Source: Dudresnaya verticillata (Eukaryota). Taken from it: a stretch of 64,000 nt of DNA. The position numbers and the translations under genes were made by a program. Location of the stretch: assembly GCA_977862235.1 (NCBI GenBank), contig OZ374557.1, forward strand, positions 2,666,001 to 2,730,000, given 5' to 3'. Of this stretch, positions 1 through 64,000 are shown one piece after another. Below the pieces are notes generated by a model that saw only the letters and a list, made by a program, of their open reading frames with translations, searched no databases and was not told where the DNA came from. The stretch's first letter is position 1. Each line of letters opens with the position of its first letter.

Positions 1-1
1 C

Positions 2-250
2 GTGCCACAGCAAGCGGTTCTTCCGCAAGTGAGGGTCCCGTCGATGGACCCCTACCGCCCTGCGGCTCCCATAGGTGGAGGCGCAGTGGCGTACGGAGGC
101 TCGGCGCCTCCGCTTCACGCCGGGGGTCTGCCACCAGCGCCAGCGGCAACCACAACTGTGGTTGAGGGCAACATGCCCGCGGCGCCGGGGGCAGCGGGCT
201 CTGCGCCCGCTTTTCCCGGCGTGGGTCCTGGCGGCGAGGCCGCCCAATAG
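2..250 (+). CDS. C-terminal Pro/Gly/Ala-rich tail of the probable antisense ORF of E1
   Basis: ORF open from the window edge, antisense to and downstream of pol; same position and low-complexity tail as the antisense ORFs of E2/E3/E4. Confidence 0.5.
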   Translation: MPQQAVLPQVRVPSMDPYRPAAPIGGGAVAYGGSAPPLHAGGLPPAPAATTTVVEGNMPAAPGAAGSAPAFPGVGPGGEAAQ

Positions 251-369
251 TTATGCCGTAGTGGTTTATGCTGTAGAAGCATCCTAGTTCGAGGCGGTCG
301 ATCGCCTCGCTAGTTTTAAGACCACCTCTGCGTGTCTGGTTCATAAAAGGGCAAGGGGTGGGCGAAGAC

Positions 370-1340
370 TTCGGTCCGCGTCGACGCGTTTTCAACAGCT
401 GCGCCTTCGACCGCGCGGCTGCGTGCGAGCTATGCTCGCTGTAGCAGGTGGTGGGGCTTCGACGCCCCACCTCCTCATGGGTGCCATTGTGCCTGAACCA
501 CGTCGAAGCGGGTGGCGGTCCGCAGTGCTGGCGTCGACGCCACACAGGGGGCTGCCAGCGCGCGCAATGCCGCGTCGATGCGAAGCGTCGGCGCGGAGCG
601 GGAGCCCCTAGTGGTGGTGTTGCGGCTCCGCGCGCCGGAGGGGACCGCGTCGACGTGGTCCGATCCCCGGGAGTAGCCAAGAGCGTGGCGGCGGTTTGCG
701 CAGCCAACCCCTGGCCAGGGGCGTCGACGCCCCTGGATGAGTGGGCAGAGGCCCGGGGGTGTCGAACCCCATTGGGCGTGCCCAATTATTTGTGTTTTGG
801 CTACAGTAGACACTGTAGCCTGAACACAAATCTGCGCCTCTGCGCTTGTGGGGCGCACGCGTCCCAAATGTGGGTAGGCGCGCGCCTGTATTTGGCAGGG
901 GCCGGTCGTCTGCCGTGGTGCCCTCGGCCTTCCCATCGTCGAGGTGGTGGTGCCGCTCACGCGTCGAAGCGCAGCGGTTCAACTCGAAGGACGCCGGCCT
1001 TCTTGGCTCTGGGGCCCCACATCGACGTGGGGGCTGTGCGCGTTGGCACCCCGCCCGGCTAGGCGCCAGGGCGGTGGGTGTTGGCCGAAGATTACGCGCG
1101 GCTGCGGCGCGGCGTTGGTGAAGGGGGCGTCGACGCCTGCCCTTCGCCAATCTGCGTGCCGCTGCCACTTGACGTCGACGTCGGTGGCGCTTCGGCTGGG
1201 ATGGCTCAGTGGCTTCTCCAGCCGGGTCGCATCGAGTTTCAACGCTCGTTTTTGCCCGGGCTGCCGCGTGGCGGTGGAGAAGGGGGCGTCGACGCCTGCC
1301 CTTCTTCGCCACCTGTGCGCGGCTTCGCGGCGGCGTTGTT
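370..1340. repeat. Array of TCGA-centred inverted repeats/hairpins, including a ~60 bp direct repeat (1101-1160 and 1260-1320)
   Basis: Perfect 22-mer palindrome CCAGGGGCGTCGACGCCCCTGG 715-736; 14-mer 529-542; imperfect ones near 448, 642, 1012, 1117, 1275; 18/20 bp stem 788-831. Confidence 0.8.
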
Positions 1341-1729
1341 CAGACAACCCCTGACGGTGCGGGTTGTCTGACCGCGTAGCGGGACTTCGCTACTGCCGGG
1401 CGTCGAGCCGGTAGTGGCGAGGGGCGTCGTGCCCAGCGTCCCTGCGATGCGTAGTTCGCAGGGCACCCCTGCTCCTTGGCCTCTGCCATTGGCGCGGGGT
1501 GCTTTCGGCTTGGGCCGCCGGCGTAGGCAGCCGCAATGCATGCCCTTGCCGTGGGGCTTAGGCTCCACGTGTTCCCGTTGCTGGAAAAGGAAAAGGATGC
1601 CTGGATGAGGGTAATAACAGGAAAAGAATGCCTGAGGCAAAGAATGCCTGGGGCCCCCTCCTTAAGCACGAGGCGCCCCCGCCTATGGGGCGAGTGGAGG
1701 GGATGGGGCGTCGAGCCCAGAGCCCTTCC

Positions 1730-1885
1730 GATGCTTCTGCGCGCGGAAGTATTGGCTCACCATCTCCTCCGGCAAATGGGATCAGGTTCCCAAGTCGGCT
1801 TAGAGTAGCCGGTCCACTTGACCTGGAAGAGCAGCGTGCCGTCTTCGGCCGTACCATGGTCAAGTACCTTGTCCACCACGAACCG
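1730..1885 (-). pseudogene. Integrase chromodomain of E1, separated from pol by an in-frame TGA
   Basis: Reading through the stop at 1940 gives FVVDKVLDHGTAEDGTLLFQVKWTGYSKPTWEP. Confidence 0.85.
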
Positions 1886-1939
1886 CGGGCCGTCGACGGC
1901 CTTGGACGCGAGATCTTCGGCGGTGGGCAAGTACGCGCT

Positions 1940-4900
1940 TCAACGTGCGATGTCTTCCCGCAGAGGCGGGGGACAGAAGATGGCTCGGTCCGCTGCGATG
2001 CGTTCGACCAGGCCGTCTCTGTCGATAAACAACGTGCGCTCGTCGTTGAACAGCACGCGATAAGGCCCGATGGCCGGGCTCTGCAACTTCGGTGGTTTTG
2101 TCACCCCGTCTGTTGCGTCGATGAAGACATAGTCCCCGGCCTTGATGCGGGAGTTGACCTTCCGGACCCGTCGGTCAAAGTCCTTTTTGTAACGCCTCTG
2201 CGTTTTGGCCAGGGCGGCAGAAGCCAGGCCCATAGCGGTGTCTAACCGCTTGAGGAAGTCCGTTCGGACATCCTCACTAGGTTTCGGGCGGTCGACAGCC
2301 GAGTGAAACTTAGTAAATTCCGGCGGAGGCCGTGACAGCACTAAGCTGAATAGAGTCGTCCGCGTCGAGCGGTGCACGTGACAGTTGTAGGAATACGTCA
2401 ACGCAGAGGCGTATCGATCCCAATCGTTTTGGTGATCGTTGACGTAGTTCCTCAACATGGCCATGACGGTCCGGTTGTAGCGTTCAGCCTGCCCATTCGA
2501 CTGGGGGTGATACGCGGAGGTGAACACGTTGTTCAAACCCAAATACCGGCAGACGGCTTGGAAGAACTTCGATGTGAACTGCTTTCCGTTATCGGAAAGC
2601 AAGGACCTAGGGGGTCCGTAGTGGAAGACCCACTGTTCACAGAAGACAAATGCGACGTTGTAAGCCGTAATGGTGCGCAGAGGCGCGACTTGCGTCAGCT
2701 TAGTAAAGCGGTCCGTCATGACGACGAGGAATTTGCGACCAGACTTGGTCTTGGGCAAGGGGTCCAGTATGTCGATAGCGACGGATTCCAGCGGCCTGGT
2801 GGCCGGGAACAGCTTCAGTCTATGAAGGTGTCTTCGCAGTCGAATGCGGTTACGGGCACAGTGCCTGCAGTTTCTTACTGTCATGGCGATGCTGGCCGCC
2901 ATATGCGGCCAGTAGTAGGTCTCACGCAGGGAATAGAACATCTTGTTCTGCCCTGAGTGACCCGCGAGGAGGGAGTGGTGCGCGAGCGTGAGCAGCCGAG
3001 GCTGTAACGACTCGGGCACCACTATCTGGTCTAGCGAAGCTATGACCGGATAATGGCGGCATAGAAGCCCATCCCCGTCCTCATAAAAATGGCTATCCCG
3101 TCGACGGGACTGCCTGGCCAGTACGGTCTGGCAGAAGGAGTTGTGCCTCTGCGCGTCCACAAATTCCTCGACGGAAATAGGTGAAGGGAGCTTCACTGGC
3201 TCCACGGACGTCAAGTCCGATGGCTCGTCTCCCGCGTCGACGCGGAGGAGATCGAAGAGGTCGACGTCTTCGGTGTCGTCCCACGCCGCTTCGTCAGCCA
3301 AGTCCGGGGGTTCGTCTGCCGCGACCGTCTTGGGCGCGGTGCCGGTGATGCTTCCCCGGACTGGCTTCGAGACGGGCTGCGCTGGGGCCGGACGCGTAGA
3401 TGCGTTGGCCCGCGAGCGTGTGGTTACCAAGACGGGAGCCGCGGGTTCTGTACCCGAACGTGCCACCGGCGTCTCAGCCGAGGTCTCCCCTTGCGGGCGG
3501 TCGATCGCCGGTGGGTCAAAGGTAGGGACGTCGTCGTCAACCTCCTCCTGCTTCCGCTGGGGCCGAACCAAGCGGGACAGGGCATCCGGGACTTGGTGTA
3601 CCCGCCCGGGGTGGTACTTGATCTGGAAGTCGAATTCCGCGAGCCGCAGGCGCCACCGGGTCCGTCGACCCGAAGAGTCGGTCAGCAACATCAGCCATCG
3701 AAGCGCATCGTGATCGGTTCGAACCGTGAATCGCGTGCCTTCGATGTATGGCCGCAGGGTTGTGATCGACCACACCACTGCGAAGCGCTCACGCTCAGTG
3801 GCGGAGTAATTGCGCTCCGCCGAGTTGAGCGAGTAGGACCAGTACCCGACTGGGTGTAGCTGGCCGTCCTCCTGCTCCTGCAGTAGGGCGCATCCGAGCT
3901 GATAAGCCGATGCGTCCGTATCGAGGACGTAGGGTCTACCCGTCTTGGGGAGCCGTAGGATAGGGGGTGATATGAGCTTCGCTCTGAGCGTCTCATATGC
4001 CTCGAGCGCGTCGGCGCTTGGATTGTCGAAATCCACATCCGCGTCTTTGCGGGTCATGTTCGTCAGAGGACGCGCGATCTTCGCGAAGTTGCGCACGAAG
4101 CGGCGATAGACATTGCACGCGCCGAGGAACGACCTCACCTTAGTCAGGGAGGTCGGGAACTGCGCATGGCGGAAAGCGTCGCTGCTCGTCTGCGCCATGC
4201 GTAGCTTCCCCGGTCCGATGACGTGGCCTAGATAGCCAACGCGTGACTCAAAGAAGTGGCACTTCTTCAGTTTCAGGGATACTCCTGCCTTGTGCAACAG
4301 AGTCAGCACTTGGTCTAGATGACCAACGTGCTCCGCGATCGACCGCGAGAAAATGATCACATCGTCTAGATAGATCAGGCAACACTGCCATCGGACTCCG
4401 CTGAGGATGATGTCCAGTGTGCGCTGGAAAGTCGCGGGGGCGTTCTTCAGCCCAAAGGGCATTCGCAAGTAGCGAAACGTCCCTAAGAACGAAGTGAACG
4501 TGGTCTTATCCCTGTCAGCCTCTGCGACAGGGATTTGCCAGTACCCTGCGTTGCAGTCCAACGTCGAGAAGACGGCTGCGTCGCCTAGACTGTCGATGCA
4601 GTCGTCCATCCTCGGGAGGGGGTACGCATCACTTAGCGTTTTCGTGTTGAGACGTCGATAGTCCACGCAAAACCTAAGTGTGCCGTCCTTCTTGGGCGCC
4701 AGGAGTACTGGCGATGCCCATTCCGAGGTGGCGGGTTCGATAACCCCTGCACGAAGCATGTTATCCACCTCTTCCTGCACCAGCTTGCGCATGGCAGGGC
4801 CCTGTCGGTAGGGCATGGAGCGGATGCGGCGAGTGCCCCGTTCCACGTCGATGTGGTGTCGGGTGGCGGCAATAGTGCCCAGCCTCCCGTCCCACATGGA

Positions 4901-6265
4901 CTGATGCTTCCTGAGCATGGAGAGGACCTCCTTGCGGGTCACCTCGTCTTCGATAGACGAGAGATTGACCTGCGCCTCCCAGTCCTCGACGGACGGGTTG
5001 GCCTTCTCTGCGGCGGTAGCTGCGCCCTGCAGCTGGTGGGCGTCGGTGCTCTTCGCCGTCGACGGCGAGGTGGATGGTTCCCCGGCACCCTGATTGACCG
5101 GGGGCCTCTGCCCCCGTGGTGGTAGGGTGGTGATGTTTATCACCGGCCCAAACCCCTCCGCGACTTTGCGGTCCGGAGTTATCAGCGCCACCGGGTTCCT
5201 AACCGCGTAGCCGACAACGGTGCCCTTAGGCAGGGTCTGAGGCTTGTCGGTGAAGTTCCCGACGATGACCCTGAAGGGTCGCATCGACTGGACGTCGTGC
5301 ACCCCGTTGGTAAGTCTCACGCCGTGGCGGAACTGCAACGAGGGTTTGGGTTCGGTGTGGATCAGCCCACTTGCTCCTGAAGTCACGGAGACGAGCCTTT
5401 GAGAATAGGCTGGGAGCACCATCTGCCTAGAGAGGTGGATGGTGTGGGTGTCGTGATCCCAGTCGAGGAGCTCCCGCTGGTGCTTCCTCGACAAACCCGT
5501 CGACGGGTTCTTCGGCTTCGATGCCGGCTTGGGGTCCTCGGCAGGTCTACTGCGCTTGAGGAGGGGCACCGAGCCCCCGCGTCTGAGCGATAGGCGTTTC
5601 GATTCGACGTCGATGCCTCGCACGTGCGCATTGAGGAACTGCGTTCCCACCAGGACGTCGACGGCCAAGGTGTCGGCCACTATGAATGGCACGCGGAACG
5701 TCGTGTTCCCCAACCTCATCGAGAGGTGCGCTACCCCTGATACGCTCAGTGGGGTCTTATCAGCCCCGGCGAGGCGAGGAGTCGACTCCATCGCCGCCGC
5801 GTGCTGATCCCATCCGGACGGCGGCGCCCGCTTCGCGATGAGGTTGTACCCGGAACTGGTGTCCACCGCAATGGTGTGGGGTATCATAACCCCTGGGCCA
5901 GCGCCTAGCGACCCAGACACGCGATATATCTCCGAGGACAAGAGGCACACATACCCGTCTGGGGTAGTGGCCGGCTCCGCGTCGACGCAGGGAGCCATGG
6001 GACCTTCGCGTCGAGCGGAGGGTGCCTCGGGATCCGTCGACGGACCCCTATGCGCTCGGCGTCGTGCCTGTCGCTTGCGTCGACGCCGCGGGGGCCAAGG
6101 TGGCCTGGAGCGCGTGGCTTTCGACGGCTCGTCGCAAAGGGGCCCCTCAGCGCTGCTTGGCGAGGGGGTCCTTCGTTGGTTGGGACTCGACGTCCTGCCT
6201 GCCGTCGATGGCTTGACGGAGGATGGTGGGTCTGGGGTAGAGAGAGACGGTGCGCGCGACCGCAC
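1940..6265 (-). CDS. pol: E1 pol polyprotein (aspartic protease, RT, RNase H, integrase)
   Basis: AVDTSSG protease-like motif, LRFCVDYRRLN, YLDD, DTDAS/TDH RNase H, HHCC zinc finger, LSDNGKQF...GQAER integrase core. Confidence 0.97.
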   Translation of the reverse strand: MRSRAPSLSTPDPPSSVKPSTAGRTSSPNQRRTPSPSSAEGPLCDEPSKATRSRPPWPPRRRRKRQARRRAHRGPSTDPEAPSARREGPMAPCVDAEPATTPDGYVCLLSSEIYRVSGSLGAGPGVMIPHTIAVDTSSGYNLIAKRAPPSGWDQHAAAMESTPRLAGADKTPLSVSGVAHLSMRLGNTTFRVPFIVADTLAVDVLVGTQFLNAHVRGIDVESKRLSLRRGGSVPLLKRSRPAEDPKPASKPKNPSTGLSRKHQRELLDWDHDTHTIHLSRQMVLPAYSQRLVSVTSGASGLIHTEPKPSLQFRHGVRLTNGVHDVQSMRPFRVIVGNFTDKPQTLPKGTVVGYAVRNPVALITPDRKVAEGFGPVINITTLPPRGQRPPVNQGAGEPSTSPSTAKSTDAHQLQGAATAAEKANPSVEDWEAQVNLSSIEDEVTRKEVLSMLRKHQSMWDGRLGTIAATRHHIDVERGTRRIRSMPYRQGPAMRKLVQEEVDNMLRAGVIEPATSEWASPVLLAPKKDGTLRFCVDYRRLNTKTLSDAYPLPRMDDCIDSLGDAAVFSTLDCNAGYWQIPVAEADRDKTTFTSFLGTFRYLRMPFGLKNAPATFQRTLDIILSGVRWQCCLIYLDDVIIFSRSIAEHVGHLDQVLTLLHKAGVSLKLKKCHFFESRVGYLGHVIGPGKLRMAQTSSDAFRHAQFPTSLTKVRSFLGACNVYRRFVRNFAKIARPLTNMTRKDADVDFDNPSADALEAYETLRAKLISPPILRLPKTGRPYVLDTDASAYQLGCALLQEQEDGQLHPVGYWSYSLNSAERNYSATERERFAVVWSITTLRPYIEGTRFTVRTDHDALRWLMLLTDSSGRRTRWRLRLAEFDFQIKYHPGRVHQVPDALSRLVRPQRKQEEVDDDVPTFDPPAIDRPQGETSAETPVARSGTEPAAPVLVTTRSRANASTRPAPAQPVSKPVRGSITGTAPKTVAADEPPDLADEAAWDDTEDVDLFDLLRVDAGDEPSDLTSVEPVKLPSPISVEEFVDAQRHNSFCQTVLARQSRRRDSHFYEDGDGLLCRHYPVIASLDQIVVPESLQPRLLTLAHHSLLAGHSGQNKMFYSLRETYYWPHMAASIAMTVRNCRHCARNRIRLRRHLHRLKLFPATRPLESVAIDILDPLPKTKSGRKFLVVMTDRFTKLTQVAPLRTITAYNVAFVFCEQWVFHYGPPRSLLSDNGKQFTSKFFQAVCRYLGLNNVFTSAYHPQSNGQAERYNRTVMAMLRNYVNDHQNDWDRYASALTYSYNCHVHRSTRTTLFSLVLSRPPPEFTKFHSAVDRPKPSEDVRTDFLKRLDTAMGLASAALAKTQRRYKKDFDRRVRKVNSRIKAGDYVFIDATDGVTKPPKLQSPAIGPYRVLFNDERTLFIDRDGLVERIAADRAIFCPPPLREDIAR

Positions 6266-6279
6266 GAACGGCGTCGCCT

Positions 6280-8702
6280 TTACTCTTTTTCCGGTTCGAC
6301 CCGGTCAAAATTATTTTCGGAATCCGAGCTATCTTCCTCGGATCCCATTGGCTGGCTAGGGGCCGGGCCGGCACCTCGCGTCGATCGCGGCGGCGTGTCA
6401 AAGAGGAGCGGGGGCTGCTCAACCTGCCCCCGGGCGGACTCGCCCTTGCTCTGCGCGTCGAGCGCTCGCGGGAGCCACTCGTCGGCTGCTAGCCCGGTGT
6501 ACTCCTGCACGGTCATCACTGCCCGAAGCAGTTCGCGCTGCGGGTTGGGCCTCGAGGGCGTCGACACCCGAGGTTGGCGACCGGCTTGGTCTTCAAACCC
6601 GACCCGCTTGTCGCGAGTGAGGAACCGCGGGACATCTGCCCTTCGGTATTCGCGGCGCGGATCTCGACGATCCCCACGGTACTGTCGCGGCTCCCCGTGA
6701 TACCTTTGCGCGTCGAAGCGCTGCGGGGGACTCCTCGCGTCGAAGCGTTGGGCCCCACCCCGCTGCGCGTCGGAGCGTCTTGCGGGGTAACTTGCCTTGG
6801 CGCCTGCCGGCATGCGCTCGTCGATGAGCTGCTGCAAGTTGTTGCACACGTGCGGCTGCGTCTCCAGTCTATGGTTGCAGTTCGCATACGCGCAGTACAC
6901 TGCTGTTCCTTAGTCAGGAATGGGCACGAGTACATGATGTGCCCAAGTTCTCGGCAGAACCAGCAGATGTACCACCCCTGTCGATCAGGGGTGACAGCGC
7001 GGGCTATTGCCTCTTGCGCCGGTGTGAGCGGAGGGATCCTCCTCGGCAGGACGGCGTCGATGCGTCCTGAGATGTCGAGGGTCTCCTCGGCTTGCGCCGC
7101 CCCGGCTGTTGACAGCGCGGGCACGACCATGACGGGTTCGAAACGATCGTCATCGGGCGCCACCAACATCGTGCCGTCGAAGGCCGCTTCCCTATCGGGT
7201 GTGTGTGGCGCCTCGATAAGCAGTGTGCGGCCGCTTCGCGAACTGCTTCCCCTACCGCGCCCCGAAACGATGGCCGGCGTCGACGCCCTGGCCATGCGGG
7301 CGCTCTAGTAGGTTGTGCCCTCACTGTGGGCGATCCGAAGAACGGTACTGAAGTTGGTCTGCTCGACCATCGGCATCTGCCTTACCTTCTCCGCTACTGC
7401 GGGTCGGGTGGTCGGGAGCAGACCATGCAGGAATTGGTGCGTCAGGTTCTCGTCTTAGTAGACGCCGACACAGTCATCTGTGTAGCCCTCTAGACGAGAG
7501 GTGAACTCGAGTTCCGACTCGGCGTCCCGCTGCCGGGCGGTGGTCAGTCGGTCGTGCGCGTCGGCGATCACGTCGTCGGTGACGAACCTCTCGACGAGGG
7601 TATTGACCACCGAGGCCCAGCACGGGGTGGTGCCGCGACTAGTCGTCCGGACCCCCGAGAAAAGGTGACTCGAATACACCTGGGATGCCGTTCCGTCTAG
7701 GAACCAGGACACCACTCGCGCCGCTGCGCCTTCCGACAGGCCGACGCCGTTGAAGGCTTGTCGTAGCTGTCTAAGCACGCCAAGCAAGCGGATGGGCTCC
7801 TTGCCGTCGTAGCGATCTAGCCGCGGCATGAGAGCCTTCATCCAGCTGACAATCTTGGCGGTGTTGCCATTGCAGACTTGCTGCTGATTGTCCCGCTGTC
7901 TTATGTCGTCTAGACGATAGGAGCGGTAGTCGATCGCCTTTGCGAATTCGGGGACCAAGCTGCTCAGCGGCTCGACGCCCGGCATCAATGGCCCCCAGTG
8001 CCAGTAGGCCGACACGGGACCTTCGTGTGGTGAGGGGCTAGACGCCCCTCCAACTCCGCGCCCGTCGAGGGCGCGTTGTAGTAGCTTGGGGTCGACCCCG
8101 TAGAAGGGGTCGTCATCTCTTGTAGGGCGAGGAGACCCTTGCCCACTCCTAGGCGGAGAGGCCGGTGGAGAAAAGGGGTTTCGCTGAGCATGACGCTCAG
8201 CGAGGAGGGCTTTGGCCAGTTCGCGACCCGGATCCGCTTGAGACGGCGATCGCAGAGGACAGCTCCGCACCGGCAACGGGCTAGGCGCCCGTCGGTCATA
8301 CCGCGCCGGTGTGTGCTCAATCAACTCAACGCGTTGGCGTAGCTCGTCGAGGAGCCCTTGAGTTCGGGTTAATCCTTCCTCGACGGAGGCGAGAGTTCCG
8401 CGTCGAAGCGACTCCAGGTCACGTTGACCTTGTGCCCGCGCGTCTGCGATTGAGGCCATGAAGGTGTCGTACACTTCCGAAAGTGAGTCCATCGTCTCCT
8501 CGTAGAGTAGCTGGAGGTCGGTCGCAGGGACCGTTGTCCCTCCTAGGGCCCTGGCTATAGACGCCCTGCGCTCGATGCGCGGTTCCTCTAGGGGCGCTCC
8601 TGAGATGCCGACGTTACTCAGCAAGGAAGTGCGTCGACCGCCAACTTCACCTGCCGCGGCGTCTGCCGAACCGGCAGCGGCCGAAGTAGGTAGCGGCGGC
8701 AT
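6280..8702 (-). pseudogene. gag: E1 gag, disrupted (ORF pieces 7455-8702, 6516-7295, 6280-6900)
   Basis: CWFCRELGHIMYSC zinc knuckle; collinear similarity to E2 gag (WHWGPL..GVEP); lies between PBS and pol. Confidence 0.9.
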
Positions 8703-8752
8703 TCTTGGCCTCGATCGCGTCGACGCGAGAGGTAATAGGGTCTTCTGCGACT

Positions 8753-8769
8753 TCTAGGTCGGGAGACCA
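8753..8769 (-). promoter_or_regulatory. Primer binding site of E1 (TGGTCTCCCGACCTAGA)
   Basis: Starts with TGG 1 nt after the LTR-terminal CA; 16/17 identical to the E2 and E3 sites. Confidence 0.9.
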
Positions 8770-8770
8770 G

Positions 8771-9712
8771 TGTGGCATAGACGTCAGGTCGAACTGACGT
8801 CTAGCTGCGCTGGTCGATCAGTCAAACCCAGACCCGTCGAAGGGTCGTAGCTGTGGTGGTAGAGCGGGGGTGTCGGCCGCGCGCGCCGTCGACGGTCGCG
8901 GATCAACGGCGTCGAAGCCTGAGCGCGCACGGGGCGTACCGTACGCGGGCGGCAGCGGCCGGATCCCTGCGTCCCCGTCGTGGGGCGGCACGAAGCCGAC
9001 GGTAGGGAAAGGAAAAGGAAAGCCTAGACGGCTAGGGAAAGAGGGAAGCCGTAGAGCGAAGGACTGGGAAAGAAACCCAAAGCAGAAAGGGCAAGCCTGG
9101 CGTAGGCTGCCTTGCCTGGTTTACTCAAGCCCAGAGGGGCGACTACTAGATATACTACAGGGCCTGCGGCGGCACCAACCCGGGAGGTGCGCCGGCGCGC
9201 CCCAACACGCGTCGACGCGTACGAGTAACGGCAACCCGGGGGCGCGCGTGGGCGAAACGGTCCACACGTACGCAACGGCTCGACGCCGGAGTGCGCGCGC
9301 GCGTGTCACGCACTCAACGGCTCTGCGCCGGAGTGCGTGCGCGCCGCGTGCAGGACAGCAGGGCGTTCGACCGCCGCTTACACTTAGACAGTGCTGTACA
9401 CTACAAAACAATAAACGTAGAAATTACATGGGAGTTTCAGTGTCACACGTGTACGCGTGCGCACGCTGGCGCCCACTGCGCACTTCCTTACAGTTCAGCG
9501 GGGCTTCAGCGCCACCGGCTGACAGCGCGCGCACAGCAGTGCACACGTGGCGCAGCTGGTCTTACAGCTGCGCGCGACACTGCGCACTTCCTTACAGTTC
9601 AGCGGGGCTTCGGCGCCACCGGCTGACAGCGTGCGCACAGCAGTGCACACGTGTCGCAGCTGGTCTTACAGCTGCGCGTGCGTGGCACAGCTGGTCTTAC
9701 AGCTATGCCACA
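8771..9712 (-). repeat. 5' LTR of E1
   Basis: TG...CA ends with 10 bp terminal inverted repeat TGTGGCATAG/CTATGCCACA; abuts the PBS. Confidence 0.85.
9474..9705. repeat. 104 bp tandem duplication (about 2.2 copies) in U3 of the E1 LTR
   Basis: CACTGCGCACTTCCTTACAGTTCAGCGGGG starts at 9474 and 9578. Confidence 0.9.
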
Positions 9713-10612
9713 CGAACGCAATCATGCCGAGTGGCGGAGCAGGTGCTACGAGCCCCAGCGACGACAGGCGCAAGTGGCAGCGCGCAACACCGTCTCCGAC
9801 GTCACGACGTGCACTCGCCCCACGGCCAAGTCCCTGGGACCGCCACCCTGCCGGCCACGGTCTCGCGCGAAAGCACCCGTCGACCGTCTCCGATGTAACT
9901 CCCCGAAGCAGGGGCGCACCGACAAACCCACCCCCGAAGGGGGAACGGTGGTTGAAGAAGCAGTTGCTGTGGGTTCCGTGCACGACGCGCCAACAAATCG
10001 CTAACGACTCCACCGCTGCCAGCGGCCGCCGCGGTCGCGCGAGCGCGAGCGCGACCACTCTACCCTACCCCCAAGGAGGAACATCGAAGACGAAAGCGGC
10101 GCCACCGCCAAGGCGGCAACACCTACCGCACCGCCTTCGCCACCCTCGTCGAGGACGCCGAAAAACCACGCCCAAGGCGCAGTGCGACACATGCATTACA
10201 AAAACGCTAAGTAAGCGGAAATACGCCAACCGCCGCACGTGAAACACGAAGAACAACGCTACTACAGCGAACACTACCAGCCAAACAAGCCGAAGCGCAA
10301 CACCCGGTCAAGGCTAAAGGCATCAAACGCCAACGCTACCGTAGCGAGCAATCAAGAACACGACGCAAGGTCAAAGGGTATCACAGGTTACACCCTCAGG
10401 CCAACGCGAAACGCGACACGAAAAGACGCTGACAATGGCCGAAGTTTACTGGGCTCAAAAAAATGGGGACAACCCCTCGCCCTAGCGATCGACCACTACA
10501 GCTACATTAATCGTCAAAGACGAAGGGAATACCCCGCTCATCGGTCCCGCAAGGGAGCCGAATGGCAACACAATACGCACCCTCGCGTCCGCTATCCGTT
10601 CCTGAAACGAGA

Positions 10613-12899
10613 TCAAGACTCCTTCGTCGCAGACGAATCGGCTGGCACATCCTCAGCGCCTTCGGCGGACTCACGCAACGCCTCTTCGTAGAGGTCGTCC
10701 TCCGTCGTCGACGGTACACTCACGGCAGGAGCCGGGGCGGACCGCAAAGGCCCTGCCACCGCAACTGCCGGAGTGGCCGCAATAGGCGCCACAGGCGAAA
10801 GGGGCGACTTATCAATCGCCTTTGGCGTCGTCGCGACAATATCCGCCAAAGGCGATGAAGCAACAACACTCGCCATAGGCGCAGAGCTCAAACCATTGTT
10901 CGCCTTAGGCGCGGGCACAGACCCATTCGCTTTAAGGGTAGTCAACGACTCAACGACCGCCTTTGGCGTCATTTCGGAAACCGTCTTGATTGGTGTCGCC
11001 TCTTCACTCGCCTTCGGCGTTGTTAACCTAACACCCGTCAATGACGCAGGAGCACTCGGTCCCTTCGGAGCCGTCAACGACGCTATAGCGGCATTCGCTT
11101 CGCTCGCCGCAGGCGGCACAACCATACTCACGTCTTTAGACGCCGGACCGTTCGCCTTAGGCGACGAAGACTTCTCTCCCACACCGTCCTTCGACGCAGA
11201 ACCTACGACACTAGTCGACTTCGGCGCGGGTCCACTCTGCGGTGGAACCGCAGCCGACAAAGAGTGGCTCATCCACTCAGTGGGTGAGCCGCTCAGACCG
11301 CTAGTAGCGACGCCCGCAGCCTGCAATAACACAAGCACGGTGCGGCGCTTCTCTTCGGTCCAAACTGGTACCGAAACTGGAATCTCTGAACGGTCTGCGA
11401 CATTTGATACTTCCTCTTGAGGCGTTACGGTCGGCGGGGCCGACTCAAATATTGGCGTCGCCATAACGGCATCGCCATCATCGTCAGCGACGGCAGCCGC
11501 AAGTTCCAGAGGCGCAACAGTTGGAAGGTCAGCTGGCACTCCACCGCCACCGATGGAACCTCCGGGCAAAGCCTAAGACACGAGTGCAGGCTCGGCAGAA
11601 GACTCAACCGCCATAGGCGTAGATATATCCGTCCCAGACGGGTTCCCCGGTTCGCCATCGGCGTTGAACGCATCCTCCTTGGCCATTAAGGCACTAAAAT
11701 GCGGGGAAAATCACCGACAAAGTCGCAGCTCTTACGCAAACCACGCGGGTGATTACCCGGGGTGAAGCAGTCCGTTTTGTGATGGCGCTCCGCAACGTTC
11801 TTTGTCGTACGACGCTTAGTCCATGGATTATAATGGATCCAATCGCCACAGACGGAGTGAGTACGACTCATCGCGAATCGCGGACGGTTCGCCTTACAGC
11901 GGTTGTTCGCATACGGCACCATCGCCGGGTCGTTCCAATCGATCTCATCCGCCACAGCGGGCGTTCCGGGAACTGCCAAATATTTCGACCAAATCGAGGC
12001 TGCCAAGCTGGGCCACCACACGCGGGGGTAGATAGTACATACGGAAGGTGTCATACACCTCCCATAAGCACGCATACGCCACATTGGCGACCCACGCCGA
12101 GTAAAACACGATCCAATACCTGGAATATGGGTCGGTCATCAGCTCGGAATCAAGATACGTGACACACGGGGGCAGCTCTACGGAGAAACCCTCGCATATC
12201 TCAAACTCGCGCCATACAGGCGGCACCTTCACGAAGCAGAAGGGTAACTTACTACGCTCAATGCGATCGACCTGCATGTCCTGGTAAGGTACAAATACGC
12301 CCTTTCGGCGACGCGTCTCGCACTCCCACCGGATACAACGCTCCCCAAAAGAACGTACCCGTACGATACAAGTAACGAAAATCCGCTTTCAAGCGTACGC
12401 TTAATAGGTAGGCCTCTCCCAACACACGGGGCTCAATCGACACGCTCACATGTTTGAGCGATAGTGTCCCGAGATGAGCACCATACTCGGCTTCGCCGGC
12501 CGTGCGGTATTGCCCCGCATCATAATTGAACAGGGGCGGCGTTAACGTCGACCCCGGATAACGCGTGAAGCGACGATACACGTCTGAGACGAACTGCGCG
12601 TGGACGTCCGCACGCGATTGTCCCGCTCAAACCCAAAGCCATTCCACCGGAACGGCACAGCGCAACTTCCATTCTAACGTCCAGACGACGCCGACGGGCA
12701 GGCCCCCCCCCCGCAAGAAACCGCTAGTAGCGTAATGAGCGACCAACGCTTCCTCGTGCAAAGCCTCCGGATCAAACCAGGGGGCCCGCGCGAAGAAATG
12801 CGCGTGATCGCGAGGGTTCTTTCCGACAAAGTCAACCGGCGAAGCGCACACCGGCGCGACCGAGGGCGCCGCCACCTGCATGCCATAGAACATCGGCAT
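10613..12899 (-). pseudogene. Antisense ORF of E4, fragmented; globular N-terminal part plus Ala/Pro/Ser/Thr-rich tail
   Basis: Chain of minus ORFs 12627-12899, 12258-12581, 11945-12277, 11686-12084, 10613-11569; motif VELPPCVTYLDSEL. Confidence 0.65.
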
Positions 12900-13392
12900 G
12901 AGTCAACAAGTCAACGACGAGAATATGTTCGCGCCAACGGCGATGCCTGTACAAACGTCAAAAACGACTCGTGTTCTGCGCCACTGGCGAAAGCTTCAAG
13001 AAGCGTGCGTCGAAGACGATTACTCTTGTAACGCCTCAGGAGAGGAAAAGAAACCCACGTCAACAACGTTCAGCTGCTGCGCCACTGGCGATGCCAAGAG
13101 CAAACGACGTCGATGACGATTACGTTGCGACGCCCCAGGCGAGGGATATACGATAGACGTCAACGACGGTGATCGTTATGCGCCACAGGCGGTGATGTCG
13201 GGGCAGCGTCAACATAGTCGCACAGACACAAGCACGCAACGAGCGCGAAGTTCTTACGGAACAGCCAAGGTCGCACGCGCACGCGGGCGCACCCACACAA
13301 TACGCGAAGGCGCGGAAGTTGACAGGAACGCAGCGCGAGGGCGCACGACAGCAGGTTGAGGGTCGGGCGTGTTCGCGTTTTGGAGGGGGTCG

Positions 13393-14285
13393 TGTGGTGC
13401 AAGGGGAGGTGAGCCCTTTTTCGCTGAAAGCGGGCAGCAACAAATACGTCGACCGACGGAGAAACAGCCACCGGCGCTCACAACCGCCGTTGGCGCGCAG
13501 ACACGTCACCGACGGCTCACTGGGGCGCGCGCACACACTGCGCGCCGCGCGCCACGCGGGCACTGTACGGTGATGGGCCGACGTGGCGCCCTGGGGCATT
13601 GCGTACGGAAAATGGGATCCGGATCCGATATCCAGATTGGCTATCTGGATCGCCTGAGCTGTAAGATACGCGCCTGTAAGGCTGCGGATGTTCGCATCGC
13701 TGGCCCGATCCGGATGGAATCGGGATCGGACAAGTATCGGATTAGATCCAAGGCGCACGCTCTACAGTACACGCGCGCGCACGGCTGTAAGGCACACGCG
13801 TCCACGTGTGTGTGTAAGCACCCACACAGGGGGTTGCACGGCAACCTGTCAGGCGCGCGGCTGCATGCGATGAGTGATCTGTCAGACGCGCCTCGGGACG
13901 ACACGTGTCCCGAGTTCCCGCGCTACGCACACGCACCGCCGCCGCCGCACCGCCGCACTATACTTAGGTAAGCAGTACCAGACGTAGCAGTAAACGCTCG
14001 GGCAAGCCGGCCTTGGTCCAGACTTCCCCGCTCCGCACGCGCGTACCCTATCGCTGCCTACGGCTAAGCGTCTAACTTCCGTGCTTCCACGTCTCTACCC
14101 GTCCTTGACGTGTTTCCCTTTTTTCCTTTCTATTTTCCTTTTCCTTCCTTTCCGCCTCGGGCGTCTACAGTCGGTCCAAGGCGTGTCCTCTGCTCTACCA
14201 CAAGCCGCCCAAGGCGAGGCTACTCACCGCCACGGGGCGCAGCTACCCACCGAGCCCCGAACTGATCGGCTGTATACCGTCCACA
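13393..14285 (+). repeat. Putative 3' LTR of E4
   Basis: TGTGG...CCACA ends, preceded by a PPT like those of E2/E3; no second copy in the window. Confidence 0.55.
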
Positions 14286-14292
14286 GACGTTT

Positions 14293-15625
14293 TCACCACA
14301 AGTACCTTGCTTGTGGGTTTACAAGAATGTGTGCTCTAGTTAACCCTGATGCCCACACACCTTGAAGGGAAGTGCATCTTGACAATGCCACGTATACCAT
14401 CCCAAACGTTTTCCATCTGTTAATGTCCTTGAAAGAAACAGCTACTCTCGAGAGAGTGAGTCCTTGAGCTCTGTGAATAGTTCTGGCATAAGCAGGGACG
14501 ATAGCGAACTGCCTCCGGGTAGCGACTGCTTCTGTTTTTCTGTTTGGACTTGAGAACAGGCGAGGAGACATTGTGTGAATAGTGTCGTCATCAGTTCTCA
14601 ACTTCAATGCCGAAATAGCACTCGTGTCATGGGCATTTGTTACAATTCCGCATATTGTTGCCCGAAAGCCGGGAATCAACGCACCCGTTTTCATAGTAGT
14701 GAGAACAGTGGCCCGGACTTTTACGTGGGTGACCCTTCGGGCCATTGAATCCGGAACCCTTATGCAGTTGGAGTGAACTCCACCATGCTGGGCAGTGTGA
14801 AAATTGTCCTCAGCTATGATAGAAGGAATGATTGCGATTCTTAGCCAGATATGTTTCGTTTATCGTGTCCACCTCATTATTCTCCAAGTAAAGTCCTGTG
14901 TAGTGTGACGGAGGCGAAGAAATCCCAACACTTGTTCTGTTAATTTTGTTGACGTCCTCATCGCTAAATGTTCCACAACGCACTCTCTCAAGAAGATCGA
15001 AGTACTCCTGATCACCAGCCTGCCAGTGGTTACCCGAAAGAATCGCCACAGCACCCGTTCCAAATCCCCCGAAGCTAAGGAACCACGATCGAGCATGAAA
15101 CACTTGCATATTCTCTTCTGAGGTTCCATGCCTTTGTGGGATGGCTTCGAGTTGGAACGGGTCCCCTGCTAGAATTACTTGACGTCCCCCAAAAGGGAGG
15201 GAAGAATTTCTGGAAGATGAAAGCTCCCTCAGAACCGCATCTATGCTGTCAAGCATTCCTGCGGTCAAGTGTGTTATTTCGTCGATGATGAGGACTTGAG
15301 TTTTTCGAAGTGTAGTAACAGCACCCGCAGTCTTCGCAGTTTCTTCGAGGGGCTTATCCACTTGAAAAGGCCAACTCACTGGGGCAGCAAAGAGGGAGTG
15401 AATGGTTCTCCCGTTCAAACTTTTCACCACCCTGTTCGTGAAAGCGCATACGGCAATGTTCGGGTAGTCCCCAACCGCTTTCGTTGCGTGATCAATAATT
15501 TCGTGCAGTAGAAAGGACTTGCCGCTACCAGCACCGCCGAGGATGGCCAGCGATCGCCCAGTGCGGAAGGACTGCAATGCTCTTCTCTGCACGTTATCGA
15601 GTTGAGTGCCCATTTCTGTGCTCAA
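14293..15625 (-). pseudogene. Stand-alone PIF1-family (SF1B) DNA helicase, disrupted between 14745 and 14810
   Basis: GGAGSGKS Walker A, TIHSLF, LIIDEI, PFGGRQVILAGDPFQL, RRQFAIVPAYARTIHRAQGLTL, YVALSR. Confidence 0.93.
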
Positions 15626-16653
15626 GAAGTGAAGAAGCGTGTAGGCTCTGCTCTATACAGGTGCATTTCCTACCAGTCTGCACGGCTGCAATTGCAGCTG
15701 TCATCGTTCCAGCATACATGTCCAAAATGGCCCCCCCTCAGGGCAGTAGGTCGTCAACAATTCCACCAACAGCGGAACATTCTTCTCCTGAGTAAGCACC
15801 GGGGATTTTGTACCCGGTTTAAGGAGCTTCTTCTTAGAAACGGGAATTTGAGACATGCACGCAAACGTTCTCTTTTCCGAAGCCTTCACTAATTGATATC
15901 GGCTTCGAAGATCCACTTTAAAACCGTTGGGGTGTTGTCCTGGGGCTCTTCCCATGACGGCAATTTCGTGGCCATTTTGGGGACAGTCATTTCCTCGCCT
16001 CTCCTGCACCGTGTGTGTATCCTTTGCAATCGAAAAGGCGTACGTTGGGCAAGTGAATCCGGCCTTCAGAAGGGCCTGCCTTATAAGTTCGAATGTCTGG
16101 TAGGACACGAACATGAACACGCGCCCTCCCGGTACAACGGATTCCCTGCACATTTCTGCAAGCTCGGATATTTCAGAATCACTCATATAGTTGTCGTACT
16201 GTTTCCCTGCACCAGACTGTGATGCGTTCCATACGGTGTGTCGGTAAGAACTATGTCGTATAGGTCACCAACACCCTCGCGAATATTCTTATTGTATACC
16301 TGCCACCGCATCTGATGGCAGGTTATTCTGTACGAATTCAAGATATCAGCTTGCAAATGGTCGTCAGGTCCGTTCTTGTCCCCACGTACAGCCAGCCTCT
16401 CCGATTTTTCCGTGCTCACCGTCACAGCAGATTTTACAGCCGATCCCTGCATATCTTCTGCATCATGATTGTGATGGTCTCCGGTAGAACAGAGGTCTCG
16501 ACTGCAAGGTAACGAATCTACGTTCACAGAAGAAGAGGGAACGTCATCGTGTTCGATCTGTCCGTCAGAGGGATGGTCCTTGTTTCCAGCAGCTGTTACC
16601 TGATCGGAATTGACCCCCCCTGAATCTTGCACTCCAGTCGTAATCTCATTCAC
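15594..16653 (-). pseudogene. Beta-class DNA amino-methyltransferase (N6-adenine/N4-cytosine family), two frameshifts
   Basis: DIVLTDTPYG (DPPY-like motif IV, 16231-16242), then CRESVVPGG, QEKNVPLLVELL and, after a frameshift in the G run near 15735, ILDMYAGTMTAAIAAVQTGRKCTCIE (motif I region). Confidence 0.85.
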
Positions 16654-16699
16654 ACACTCTCGGTCTAGATTCTTCTCTTCATCGCACTCCTTTCTGTTC

Positions 16700-19600
16700 C
16701 TATCTCTAACAGAATGGTACTTGTGAATCTTCAGGGGTGCTTCTTCCGGACAACGGGACAGTGAAGCTTTTCAACGTTTCTGCCAGAATCTGTCGCACGC
16801 TGAAGCGCGAAACCACAGACACGAGACAAGGCGTCTTAGCGAATTGTATCGCCTACTACGCCGAAAAGTCCGAATGGTGAAGGAGGGAAGCTATGCAGGA
16901 GAAAATGCTCTGTTACTGGAATCTTATATATCTGCGACAGTTCACGGGGCTGGAGAAAAGGGTTTTCATTTGGACCGGTTCTGTCATCTATTACCCAAGA
17001 CCAGATATGTAGAGATGAATGAAAACACCGCAAGGGAGATGCGGTTGCTGCAAGTCAGGCATCTCACATTTCAGGTCAACAATTTGACTTGAATGTACGA
17101 ATGAGGCGCTCCGTGAAGGTATTAGCAGCAGTCGTACTACTACCACAAAGAAGAAAGGTAGTAACGATTGGGTAGTCTGTCGTTTCGTTTCTTTGGGAGC
17201 TCAGGGGTTCTTTTCCTCTTCCCAGATATTAAAGGCTCCCGTAAATCCCCTTCCACTGCATTCTCCAACTTTTTTCTAGTATGAGGTATCTGCACCCCCA
17301 GAAATGATCTGTGACGACATCACGGTGACATACGAGCATGCCCGATTCCTTCACGAGGATGTCCAACACATGCATATTCTGGTGCAGGGTGCACAGACCG
17401 AGGCATTGGCGCAACGAAACATTGCCTTTAGCGAATGGCAAAGCGAAAGGCAGGACTTGGACGTCTCGTGTAGATGAGCAGCAAAGGCATTCCATTACTG
17501 TTAGCACTTATCTGCTGACTTGACGCCCCCCACTCCTGCTCAGGTACTGGTTACCACAGCACCAGGCGACCGGCTGTGTCTGCGGCAGTCCACAGTCCAC
17601 AGTATTAAATATGGAAGTCGACCTCCCTCCCCGTGCACAGCCAACATCGACCATGCACCGCAATTCAATCCGAAAAGCATACGAACAAGTGGTACTACTT
17701 CGCATCGATGTGCGCGCCCAGCGCGACATCGTGAAGGACTGTTTAAGGCAGGCTCTCGAGTTCATGGGGGAATTCGAATTCCTCATGCACTGCTACCGCC
17801 ACTTGAGGCGGGAAGCGACGGCGGTTAGGACGGCTGTCGCCAGAGCTGTGCGCTCGGTGTGCGCGGAGCTGTGGAGCTGCACGAATCCCTTAAGCAGCGA
17901 AGAAGAAGAAGAGGAGTTAATCGTGCAGTGAGAATGTCAAATGAGAGCAATGATAAGATAGAGTAGAAATAGGGGTTGAGTAAATTTGCTGAGACAGAAT
18001 GGGAAGTCAACCTTATGTCCTTAATGAACTCCTTTCTCGCTTGTCTTCAGTCGCGATTCTATCCACGAAAGGATGGAAAAACTGCCAATATTTCAATTTC
18101 CGACTGGTAGGGGGCAGGAAGTGCTTAAAGAACATGAAGAATAAGAACAACAAAACAGCGTCTGCGATGGAATTGCAAGCAAAATGAGGCCTGCACATCA
18201 TAGCACCCCGACTGCAACCCGGCGTTGCCATTCTCCAGAACCCCAAAGGAATAAGAACAGCACTTTCCAAAGCTCTCTGTTCAACCTCCCAAGAACATTA
18301 TGGGCTGCGGCGATTATATCATGAGCTTGCGCAACAAATGCGAGAAGATTGGCTCGGCGTCGCTTCGCATCCTCCGACTCCGTGTGTCCCATCGCGAGTC
18401 CAAGCCGTTTACATTTAGTCTCCCCAATCCATGTTGCCTGCACGAAGAATAGGGACGCTGGGACGTAGTGTACTAGCCGTTCGCTGCAATAGTGACGCAC
18501 AATAAAATTTCCAACACAGCTGTGTCTGCGTACCAGTTGACTAGTTGGGTATTCCGCTCGACATGCGAGAAGAGCAGCAAGTTCATACCCGTTTCCTTGT
18601 TACCCTCCTCAAAGATGGGCAGAGGGCAATATTAGAATGTGCCGCGACTGCCAGAAGTGGCGGACAAGGTTCGTTCCGAAATGGGTCCGTGTCATGCGCG
18701 TAGTTAAGCAAGCGAATCTCTGATGTTTCTCGACCAACCTTGTCGGTTTCGGCTGCAGTATCGGAACTGGCGCTAAGCTCAGACACTTGAGTCTGCTGTG
18801 GATATAACGAGGGCATTAGTTGACGCAAGACACCAAAGCCCAAATGAAGGTGAAGTTTGTGGGCTGCTACGATTTACCCCGTAAGATGAACCCAAATGTT
18901 GCAATTATACTTCTCCCTGACTTCGACACAGCAGCACAAAAGGTGCTTCTGCCTCGATTTGAATTGCCGCATAAGCTTACACACATGTTGCGATAGGGTT
19001 GGGTCTTGCCCGGTATCTGCTTTACGCCCTTGCCGACCATTTCCATATGTTGAGCCAACTTTCCCGTTCTCTTCCTTCAGATAACCCATCAACGGCTACC
19101 TCCCTCTCAGACAGTAGACGTATTGCAAACAAGCTGTCACGCATCATGAAAAATATCTCTGTCTGTCGTGGACACAGCTGCGACAGCCGCAGACCTCACA
19201 AACTAACGATTCCTGCCAACAGCTGGAAATAAAATATGATACCTCTGGCTAAGGTACAGCTTTCCCAAGGTATGAAACAAAGCACTGAGATCCAACGCAT
19301 CTTCGAATGGACCAGACTTTCACCCGGGCCGATAGCCAGCCGCTGTTGTAAGTTGAGCCAGTCATCTTCTTGTTAGTGGCAGTTGTCTTGAACAGCGAGA
19401 AAGAATGTGCGTCAGATCTTATAGCGCAGCGCAACAGCTGGTGGATAAAGTTCATACGGGGGAGCCCCGTTGTCTGCCAGGCTGCTGACCGAGAAGTCAC
19501 CATTGTAGCAACGGGAAAGCTGTCGATGTCACAGCCCGCATCTTGACATACAAGTGATGCAGCATCACTATTGGCACTGAACATGCATGCAAAAGGTCGT

Positions 19601-20440
19601 AGTCGACGTAAGACCTCTGCAACGGCTTGGCTGCGCTTCCTCGTTAACTTCTCTCAAGTTACAGTTACGCAGCCCTCTCAAAGTGAGGGCCTTTTTGTTT
19701 GGATTACTGCAAGTCTACTGGCACCTCTTCTTCTGCAGCACACTCTGCTAGCTATGGCACAAGCTCATCAAACACAAGCCCTGCAACCGCGGCATCCGCA
19801 ACTGGTCAGATAAACGCGGCGTAACGCACAAAATCATCCCGTATGACGTAGCCAGCACCAGTGCGGTCCATCATGTTAAACAGCCAAGATGCAGCGTTCT
19901 ACATTGCCAGGGAATCCTACAATTTAAGCGTGGAAATGATGGTGTAGTCTGGGAGGTCGCGCGGGGGGGTTCGCACGAGCGAGCATCGTTGGCAAAGAAG
20001 GTATATGACGCGGACGTGGATTCAGTGGCAGCATAGAAGTCACTCTGCAGCTCTTCTAAGAACTTCCCGTGCAGGTCTGAACAGACCTGGACCATGGAGT
20101 CGCGCCACGCAACAAAATTGTAAACAAATCTCTGCAGTCCATCGCCATCGTCATCTGGCTGTTCGTCGTCTTCTTCTTGTGTTTCGGGGGCCTCATCCGC
20201 TGAGGACGCGCCACCCGGCGGTGGGGACAGGTCTCCCTCGCTGTTCGGCTCATCTGCGACGGTATGCGCAGCGCGAGATTCCGCGGCTGGGGGCGCAGTG
20301 CAGGGCGTGTTGTGGATGCAAGAGTCGCCTGTTCTTACGGGTGCGGGGTGATGGGGGGGGGCGGCAGGGGCGAGGCGTGGCGAACCACATGCGCAGTTTG
20401 ATGTGAGATGCGCGATGACGGTAGAGATGGTGTGGTGCAC
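16700..20440 (-). pseudogene. Degenerate unidentified coding region, partly Cys-rich
   Basis: Chain of short minus ORFs (19871-20440, 19249-19584, 18583-18843, 18013-18500, 17229-17507); no family assigned. Confidence 0.3.
17611..17931 (+). CDS. Small hypothetical helical protein with acidic C-terminus
   Basis: ATG-started 106 aa ORF with amphipathic pattern, ending SSEEEEEELIVQ. Confidence 0.3.
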   Translation: MEVDLPPRAQPTSTMHRNSIRKAYEQVVLLRIDVRAQRDIVKDCLRQALEFMGEFEFLMHCYRHLRREATAVRTAVARAVRSVCAELWSCTNPLSSEEEEEELIVQ

Positions 20441-21807
20441 GCGCGATGGCGGTAGAGAAGGTGCGGGGCACTCGCGATGGAGGTGGAGCTGCTGCGCGAG
20501 GTGAGCCGCTCTGGCCCAGGATCTGGAGTGGAATGATGCGCACGTGCGGGAAGGGGTGGTACTGGTACCAGCACGTGAGTATTTGAGCGCCTCGCATGAC
20601 TGGTTTACCCTCCAGATTTACCCTGGCTGCCAAGCAGTACCAGTCGTGCGGGGCGACACTGCGCTCTTCAACACAGCTCAGGGCGGGCCGGGGATGCGGC
20701 GGGCGGGGCCAAGCGTGCTGAAGCACGAGCGTCGGTGCGCTGCCAGGCGCGCCCGGGAGGGCAGCAGGCGGCAGTGCAATTTCTGGATAAATTTTATTTC
20801 GGAAATTCCGAAAGTTTCGAAACTTTCAGGAAAGTTTCGGGGACATTTACCCGAATATGGGGCATGCTGTAACTCCGCGACCGTGCATGCTATCCCAAAA
20901 AGGATTTAACCATTCTTCTCAGCTCCCTCTCCCCAGTCTAAAGCTATATAGAAATCTTCAGTCCATTAACATTTTTTCAGACTGATTCGGAACACAGATT
21001 CTGAAAACCCGGAAATCTGTGTTGGGTTGCTCCCCATCCTTGATACCTTCTTCGCATAATGAGTTGGATCTCGCAAATACAGTTTCTCATGAGCAGAAGA
21101 ACAGAGGGATCAGGCTTCTTTGCAGATCTCTTAGAAACTCAGGATGTCACTTTTACGTTGCACTACTCTCTTTCCATTTCATCATAGGAACATTCGTGCA
21201 CGGGCAAAGCAAACATCTGTATTCGAAAACCGAGCCCGGCTTTTGTCTGACTGTGATGTGGAATGGTGCTACTTCGGATGCCTTCGTCTTACTTGTGCTT
21301 GTTGTCCCAATTTTAATGCTACTGCTGAGCAATAATTGTTGGAAAGACGCACTAGTTTGTAGTACTATAATTGTAGTGCATGTGCCCAGCTGGAACCAGT
21401 ATGTCGAAAATAAAGATTCCGTTTACCTCAATGTGATATCTTCGCACAATAACTACTTCAAAATACAATCATCGCTATAGGATCGGATACATGAAGACAC
21501 ATGCATACGGCATGCCGTATATGTATATGCGTATACGCATATGCGTCCCACTCCCCACGACACACATCGATGTACGACGTCCTGCATGTATATTGGTAGG
21601 ACGCATGCCTCCCATAAAGAACCGCGCAGTTATACATGCATGCATGCATGGAACGAGCCTTAGATATGAAAACGTCGAGCAAACTGCTTATTGAACAAGC
21701 GCAAATGCTCATACAATTGCATATATTAAGTTATCAGCCGATAAGGGCTAGTCAGGCAAAGCTTTGGTTAACGAAGCTAGCATCGGTAATCAAGGACATT
21801 GGGGCAT

Positions 21808-22593
21808 TTATTTCGAAATGTCGACACCTTGCAATATAGCTACCGCTCTACTTCGCAGAACAGCAATGTTGGCCATCCCAAACATGGGACAGCAACCCCT
21901 CTCAAGGCAATGGGCTACAAACATGACGAAAATCCCACAGGAGTAGGCATCGTCCTGTCTTGGAAGGGACCGATCCTGATGCGTCGGCCGTTCCATGATC
22001 CCTGTCCAGGGCGTAAGGCACCTCCTGTGCCTTGTATTAGAGTCCTCCCCTGCTCTGTAGCTCTTAAAAAGTTGCACTGCATCTCTGGTTTGGTTGTTCA
22101 TTGTGGTTTGCAGTGAGTCGTACACTTGAACACAGCCACGAGAAGAATCAGCGATGAGGAGGGCCCAATGATCGCCACCCAGGTGTAGGGCCATCATCAG
22201 AATCTCGAATTCAGCCATAACAAACTCCCTTCCATAGCTTTCCGATACTTGAATTCCAAACCAGTTACTCGAAAGTTTATACGCGTTGCCATTGCACTTC
22301 TTGGAAGACGTCACCAGTGCGGGTAGTAGGAAATATGTGAAAATGAAAGACGTTTTGCGACCGTCTCGACGCTTACAACTATCAAAATTGCGGCGATTGA
22401 TGGCTCGAACGAATAAGTTCAGGAACTCATCATTGACCATAGTAGTCCTCCTTCGAAACACCTGCATTTCACTATAGCGCAAAATGAATGCCCCGTCTCT
22501 TATGTTCGTCGTCATGGCCGCGAATTTACATTCCGAGGTGGTTAGGCCCGGAACTGCATCCTGCATGGGAAGAACTTCGCACAATCGTTTCAC
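21808..22593 (-). CDS. Ulp1/SENP-type (peptidase C48) cysteine protease domain
   Basis: MVNDEFLNLF, HWALLIAD, VYDSL, PRQDDAYSCGIFV giving the His-Asp-Gln-Cys catalytic set. Confidence 0.92.
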   Translation of the reverse strand: MKRLCEVLPMQDAVPGLTTSECKFAAMTTNIRDGAFILRYSEMQVFRRRTTMVNDEFLNLFVRAINRRNFDSCKRRDGRKTSFIFTYFLLPALVTSSKKCNGNAYKLSSNWFGIQVSESYGREFVMAEFEILMMALHLGGDHWALLIADSSRGCVQVYDSLQTTMNNQTRDAVQLFKSYRAGEDSNTRHRRCLTPWTGIMERPTHQDRSLPRQDDAYSCGIFVMFVAHCLERGCCPMFGMANIAVLRSRAVAILQGVDISK

Positions 22594-22602
22594 GCCGCTC
22601 TG

Positions 22603-24069
22603 TCACGCTACGATTGCGGCCGATCTGGGCTTCTTGGTTGGTGGTTCCGGGCCACCCGGGTTTCCACTTCGCTTTACCCCTTTAGGGCTATGTCTTCTTT
22701 GGAAGAGTCCCGGGGATCCAGCCATTTCCTCTCCCACACCTGTAGGTTTCTGAATAACTCGAGTGCCCTGCACCAAACCTCCGGCGGCCTTCATAACTAT
22801 CATCTTCAACATGCTGTCGATAATATCTGCGACAATAGCATTAGAACAGTTATCATGGAAATTCCCATACATGGCCACCGCGAGGGCTTGGGATGCATGC
22901 GTCGCAGCTTCAGTTGCCGCCGCTGCCTCCCGCACCTGTCGCGACTGCCGGCGCCCCACGACAAGCGCGCCGCGGGCTTGAGACGCATGCGTCCCAACTG
23001 AAGTTGCCGCCACTGTCTCCGTCCCCTGTCGCGACTGACGGCGCCCCACGACGGGCGCGCCGTCCGCTTGAGACGCATGCGTCCCAACTGAAGTTTCCGC
23101 TACTGTCTCCGCCACCTGTTGAGACTGGGGGCGCCCCACGACGGGCGCTCCGTTGGACTGAGAGGCATGCGTCGCAGCTACAGTTGCCGCCGCTGTCTCC
23201 TCCACCCGTCGAGACTGGCGGCGCCCCACGACGGGCGCGCCGTGGGCTTGAGACACATGCGTCGCAGCTGCAGTTGCCGCCGCTGTCTCCGCCACCTGTA
23301 GAGACTGGGGGCGCCCCACGACGGGCGCTCCGTTGGACTGAGAGGCATTCGTCACAGCTACAGTTGCCGCCGCTGTCTCCCCCACCCGTCGAGACTGGCG
23401 GCGCCCCACGATGGGCGCGCCGTTGGCTTGGGAGGCATGCGTCGCAGCTGCAGTTGCCACCGCTGTCTCCGCCACCTGTAGAGACTGGCTTCGCCCCACG
23501 ACGGGCGCGCCGTTGGCTTGAGACGCATGCGTCTCAATTGCAGTTGCCGCGGCAGTCTCTGTCTCGTGACCTCTATCCCTTGCGTCGCGCCCCACCCCAT
23601 GCTGAGGGTTGCCGTTCAGGTGGGTGTTCTCCTGCCGGTTTTCACGCGAAATGAGCAGATCCGCGGGTGCACGCGTGCGAACTTTGGTTCCCTGCAAATT
23701 GTGGCTGCGGATCACAGTTCTGCCTTCTTCACCGTCGTTGAGAGTCGTAGCCCTCGACGCCCGCGCTCCCGGGAGCGGAACACGCCTTCCGGATTGGCGG
23801 ACTGGGCCGCCTTGGTCTTCCTCTTGTAGACCCACTTGCTCCTCTTCTTCATCACTGCTGAACTTTTCATCTCCTAGCACCTGATTCCTAAGACGACGCG
23901 TGTACACCGCAGCCCAAATCCATCTTCGGTAGCGGCGTGGGTCCATGTTGCAAGTGTGTGCGCCAGCTGTACAGTACACTAGTGAACTAGTGTGCCACAA
24001 CGAGCAGACGCGCGTGTGTGTGGGAGGTTTAGCGGTGGTGGAACCCAGCACGTCTGCTCTGAAGTTCAT
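22603..24069 (-). CDS. Repeat-rich N-terminal part of the Ulp1 gene (same frame, one TGA between them)
   Basis: Stop at 22603-22605 is followed in frame by QSG and the 22593 ORF; contains 30-aa THASQ repeats. Confidence 0.7.
   Translation of the reverse strand: MNFRADVLGSTTAKPPTHTRVCSLWHTSSLVYCTAGAHTCNMDPRRYRRWIWAAVYTRRLRNQVLGDEKFSSDEEEEQVGLQEEDQGGPVRQSGRRVPLPGARASRATTLNDGEEGRTVIRSHNLQGTKVRTRAPADLLISRENRQENTHLNGNPQHGVGRDARDRGHETETAAATAIETHASQANGAPVVGRSQSLQVAETAVATAAATHASQANGAPIVGRRQSRRVGETAAATVAVTNASQSNGAPVVGRPQSLQVAETAAATAAATHVSQAHGAPVVGRRQSRRVEETAAATVAATHASQSNGAPVVGRPQSQQVAETVAETSVGTHASQADGAPVVGRRQSRQGTETVAATSVGTHASQARGALVVGRRQSRQVREAAAATEAATHASQALAVAMYGNFHDNCSNAIVADIIDSMLKMIVMKAAGGLVQGTRVIQKPTGVGEEMAGSPGLFQRRHSPKGVKRSGNPGGPEPPTKKPRSAAIVA
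22886..23555. repeat. 90 bp coding tandem repeat, about 7.5 copies, with 180 bp higher-order alternation
   Basis: Units contain GAGACGCATGCGTC-like cores and GCGCCCCACGACGGGCGC at 90 bp spacing. Confidence 0.95.
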
Positions 24070-24649
24070 GAACTTCCAGTGTGCCAGGAACTGCGTCGAC
24101 GTTGGGGCTTTTGAATGATTTCCAAACTACTGTTGCATGCGAGTTGCGTACCCCGTGCGCGTGCGCGGGCGAGATCTAGAGCGTGCTGAGGCCCTGTATG
24201 CTGCGACGCGTGCGCCGTACAGAATTCGTATTCGTATTTATCGTAGCTGTAAATTCATGGAACAGATTGGCCGCACCCTAATAAAACTGTAATGATACTT
24301 CATGCGCGACAGTGGGTTGGGACAATCTCTTGCATAATTTCAGACCGTTGAAACGGCCGTTTGATTAAGACGCATATACCAGAGTGTCTGCAATGGTCCA
24401 AGAAACTGGCTGACGTTACTTGGCCCATGGTCCTCGATGTGATACGAAGTTCCGAACCCCACTGCTCCCAAACACCCGTAGGGTATACAAAGCCCCCCAA
24501 ATAGATCGCCACGCGCGGCTCGACTCTACATTTTCAGTCAAGCGCGTTGTCATCATCTACGTTCAGGAACTTCACTCGTTGTCTTTCACTCTCTGCTCTC
24601 TTCTCATCAACGGCTGCTCCTTCTGTCGCCCTCGAAGAAGAAAAACAAG

Positions 24650-26004
24650 GGAGCTCCGGCTCCAAACTTCAAGACTTTGCGTGCAATCGGCTACGATCAC
24701 CCTCTGAGTGATTTCCCTATCTACGCATATGGGGGTTGGAAATCCATGAGGGACGGCGGCGGCCCTGTGCATCCCGGACGTGAGCTGCAACTGGGACGGG
24801 GTGTGGGGAACGCTGGAGGAGTGGGACAACATGTGCACGTACAACAAGGCCAAGTGGACAATGCACAGTACTCCGCTGAGCCATGGTCCGGAAGCAGAGT
24901 GGTTCACCGCCCTACACTACCCCGGCAGGAAGCTTCCCTGTCCCACGTCATGTTCAGAAGTGCCGAGATGGTAACGGCGATCACCAAGAAGAAAATGTGC
25001 TGCTCTACGCCGTCTCTGCTAACCCCAGCTCAGTGTGAGTTCTATTCTAAGTTCTATACTGGAACCCGGATTAACGACGAGAGGGAAATGGACTACTACG
25101 TTTTCTGGTACGTAGGAGGCAGCGTTGACGCGTGCCCCGTTCCAACTGCGCGCAACATGGATTTATCGAACATGACAGCTGGCTGGGGTGCAATTCGTAC
25201 GCTAACGAGCGAGGCAGACAGTGATGAAGATGGGGAGATGTTCGAGCAAAGAACGGAAGTTATGTCTCTTGCGTCTGCTTTTGAAGAGAGCGAGAGGAAG
25301 TTCAAGATGCATACTGGTGACATCATGATATTACCGAGAAGCGCTTTTTCTGTGGACATGCCTCGCAGATCCGCGTGAAAGGCTCCCGTATGCTGCTTTG
25401 GACGGTCCTGCCTGCTCATAAGAACAAGAAGAAAGACTTCTCGCTGTCTTCGTCTCCAGTTATCGAGGATTTCGAAACCGTTCCGAGTCTAGAGGACTTG
25501 GTTAGCGAGTACGTCGAAGCGAAGGCCTTGCTGAAGAAGGAAAACCGTCTCGCTCGTGAAGCTCGTCGTAAACAAGAGGAGAAGGTTTCTGAAATCAGAT
25601 CTGTGCAGTATATGGAAAGGTTGAGGGCTCTTCCGGATGTCTACAAAGTTTCAGTCCAGCTACGCGCTGCGAACGCGAATCCGTTCGTCTGCAGGGATGA
25701 CTCCAACGAATTCTGGGAAGAAGATATTTCCTTCCTGGACGTACCTCAAAGGGACAGCCGTAGTATATCTGATCAGAAGTCTTCCCAGGGAAATGCTGAG
25801 AAGCGTGAGACGAATGCGTCCCAGCGAGGCAAAAAGGCGCCGAGAACGATTCCAGTTGCCGCCGAAGATCGGAGGAAGTCAGCAGATGTTCGCAACTCGT
25901 CGGATTCCGATTCCGAAGATTCTGCGGCTGACCATAGCAGTGGAGTTGACGCGCAGATACGTATACGCGTTGCGATGTCTTGTATGATATTTTGCCTCGT
26001 ATGA
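24650..26004 (+). pseudogene. Unknown gene B (homologue of B' 59800-61409), frameshifted
   Basis: KTLRAIG~KSLRCLG; SHGPEAEWFTA~GHGSRAMFFTA; YYVFWYVG~YRVFFFLG; KMHTGDIMIL~RMHAGDILII; GSRMLLW~GSCMLTW. Confidence 0.8.
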
Positions 26005-26079
26005 TCTTTTGAAGTAAACAAGTACTTTACGTCCTTCCCATAAGCTTGTCAATGGGACATCTTTCGATTGAAAAATGCC

Positions 26080-26520
26080 TTCGAGCTTAACACGCAGGCG
26101 TCCCACGAAACATTTCAAGTAAGCAAACATAGTGTGGCCGGTGAGTCTTCCAGTTCAAGGGCGTTGGAGCTTGAGACATGCTCCAAGCGAAAATTTGTTG
26201 TACACAGCAAGGTAGTAATTTACAATTTCAAGCTTGGGATATTGGCCGAAGACCACTCCATTGAACATGTTTTGCAGCTTGAGACGCATGCGTCCCAGCT
26301 TAAATTTTTAGCTTGAGATGTATCGTAGATGATTCTTCCGACTGAAAGTGTTCGGAGCTTGAGACGCATGCGCCCAGTGAACATTTGATTTAACCAGCAA
26401 GCTAGCAATTTACATTTTTAAGCTTGCAAGCTACCCATAGGAATTCGCTAAGTCGACTTGAAGATCTTTACATTCAAACGGTTTGGAGCTTGAGACGCAT
26501 GCGTCCCAGTGATCATTTGA
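26080..26520. repeat. Dispersed intergenic repeats GCTTGAGACGCATGCGTCCCAG between convergent genes B and A
   Basis: Perfect palindrome cores at 26283 and 26494; variants near 26090, 26170, 26363. Confidence 0.85.
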
Positions 26521-26541
26521 AGTAAGCCGCAAAAAAGTAGG

Positions 26542-29071
26542 CTACATGCTCTCCTTCAGCTTTTCTATTTTCTTCTCCAGATCCCCTAGACCAGCACGGC
26601 CGAGAGCACGCAAAGATGCCTCAGACGGAATGCGCACACGACGGCTTCGTCTCGCGGGACCATGTTCCTGCTGTGCAGTACTGGTGCTGCCCTGTTCTCG
26701 AGCGCGGTATTGCGCAACCTCATCGCGAAGCTGAACGAGCTCGGAACTCTCTCTAGCTTGCTCACGTCGTCGCGCCACCTCCTGTAGAACCCGCGTTTCG
26801 AATGTGGCGTCTCGCTCAGCCTGGGCTTCCTTCTCTCGGGCGAGTCGAGCGTGCATCGCAGCTTGAACTCTGGCCTCGAACTCGGCCTCCTTTTCAGAAA
26901 GGCGAGCCTGAACCTGTTCTTCAATCTGAGACTGAACTACATCGCTCAGGGGCAATGCAGGATGCTCTACCAACGCCGTGGCATTAAACTTTGATACCTT
27001 CAAGCGCAGTTCCTCGACCTCCGCCTTCAGGGCTTGAAGTTTCTTGTCAGCTTCATTGCCTTCAAACAAATCCTGATCATCCCGGGGTCCTGGAGTACTT
27101 TCCAGAGCTTCTTCCAAGAAGGCTGCGTCGGAAGCGTCCCTTGCAGCCAAGACTGTCTCCGCTGTTACATCTGAGACGCATGCGTCCTTTTCAGCGGTAA
27201 CTGTCTCGCGGGCCACGTCTGTGGCGTATGCGTCCCTTCCCGCACCAACTGTGTCCTGGGCTTCACCTGGGACGCATGCGTCCATTGCAGCGGCAACAGT
27301 CTCATCAACCTCATCTGGGACGCTTGCGTCCCTCACCGGCGCAACATCTGCCGCATCTGGGATGCGTGCGTCTCTCGCAGGCACAACTGCCGCATCCGCC
27401 ACATCCCTCGCCTCCGCAGTCTCATACTCAGGACTTCGATGGTCTGCTTCGATCTCGTGTTCCTCTTCTTCGGCGATAGTTCGCCTGATCCTACCAGTAT
27501 TCTTCCTCTTGCTCTGGATCGGGCCACCCTTCTCCACGTAGTCAACTTCAGCCCTCTTCCTCTTCCCCGTAGCGATGACTGGGGAAGGCCGCGCGGTACT
27601 TTGTCGCTGTGCCTTCTTGGCGTCGGTGAGAGGGCGAGTAAATATGGCCTCCTCTATTGCACCAGTCTCTTCCAACTCCTGAATAGCGGCTTCAATCATT
27701 TCACGGAGCTCAGGCATTGTGAGGCTTCCACAGTTGAAAATGTGGCTGATGACTAGAGGAGGCATCACGCGCATACTCTCGAAGTACTTGAGGACGTCTA
27801 GACCGGACTTACGAGCTCCGCGTTCTTTCGGTGAGCTCGGTGTGACAGTCTCGATGAGATGCATCGAGCCTCGGAGATAGCGGTTGGCGTTGCGACGATC
27901 GTTCTTTCGCGCGCAGTTCAGCAAGAAGTGCGTACGATCATCTGCTTGTGCAGGCGTGTCCGCAGACATGCGCTTCGTCAACAGATGCACTCCACCGTAG
28001 CACATTCCGCGCTTCCCAAGCTTCTTGGAGCTGATAACGGCATCGTTACGCACGTACTTGTTTTGCAGATATGATGCGAGCCCAAAGCACCGGTAAACCC
28101 GCTTCCCGAGCTGCTGAGGTAAGGTGATTCCCGACCAAGACGTAGCGCGGTAGGTTACTAGGGAACCCGTCAAACTGAAAGATGGTTTTGCTAAGGAGAA
28201 TTTGCTCGTACGGGCGGAATCCATTATGCACCATGTCAGCCGTATAAGAAAGAAACTCAGTGACATGAATTCCACGACCTAGAGCATCGAAATCTGGCAT
28301 GTGGTGCACCAGCTTCGTTGGGCATATCATTGCCTTCGATCCACGCGCAATAGAAACTGCAACATATGCGAGCTCGGACGCGGGATTCGCCTCAAGACGT
28401 TCTGGGAGCTTTTCCGAACGGTCCTTCGATGTAGCTTGGGGCTTATCGGGAACGGGAACGATCATATCTTCTTCGCTGTCATCAGTATTCACTTCGATGA
28501 CAGCGGCGGTTGCGGGCACAGCTTCTTGAGACGCACGCGTCCCACTCGAAGAAGTAGCGTGGGTGTCTTCATGGCGTGCAGACTGTCGGCGGCGTTCTGG
28601 ATGGACGTTGTCAACTGGCACGATTGCATCCTCGTCGTTGACAGCCGCCGCCGATGTCTGAACACCTTCTTCAGACGCATGCGTCCCACCAGTAGAAGTG
28701 CGCTGGGTGTTTTGGCGGCCTCGAGACGGGCGACGGCGTTGCGGATGAACGTCGACATCACGTCGCCCTGCCATGTTACGGGTTGCCTGCGGGATAGAAA
28801 CTTCCACTTCTTCTAGGTCTTCTGTCTCCTCGAGCCCCCGATGGACAATCTTCTCGGAGCCTTGAGTAGTTCTTCTCTTGTTCTTGTTGCTCTGGAGCGG
28901 CGGATTCGTGCGAGCCGGACGCGGCGTCGGCAGTTGCGTAGTAGTGGGTGTCGTAGGGTCGACAAGCGCTTGACCCTTGTCAGACGCGAGTGGTGCAGGA
29001 GTAGGGGTTTGTCGGTGATACTGAGAACCCATAGCACGTTTCGGTGCTTTTGAGTGCTGACGGCGTGGCAT
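26542..29071 (-). pseudogene. Unknown gene A (homologue of A' 56456-58884): disordered N-terminus, conserved core, coiled-coil C-terminus; one frameshift
   Basis: ORFs 28046-29119 and 26542-28275; aligns with A' (PTKLVHHMPDFDA~PARLIEHLPGFEA; HFLLN~HFMLN; MPPLVISHI~MPPFSMSHI). Confidence 0.82.
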
Positions 29072-29143
29072 GTGGTAATTGCCTGTGGCGGCAAGGAGCA
29101 GAGCGTGTGCACTGTACACTGGAAAGAAGGCGGTGTCCTTTTG

Positions 29144-29741
29144 TGTGGCACAACGGCGATTTGCGCCAAGTGGGCGTTCGACGCTGTAATTCGTAACGGG
29201 CCAATGCCCTGTAAGAAGCTGTCATTGCTGGGCTGCGTCATGATGCGACACGTGATTGGCGCCTGGCGCGAAATCATCTGCGCCTCAGACGCGCAATTGG
29301 CGCCTGATCATTGGTGCGGCGCTGGGATATTTCCCGATTATACGCCACCACAGGGGCGTAGATCCTCCTCCCATTTCTCAATGTAATTCGTGTACAGTAC
29401 ACTGTAGTAGATAGTATTAGCACGGGCACAAGCCCTATTTATTGGTCCCCTGAATAGCAGGGCATCCCTGATTGAACCCTACGGGGCGCTTCTCGGTCTT
29501 GACCATTTTCTGGATTCCGGGCGCTTCCCGTCCGCTTTCTGGACGCCAACTACAGGCTCGTCACCGTACGGCAGGTTCCCTGCCGAATACCGGGTCGCGT
29601 CCCCTTTTCCGTTTCCCTTTTCCTGGCCTAGTGCCATTCTACCAAGCCTCTATTACACCCGAGCTACCCGTGAGCACGACGGTTCCGGACAGGTGTACTT
29701 TGTTCTTTTTGCTCTTCCTGGGCTGGACCCGTTGTGCCACA
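29144..29741 (+). repeat. 5' LTR of E3
   Basis: 13 bp terminal inverted repeat TGTGGCACAACGG/CCGTTGTGCCACA; direct copy at 54579. Confidence 0.95.
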
Positions 29742-29742
29742 T

Positions 29743-29759
29743 TGGTCTCCAGACCTAGA
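29743..29759 (+). promoter_or_regulatory. PBS of E3 (TGGTCTCCAGACCTAGA)
   Basis: Directly after the 5' LTR; matches the E1/E2 PBS. Confidence 0.9.
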
Positions 29760-30514
29760 AGTGTTCTCGGTTGGTTTCCCCTTTCTTCCTCAACCCTGGT
29801 TGGTTAACGCAACGAGTACAAGACTCAAGACGTTGTGTCATGTCAAGGACGAGTTTCCCGGCCAACCGGTGTTGAAACCCTAGTCAGGAGTGTTGACGGT
29901 TTCTACGCTCCACCTCAAGCCGCTGAGTAGCGTCAAATCAATGGCGAGCACGTTTATTCTTGGAATTACAACCGGCCCTAGAGGCCATTTAAAAGTTGCC
30001 GTTGAGGGCGTGACTGACGCCCCCCTCAAGACTGCTTCGACAGGTTATCGGTGCATCCTGGTAAAACACCGTCCTTTTGTACAGGTCGTGCCAGCGCACA
30101 AGTTGGAGAGTCCTCTTGGAGAAATCGCTGGTAGCCCTGAAGTCTACGAAGGCTTACGTACGAGCACCGTGCTCAAGCTGGAAAGGATTCCCCTTCGACG
30201 CATCGTCTCGTGCTAGAAACACTTACGGAACGCCGGTTGGCGCATCGGGAAAAAGTTCCATCGACCCACCGGTCCTTCCGGAATTATTACCTATTTTGGG
30301 ACGGGTTATTAGTCCCCTACTATCGGAAGGATGCCGACATCGAATGGCGATACAGCCAGGCCGAACCTCATCGGCCGTGGTGGCAGTCGTGCCAGAAGTC
30401 TTTCCTCAGTCCGTATTTCGGGCGTTACCACAAGTTCGGAGACTGCCGCGCTAAGGCGCAGCCCTTCGGACGGACAATTGGGGCGACGCCATATCGACGG
30501 CGACGCCCCCGATG

Positions 30515-30567
30515 AAGACGTTCCCGAACCAAGACGTTCCCGAACCAAGACGTTCCCGAACCAAGAC
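30515..30567. repeat. 16 bp tandem repeat x3 (AAGACGTTCCCGAACC)
   Basis: Direct reading. Confidence 0.9.
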
Positions 30568-30896
30568 CAAACCGCGAACGACCGCCATTGGTTGGACGTT
30601 CTAGGCCCGACCTTGTTCTCGGGACTACGCCCGGTTTAATGCTGAACCCTGGAAGGGATTCGGCCACGTTAGAAGGAAAATTGACCCGGTCAGAACCGCA
30701 AACATCCACACAAGTGTATGGGAATGAGGACCAGGGTCCAGAAGTAATGCTGGAATCAGGGCGACTCCCCAGTGGACGATAGACCGATTACGCGGCACCG
30801 ACAGAGGTCGACTCGGCGCCTGGATATGGGCAGCCGACCCGAACGAATACCAATTCGGAGGATGTCCGATGCTTTACGGAATCGGAGATCCACTGA

Positions 30897-33125
30897 ATGG
30901 TCGCTGATGGTGTTGGTCACCTCGTAGCGACCCAGATCAGGCCGTTTTCCGCAGCACAGGCTGATAAAACGCTCACGCGTGTAAAACGCTACATTGATGA
31001 GTCAGCCGGTCGCCGAGATGAGCGGATACTGACCTTGTGTCAAGAGGAAATGACCGGCCGCATCCGCCACTCCGATACAGGACAGAGAGTGGCGGATGAT
31101 ATGGAATCACTCGATTCGAGGATAGAATCGCTCGTGGAGCGGGTGGAAATGATCCACGGAGATTTTGAGTCCCTCACTCGAGTAGTGGCGCTCTCACGGG
31201 AAGAAGCTTCTGGCGCAATTCGGACCCTTCGTCGCAATGGGATTGACGCCACGTGCGTAGAACAGGACCGAGCAATTGCGCTCTTAAGGAAGGAGCTAGC
31301 CGACGAACGGCGTCGGATCAACATAATCGAGATTCGTCTCCAGTTATGCCTTCTTGAGAAGAACTTATCTCCTGAAGTGGAGCGACGCCGGAGCCCGGTG
31401 CCAAAAGGGACTCGAGACAGGCGACGTCATTCGCCTAGGCGAGACTCCGATGTGGAATCGGTACACGACCATTCGGATGTTGACAATCCGCGCGCTGCGC
31501 ATTCAGGTTTCAGAACCTGCCGTACGGGCCAAAGGACTGAATCCCGTCGAAGCCGGGATGAACCGCGTCGGTCGGCCAGGCGGCGTCAGCCGCAGTTCTC
31601 CGAAAAGGATAGTTCTCCACAGAGGCGTTCATCGCGCCCCTCTTGGCGAGGACCTAGACGCTCGGACGTGAAGGAGCTTGCTCCGCAGAATCCGGCTTTC
31701 ATTCAGGTTCTTTCTTATCCACGCTATCGTCTGTTGAACCTGGACCAATACAGGGGTCCAGAAGTCACTGAGGACACGTCGAAAAGATTAAGAGGATCAA
31801 GTCCGTAATGAAGAGTCGCAAGTTCGACGGAAGCGATCAAGTTGCGATCATTGGCTTCTTAGCCGCTTTGAAGCGCCAGCGGGACCAAGCCAGGATAAGT
31901 GAAGGAGCAGCAATTCTTGTGCTTCCCGAGTTCCTGGATAAGGATGCGCGAGACATGTTCGAAGCCAACTTCGACGTGGCCGGGGATGATAATGGAGGAT
32001 TCTCCGAGTGGCCCGAGGCCGTCAATTACCTCCGACGCACATATGCGAAGGATGTGTATACCGAGAGGATGCCTTCTGAAATGGACCGTATGGCACAAGC
32101 CGAGGACGAGGACGAAGTGACCTTCTCACGACGCCTCCAGAATAAGACTCGAAAGGTCGCGGGTGTGTATACAGAACAAGATCTGATTACCACGTTCATA
32201 CGTGGACTCTTGCCGGCCACAAAGCCGTTACTGAGCAATTCGGGTTTGGACCCACGAACGGCTGGGCTTGCCGACTATGTGGAACTGGCTACTGCCCAAG
32301 GTGACTCACACCGGGCCCTCATGGGCGCTGGTCGTCGAGAGCGTGTCTCTGGTACCTCGATGTTGCGACAAAAGTCCTCCACTAAATCCAAGAAGGCCGG
32401 CCGGGTGCTACTGGTCAGGTAGGGACGCCCCAACACTGAGGTCACGTCAAGTGACAGTGGTGGCTCTACAAGGACTAGCTCCGATTCTGAGGACGCCGTG
32501 GTGGCGGCCATTGACAGCCAAGCGCTGGACTCGTCCGTAACAACCTCGGACGTCTGGCCCACAGCCCCGTCTGACGCTACGGACAGCTATTATGACTCCG
32601 TCAATGCGGTATTATCCAACCAGAATGGCTTCCCTCGTGGGCCCAACCATCTCGCACACAGCGTCCCGGCTGGATAGTGATGGAAGATAGGCCGAATGAC
32701 ATCTGCTTCGAATGTCTGGGTATCGGGCATAAAAAGCCCAATTGCCCATATCTGGCTCGAACAGACGAGCGTGGCTTCTCACAGATACTACGTAACCACT
32801 ACGCCCAACTCTCCAGGGAGCAACGGGAATGGCTGTCCATCGTGGCCCGTTCGCCATCATTCGCGAATCAGATGCGTCCCTCGGACCCAGGTCCTCAAAA
32901 CTCACGTCGACATTTCAACGAGGGCACGGCCAGCGCTCACCCGGAGAACGGGGGGCACCCCGAACGGCAGGTCCCCAGGTGCAGTTCGCCGAAGCGCTCA
33001 ACCATCCTGTGGATAGGCCGCGGAGTAATCCCCGCTCTCCTCGCCCGAGTGGCAGACCGTTCCCACCTCCTCCGCCTTTACCGGCATCCCCATCAGCAAG
33101 AAAGGGCCGTGTGCCTAAAAACTAG
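30897..33125 (+). pseudogene. gag: E3 gag, disrupted
   Basis: ORFs 30897-31808, 31808-32422 and 32677 onward; KFDGSD..ISEGAA capsid-like region as in E1/E2; CFECLGIGHKKPNC knuckle. Confidence 0.88.
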
Positions 33126-33136
33126 ACAGGGGGACC

Positions 33137-36100
33137 GTGGACCCCGTCGAACCGCAGCTCTTGCTACGAGACCCGGGATCCCCCGACCGACCGAGCGTGG
33201 ACGACCACCCGTCCCCGTTCTTCCCGGATCGGCCGGAATCGGAAGCAGAAGCAAACCTCCTCCCGAGGGAGATCTTACCTTGCCCTCTAGGGCTACCTCG
33301 AGGACGAACCTTTGATGAGTATTGTAAGGATCCCATATGCGCGCTGTCGCGGTATAACTATAAAGTGGCAGCGTCCATTGGGACCTCTCTTGACGAACTC
33401 TCTCGCGTCCTTTCGGTCCTGGATACAGGGGCAGGCCCCAACCTCATACGAGCTGGTGCTCTTTCCTCGGAGGATCAAAAGAAGATCGCTTCTGGCCGGT
33501 CCATCGTGAATCTAACTTCCGCCTCACGGCTCAAACTAACTACCTTAGGGACTATCTCCCTGTATGTTCGAATCGGAATCTACACGGTCCGACAACCTTG
33601 CATCGTCGTCCAAGCACTCGCAGTGGATGTGATCCTCGGTTGTACCTTCATCGACCACCATATCGATAACTTACGAATCAAGCGCCAACGCGACGTCTTG
33701 CGTGATGGGTCCATACACCCGATATTACACCGACGATGCGGAATTCCACGCGCTTCGTGCCCCGAGGAACCACAAGATGTCCCCACAGCTCCTCCCGAAC
33801 CGCGACACCTCCGCGTGGCACATTCGGTTGTTATACCCGCGGCGTCAGAAGCATGGGTCACGGTCACGTGCCCGGGGCGAGGTGTGCACTTCATGGATTC
33901 ATTCCAGCGGCTATACGACCGCCAGGGTCTCGTCGCCACACATGGCATCATCGACGTGCACCCTAGCCGGCCGTTCCGGGTCAAGGTCGCCAATTTCTCT
34001 CGAGAACCGAAGCGCCTGGCCAAACGCCAGAAGATTGGACACGCCATTCCGGCTCCGTCCACAACACTAGTTTACGCTCTGTCCTTCGAGGATACCTCAC
34101 CCGCTCCTCACGAACCCGACGAGCCGTCGCTCGATGTGGGGGGGCAGGGCTTTCTGCTTCCTTTTCTCCGGATACGGATCCAAAACCAGGCATTAAGGCC
34201 TCGGTCGCCAACATGACGGTCGAAGACCTAAATCTTTCCCACCTGGAACCAGAGGATCAGCGTCGAGTACGCAAGATTCACTGGCCATTCTCGGAAATAT
34301 GGAGTGGTAAACTCGGGACTATCAATGTCACGGAGCACCGTATCGAGCTCAAGCCGGGGACGGAACCCGTCTTCTTACAACCCTACAGGACAAGTCCCAA
34401 AGCTCGACAGGCGGAACAAGCGGAAGTCACCAAGATGCTGGAAACAGGGGTCATAAAACCCGCGTGCTCGGAATTCGCGAGCCCAGTCGTGCTGGTCAAT
34501 AAGTCTGATGGCTCCTTACGCTTTTGCGTCGACTGTCGAAAGCTTAATGCAGTAACGATCAAGGATTCTTATCCTTCGCCTCGTATGGATGAGTGTCTGG
34601 ATTCCCTGGGAGATGCCCAATTCTTCACTACGCTTGATTGTAATTCTGGATACTGGCAGATACCGGTCGCCGAGGAAGACCAGCCGAAGACGGCGTTCAC
34701 TTGTCACGCTGGATGCTTCCAATTTTGCCGCATGCCCTTTGGGCTATGTAATGCACCAGCCACGTTCCAGCGAACGGTTCACATTCTCCTGTCTGGATTC
34801 AGATGGAAGTCGTGCTTGGTATATCTAGATGACATCATCATCTTCTCCAAAAGCGTCAAAGAGCACCTTGCTCACGTAAAGGAAAACTTGGAGGTGCTCC
34901 AGAACGCAGGAGTATCGCTGAAGTTGAAGAAATGTAACTTCTTCGCGAAAAGCGTCGATTATCTGGGACACGTGGTCCGCCCTGGTCTCCTGGAGGTCGC
35001 CTCGAAGAACACACAAGCCATCGACGGGTTTAGGGAACCAAGTACGCAAACGCAGCTACGATATATCCTAGGCTTGTGTAACATCTATAGACGGTTCGTG
35101 CCCAACTTTGCGTGAGTCGCTGCCCCGCTTAATGCATTACTGCAGACGACAGTGGATTTCAATCTCCCGACGTTCAACGAGGAACAAAGAGATTCCTTCT
35201 CGCTTCTGAAGAAACCACTCGTGGCTCCGCCCATACTTCAACTGCCGCAAGTGGGACGCCAATTATCAGTCGACACCAACGCGTGCGACTATCAAGTGGG
35301 CTGTGCCCTGATGCAGACCGATGAGAATGGTGACCGACACCCTATTGGTTTCTGGAGCTGTTCGCTAACGAAAGCTGAGAAGAACTACTCAGTCGGAGAG
35401 AAAGAATGTCTTGCCGTCGTATGGGCAGTACAGATATTGCGACCCTACTTGGAACGGTCTCACTTCGATCTTTTCACGGATCATCAAGCGCTACGCTGGA
35501 TCATGAGTATGTCTGACGCGTCAGGACGCTTGGCGAGATGGAGGCTTCGCCTTTTAGAATATGACTTTACGGTCCAATACCGGACGGGGCGTAAGAAACA
35601 GATTGCCGAGGCAGTGTCACGCCTCCCGACGTGGGGACATACCCACAAGGAGCCTGATCTCGAGATACCTTGCTTCATACTAGAAGAGGAAGACGGTCCA
35701 GACCGAATGACTTAATGACTTCAGCGGAGACAATGGCGTCCACGGACATACCCACCCAAGTAGAGCCCCTAGAGGCGTGGGAAATCGAACCCCTCGAGTA
35801 TTACAGTCACATGGACGAGATAATCATCGCCACCGCGGCGGAGAAGCGAGCCGACGAGGGCAGCGTCTCACAAGTGACTGTAGAGGAGCTGCTCCGAGAG
35901 AAAAAACGAGACTCGTTCTGCCAAGACGTGCAGAAGCGCCTTGATATGGGAAGCCCCGGATGTTACCTGGAGGACGAACGAGGGCTCCTCGTCCGTAAGG
36001 CCTATGTGGATGGGGCCATCCAGGTTCTCATACCCGCGATCCTTCGCGAAAGGGTGTTACACTTGGCCCATTACCCGGCCCTAGCTGGCCACCCTGGGTG

Positions 36101-37502
36101 AACCCGTATGTTCCACAACCTACGCCGGCAAGTGCATTGGCCAGATATGGCCCTAACCGTCTACTCCACCGTTCGAAATTGCGTACAATGTGCGAAAGAA
36201 CGAGTCAAGCTCAGAAAGCATACTTCGTTCCTCAAGCTCTTCCCAGCCACTGCTCCATTGGAGTTTGTCGGGATTGACATTTTGGGTCTACTGACCAAGT
36301 CAAGCAAGGGAAATGAGTACTTGATCGTGATTACGGATCGCTTCTCAAAGCTAACCCGAACTGTTCCACTCAAGAAAATTACGGCCTATACCGTTGCTAA
36401 GACCTTCTGAGACCACTGGGTTTATGTCTATGGACCTCCGCTGTATGTGCTATCAGACAATGGGTCCCAGTTTGCCTCAAAGTTCTTCATGAAAATCTGC
36501 AGCATTCTGCGAGTGCGTAATCTATTTACGTCTACCTACCACCCACAAAATAACGGCTAGACCGAGCATTTTAACCGCATCATTCTAACCGGGCTAAGGC
36601 ACTTTATCGCTGAGAATCAGCGCGACGGGGATGAGTTTTCTAATGCGCTCAAGTTTGCGTACAACACCACCGTGAAAAAAGCCACCGGGCTAGCCCCTTT
36701 CGATCTGGTGATCTCAAATCCACCGAACGCCCTGCTATTGGAGCGATCCGAGACGGTGGAAGTTGCCAACGTCCCCGCGACTAATATCAAGAAACGCTTA
36801 TCAGGGCGGTTAGAGCGGATGATGGACACAGCTCTCCCTCGTTTGAGGCTCGCACAGAAGCGCTATCAAGCGGACTTCAATCGACGGGCTCGACCCGCGA
36901 ACCGGAATATTCGAGTTGGCAGCTGGGTATTCCTAGAGCACGAGACTCGGGTGAAAGACGCAGATGGCGTGGATCGCGAAGGCAAACTGCTTCCTAAGGC
37001 GCTGGGCCCATATAAGGTGGTGGATCGTGGCACGCACGTTGTGGTCCTTGAAGTCAAGGGCGAACGGGAATCAGTCTCCCTAGACAGAGTGACGCTAGCG
37101 CCTCCCCCTGATGAGCCACTGGATGCTCGGGGTGAAGCCCCTACTATCATGGAGGCGAATCCGGCTACCGGCCCAAGCCCCATTGAGTCAGGAACCGCGC
37201 CCTTGACCGCGCTACATCCGGTACAGGCGAATCCCACTAACGCCGCTCCACCCATCGCTGAGGGCGAAGGCCCTGAACAAGAGCCTGAGAGCTCACCAGG
37301 GGAGCGCCGCTTCTCACGCTCTCAGCGCCCTTCCCTGCGCGAGCACGTCTATGATCGGATCGTGTCCTATGACCCCGAGTCGGCGCGGTATAAGATCCGC
37401 TGGCACCAGCGCTCGGCCGCTGACGACACGTGGGAACCACGGGAGAACCTCCCTCACAACCTCGTGGCGAGGTATCATCGCAAACGGGCCATTCTCCTCT
37501 AA
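33137..37502 (+). pseudogene. pol: E3 pol (PR, RT, RH, IN, chromodomain) with several stops/frameshifts
   Basis: VLDTGAG, YLDD, TDHQAL, HPG..C..C, HVYDRIVSY..YKIRW..DDTWEPRENL. Confidence 0.95.
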
Positions 37503-38166
37503 CTCGAAGTATGCAACACAGCTTTCCCCCGTCGTGATAGGAGTTGGCGAGCGCCTGGAGGTAGAAGAATTACCCTCTCGGCCTCACGCCCCCTTTTGGT
37601 TTCATGGCCTCATACCGTGCGACACAACCCGCCAGGCGGCGCTGTCAGATGCTATGGGCAGAGTTGTAAGCCAAAATAGCACAGTACTGGTGACTGGCGC
37701 CTTTGGGCGTACTGTGGCCGCACAGCGAGAGGAGATATATCTCAAGTGGGAAAGGACACTGTCTGGCGACGGTATGATATCTAGTATTGTACGCGCACGT
37801 ACGCCAAGAATCGGTTTGGAAACAACTGTCTACTTCCCCCACTGCGAGGGGGAAGTCAGCAAGCTTCCTGCCCTAGAGGTTGACCTCGACGTGATGCTAG
37901 GGGCGCTTCGACCCGTTCGCCGCTACGCTTGGCATTCCAGGATAATTGCCCCTTCTCTCTCTGCCAAATGGTGCAGGTGTCATGGAGCGGAGGCTCACCT
38001 CCTATGCCAGGAAGCTGAAACAGGGCTGAGGCCCTTGCCTACTGTACAAACCAACGAGGTTAACTCGCGCACGACGAGCACTTTAACTTTAACACTAATC
38101 CAACTGATGTTGGCGGCGGCCATTAGCTTGGTGAATTCCCCCGTCAACAGTGACTTTTATTCTTAA
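37351..38166 (+). CDS. Possible extra sense ORF after pol in E3
   Basis: 271-codon ORF in an otherwise decayed element; no recognisable motif. Confidence 0.3.
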   Translation: MIGSCPMTPSRRGIRSAGTSARPLTTRGNHGRTSLTTSWRGIIANGPFSSNSKYATQLSPVVIGVGERLEVEELPSRPHAPFWFHGLIPCDTTRQAALSDAMGRVVSQNSTVLVTGAFGRTVAAQREEIYLKWERTLSGDGMISSIVRARTPRIGLETTVYFPHCEGEVSKLPALEVDLDVMLGALRPVRRYAWHSRIIAPSLSAKWCRCHGAEAHLLCQEAETGLRPLPTVQTNEVNSRTTSTLTLTLIQLMLAAAISLVNSPVNSDFYS

Positions 38167-38253
38167 CTCATGCACAGACATTAACTTCTACGCAGCAAAC
38201 CCGCACTAACTTCTTGGGCTAAACGCCCTAATGAGCAACAGGAGGATGGAAGT

Positions 38254-39920
38254 CTACTCATCCTCCGTCAAGTCAACGACCTCGTCGTTGTCCACATTAG
38301 CTGGACGCACGGCACCGACAGGGTGGATAATACGCTGCACTTCGCGGATGATGTCGCGGCTGGATGGGGTCCGTTTCCAAAGGAGTTGGCTCCTCTTCGA
38401 GCTCTTCCGTAATGACGAGCTCGGTCTTAGCCAGGCCCCCGCCTTCTTCCTGCATGACTTGCGACTCCTCATCGGGCGACACCCTGGCGCTGTCCAATGC
38501 TGCAGTCTTGGAGACGAGTTGCACTGATGTCAGACTCGATCGGACCAGTCCCGGACACCGCGTTGCCTTCAATAGGTAGTGACGGCGGCGCTTCACCCGT
38601 CGGCAGGGAAGACACCACCACTGCCCCAGGGGCCGAAGTGGACGCTGGAGCAGGCGGCGCCGCAGGAGCGGCAGGCTCAATCCGATCCTCATCCCTCTCG
38701 CTGGCCGGTGCCGTTGCTGCCGCCGTTGTTGTTGGCTTTTGAGACGGGGTTGCTCCAAGGGCAGCTTCCGAAACCGGAGGAAGAGGCGCCATTGCCGCGT
38801 CATTCTCGCGATCATCACGTCTCTCTGCAAGCGGGACACTCCCCGTATTGCCAGGAATGGTGGCGCCCTGAATTGCCAAGCCTTGCGCTATCTCCTCCTC
38901 CTAACGGGCGCGACGCCCCGCTGATCCGATACCATGACGAACTCTGGGTCGAGTCTCTCCAATAGGAGCCGCCGACGCGGCTCCCACGGGGCCGGTAACG
39001 ATGGCTGTAGATTCCGCCGGGGCCGAACTGGTCGCCGTGTTGGCCAATTCCTCCCGCGCGACAGGTGCTTCTCGCTCCGCCTTAGCTGACTCGCCCAAAC
39101 GGGGCAAGCCCCGGAAATGTTCTGACATACGTTGGATGGGTCCCGGAACCGTAAGCCACGAGGCTTCGTAGTCAATCATGGCTGCTTCTACCCAATCTGC
39201 AAAGGAGTGCACCGTCAGGTTCTGGATATTCCAGTGCGTGTGGAGCCTCACAGCCAAACCGCGCTGGCGGAACACTTCACGAATCGCGGCGTCCGCCTTA
39301 CTACGGCCGTGAATAACCGGAGGGGTGTAGGGGCCCAGAGGTTGACCATTGGTCAGGGCGTCATACGCTGGCACCTCCGAAGGCGCTTTCGGCTCTTACC
39401 AGTTGTTGCATACCCACCCCGCGGTGAAGCCGGATCGCAGGCGCATGCCTTCATCTGCTTCCAAGGAAGCCGGTCCACTGGGACACTCTTGAGTAGGTCT
39501 TCGGGAATATCCGGTGCCCAGACCTCGGGGTCAAAGTCAACCCAATCTCCACGGTCGAAGACCGGCGAAAACACGCCTGTACTCTCCGGCAAGAACCGGT
39601 TCCGCTTCGGCACTTGTCGCCATACGATGAGCTATACGAAAAGCAGGAGCGAGTCCAAATCAACGGCATCGTCGGCATTACCCGTGAACTCGGACGACCC
39701 GATCTCGCGAATGTCGTCGCGCAACTTCCGGTTAATGAAGAACAAGCAGCCTTTCCGCGCCTCGTACATGAAGACTTGGGTGATGAGAACGATCCGTTCG
39801 TGCCGGTAAAGAAGCCACAACAGGCTCGTGTTGGACGACTGCACCAGCTCCAGGCCTAGGTAGGCAACAATGGTGGGCACTCCCACCGGCATCGAATACG
39901 ATAGTTCGTAGTATTCGTAG
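38254..39920 (-). pseudogene. Antisense ORF of E3, fragmented and truncated at the E2 junction
   Basis: Minus ORFs 39632-, 39353-, 38901-, 38469-, 38254-; motif VGVPTIVAYLGLEL; Ala/Pro-rich tail. Confidence 0.65.
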
Positions 39921-40764
39921 TGTGGTATAGACGCTATCCGTGAAACGCCTCCGTGGCCTACGTGAAAATAATCCAGAAAATACGAATTTCGAAATGACTC
40001 CGTGAATGCGCACGCCACGATGGCAAACGTATTACAGTGCGCATACTATGCGCGCGCCACGATGGAATACGCATTACAGCACGCACGTGATACGAAATCG
40101 CTGACACCTCCGGACGAAACCCGAGCCGACTTCGTGATCGCGCGCGCCACGATGGCATTCGCATTACAGTGCGCACCCGATACGAAATCGCTGACACCTT
40201 CGTGACTTTCCCGTTTTTTCCCGCGCGTAACGGCACCGGAGCCCACGAGACACGCGCACCTCCGTATGCATCGCTGGCGCACTTCGCAACCGCCACCATA
40301 CATGAGGCGACCGTTCGTTGGCACCGAGGCCGTTACGAATCATTCGAGTACGAACCGTCTCCCGAGTTCACGCGCATTAGTGCTCACGTCGTAGTACTGA
40401 GCCAGTCGTCTGGCACAAGCTCCGAGGGTTTTCGGTAAGCGACTAGCGCCCGGACCTCGGAGTATTTGGTAAACGCCTGTTTCTTCGAATTCGGTGTCTT
40501 CCTCTTCGTGACCGCGGATACAGTCGAGCCTCGCTTTCGATAGCCCCGCGCACCCGGAGTCATCCCCGGTGATCGATCGCTCGAGTTCCCCCTTCCGCAC
40601 ACGAAAACGTTGACACCGTGGTCCTTCGTGTTGGTCGCTCCGCTCTACCACGCTACCACCCCTTTTCGTTTCTCCGTTAGGCTATGAGGCCATTCGTTAG
40701 GCTCCAAGGCCATTCCTTACAGTGCGAGACTTCCCCGTGTCTCCGTGGACCTCGTTATACCACA
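39921..40764 (+). repeat. Left LTR copy of E2 (reverse complement of 53269-54111)
   Basis: TGTGGTATAGACG...CGTTATACCACA; full-length inverted match with scattered substitutions; internal 89 bp repeat. Confidence 0.93.
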
Positions 40765-40766
40765 CT

Positions 40767-40783
40767 CGGCCCCCCCTCAAGAG
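40767..40783 (-). promoter_or_regulatory. Polypurine tract of E2
   Basis: CTCTTGAGGGGGGGCCG on minus, 2 nt from the LTR TG; resembles the E3 PPT GAGGGGGGCCG. Confidence 0.85.
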
Positions 40784-41382
40784 CGAACGTCCCGGTCGCG
40801 GGTTACGAATTACGAAATGGCGTGGCCCGGTTTCCCTAGGTGGAACGCGGATGGAGCCATCCGAGTGGCAGCGCGGAGATTGCTTCGAGCTCACGTCGTC
40901 GCACAGCGGTGCCTCGGGGCTTACGAATTTGAATTCGGATCACGTGTGCGATGGCGCCTTCGTATTGGCTAATCACGAAGATATTTTTGCGTACGTAGAA
41001 CGGGTTAGGGCTGCGGCGCCGTCCGTCGACGCGTGCGCGCGCGGATCACGGAGACGGGGCGCGAGCCGCGTGGGTTATTTCAACTTCGTGTTGCGCTGGG
41101 TCCGAGCACATTACTTCTCCGTTCAACGCGCACACGCACAACTCGCTTCAGCTCCTTGGCTTTAGGTCTTCGCGGTCCGTTTGCTCCTTCGTGTGCGCTG
41201 GTGCGTCCTTTCGCGTCTCTTCGCGTATCGTTCGCTCCGCTCCGTGGCGTTCGTGTTGTTGCTTCGTTGGTCTCAGTGGTTTGCGGTGGTCGGTTGCGGG
41301 TCGTGGGTCTCGGTGTTGGGGGCAAGTGTTGCGCGTCCTCCGTGGGTTGCGTTACGTTTAACTTCGTGTCACGTATCTTGCG

Positions 41383-43442
41383 ATGGTCGAGAAGGGTCCC
41401 GAGAAGGGAACCGAGTCCCACGAAGAGCGCGTCGATGCGACTCGCCGTCGCCTCGAGGGCGAGCTCGCTGCTGCCGCGGAGCGGGAGGCCTCGGTGCCGA
41501 CGCGGGATGTTGCGGTGCCTCCGAGGGCTTCGGGTCCGGCATCGGATGTCGCTGATCTCGCGGCGGACTCCGGTGAATACGTGCCACGGACTCTTGCGAT
41601 TCCGCACGTGGTGGACATCGGGGCTTCGGGGCCTTCGTGTGCGGCGGACCTCGGTAGTCCGTACGTAAGTTCGGGCGGTTCGAATCCGCAATTCGTGAAT
41701 CGGGGTTGGCAACCGAGTGCTTCGTTAGGCCCCCGAAATTCGGGGCAAAGGATGAGAGTGCTCCGAGGCTTCCGTCTGCGCATCTGTACTTCGCATGGGA
41801 TGAGTTCGCAGTTTCCGGAGTTACTCACGAAGAGGTCGTTGCCTACGATGGCCGCGTTCGTCCGGATCTCGCTTGCTTCCGTGCGCTTTGCGAGGGTCGC
41901 GATGACAACGGAGCCGGGATCTTTCACGTATTCTGGCCCCGTGGCTCCATGTATCCGACTCCGTTGGGTCTTCCGTGTGACGTTTCCTACGTGACTTCGG
42001 TCGACGAGGTCACTTACGTAGATGCGTGTGCTCGTGTGCTCCTGGCACCGGGTGCGGGTATCTCCGTGGATTCTCCGGTTGTCGCGTTGGCTCGTTTTCG
42101 CGTCTTCCCCGAGTTCGAGTCTGCTACGGGGAACGTATGGCGTCACGTAGATTCGGTATCACGCATCCTTCGTGTTCACATCGGTCCCGGAGACTGGGCT
42201 CGGTTTCGCGGAGTGGGCACGATGCCAGATCGAGTGGATACGAGTGCGCGTTTCGACGACCGAGTGCCTCTGAGCATGTTCCCGAGTTCGTGTTGGCTCG
42301 ATAGCCTCAATGTTCGGGCCCCCGCGGGCTTAGTCGTGCCACCTCCGAGGGTGATTCGATATTTCGGGCTCATCGTAGATACGTATTCGGAGCGGGCGAG
42401 GAAGTGCTTCGAGCGTTTTTGTGACTCCGAGTATCGCTTCGAACTTGGTCGCGCGTTGATATCCGATGTTACGCAGCGCCAATACGTATGGGTACTCGAT
42501 ACGTCGTTGATCAACTTCGTTCGTGAGCGCTGGCCGAAGCCATTCTCCGAGGATGGCGGTTATCCCGATCTTTCGCTCCGTGGCTCGGATCGTACGACGT
42601 CGTTTTCGAGGGTGCTTGCGATTGCCATCGAGGCCACGGATCGGAGGGAGCTCCAGTCGACCCGTCGCGATTTTCCGACAGGACAGTGGTCTCAAGTGGT
42701 CGGACACGACGTGGGCTCCGGGGCCTGGTTCGATTGGCGACACAACCGTCCGTCACGAGGAGGGCGCGGTCCGCGAGTTGATCCGTTTTCGCATCCAAGT
42801 GCTGCGGTTCGTGCCATCGGAGGCGAGGTTGGTCCGTTGCCGCGCGTTCCTCGTTCTGTAGCTCCGGTTCCTTCGTCTTTGCTGACTCCGGGGTCATCTC
42901 TTGGCACCGGGGCTGTCGCGTTGGTGCCGATCGTTTCGGGTTCTTCGATCGCGAGTCTCGAGATGCGCTGTCCTACGGATATTCGCAGTCTCGACTCCGT
43001 GAGCGATGCGTGTCGCGAAGCGGGGATCTCCCTCGATGGGACTCTTCGACAACTGCTGGAAGATCTCGGCGGGAGTTTCCTTCGCGCGGTTACGGAGGTG
43101 AGGCGCCTTCGTAGGCAGCTTCGTGATCGGGATGCGGAGATAGCGGACCTTCGTCATCGTATTCGCGACCTCCAGTTGAGCGGTAAGCGTCGGCGCGAAG
43201 ATTACGGTTACCCGAGTTACGATGCTCCGCGTTACGGGTCTGGCTCCGGAGGCCCTTCGGGCTTCGGACCCAGCGGTGGCGACGGTTACGATGGTCACCG
43301 CGGACAATCGCAGACATCGGATCTGTATGCGCCGAACTTTCTTCGCGTGACTCGAGATGAAAACGGAAACGATCCTCGTGATAATCCGCCTTACGACTCC
43401 GCAAACCCGTATGGTCGCTCTTTTTTGTACGATTGTACGTAG
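41383..43442 (+). CDS. Antisense ORF of E2 (578 aa main ORF 41706-43442 plus probable frameshifted N-terminus); coiled coil and G/S/P/Y-rich tail
   Basis: Long ORF between PPT and pol, antisense; motif VPPPRVIRYFG; EVRRLRRQLRDRDAEIADLRHRIRDL coiled coil. Confidence 0.8.
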
Positions 43443-44734
43443 TGTTAGCACCGAGGCTTTCTCTTTTTGCTTCGGAGCTGCGTGGTTTCTTGTTTTCGGT
43501 ATCGAGCTACTTGTTCTCGGAGTTCACGGTGGCGGGGTCTCGGTCTCGTGGTACCGTCTCGAGTAAACGTTTTTCTCTTTCTCGACTTTTCTTTTGCCTC
43601 GTAGTGATAGTTGCGTAGTTGTTGGCGTCGTAGCGTTAGCTTCGTAGCTTCTCGTAAACGAGCTTCGTGCTCAAGTGTGCGAGTCTGGAACTTGTGCGTG
43701 GCGCGGCTTCGTTTTTCTCGACTCCGTGGCCTACGTGATGCGTGTGACGTTACTTGCGAATAAAATTACGCGTGTTTCCTTCGAGGAGTTGAGTCATCGA
43801 GACTTCGTGAGATCTGCGTGCACGGCCCCCTCCTCAAGACGAAGGCGTCCGCGCCGACGTGCTTGGGGGAGCGGGTGTTGCGATGACAAGTGCGTGAACT
43901 CCGGGGCGGTCGCGTGCGAGCTTCGAGGCAAGCGGCCATCGGGCGCACGGCGAGGAATCCGTGGTCGCGTCGAAGGTGCGTCGTAAAAAACGGTGAGCTC
44001 CGGGGCTCGAGCGAGGGGTGAGTCGGCATCTGCGCTGCTCCGAGGCAAGCGATCAAGCGACATTGGTGTGATGCGCGGGGTGCGAAGGCGAAGTGCGTGT
44101 TGCGGGTGGCATCGGCCTCGAGGTATGATGTCAGGCGCGTATGACAAGTTACGTATAGGTCACCGTGTCCGTCCGTCGTGGTGTCAGCTCCTGTCATGCG
44201 AGTGCCGCGGTGCAACCGGGTGCGCGCGGTGCGCCTTTGTGGATTTAACGAGGGGCGCTGAGTTGGGGCGGGGGTGGTCGACACCGCCCGACGGCGTGGA
44301 GCGCAACTTCGTGGGGGCAAGGGCTTCGTGATCGCGTATCGTTGATGCGGTGGCATGTCGTCTCCGAGGACCTCGGTGTCGTGCGGCGCGCGGCAGAGGA
44401 GTGGCGCGGCGGGTTGCGTTGGCGTGCATCGTGTGCCATCGAAAGTGCGCAGCTGCGGTAGCGTCATGTGCGAGGTGGCGGCCATCTGCTCCGAGGCATG
44501 CGTGTGCGTCGGGGCTGTGGTCGTGCGTGACGAAGACGCGTCGTGAAATACGAAGTCGAGGATCACGAAGTTGGACCGTGATGTGCGCCGAGCGGCACTG
44601 GGCGATCGGATGCTCCGAGGCAATCGAAATGAGCAGCTACGTAGTGAGCACGTGGCTGGCGAGAGCGGGGTGTGGCTCCGGGGCCTTTCGAGTGGGGAGG
44701 ACAGTGCGACGCGCAATCCGGGTGAGCGGGAGCG

Positions 44735-46354
44735 TTAATCGTGCGACGAATTGTGCAGCACGAAGTCGGGGCCACGGAACCACTCGGGGTCCCAGTCGGA
44801 TAGCCATTCGTGGGCGAGTAGCACGGGATCACGCCGGTCCGCTTGGCTTCGAAGCCTTTCGAAGTAGCGCGAAACGAGTTCTTCGGGCACGTGCGTACGA
44901 GGTTCCCACGTAGGCGTCGCGTAGCCGTCCCACTTGATACGAAACACGAATTTTCCGGCGTCGTCGGTCGCGTGATCGAGGATGCGATCGACAACGTATT
45001 CGGTGCCCTCGGTGATCTTTTCCGCAATGTCTTCGGGTCGCGTAATCGACGGTCGCGAATTCGTAGGGGGTGGCGTGTAGATGCAGCGGTCCGCGGAGAC
45101 GCGTTCAACGAGGCCCTTGCGATCGATTACGATTGTACGCGTATCGTTGAAGAGCACTTTGTACGGCCCCTCCGCGGGGGATTTCAACTTCGGAAGTTTC
45201 GTTTTCCCATCGTGGGTATCGAGGTACACGTAGTCTCCGGGTTTGACGCGGCTCTTCGTGTGGCGGATGCGCTTATCGAAGTCGCGTTTGTAACGATTTT
45301 GAACTCGCTGTAGCGAAGTGCGTGCGGAATCGATGGCGAAATCGAGTCGCTTAACGAAATCGTTGCAAAGGTCCTCCGTGGGTTTTGGTCGATGTTTCCG
45401 GGAGCGATGTTTCACAGTGAACTCGGGCGGTGGTCGCGATAAAACGAGATTGAACGGAGTTGTCTTCGTAGACCGATGAGCGTGGCAATTGTACGAATAC
45501 GTTAACGCGGAAACGTAGCGGTCCCAATCGTTTTGGTGGTCGTTCACGTAGTTACGAAGCATCGCGAGGATAGTGCGGTTATAGCGTTCGGTTTGTCCAT
45601 TCGTTTGCGGATGACACGCGGAAGTGAATACGTTCGATAACCCGAGTAAGCGACAGACGCCCTGAAAGAACTTCGAAGTAAACTGTTTCCCGTTATCCGA
45701 GAGCACCGAGGCTGGCGGTCCATACTTGAAGATCCAAACTTCGCAAAAGGCAACGGCGACGTGATACGCGGTTATTACTCGTAGTGTGGCCACCTGGGTC
45801 AACTCCGTAAAGCGATCCGTAATCACTAGAATGAACTTGCGTCCGGATTTCGTTCGTGGCAACGGGCCTAAGATGTCAATCGCGACCGATTCGAGTGGGC
45901 GCGTAGCGGAGAAGAGCTTCAAGCGATGAAGATTCCTTCGGAGACGGATTCGATTCCTTGCGCAATGTTTGCAGTTACGAACCGTGGATGCGATACCGGC
46001 GGCCATGTAAGGCCAGTAATACGTTTCACGAAGCGAGTAGAACATACGATTTTGCCCCAGGCGGCCAGCGAGTAACGAATGATGCGCCAGCGTGAGCAAG
46101 CGAGGTCGGAGCGTCTCGGGCAATACGATTTGCGTTAGCTTCGGAATCGTTGGGTGCGTTCGTCGCAGGAGACCGTCTCCATCTTCGTGAAAGAGACTAT
46201 CCTTCGTTTTCGATTGTCGTGATTGCACCGTTTGGCAGAACGAATCAATACGTTGTCCTTCGAGGATTTCGGTTACCGTAATCGGTGCAGGTAGGTCTAC
46301 GGGTTTCACGTCGGTGAGGTCACTCGGTTCGTCGGCGTCGCGTAGCCGTCCCAC
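44735..46354 (-). CDS. E2 integrase copy 2 with complete chromodomain
   Basis: LSDNGKQF, GQTER, YVVDRILDH..FRIKWDGYATPTWEP. Confidence 0.93.
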   Translation of the reverse strand: MGRLRDADEPSDLTDVKPVDLPAPITVTEILEGQRIDSFCQTVQSRQSKTKDSLFHEDGDGLLRRTHPTIPKLTQIVLPETLRPRLLTLAHHSLLAGRLGQNRMFYSLRETYYWPYMAAGIASTVRNCKHCARNRIRLRRNLHRLKLFSATRPLESVAIDILGPLPRTKSGRKFILVITDRFTELTQVATLRVITAYHVAVAFCEVWIFKYGPPASVLSDNGKQFTSKFFQGVCRLLGLSNVFTSACHPQTNGQTERYNRTILAMLRNYVNDHQNDWDRYVSALTYSYNCHAHRSTKTTPFNLVLSRPPPEFTVKHRSRKHRPKPTEDLCNDFVKRLDFAIDSARTSLQRVQNRYKRDFDKRIRHTKSRVKPGDYVYLDTHDGKTKLPKLKSPAEGPYKVLFNDTRTIVIDRKGLVERVSADRCIYTPPPTNSRPSITRPEDIAEKITEGTEYVVDRILDHATDDAGKFVFRIKWDGYATPTWEPRTHVPEELVSRYFERLRSQADRRDPVLLAHEWLSDWDPEWFRGPDFVLHNSSHD

Positions 46355-49300
46355 TTAATGCGAAGCACGAATTTCCCGTCTTCGTCGGTCGAGTGATCGA
46401 GGATGCGATCGACAACGTATTCAGGGCCTTCGCTGACCTTTTCCGCAATGTCTTCGGGTCGCGTAATCGACGGTCGCGTATTCGTAGGGGGTGGCGCGTA
46501 GATGCAGCGGTCCGCGGAGACGCGTTCAACGAGGCCCTTGCGATCGATCACGAGTGTACGCGTATCGTTGAAGAGCACTTTGTACGGCCCCTCCGCGGGG
46601 GATTTCAACTTCGGAAGTTTCGTTTTCCCATCGTGGGTATCGAGGAACACGTAGTCTCCGGGTTTGATGCGGCTCTCCGTGTGGCGGATGCGCTTATCGA
46701 AGTCGCGTTTGTAACGATTCTGAACTCGCTGTAACGAAGTGCGTGCGGAGTCGATTGCGAAATTGAGTCGCTTAACGAAATCGTTGCGAAGGTCCTCCGT
46801 GGGTTTTGGCCGATGCTTTCGCGAGCGATCTTTCACGGTGAACTCGGGCGGCGGTCGCGATAAAACGAGATTGAACTGAGTTGTCTTCGTAGACCGATGA
46901 ACGTGGCAATTGTACGAATACGTTAACGCGGAAACGTAGCGGTCCCAATCGTTTTGGTGGTCGTTCACGTAGTTACGAAGCATCGCGAGGATAGTGCGGT
47001 TATAGCGTTCGGTTTGTCCATTCGTTTGCGGATGATACGCGGAAGTGAATACGTTCGATAACCCGAGTAAGCGACAGACGCCCTGAAAGAACTTCGAAGT
47101 AAATTGTTTCCCGTTATCCGAGAGCACCGAGGCTGGCGGTCCATACTTGAATATCCAAACTTCGCAAAAGGCAACAGCCACGTGATACGCGGTTATTAAT
47201 CGTAGTGTGGCCACCTGGATCAACTTCGTAAAGCGATCCGTAATCACGAGGATGAACTTGCGTCCGGATTTCGTTCGTGGCAACTGGCCTAAGATGTCAA
47301 TCGCGACCGATTCAAGTGGGCGCGTAGCGGGGAAGAGCTTCAAGCGATGAAGATTCCTTCGGAGACGGATTCGATTCCTTGCGCAATGTTTGCAATTGCG
47401 AACCGTGGATGCGATATCGGCTGCCATGTAAGGCCAGTAATACGTTTCGCGAAGCGAGTAGAACATACGATTTTGCCCCGGGTGGCCTGCGAGTAACGAA
47501 TGATGCGCCAGCGTGAGAAAGCGAGGTCGGAGCATCTCGGGCAATGCGATTTGCGTGAGCGTCGGAATCGTTGGGTGCGTTCGTCGCAGGAGACCGTCTC
47601 CATCTTCGTGAAAGAGACTATCCTTCGTTTTCGATTGTCGTGATTGCACCGTCTGGCAGAACGAATCAATACGTTGTCCTTCGAGGATTTCGGTTACCGT
47701 AATCGGCTCAGGTAGGTCCACGGGTTTCACGTCGGTGAGGTCACTCGGTTCTTCGTTGGGGTCAATTCGATAAAGGTCAAACGGATCATCGTCATCGATA
47801 TCGTCCCATAAATCTCAGTCATCGTAGACATCCTTTTGTCCTCCGTATTCATCACGTAGGTCTGCGTCGTGTTCGTGTTCGCAGCCTTCGTGGCACGTAT
47901 GATTGTGGGGTTCGGAACCCGTGGTGACCTCCGTGGGTCGTGGCGTATTGCCTGCTCGATGTACGCGTTTCGCGGGTGTAGTCGTTCGCGTAGAGTCGTG
48001 GCGAATCGCGGTGGGCTTCGATTGACGTTTGCGGGATCGCGTAGTAATGAGAACCGGGTCTCGATCGTTTTCGATGGTTGTCGTGATGTCGTTGCGGAAA
48101 CGTGCTTCGTTCTTTTCTGCGATTTGATCCGAGTCAAACGTAGGAACTTCGTCGTCGATTGCGGGTTGTTCGTGATGCGGAAGTAGCAATCGCGAGAGGG
48201 CATCGGGAATCTGGTGGACGCGACCGGGGCGATACACGATTTCGAAGTCGAATTCGGCTAAGCGAAGCCTCCATCGCGTGAGTCGCCCGGACGAGTCGGT
48301 GAGAGAAAGAAGCCATCGGAGCGCATCGTGGTCCGTACGAACGGTGAACCGGGTCCCTTCGATATACGGACGCAACGAAGTAACCGCCCATACGACTGCG
48401 TAGCATTCGCGCTCGGTTGCGGAGTAGTTCTGCTCGGCATCGTTTAACGAATACGACCAGTAGCCCACGGGTTGGAATTCTTCGTTATCTTGCTCCTGTA
48501 GCAACGCGCATCCGAGTTGATACGCAGACGCGTCCGTATCGATAATGTAACGTTTCCCGAGTTGCGGTAACCGGAGTATCGGCGGTGACACGAGCTTCCG
48601 TTTGAGCGTTTCGAATGCGGTAACCTGATCCTCCGTGGGATTCTCGTAGTCGGGATCCGCGTCCTTTCGCGTAATGTTCGTCAATGGTCGCGCAATTTTC
48701 GCGAAGTCTTTCACGAATCTTCGGTATACGTTACACGCGCCAAGGAACGAACGGACTTGCGTGAGTGTCTTCGGGAACTTCGCGTATCGGGAAGCTTCGG
48801 AGCTCTTTTCGGCCATACTCAGCGCCCCCCGGGAAATTACGTGTCCGAGATAGTCGACTCGCTTTCGGAAAAGGAAGCACTTCTTCATCTTGAGCGAAAC
48901 CCCGGAGTTACGAAGTAGCGTGAGAACTTGATCGAGATGCGCGATGTGTTCACGAAGATTCGCGGAGAAAACGATCACGTCATCGAGGTAAACGAGACAG
49001 CACTGCCAACGGACTCCGGATAGAATGATGTCGAGTGCGCGTTGAAACGTAGCGGGCGCGTTTTTCAATCCGAAGGGCATACGAAGATAACGATAAGTTC
49101 CGAGAAACGAAGTAGACGTAGTATTATCGCGGTCTTCCAGGGCAACCGGAATCTGCCAGTACCCGCTGTTACAATCGAGTGTCGAGAAAATCGAAGCGTC
49201 TCCGAGTGAATCGATACAATCTCCCATCCGGGGAAGTGGGTACGCGTCGGATAGCGTCTTCGGATTGAGTCTTCGGTAATCTACGCAAAAACGAAGTGTT

Positions 49301-50737
49301 CCGTCTTTATTCGGTGCGAGGACTACGGGGGACGCCCACTCCGAGGTGGCTGGTTCGATTACTCCGGCTTCGAGCATACTGTCGATTTCGTTACGGACGA
49401 TTTCACGGATTGCGGGCCCTTGACGATAGGGCATCGAACGAATAGGTCGAGTCCCGGGCTGTAGATCGATCCGATGCTCCGTGGCTGCGATCGTTCCGAG
49501 GTCTCCGTTCCACATCGATTCGTGCTTACGTAGCATCTCGAGGACCTCGTTTCGCATAGTTTCATCGGGTATGTTCGAAAGGTCTACGCGTTCTTCCCAA
49601 TCGCGGGAACTCGAATTGGCTTCTGCTGCTGCGCGGCGCCCTTCGTGAGCGGTTTTTCCTTCGTGGATACGGATTCTTCGGGTGACTTCGAGTCGCCGTG
49701 CTCACGTAGCGTAGAGATGTTGAGCACCTTGGCAAACGAATCCGCGACTTCGCGATCGGGTGTCAAAATCGCGAGAGGGTTTCGAGCTGCGTATCCGATG
49801 ACGGTTCCCTTCGGTAGAGCTCGAGGCTTATCCGTGAAGTTCGCCATCAACACCGAAAACTCGCGATTCGGACTGACTTCGTGTATCCCGTTCGTTAACC
49901 GTACTCCGTGTCGGTGTTGTAACGAAGGCTTCGGTTCGATATGAATTAGTCCAAGTGCTTCCGAGGTCACGGTTACTAGCTTCTGTGAATAACTCGGTAT
50001 GGTGACGCGGCGGTTCAAACGAATGGTACGGGTATCTCGGTCCCAATCATGGACCTCACGTTGGTGTCGCTTCGATAGCGTTTTCTCGAATTTCTGCTTC
50101 GGATTTTTCGAATTAGTAGCGGGTGGAGCCGATCCAACAATGCGGTTGATAATCGGAATCGTGCTTCCACTCTTCGTGATGAGCCTCCGTGGGCGATGTT
50201 TCGTAAATGCGCGTCCATCCACGAAGTTCCAAGGAGAACGTCGACTGCGAGTTTCTCCGCAGCCACGAAGGGTACGCGGTATCGAACGTTCCCAAGGCGG
50301 ACTGTCAGGTAAACGATACCATCGAGTCGCAACGGGGTGCGATCAGCGGACGCGAGCCTCGGAGCTGATTCCATCGTGGACGCGTTCGCTTCCCAACCGG
50401 TGGGTAACGCAGCCCAAGCTATTAGGTTGTAACCGGAACACTTATCGACTGCAATCTTATGCGGCGTCATTACGGAGGCATCGAGGCCAATGGATCCGGT
50501 CACGAGGAAGATCTCCGAAGTCATCAAGCAAACGTATCCCTCGGAGGTAACTTCGGGTTCGATCTTCGAGATCGGTATCTTCTTCGAATTGTTTTCGCAC
50601 GAAGCGTCTTTCGCGAGGACTCGACATCGCTTTCGGTCTCGTCGTCGTGCAGCACACTTCCTTCGCATCGCAGCGGCTCTCGGAATCGGAATACGCGGAG
50701 TGTCTCGGGGAACGGATTCAGACGAAGTACGTGACAC
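46306..50737 (-). pseudogene. pol: E2 pol (PR, RT, RH, integrase copy 1 truncated in the chromodomain), frameshifted
   Basis: ORFs 50015-50737, 49584-50222, 47815-49557 (YLDD), 46306-47730; closely similar to E1 pol. Confidence 0.95.
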
Positions 50738-50754
50738 AACGGGCTTCTTAGCCT

Positions 50755-53197
50755 TTACTCGTTTTCCGAACTCGTACTGGAATCCGAATTGCGAGCGTCC
50801 GCGTCCAATGGGGTGGTTGATCGATCACCTCTTCCGTTGTTCGCGGAGTCTTCGTAAGCCTCCGAGGGCAGGTTCGGGTGACTCGGCTCAATCGCGTCAA
50901 CGTTTTCACGGACTGCGAGAACTGGCTGACGGCCCGGGGCTTGCGCGCTTCTCGGATTGCGGAGAACGGTCGGCGGTCCTCGACGCTCAAAGCTGACTTG
51001 ACGCTGGGCTCGGTCCCTCGGGTAACGCGTATCGCCTTGACGAAGATCGCGGTTTACGCGATTGTCACGTGATCCTCGGGAGTCTTGTCCACGGTGACCT
51101 CGATTGTCAACGGATGCGAACGAATTCCCTCTTGATGCGCCGCGATTCACGAAGTTATTACGCGTATACGGTCTCGTTTCGAGTTGGTACAGGTAGTTCT
51201 GGTACGCGCAATAGAGTTGTTGCTCCTTCGTGAGATACGGACACGAATACATGAGGTGACCGATTTCGCGACAGAACCAACACGGCCACGCATCCTGATT
51301 CTTCGGTATCATCGAACGCGCCATCTCGATTTGCTCCGGGGTCATCGGTGGAACACGTGCGGGCACGAAACGCTCGATGCGACTCTTGAGATCTAACGTA
51401 TCATCCACGGAGACCGTTGTCGAAGTAGTCGGTGTAGCGGATGTGGACCCGGTTCCTGAACGAATCATCATCACGGCCATTTGCGGATCTTCGTTCATCG
51501 GGTACTCGTATTCACTCCCGGGAGTGTCGCAAGCTTCGATAAGCATCGTGCGTCCGGGCGCTTGGCGACGCTTCGGGTACGTAGGAGACACTCGGTTCTT
51601 CGAATCGCGCGACTGTTGGACCGCGGTGTCACGTAGTTCGCGAGCTCGGAATGTCGTGCCTTCGGCTTGCGCGATTCGTTGCACGCTCATAAAATTCTTC
51701 TGCTCGGACAGCGGTAGGCGTCGTACCTGGTCGGCCACGATAGGATACGTAGTAGGTAGTAATCCACGAATAAACTGGTGCGTTAACGAAGAGTCATCGT
51801 AGACACCGGAGCAGACATCCGCGTAGCCTTGCAAACGAGTCGCGAACTCCATCTCGGTTTCATCGGACTTCTGCTTCGCGGTTATCAAGCTATCGTGTGC
51901 GTCTGCGATTACGTCCGTGAGAAATCGTTGTAGTAACACGTTCACGATCGCGGACCAGCAAACCGGGTTGCCCGTACGAACGCCTCCGAAGGCATAGTGT
52001 TGATACACCTTGAGCGCTGTCTCATCGAGAAACCACGAAATCGTACGAACCGCTGCTCCTTCGGTGAGCCCGACTCCGTTCAGCGCTCGTCGAATATCAC
52101 GAAGAAATGCGAGAACCTTAATCGGGTCGCGTCCCGTAAACTTCTCGAGTCTCGGCATCATAGAACGCATGCGTGAAACGGTTTTCGACGTGTTACCTCG
52201 GAATACTTCGTGTTGATTATCCCGAGGTGACGAATTCGTGAGTCGATACGATCGATAGCTTACGGCCCGCGCGAATTCGGGAATGAGCGTCGGTATCGGT
52301 TCGACGCCCGACTCGAGCGGTCCCCAGTGCCAGAACGATGACACGGGTACGCGAGCGGTAACGGATTTTCGATTACGGGTCCTCCGGGAGACATCGGTTG
52401 TTGAAGCGAATCTCGGAATACTGCGGGGTTGATACGGGGGTTGTCGGAGGCATCGGTTGCCTGATGCGATAAAGAGTGCGGGGACGGATTCGGATACGTG
52501 TTTTCGGTAACGTAGATTGGGCACCCGGGCCTTGCACGGGTTGAACTAGCGGCGAATTGCGGGGGTCAGGACGGGCTTCAGAATGATCTTCGCGACTTCG
52601 AGACTTCGGTAACGCTGCGGACACGATGTCACGAATAGCGTTCAACTGTTCCTCGGAGAATGCGTGCGAGCTGCGAACGGGAAGCGAGTGTCACCTTGCC
52701 CATGGGGCGGATACATTGCGCTCGAGCACGAGAAACCGATTGCTGGCTCCCGAGACGAGATCCCGGAGACTCTCGAGTGAGTCTTCGATCCTACGGACCT
52801 TGCCAGCGCGGAAATCGTTGAACTCTGCGTGAGCTCAATTGTGCGTATTACGAATTGAATGCTGCGTGATACGGTACGCGGTAGAAAGCGCATCGATGAC
52901 CTCTTCGTAGAGTAAACGTAGTTCTGAACCGGAGACGTGCTTCATCGAGAAGAGTCGATCGACGGTATCCGAAGGAACGATTTCCAACGGAGTGTACGTA
53001 TACGAAAGGTCGGACTGGCTACCGTGAGCCTGCGAACGCGAGTCTGTGCGAAGATCGGGTACCGTTATTCGTGAAGCGCGAGTGCGAGAAAACGGTTCTC
53101 GGTCACTCGCGTTCGAGTCGAACAACGGGAGCTCCGGAATCGGTACGTTATCGGGTTTCGGTACCGGCGAATCGGGACGACTCGAAGCGTGAGACAT
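50755..53197 (-). pseudogene. gag: E2 gag, frameshifted near its N-terminus
   Basis: ORFs 52835-53197 and 50755-52524; CWFCREIGHLMYSC knuckle. Confidence 0.9.
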
Positions 53198-53250
53198 CGT
53201 GTATCGGATAGAAACGAATTACGGATAAATGCGAAACTTCGGGACCACGT

Positions 53251-53267
53251 TCTAGGTCCGGAGACCA
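53251..53267 (-). promoter_or_regulatory. PBS of E2 (TGGTCTCCGGACCTAGA)
   Basis: Adjacent to the LTR end at 53269; matches E1/E3. Confidence 0.9.
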
Positions 53268-53268
53268 G

Positions 53269-54111
53269 TGTGGTCTAACGAAGTCCACGGAGACGCGGGG
53301 AAGTCTCGCACTGTAAGGAATGCCCTCGGAGCCTAACGAATGGCCTCGTAGCCTAACGAAGAAACGAAAAGGGGTGGTAGCGTGGTAGAGCGGAGCGACC
53401 AACACGAAGGACCACGGTGTCAACGTATTCGTGTGCGGAAGGGAGAACTCGAACGATCGATCACCGGGGATGACTCCGGGTGCGCGGGGCTATCGAAAGC
53501 GAGGCTCGATCGTATCCGCGGTCACGAAGAAGAAGACACCGAACTCGAAGAAACAGGCGTTTACCAAAGACTCCGAGGTCCGGGCGCTAGTCGCTTGCCG
53601 AAAACCCTCCGAGGTTGTGCCAGACGACTGGCTCAGTACTACGACGTGAGCACGAATGCGCGTCAACTCGGGAGACGGTTCGTACTCGAATGATTCGTAA
53701 CGGCCTCGGTGCCAACGAACGGTCGCCTCACGTATGGTGGCGGTTGCGAAGTGCGCCAGCGATGCATACGGAGGTGCGCGTGTCTCGTGGGCTCCGGTGC
53801 CGTTACGCGCGGGAAACAACGGGAACGTCACGAAGGTGGCAGCGATTTCGTATCGGGTGCGCACTGTAATGCGAATGCCATCGTGGCGCGCGCGATCACG
53901 AAGTCGGCTCGGGATTCGTCCGGAGGTGTCAGCAATTTCGTATCACGTGCGTGCGGTAATGCGAATGCCATCGTGGCGCGCGCACAGTATGCGCACTGTA
54001 ATACGTTTGCCATCGTGGCGTGCGCATTCACGGAGTCATTTCGAAATTCGTACTTCTCGATTATTTTCACGTAGGCAACGGAGTCGTTTCACGGATAGCG
54101 TCTATACCACA
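53269..54111 (-). repeat. 5' LTR of E2
   Basis: TG...CA ends; abuts PBS; inverted copy at 39921-40764. Confidence 0.93.
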
Positions 54112-54567
54112 ACCAAATGGTCTGCCGTGGAGGAAGATGCGCGCGGTGCGCGAAGATGTTCGCGTTATGCGACCGCCGACTCGTGGTGGCGTCCTTGACT
54201 GTGGGAGAGAACCAAAGATGGAGAGGAAGATGCGCGCGGGGCGTTGGGACGCCGAGATTTCCGGAGAGGGGCACCTGATGCGGAGTGTGGAAAGAAGCCG
54301 CTGCACGCGCTCGAGGAATGCGGAAGACGATGACGCGGTGTGCGCGAGAGTTGAGGCGGATGACGGCGCAAAACACCTTGCGACTACGCGGGTGCGGACC
54401 CTGATATACGCTCACGCTTTTAGAGCGCTGGATCAGAGTGCGGGAAATCTCGTCGACGGCGTCCTAGCCGCAGAAGTTACGATACGCCGGCTTTGGCCCG
54501 AATACTCTGGCGGAACTGCCAGTGCAAATTGGAAACGGTTCAGACCTCGCGGGGATCTCGGTCTTAC

Positions 54568-54578
54568 GAGGGGGGCCG
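54568..54578 (+). promoter_or_regulatory. PPT of E3
   Basis: GAGGGGGGCCG directly before the 3' LTR. Confidence 0.85.
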
Positions 54579-55189
54579 TGTGGCACAACGGCGATTTGCG
54601 CCAAGTGGAGTGGGCGTTCGACGCTGTAAGTCTTAACGGGCCAATGACCTGTAAGACACTGTCATTGCTGGGCTGCGTCATGATGCGACACGTGATTGGC
54701 GCCTGGCGCGAAATCATCTGCGCCTCATACGCGCAATTGGCGCCTGATCATTGGTGTGGCGCTGGGATAATTCCCGATTATACGCCGCCACAGGGGCGTA
54801 GATCCGCCTCCCATTGCTCAATGTAATTCGTGTACAGTGCACTGTAGTAGATAGTATTAGCACGGCCACAAGCCCTATTTATTGGTCCCCTGAATACCAG
54901 GGCACCCCTGATTGAACCCTACGGGGAGTTTCTCGGTCTTGACCATTTTCTGGATTCCGGGCGCTTCCCGTTCGCTTTCTGGACGCCAACAACAGGCTCG
55001 TCACCGTACGGCAGGTTCCCTGCGGAATACCGGGTCGCGTCCCCCTTTTCCGTTTCCGTTTTCCTGGCCTAGTGCCATTCTACCAAGCCTCTACCACACC
55101 CGAGCTACCCGTGAGCACGACTGTGGACGGTTCCGGACAGGTGTCCTTTGTTCTTTTTGCTCTTCCTGGGCTGGACCCGTTGTGCTACA
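54579..55189 (+). repeat. 3' LTR of E3
   Basis: Direct copy of 29144-29741 with substitutions and small indels. Confidence 0.95.
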
Positions 55190-56207
55190 TTGTGACGGGA
55201 CGCGGTGGGGGGAAGGGGTGAAGGGTTGTCCGGTCGGCGAGAAAGGGCCCTGCAACGGGAGAAATATCGTACACAAACGTCGTGCACCGTCTTTGCCGGG
55301 AACATCCCGAACGGTAATAATTACAGTGGACCGAATCGACGCATACGTCTCACATCAAATTTTATTATAGTGGCATCTACGCCTGCGTCCTGAGCATGCT
55401 CTGGGGCTCCCATACGGGCCAGCGCACTGTTGCCCGTCCGTTCACGCCTGCTTCTTGGGCCTGGTCTGGGGCGCCCATACGGGCCAGCGCGCCGTTCCCA
55501 GGTAATTTCATGGAACCGATTGTAATTACCATAATGATTGAGCGTGACCGTGACGCGCTGTTGAACGGACACGTGGGGGCACGTGCCGCGGCTGTTCCAT
55601 CATGGCGGGCTTCTAGTTTGAATGAGTGCGCCGTTGCGCGCGGTGGCCGCACGGCGCGGAAGCAGGGACAGCAGCTATGCGTGGCAATATGGACTGTCAC
55701 CACACTCTCGCGATGTGCGTTCAGTTGGCTGTATTGAGGGAGGTACAGCGTAGACCCCATCTACCCCGAAAAGACCGACTGGAGTGTACCTCTACGATTT
55801 CCTCAATACATTAAACTGCAGCCGCCGAGAATCCTACTGGAGAAGGGGACAAGCGCCGAGTTTTGCAAAACAGCCCCCAGGCCTCCCAGGCGCCCCAGGT
55901 GTCATCCACCAACACGGCACACCGCACATCGCGCCGTGCGCGCGCAATTCCAAAAGTGTTATGCGCGCGCGCGCGCGCGCGTGTCCTGCGCTCCACGTGC
56001 CCTCCAGCTGTACACAACGTGTACAAGTGGTTCCACCACGCGTTATGCGCCGTGCTGGAACTGTCTAGACGTCACGTCACGCCGCCCAGCTAGGCACTGT
56101 AATGCTTGTAATTAGATAATTACGTAATTAATAAATTAGTTATCGAAATTGGCTGGATGCATGCATCCACATCCAAATTGCCTTCAACGGGAAGGTATGC
56201 GTACACC

Positions 56208-56258
56208 ATCGTACACTCAATCGTACACTCAATCGTACACTCAATCGTACACTCAATC
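56208..56258. repeat. 12 bp tandem repeat x4 (ATCGTACACTCA) upstream of gene A'
   Basis: Direct reading. Confidence 0.9.
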
Positions 56259-56455
56259 CTCGATGACAGTCGAGGGCCAATGGTATGTAACGGTAGTAGG
56301 CGAGGGCGGGAAATGATGGGTGAGGCATTATATAACCGACCTGGATGCGTGAATCCACCCCTCCAGTTTCTACCGCACCCCGCAACCACCCTCCCCCCAC
56401 AAACCTTGCATCGACCCCATTGTTCCTCTCCCTCTTCCCTCTCCTTACCATCAAC

Positions 56456-58884
56456 ATGCCGCCGACCCGACGTTCTGGTCGAAAGCGCAAGGCCGCTGCC
56501 AACAACGGAGCAGCTCGGACCGGAAATGCGGCCATTGACGCACAGTACCTTGCTGCCGACCCAGCTTCTTCTGCCGCCGCTACTGCCGGTCCGTCTTCTT
56601 CCGCCGCTACTGCCGACCCGACTTCTTCCGCCGCTGTTGCCGCCCCGGCTTCTGCCGCTACTGCCGCCCCGGCTTCTTCTTCCGCCGCTGCTGCCGTCCC
56701 GGCTTCTTCCGCCGCCCTTGCGGCTAAGGAGGCCGCCCTCAGGGTCATTGCCTCTTCCGCCCTCAATTCTCGGGTCAAAAGGGCGTTGTCGAAGCCCGGG
56801 AGCCGTTCATCCAAGACGGTTCGTGTAGAAGACCCGCCGGAACGCGCACCACGCAACTCACCCGTTATGAGTGCTGCGTACGAACTGATCCGCGACCTTC
56901 GACGCCGCGAGGCGGAGAAGATTCCGGCTCGCCTGATCGAGCACCTCCCTGGCTTTGAGGCCAATAGTCGGCACGTGGATCTCACCCGTGTTTCAGACTA
57001 CAGCTCGGATATTCACGCGGAGGGATATCGCCAGAACGAGCACGTCATCGTGACGGAGGCTATCTACGAAATGGATGGCGTTCGCGTGAGCGTGCCGCAT
57101 TACGTCGAAGAAGGCAATCACCGCGTCTGCGGCACTCTGGATAGCCTTCGTAACTTCGTTTGGGGTGTGGTCGTGAGGAAGAAGGAAATCTACCGTCTTT
57201 ATACAATGATGGGGTTAATGGAGACGGAGGCGTTGGGACCTGATGCGGAGCTGGCCCGGCATTCGAGAGCGGTGAAGGATCGCATCATTAGAGCACTTGG
57301 TCACCTCATGCTTGCGGCGAACCAGAAGGCTGCTTCTTCAATTCCCTTCGCTCCGTTGGAGCAGGTTCACCAGCTTCGTTCGCTAATTCTGGGGGACCCG
57401 CTTGTCCCGCCTGGAAAAGACGAAGCAGGGAGGATGTTTGGAGGCTGGGAGTTTCTACAGTCACGGATGGCAACTGGCACGATGTCTGGGAGTAACGAGT
57501 CCGTTGTGAAGCATTTCATGCTGAACAACAGCTACAACCAGCGTCGTAGGAACCAGATTCTCAAGGGCTGCCTGCATCTCATGGGTACGCTTGTCTCGCA
57601 CATACCGGAGTTCCTCATTGGCCACAACACTGCCCTGGATGCATGCATCTACATAGAACTCAGGAAGCAGATGCCACCGTTTTCAATGTCGCATATCGAC
57701 AATGCGGGCCGGCTTTCCAAGGGTGAAGTGGACAGGGCTGTCTCGAAGGCTTTGAAGGCGGTGGAGGATCGAGGCTTCGTTCCGGAAGCCATATTAAGCA
57801 GAAATGCTATAGAGAAGGTGCTTGGTACACGCTCTGCACTACCTCGTACCATTGCAATGTCGTCCTCAAGCCAAGGGCAAGCTGAGGATTCTGCCGGGGC
57901 TGATGGCAGCGCAAGCCGTGCCCCCAGGCATTCTTCAACCAGCAAGACCGCGAAGGGTATTTCCGGCAAGAACAAGACCACGAAGACCGGTGGTGGTAAA
58001 GGTAATACGGGCAAGAAGGATCAGGCTCCCGGCCGAACGCACAAGGAGTTGGAAATTCTTTCCGGCGTGAACGCCGCTATGGAAAGAGCGGCTGAGGCGC
58101 AAAAGGCTGCAGAGCAGCAAAAGAAGGACACCGAAGCCGAGATTGCGCGCCATCAGAGGGCGGTCTTGGCGGCATGCACGCGCGCGGAAGAAGCCTAGAA
58201 GCGGGCGGAGGCGAAGCGCAAGAGGGAGGAGAAATAAGCTGCTGAAAAGTCCGCCACGCCGAGGCAAAGGCTGCTGAAGAAGTCCGCCGCGCCGAGGAAA
58301 AGGCTGCTGAAGAGGTCCGCCGCGCAGAGAAGAAGGCTGCGGAACAGATCTGTAAGGCCGAGAAGGACGCTTCCGAGAAAGAGACGAGCGATCATGCTGA
58401 AGAGTCCGCTGAAGTCCTCAATCTCCGTCAGCAACTCGAAGCCATGTCTGAAAGGGTGGATAAGTTGGTGCAGATGCAGAAGGAAGTTGAGACGTCTCCA
58501 GATGTGCAAGCCCTGGTGCAGAAGCGTGTCCAAGAGGTGCTCCAAGCGAAGGAGGATGCAGTCAGCGTTGACACGGAGAAGAAGCTTAAATTGGAGCTGA
58601 TGGAAGAGAAGAAGCGCGCTGCGGAAATGGAGGGCAAGCTCCGTGAAGTCGAGTCGAGGCTGGAATCTCTTCAGAGTGAAACCCTTCCGCCGGTACAGGC
58701 GAGGCATACATCGAAAACCAGCCGTGTCCCTATCACCCAGGCATTGCGAGGTTGGGAAAGGAAAAGCTTTGTGAAGCTGGCAAGCAACTTGGCTGAGGTT
58801 ATTGAGAACCAGAACATAGAACTTCCAAGCGCTGTCGTTCAAAAGCTCCTTCGTAGCGTGAACAAGGGTAATCAAGGAAGCTGA
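56456..58884 (+). pseudogene. Unknown gene A' (homologue of A): Ala-rich repeats, intact core, disrupted coiled-coil C-terminus
   Basis: ORF 56345-58198 (ATG 56456) continuing via 36 bp E/K/A repeats to ORF 58444-58884; aligns with A. Confidence 0.82.
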
Positions 58885-59039
58885 GCTGTAGGAACTCGTA
58901 AAGAGTCGGGCGTACTCTTCGACATCTAGGCATGTAGCGCGAAATAAACTTTACGGTTGTGTGAGCCCAGAGATGAATTTGATCAGACGAAGCGGTGTGC
59001 GGTGTGGCCATCCGAACGGTTCGGTGGGCGCGCCCATCG

Positions 59040-59640
59040 CGATAGTGGATGCGTGCTTGCATTATGCTGGATGCATGCATCCACACTTGCACTGGTCCCT
59101 TCGCGATGTGTCCATGTTTGATTATATGAGTGGGTGCATGCATCCACCCACATTTCATGCACATAGTGGATGCGTGCTTGAAGTGTGCTGGATGCATGCA
59201 TCCACACTTGCACTGGTGGGCGCGCGCTGCCCATGTTTGATGATATGAGTGCTTGCAGTGTGCTGGATGCATGCATCCACACTTGCACTGGTGGGCGCGC
59301 CCTTTGCGATGTGCCCACGTTTGATGATATGAGTGCTTGCAGTGTGCTGGATGCATGCATCCACACTTGCACTGGTGGGCGCGCCCTTCGCGATGTGCCC
59401 ATGTTTGATGATATGAGTGGGTGCATGCATCCACCCACATTTCATGCACACACTCTTATGTAGTGGATGCATGCTGACAGCATGCTGGATGCATGCATCC
59501 ATACTTGCATTGGGTGCAAAAATGCAGTGCGGTAGTCCGTATGCGTGCGGACTACCACGGTGCACCGAACCGCAGTGGTGGGCGATATCTCCATGATTGG
59601 GGCTTGATGTCGTGTGTGGATGCATGCATCCACGGACATC
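59040..59640. repeat. Intergenic tandem array (75-121 bp units) built on the palindrome TGGATGCATGCATCCA
   Basis: Perfect GGATGCATGCATCC at 59069, 59190, 59265, 59349, 59487, 59618; variants near 59132 and 59420. Confidence 0.92.
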
Positions 59641-59799
59641 CACGTGCTCAACGCTCCTTGGATGCCCTGGGAAAGCAAGTTTTAAACAGCTCAGGGCACG
59701 TACACATTTATTGATGTAATAAGAGAGGACGCGTCCCTCGTAACATTCTGGTTCTAGGTGTGACACTCCGCAACATAGCAATGATAGGGGTAATCACTA

Positions 59800-61409
59800 C
59801 TAATTAGGGACGTAGTCGTCATCGGAAGACTCATCTGCATTATTAATCAGCGACCGGGCTGGGTCGCTGTTCTCCATACTCAAGCTCTTTTCGGCTTCGC
59901 CAATGTTGTCATCGTCAGGCAATGCATCTGCAGCAGGGATCTTGTCGAGGTTCACGTAATGAAGTCCCAATCCTGATGAGGCAGCCCCTGTCATAGCCAT
60001 GTTTCCGGTCGGGGCACTTGCGGATCCTACACGAGTGCGAGGCTGAATATCAAGCTCATCGACCTGGTCCGACTCGGCGGGCGCCGACGGACAATAATCA
60101 CGTGCAACAGCAATAATGCACCCAGTAGATGTTTTCGCCATTATGAATGCTGCTTGCTCATCTTCCACTTCTCCCTCTGACTGCGATTCCAATTGCTTCT
60201 CTCGCTGGTCTTCTGGAGCACTCCACACCGAAGACGAAGACTCGTTTGCAGTAAGGCTCCCCAAAACGCCTTCTCGCGGATGTCGAAAATGCTGTCGTCC
60301 GAATGAAGCTTCTGGAAGATGTCTTGGGGAGAATAGCACCCTGGGGTGACCCTACACGATTCCAAGTCCTTCGGGTTGACATCGGAGGCATCGTGGTCAT
60401 CCGCACGGAGACAATCCAGCTCTTCCGTTAGCTTCTCCTCCAACTCCGGGTGCTCCACAACAGCTGTCTCGATGCTGAAGATGTTCCTCGGCGCTTCTCT
60501 GAACCGAACTGGTCCTTTAACATTCTTCTTCTGCCTGAAATAGCACCACGTCAACATGCAGGAGCCTGCAATACGAGTGACAATCGGGAGGTCGACAGCG
60601 TAAGAGAATTGGGCGTCTCCACCGATGATAAGGATGTCACCCGCATGCATCCTGTTCTTCCGCGTGGCTTCGGTGTAGAAACTCGACAGCGACAAGAACG
60701 GTGTACTGCCCTTGCCCTTTTCGCGGGGCAGATTAACGATGAAATCACTCGGAGCTACTGTCACCGATGCATACTGACGATTGTACGGCGTTATGCGCAA
60801 GTCACGGGCAGTGCGCTCAGTCTCCGCTCCCAGGAAAAAGAAGACTCTATAGAGGGGCTTCTCGTAGTCGTAGAAGTAGGGGCGCGGGAAGCCATCATCT
60901 GCCGGTGCGAGAAACTGCATCGTGCTAGCTGTGAGTTTCGTCATCTGTAGGACCCGCAGAAACTCCCCAACTGAAGCCACGACGTGGTTCAGAATGCTGT
61001 CACGAGGCAGCACCGACCGCGCTGTGAAGAACATCGCGCGGGAGCCATGTCCGACAGCAGTATCAAACTCATCCACGAATGCCTTCCCTTTCCTTGCCAT
61101 CTCCTTCCAATCGGCCAACCACATACCGTAGGACTTCTTATTCCCCTTCTCGGAGGGGGCAGTCTTCGCGAGGTCGGCCAACCCCGGGTAAAGCATACCC
61201 AGCCAGCGGATGCGTCCATCTTCTTTCATGGCATTGTGCCAAGTGCCACAAGAGTGGTGAGTAAGGAGAGGCAAGAAGTTCAACTTCCGCGTTGGCATTC
61301 CCAGACAACGCAGCGACTTGCCCAGATGCGGCAGTATCTCGGAATCATCCAGAACTGGCATGGTTGGGTGGGAAGGCGTGGTGGTTGGGTGGGAAGGCGT
61401 GGTAGGCAT
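59800..61409 (-). pseudogene. Unknown gene B' (homologue of B), 422 aa core plus frameshifted acidic tail
   Basis: ORFs 60141-61409 and 59800-60339; collinear motif matches to B. Confidence 0.8.
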
Positions 61410-62106
61410 GGAGCGAAGGGGATCGATGAGAGTGATAGAAAAGCCGCAGTCGCCACTGCCCGTCGATATCCAGCTGGAGGAGCAACTGTGGTGTGCAGTT
61501 GGGGTGGGTGGGTGTGGGAAGACCTGTCTCTTTGGGAGTCATGAGACGGCTGAAATGTGCAGAAGACGGATCGAAATAGTGACGGTTCGCATCTACGTGA
61601 TTGGGTGAAAAGAACGGTCGGCAGCAGACACGGGGAAATGAGACGGGATAGGCACCATTTGAGTGGCCGTTCACGATTATGATCAGATGAAGCCCATCAA
61701 TCGGTACTTGGAATTACAGCATTACTGTTACAAAATATCTTGCGAAAGCGGTTACAATATATCGGGATGCCCATGCATTCGGGCCAGGATATCATGGTTA
61801 ACGTGGATGCATGCATCCTGCCTGGCCACCCTATCGATATCGAAATGTGTACACAGACAGATTAGTGTAAAGGGTAATGTTACTTACGGATGCTGGATGC
61901 ATTCATCTACTCTAGCACCGATAGTACCATTTCCGATATCAAAAGATAATTGGGTTCTTTTAAAAGTGTAAAATGCTGCCAGTTGCGCTGGCTAGCACGC
62001 GGTGTGCCATATGCGAAGACGAGTGTATGTAGACGACTGAAGCGGATTAAGAAGACATGGAGTAAGAACACTTCTTACTAAGCAAACGCCGTTAGTGTGT
62101 AAAAGC

Positions 62107-63614
62107 CTAACGTAGACCGCCACAAGAGCCGCGAGGTCTCTTCCGTGGCAAAATCCTGCTGCAGACAGGCTCTTGCCTTGATGCGTGAGTACTGCCACAA
62201 GTGTGCAACACACGTGAAGGAAAGCGTGTTTGCAGTATTTGAAGCCTCTGCATATAAGCCACCGCCGCTGGGATTAGACAGACGTGTTTTCGTGAAAAGC
62301 CTTTCACCCACAACCCTTTCCAAGAAGTGACGCGGGAAAGCGCGACGTAAGCTTGCCCAGGTTTCCAAGAACCGGGGGCTGTGAAATCAATTGCCACATG
62401 ACGAAGAGTCAAGCCTTGTGACCTATGCACAGTCAGTGCGTACGCAGGGACGAAAGCGAATTGGGAACGCGTTGCTACAATGTTTGCCAAACGGTCTCTG
62501 ACATGGAAGTTGTGCGGGGCTACTATGCTTTCGAGACCTGTCTGTGCATGTTTGATTTTGATCCGCTCAATTCGCCCATTGGATTCGCACTCAACGTCGA
62601 GGACCGTAGCGCGATCTCCAGGAAGAAAACTCGCTATTTTGCGAGTGAGGAGCACTTGGCAGCCTTTCGCAACTCGCACCAATTTCTCCGCAGTGCCGTC
62701 TAGACTGCACTTTCCCTGTGACTCTTGTTCGGGTTTTCATAACTGTCTCTCGCAATATTCTCATAGATAGTAGTTCCCAACTCAGAGAGAGCTTTGTCAT
62801 TCTTCTGCTGGACCTGTCGACGATATCGAAAGAGAACAGTGTGTGTCGCCGGTGGATGGATGCAGTCTACTGAAGTTTTGTTTAGTTCACAAATGTCATT
62901 ACCTGTCATTGTGTTCTTTCGGACGCGTTGCAGTAGGTTGAACAACTTCTCGTCACCTTTCTGACGGTGGTTGTGCGAAAGACATGCAACTGCGCCAGTT
63001 CCAAGACCACCGAACGTCATAATCCACGTCCAAAGCACGAAAAATCGTTCCGTTTTCTTCCAAAGTGGCATCCTTATGTCCAATGGGTTCCAACTGAAAT
63101 GGATCCCCCGCCACTATCACCTGTCTCCTTCCAAACGGAAAACAACTCCACCTATCGTCATCTGTAAGTCTTCTCAGCACATAGTCCATCGCCTCGAAAA
63201 TTGCAGCGGTGATCTGAGTTATTTCATCCAATACAAGTACTTTCATGCGACGAAGTTCCATTTCTCGTTCCCCGTGCTGCAAGACGAAAGTAAGAAGCTG
63301 TGGGCCATTGAACGGCCAATTTGATGGAGCGCAGAAGAGCCTGCATATTGTCATTCCCTCCATTACGGAAGCTGCAGCATTTGTCTGTGCACAAGCGCAG
63401 ACAACAGGGTACTGTCCAGTTGTAACGCTTGCCTCTCGCAACATGCAGTGAAGCAGAAACGTCTTTCCACAACCCCCGCCCCCGAGGAGGGCTACAGAGA
63501 GTCCTTTATTGAACACTGAAAAGCAACAAAGTTGAACGGGTCCAAGTTCTCCTTCCCGACATTCGCATTTGCGAGATCATTGTCGTTTCTGTTCCCCGAA
63601 GCTTGGGATGGCAT
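62107..63614 (-). pseudogene. Second stand-alone PIF1-family helicase, frameshifted
   Basis: GGGGCGKT, LVLDEITQI, PFGRRQVIVAGDPFQL, RSQFAFVPAYALTVHRSQGLTL, GQAYVALSR; shares the unusual FGG(L/F)GTGAVA segment with copy 1. Confidence 0.93.
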
Positions 63615-64000
63615 GAAAAGAGCGCAATTACCAGTACTGGAGTATGAAAAAGCCGCTGCGGGAGTCGGGGGGTAAGAGGATGAGATAAAGGGGAGGACAA
63701 AGGGGAAAAGGATGTTTACAAGGCCAGCGTCTCGCTACAGATGGGGAATAGAGGATCGGATCGATACGAAAGAGCCTACCCCTAAACTTGGGGCCTTTAC
63801 CCCGCGATAAAATCTTCGGAATCCTAAGCCATCGCAACATACCGTTTCGGTTCGGAATGTTTTGGCGGGAGACGGGTATAACCCTGGTGTTCTCGCTCCA
63901 TACCAAGTACCACCCAGCTCAGCAAGAGGGATGGAAAAGAGACCTGTGCATCGTCGACCCTCATCCTCATTGGTACTTTATTGTTCCCTTCCGTTGTGTA

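What the first reader, a model, noticed from the sequence alone, without database searches (positions are those of the whole stretch)
14293..63614. Unrecognised multi-gene cassette in two diverged head-to-head copies: genes A and B, PIF1, plus DNA methyltransferase and Ulp1
Seen: removing E3 joins 29143 to 55190 (4/5 TSD, and a C-rich leader for A like that of A'). This gives PIF1(-), MTase(-), unknown(-), Ulp1(-), B(+), A(-), about 1.3 kb spacer, A'(+), B'(-), PIF1'(-). A/A', B/B' and PIF1/PIF1' are homologous at protein level but highly diverged. Both copies keep the convergent A/B layout with a palindrome array between the genes. No transposase, HUH Rep, recombinase, polymerase or capsid was recognised. 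Established: PIF1, Ulp1 and amino-MTases occur as cargo in Helitrons, MULE/KDZ transposons and large DNA viruses, but I know no element with this set. Inference: an undescribed family of large mobile or virus-derived DNA elements.
Basis: partly seen in the sequence, partly recalled or inferred. Interest (0 to 1): 0.88.

Follow-up and report, generated by a model that had tools for sequence, protein, structure and literature searches.

The report
Helicase-carrying giant KDZ transposon relics
This probably red-seaweed DNA holds broken remains of what are likely two giant cut-and-paste jumping genes of the known KDZ group, each with a gene predicted to fold like bacterial ParB beside its own repeated palindrome and with a PIF1 helicase gene, a helicase pairing I could not find in print.

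Summary
The anatomy is real: A/A', B/B' and PIF1/PIF1' are homologous, the retrotransposon E3 splits the locus, and each copy has its own palindrome. The claim of no transposase is wrong. A remnant at 21025-21305(+) matches the last ~95 residues of a transposase family whose core scores on a published KDZ profile. In a metagenome, 4 of 4 close PIF1 relatives sit beside another cassette gene, and one contig carries PIF1, the KDZ gene and B. A' folds confidently as a ParB/sulfiredoxin-fold protein; its top hit, 7BNR, is the entry reported for the red-algal transposon accessory gene PAG3, which also has adjacent inverted-repeat arrays. So this is most likely decayed cargo of giant KDZ DNA transposons with algal ParB and methylase accessory genes, not a new class or a virus. 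The two units are separate families side by side, not a duplication. New points: a stand-alone PIF1 with KDZ, a ParB gene without the 2OG domain, and copy-specific palindromes that suggest co-evolving protein-site pairs. No termini were found; B is unidentified; the four supporting contigs come from one assembly.

The parts
14289..14300 (+). Edge of a neighbouring LTR that cuts the last codons of PIF1; the cassette's left limit is not a natural terminus
   Evidence: GC step
14296..15613 (-). PIF1 helicase, copy 1, stand-alone gene, one frameshift near 14830
   Evidence: PF05970 E 1e-19; best PDB hits Pif1
15597..16770 (-). Decayed N6/N4-type DNA methylase, two frameshifts, ends overlapping the PIF1 start; no SET domain detected
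   Evidence: PF01555 E 0.0028, below cut-off; PHROG methylase hits; middle part no relevant PDB hit
18128..20253 (-). Heavily decayed gene with an EF-hand-like motif near 19870, probably a captured or interrupted host gene
   Evidence: weak, E 0.024; no Pfam support
21025..21305 (+). Remnant of the C-terminal ~95 residues of a KDZ-type transposase, with the last catalytic glutamate motif, one frameshift
   Evidence: tblastn E 5e-11 to 2e-7 with three homologues, reversed-window control 0.32; E 4e-10 with L015
21505..21650 (.). Cluster of palindromes between the transposase remnant and Ulp1; leftmost M1 site at 21600
21811..22602 (-). Ulp1/SENP (C48) protease domain
   Evidence: PF02902 E 3e-12; homologue beside PIF1 in L018
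22606..24126 (-). 507-codon frame upstream of Ulp1 containing a 90-bp tandem array (22885-23559, 7.5 units), each unit with the M1 palindrome or a variant
24482..26001 (+). Gene B, copy 1, frameshifted; family of unknown fold
   Evidence: homologue in L015 E 6e-10
26278..26515 (.). M1 palindrome array between the convergent B and A
26545..29071 (-). Gene A, copy 1: ParB-like N-terminal domain, helical domain, coiled tail; broken by a ~75-codon deletion and frameshift near 28049
29144..55189 (+). E3: Gypsy LTR retrotransposon with a nested Gypsy; later insertion, not part of the cassette
55190..56455 (.). Spacer between the divergent A and A'; one M1-like site at 55338 and the first M2 site at 56154 bracket the likely boundary of the two units
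56456..58881 (+). Gene A', copy 2: ParB/Srx-fold protein, core intact, tail broken by stops and a frameshift
   Evidence: AF2 pLDDT 84; Foldseek 7BNR E 2e-4; VIA top 8 rows ParB/Srx superfamily
59030..59640 (.). M2 palindrome array between the convergent A' and B'
59803..61409 (-). Gene B', copy 2
62110..63576 (-). PIF1', copy 2, two frameshifts; opposite to A'

Best explanation
The region holds two adjacent, decayed gene sets, with a transposase remnant in the left one, that likely belong to two distantly related families of giant KDZ cut-and-paste DNA transposons of a probable red alga, later split by LTR retrotransposons. Shown: the genes, their homology, the transposase remnant, the copy-specific palindromes and the same gene neighbours on other contigs. 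Predicted: A is a ParB/Srx-fold protein. Inferred mechanism of a working element: the KDZ DDE transposase cuts and pastes it (about 0.7 that KDZ is the carrier); A loads on its own family's palindromes like ParB on parS and, with the methylase and the Ulp1 SUMO protease, keeps the element marked and unsilenced, as VANC does for VANDAL (about 0.45); PIF1 most likely helps long repair synthesis across the 15-30 kb gap left by excision, which raises copy number (about 0.25). These copies look dead and could move only with proteins supplied in trans.
For: Remnant matches the exact C-terminus of three homologues and of the L015 gene. Two blocks of a published KDZ profile pick out the L015 gene at 26.3 and 17.6 bits, in order, against best nulls of 19.4 and 15.9 in 1.6 million positions; homologues score 26-33 bits on the D block against shuffle maxima of 14-16. 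4 of 50 metagenome loci are close PIF1 relatives; all 4 carry another cassette gene (A in 2, B plus transposase in 1, Ulp1 in 1), and none of the other 60 of 64 loci does. A' model and fold hits; GNHR motif in 10 of 16 rows covering it. The only named one of 22 A homologues looked up is from Gracilaria domingensis. M1 sites 17 in unit 1 against 1 in the unit-2 side; M2 13 in unit 2, none elsewhere; a palindrome two symmetric changes from M1 lies upstream of the A homologue in L016, background 1 hit in 349 kb. Published ParB/methylase accessory genes with repeat arrays in algal giant transposons, some on Zisupton elements.
Against: No termini, TIRs or 8-bp TSD found, so membership of one element rests on proximity. 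Pfam KDZ and CxC models do not hit the transposase or its homologues. The window remnant is not among the top four window sites for the KDZ E block, and that block alone is not significant in the three homologues; only 44 of 339 profile positions were scored. L015-L018 come from one assembly, and only 1 of 4 shows the transposase; no contig shows A and the transposase together; the methylase was in 0 of 4. Gene order differs between all copies. No transposase was seen for unit 2. M1 sites stop at 21600, so the methylase-PIF1 block may belong to another piece. The PIF1 clade has weak support. The methylase call is sub-threshold. Binding, CTP use and anti-silencing are untested.
Confidence: 0.66

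Rival explanations
1. The A/B/methylase/PIF1 set is a cargo module shared among superfamilies; its carrier here is another transposase (Plavaka/EnSpm or Mutator) outside the window, or none, and the KDZ remnant is a separate neighbour.
For: Petroll et al. report accessory genes moving among Plavaka, Mutator, Zisupton and Fanzor elements; gene order varies; unit 2 runs off the window with no transposase; Ectocarpus has giant families with no transposase.
Against: The same transposase family flanks cassette genes in two independent places, the window and L015; no Plavaka or Mutator domain in the frames scanned.
Confidence: 0.2
2. Helitron-like rolling-circle elements whose HUH Rep is lost or lies outside, with PIF1 as the Hel part.
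For: Helitron-like elements carry PIF1 and capture Ulp1 and 2OG domains.
Against: PIF1 starts at its own ATG at the same position in the window and in L015-L018, with no Rep detected upstream; Helraiser is the weakest of 19 PDB hits; a DDE gene is the neighbour instead.
Confidence: 0.07
3. Relic of a giant virus, polinton-like virus or other virus-derived element.
For: PIF1, amino-methylases and Ulp1-like proteases occur in such viruses (recalled); ParB is a prokaryote-type fold.
Against: Viral PIF1 relatives are 25-31% identical; no PHROG hit for A or B; no transposase relative in viral or prokaryotic contigs; no capsid, polymerase or packaging gene seen.
Confidence: 0.04
4. Ordinary host genes duplicated and decayed in a repeat-rich region.
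For: A decayed EF-hand gene lies inside the region.
Against: Many divergent, mostly fragmentary A homologues, shuffled gene order, transposase neighbour, broken frames in every copy seen.
Confidence: 0.03

Closest known systems
KDZ (Kyakuja-Dileera-Zisupton) giant DNA transposons
   Same: DDE core motifs and spacing match the published KDZ profile; large size, accessory genes, nested insertions and pseudogenised transposases are typical.
   Different: No Pfam PF18758 or CxC hit; cargo is ParB-like A, B, methylase, Ulp1 and a stand-alone PIF1 rather than TET/JBP; TIR and TSD not seen. Placement in the Dileera branch is recalled, not tested.
Plavaka accessory genes PAG1-3 of red algae (Petroll et al., bioRxiv 10.1101/2025.02.11.637652)
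   Same: ParB-like gene with the same best structural hit 7BNR, arrays of inverted repeats next to it, a PF01555 methylase, a gene of unknown function, presence on several superfamilies including Zisupton.
   Different: A has no 2OG domain in its confident model; no SET domain detected on the methylase; carrier is KDZ, not Plavaka; the paper's main text never mentions helicase, PIF1 or Ulp1. Orthology to PAG sequences was not tested because they were not available.
ParB-methyltransferase accessory gene of Ectocarpus Sola1-1 (PMC12477816)
   Same: ParB-like domain and N4/N6 methylase in a giant algal transposon, proposed to bind and modify its own element.
   Different: Fused there, separate genes here; different superfamily; no helicase.
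Bacterial ParB/Noc/KorB with parS-type sites; VANC of VANDAL elements
   Same: Fold of the N-terminal domain; palindromic 16-bp sites spread along the element; family-specific sites as with VANC (VANC, details recalled).
   Different: No ParA; C-terminal part of A is only loosely aligned; binding and CTPase activity untested.

Membership tests
KDZ DNA transposons | RNase H-fold DDE core with KDZ motifs (E-x22-D, D/P-x-F-H-x3-H..C, N-x4-E-Q-x-N) | tested here: met
   Published profile blocks score L015 and P0025-27 above nulls on the D block; E block significant only in L015; middle motif matched by eye. The window remnant belongs by homology, not by direct score.
KDZ DNA transposons | Pfam KDZ domain PF18758 | tested here: inconclusive
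   No hit for P0025-27, L015 frames or the remnant; filters drop weak matches.
KDZ DNA transposons | N-terminal CxC zinc-binding domain | tested here: inconclusive
   Cysteine clusters visible in L015 6951-7838; no Pfam CxC hit; region absent from the window.
KDZ DNA transposons | Termini with TIRs and 7-8 bp TSD | tested here: inconclusive
   None found among the non-coding regions compared; left end cut by an LTR, right end may lie outside the window.
Red-algal PAG cassette | ParB-like gene | tested here: met
Red-algal PAG cassette | Tandem inverted-repeat arrays adjacent to the ParB-like gene | tested here: met
Red-algal PAG cassette | 2OG-oxygenase domain fused behind ParB (PAG3) | tested here: not met
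   The confident A' model has strands only in residues 26-112 and is helical after that; the unmodelled tail is low-complexity and coiled.
Red-algal PAG cassette | 2OG-oxygenase domain as separate gene B | tested here: inconclusive
   Profile match to 16 PhyH sequences 0.7% probability, within 20 block shuffles; model pLDDT 34.
Red-algal PAG cassette | N6-methylase with SET domain (PAG2) | tested here: inconclusive
   PF01555 sub-threshold; no SET hit in six frames of 15560-21801; gene decayed.
Red-algal PAG cassette | Sequence orthology to Bostrychia PAG1-3 | not testable with these tools
   Supplements of the preprint are closed; journal version not held.
Plavaka/EnSpm | Plavaka or CACTA transposase | tested here: inconclusive
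   No hit in 89 selected ORFs or in six frames of two gaps; flanks outside the window unseen.
Helitron-like elements | HUH Rep fused upstream of PIF1 | tested here: not met
   PIF1 starts at its own methionine in the window and in L015-L018; upstream lie the methylase, A or Ulp1.
Giant viruses / polinton-like viruses | Capsid, polymerase, packaging ATPase; close viral homologues | tested here: inconclusive
   None detected; decay and window limits prevent exclusion.

The most novel reading that the evidence does not exclude
A red-algal KDZ lineage runs a parS/ParB-like self-recognition system, in which each family's ParB clamp co-evolves with its own palindrome and spreads methylase and SUMO-protease activity along the element, and also carries its own PIF1 to turn cut-and-paste into net copying of 20-30 kb elements.
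Probability: 0.25. Interest if true: 0.78.

Novelty: new variant of a known kind. Interest (0 to 1): 0.5.

Why it matters
Giant DNA transposons drive genome expansion in red algae, and their ParB-like accessory genes are proposed, but not shown, to bind their own elements. Two families side by side, each with a different palindrome and a different ParB-like protein, give a direct cross-specificity test of that idea. A CTP-type sliding clamp working for a eukaryotic transposon would be a real surprise. A stand-alone PIF1 on a KDZ element adds to the question of why some cut-and-paste elements carry helicases. The locus itself is a fossil of a known superfamily.

Tried and rejected
No genome is held for the window, so copy number and termini could not be tested. 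No sequencing run was listed. Word-seeded homologue searches with A' and B' found nothing; the profile search found 23 A homologues, and no such search was left for B. Sequence searches of PDB and Pfam did not detect ParB in A; only folding did. The B' model failed and was not searched. B as a PhyH-type 2OG oxygenase: no signal above controls. ESM Atlas gave no answer for any query. Contig scans with A alignments could not run for lack of a conserved stretch. Transposase scans of viral and prokaryotic contigs found none; PIF1 in prokaryotic genomes gave only weak hits. Pfam KDZ test on L015 through the genome search was not possible. A lipase reading of the 'unknown' gene and a SET reading of L015 3844-4452 were by eye and got no support. 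'Duplicated cassette' rejected on orientation and divergence. Codon-position values for A' and the 507-codon frame were out of frame and were not used. Earlier-findings look-ups by sequence, place and first word set were empty.
Full report
Setting. The window is a nest of Gypsy LTR retrotransposons around two lower-GC segments, 14300-29143 and 55190-64000. No genome is held. The host is probably a florideophyte red alga: the only named one of 22 A homologues looked up (of 23 found) is from Gracilaria domingensis. That is inference from one name.

Observation. The three gene pairs are homologous. PIF1 and Ulp1 pass Pfam cut-offs; the methylase does not. E3 has 94% identical LTRs and flanks agreeing at 4 of 5 bases, so A and A' were divergent neighbours about 1.34 kb apart. 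The units are not mirror copies: PIF1 follows A's direction, PIF1' opposes A'. PIF1 and PIF1' are 44% identical, no closer than either is to copies from another organism, 39-50%. I read them as two families inserted side by side. An LTR edge at 14300 cuts PIF1. Nearly every gene is broken, and A lacks about 75 residues found in its relatives.

Gene A. A profile of A and A' found 23 proteins among 1.84 billion. With them, AlphaFold2 gave a model of the A' core at pLDDT 84. Foldseek's best hit is Myxococcus ParB, 7BNR, E 2e-4, followed by KorB, Noc and sulfiredoxin. The top 8 VIA rows are all of that superfamily, Z 5.5-8.2; these Z values are middling on their own, and the agreement of the rows is the evidence. 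The GNHR motif stands in 10 of 16 rows that cover it; copy 1 has lost the arginine. That it corresponds to the ParB nucleotide-binding motif is recalled. After residue 112 the model is helical, so there is no 2OG domain in the core.

Palindromes. M1 (core GACGCATGCGTC, up to one mismatch) occurs 17 times in 14001-29142, all between 21600 and 28674, once at 55338 upstream of A, and nowhere else. M2 (TGGATGCATGCATCCA, up to two mismatches) occurs 13 times, all in 56154-61894. Sites lie in arrays between A and B, upstream of the A genes and inside coding frames. In L016 a perfect 16-base palindrome, two symmetric changes from the full M1, lies upstream of the A homologue; background was 1 hit in 349 kb; L017 and L018 have none, and L015 has two sites with the same arms. 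This fits family-specific binding sites but does not show binding.

Finding the carrier. All 4 carry another cassette gene: A head-to-head with PIF1 in L016 and L017, Ulp1 head-to-head in L018 (E 4e-6), and B in L015; none of the other 60 of 64 loci held then has a non-PIF1 match; the methylase was in none. All four come from one assembly. L015 also has a long broken gene between PIF1 and B. Its end matches the window at 21028-21302. Three longer homologues match the same spot with their last ~95 residues, E 5e-11 to 2e-7, against 0.32 on the reversed window. Pfam names none of them. I therefore read three parts of the KDZ profile in the supplement of PMC5751038 and scored 44 of its 339 positions without gaps. 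The D block gives 26.3 bits in L015 and 26-33 in the homologues, against 19.4 as best of 1.6 million null positions and 14-16 in shuffles. The E block gives 17.6 in L015 against 15.9, but is not significant in the homologues and does not rank the window remnant among the top four window sites. So the family is KDZ by this test, and the remnant is KDZ by homology to it. The six PIF1 sequences form one clade in two trees of 52 rows (14 short rows dropped, L014 without hit), with weak support: 0.76, and 17.5/76.

Other genes. B has a third member in L015 and a conserved core, but its fold is unknown. It could be PAG1 or a degenerate oxygenase; neither is shown. The 'unknown' gene has a weak EF-hand and lies where the front of the transposase should be, which suggests deletion or interruption.

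Mechanism. Shown: gene content, decay, remnant, site distribution, neighbours. Predicted: fold of A. Inferred: excision and insertion by the KDZ transposase; A binding its own palindromes and bringing methylase and SUMO-protease activity to counter silencing; PIF1 aiding long gap repair after excision (role of Pif1 in break-induced synthesis recalled). The last step is the weakest.

Known systems. Petroll et al. (passages; supplements closed, journal version not held) describe three accessory genes in red-algal Plavaka elements, including a ParB-like gene with best hit 7BNR and adjacent inverted-repeat arrays, and a PF01555 methylase, also found on Mutator, Zisupton and Fanzor elements. PMC12477816 (passages) describes giant KDZ elements up to 30 kb, often with dead transposases, and a ParB-methylase accessory gene. 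PMC12730594 (passages and one supplement part), PMC11343200 and PMC9297572 (passages) give KDZ features; PMC11417382 (passages) gives Helitron cargo; PMC5751038 main text passages; PMC8788227 term search was empty. Iyer et al. 2014 was not seen.

Novelty. Superfamily and the ParB/methylase theme are known. I found no paper linking KDZ or Zisupton to PIF1: one search gave 0 papers, searches gave 4, 8, 2 and 1 listings, none on this by title, and led only to the two algal papers. Repbase and Petroll's Supplemental Table 6 were not seen and may already hold such elements. Unchecked notes of this scan report KDZ with other helicases in sponge and a P-type element with PIF1, so helicase cargo may be a recurring theme. 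Verdict: new variant of a known kind, interest 0.5.

Noticed in passing
window 39921-54111: The Gypsy nested in E3 has its 3' LTR inverted in place: 39921-40766 and 53267-54111 are 96% inverted repeats, the purine tract abuts 40767, and the flanks show no TSD. Local inversion or assembly error.
   Followed up: partly
window 44909-47755: 1421-bp tandem duplication of the integrase region in that Gypsy, 95% identical.
   Followed up: no
window 41658-43439 (+) and 10616-11572 (-): Long ORFs without Pfam match; the first is antisense to pol in the 3' region of the nested Gypsy, likely an accessory gene.
   Followed up: no
window 22885-23559: A 90-bp array built on the M1 palindrome is open in the frame upstream of Ulp1, so binding-site repeats may double as coding repeats.
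   Followed up: partly
window 15597-15652: The methylase end overlaps the PIF1 start in another frame; coupling or a former fusion is possible.
   Followed up: no
window 20780-20850: An 18-bp palindrome unrelated to M1 or M2 with short repeats just upstream of the transposase remnant; possible end of another element.
   Followed up: partly
window 17524-17928 (+): 135-codon helical-looking ORF between the methylase and the EF-hand gene, no match in Pfam or PHROGs.
   Followed up: partly
L015 3844-4452 (-): ORF convergent with PIF1 that looks SET-like by eye; no Pfam or PDB hit. A small inverted-repeat array lies at 3562-3735 between them.
   Followed up: partly
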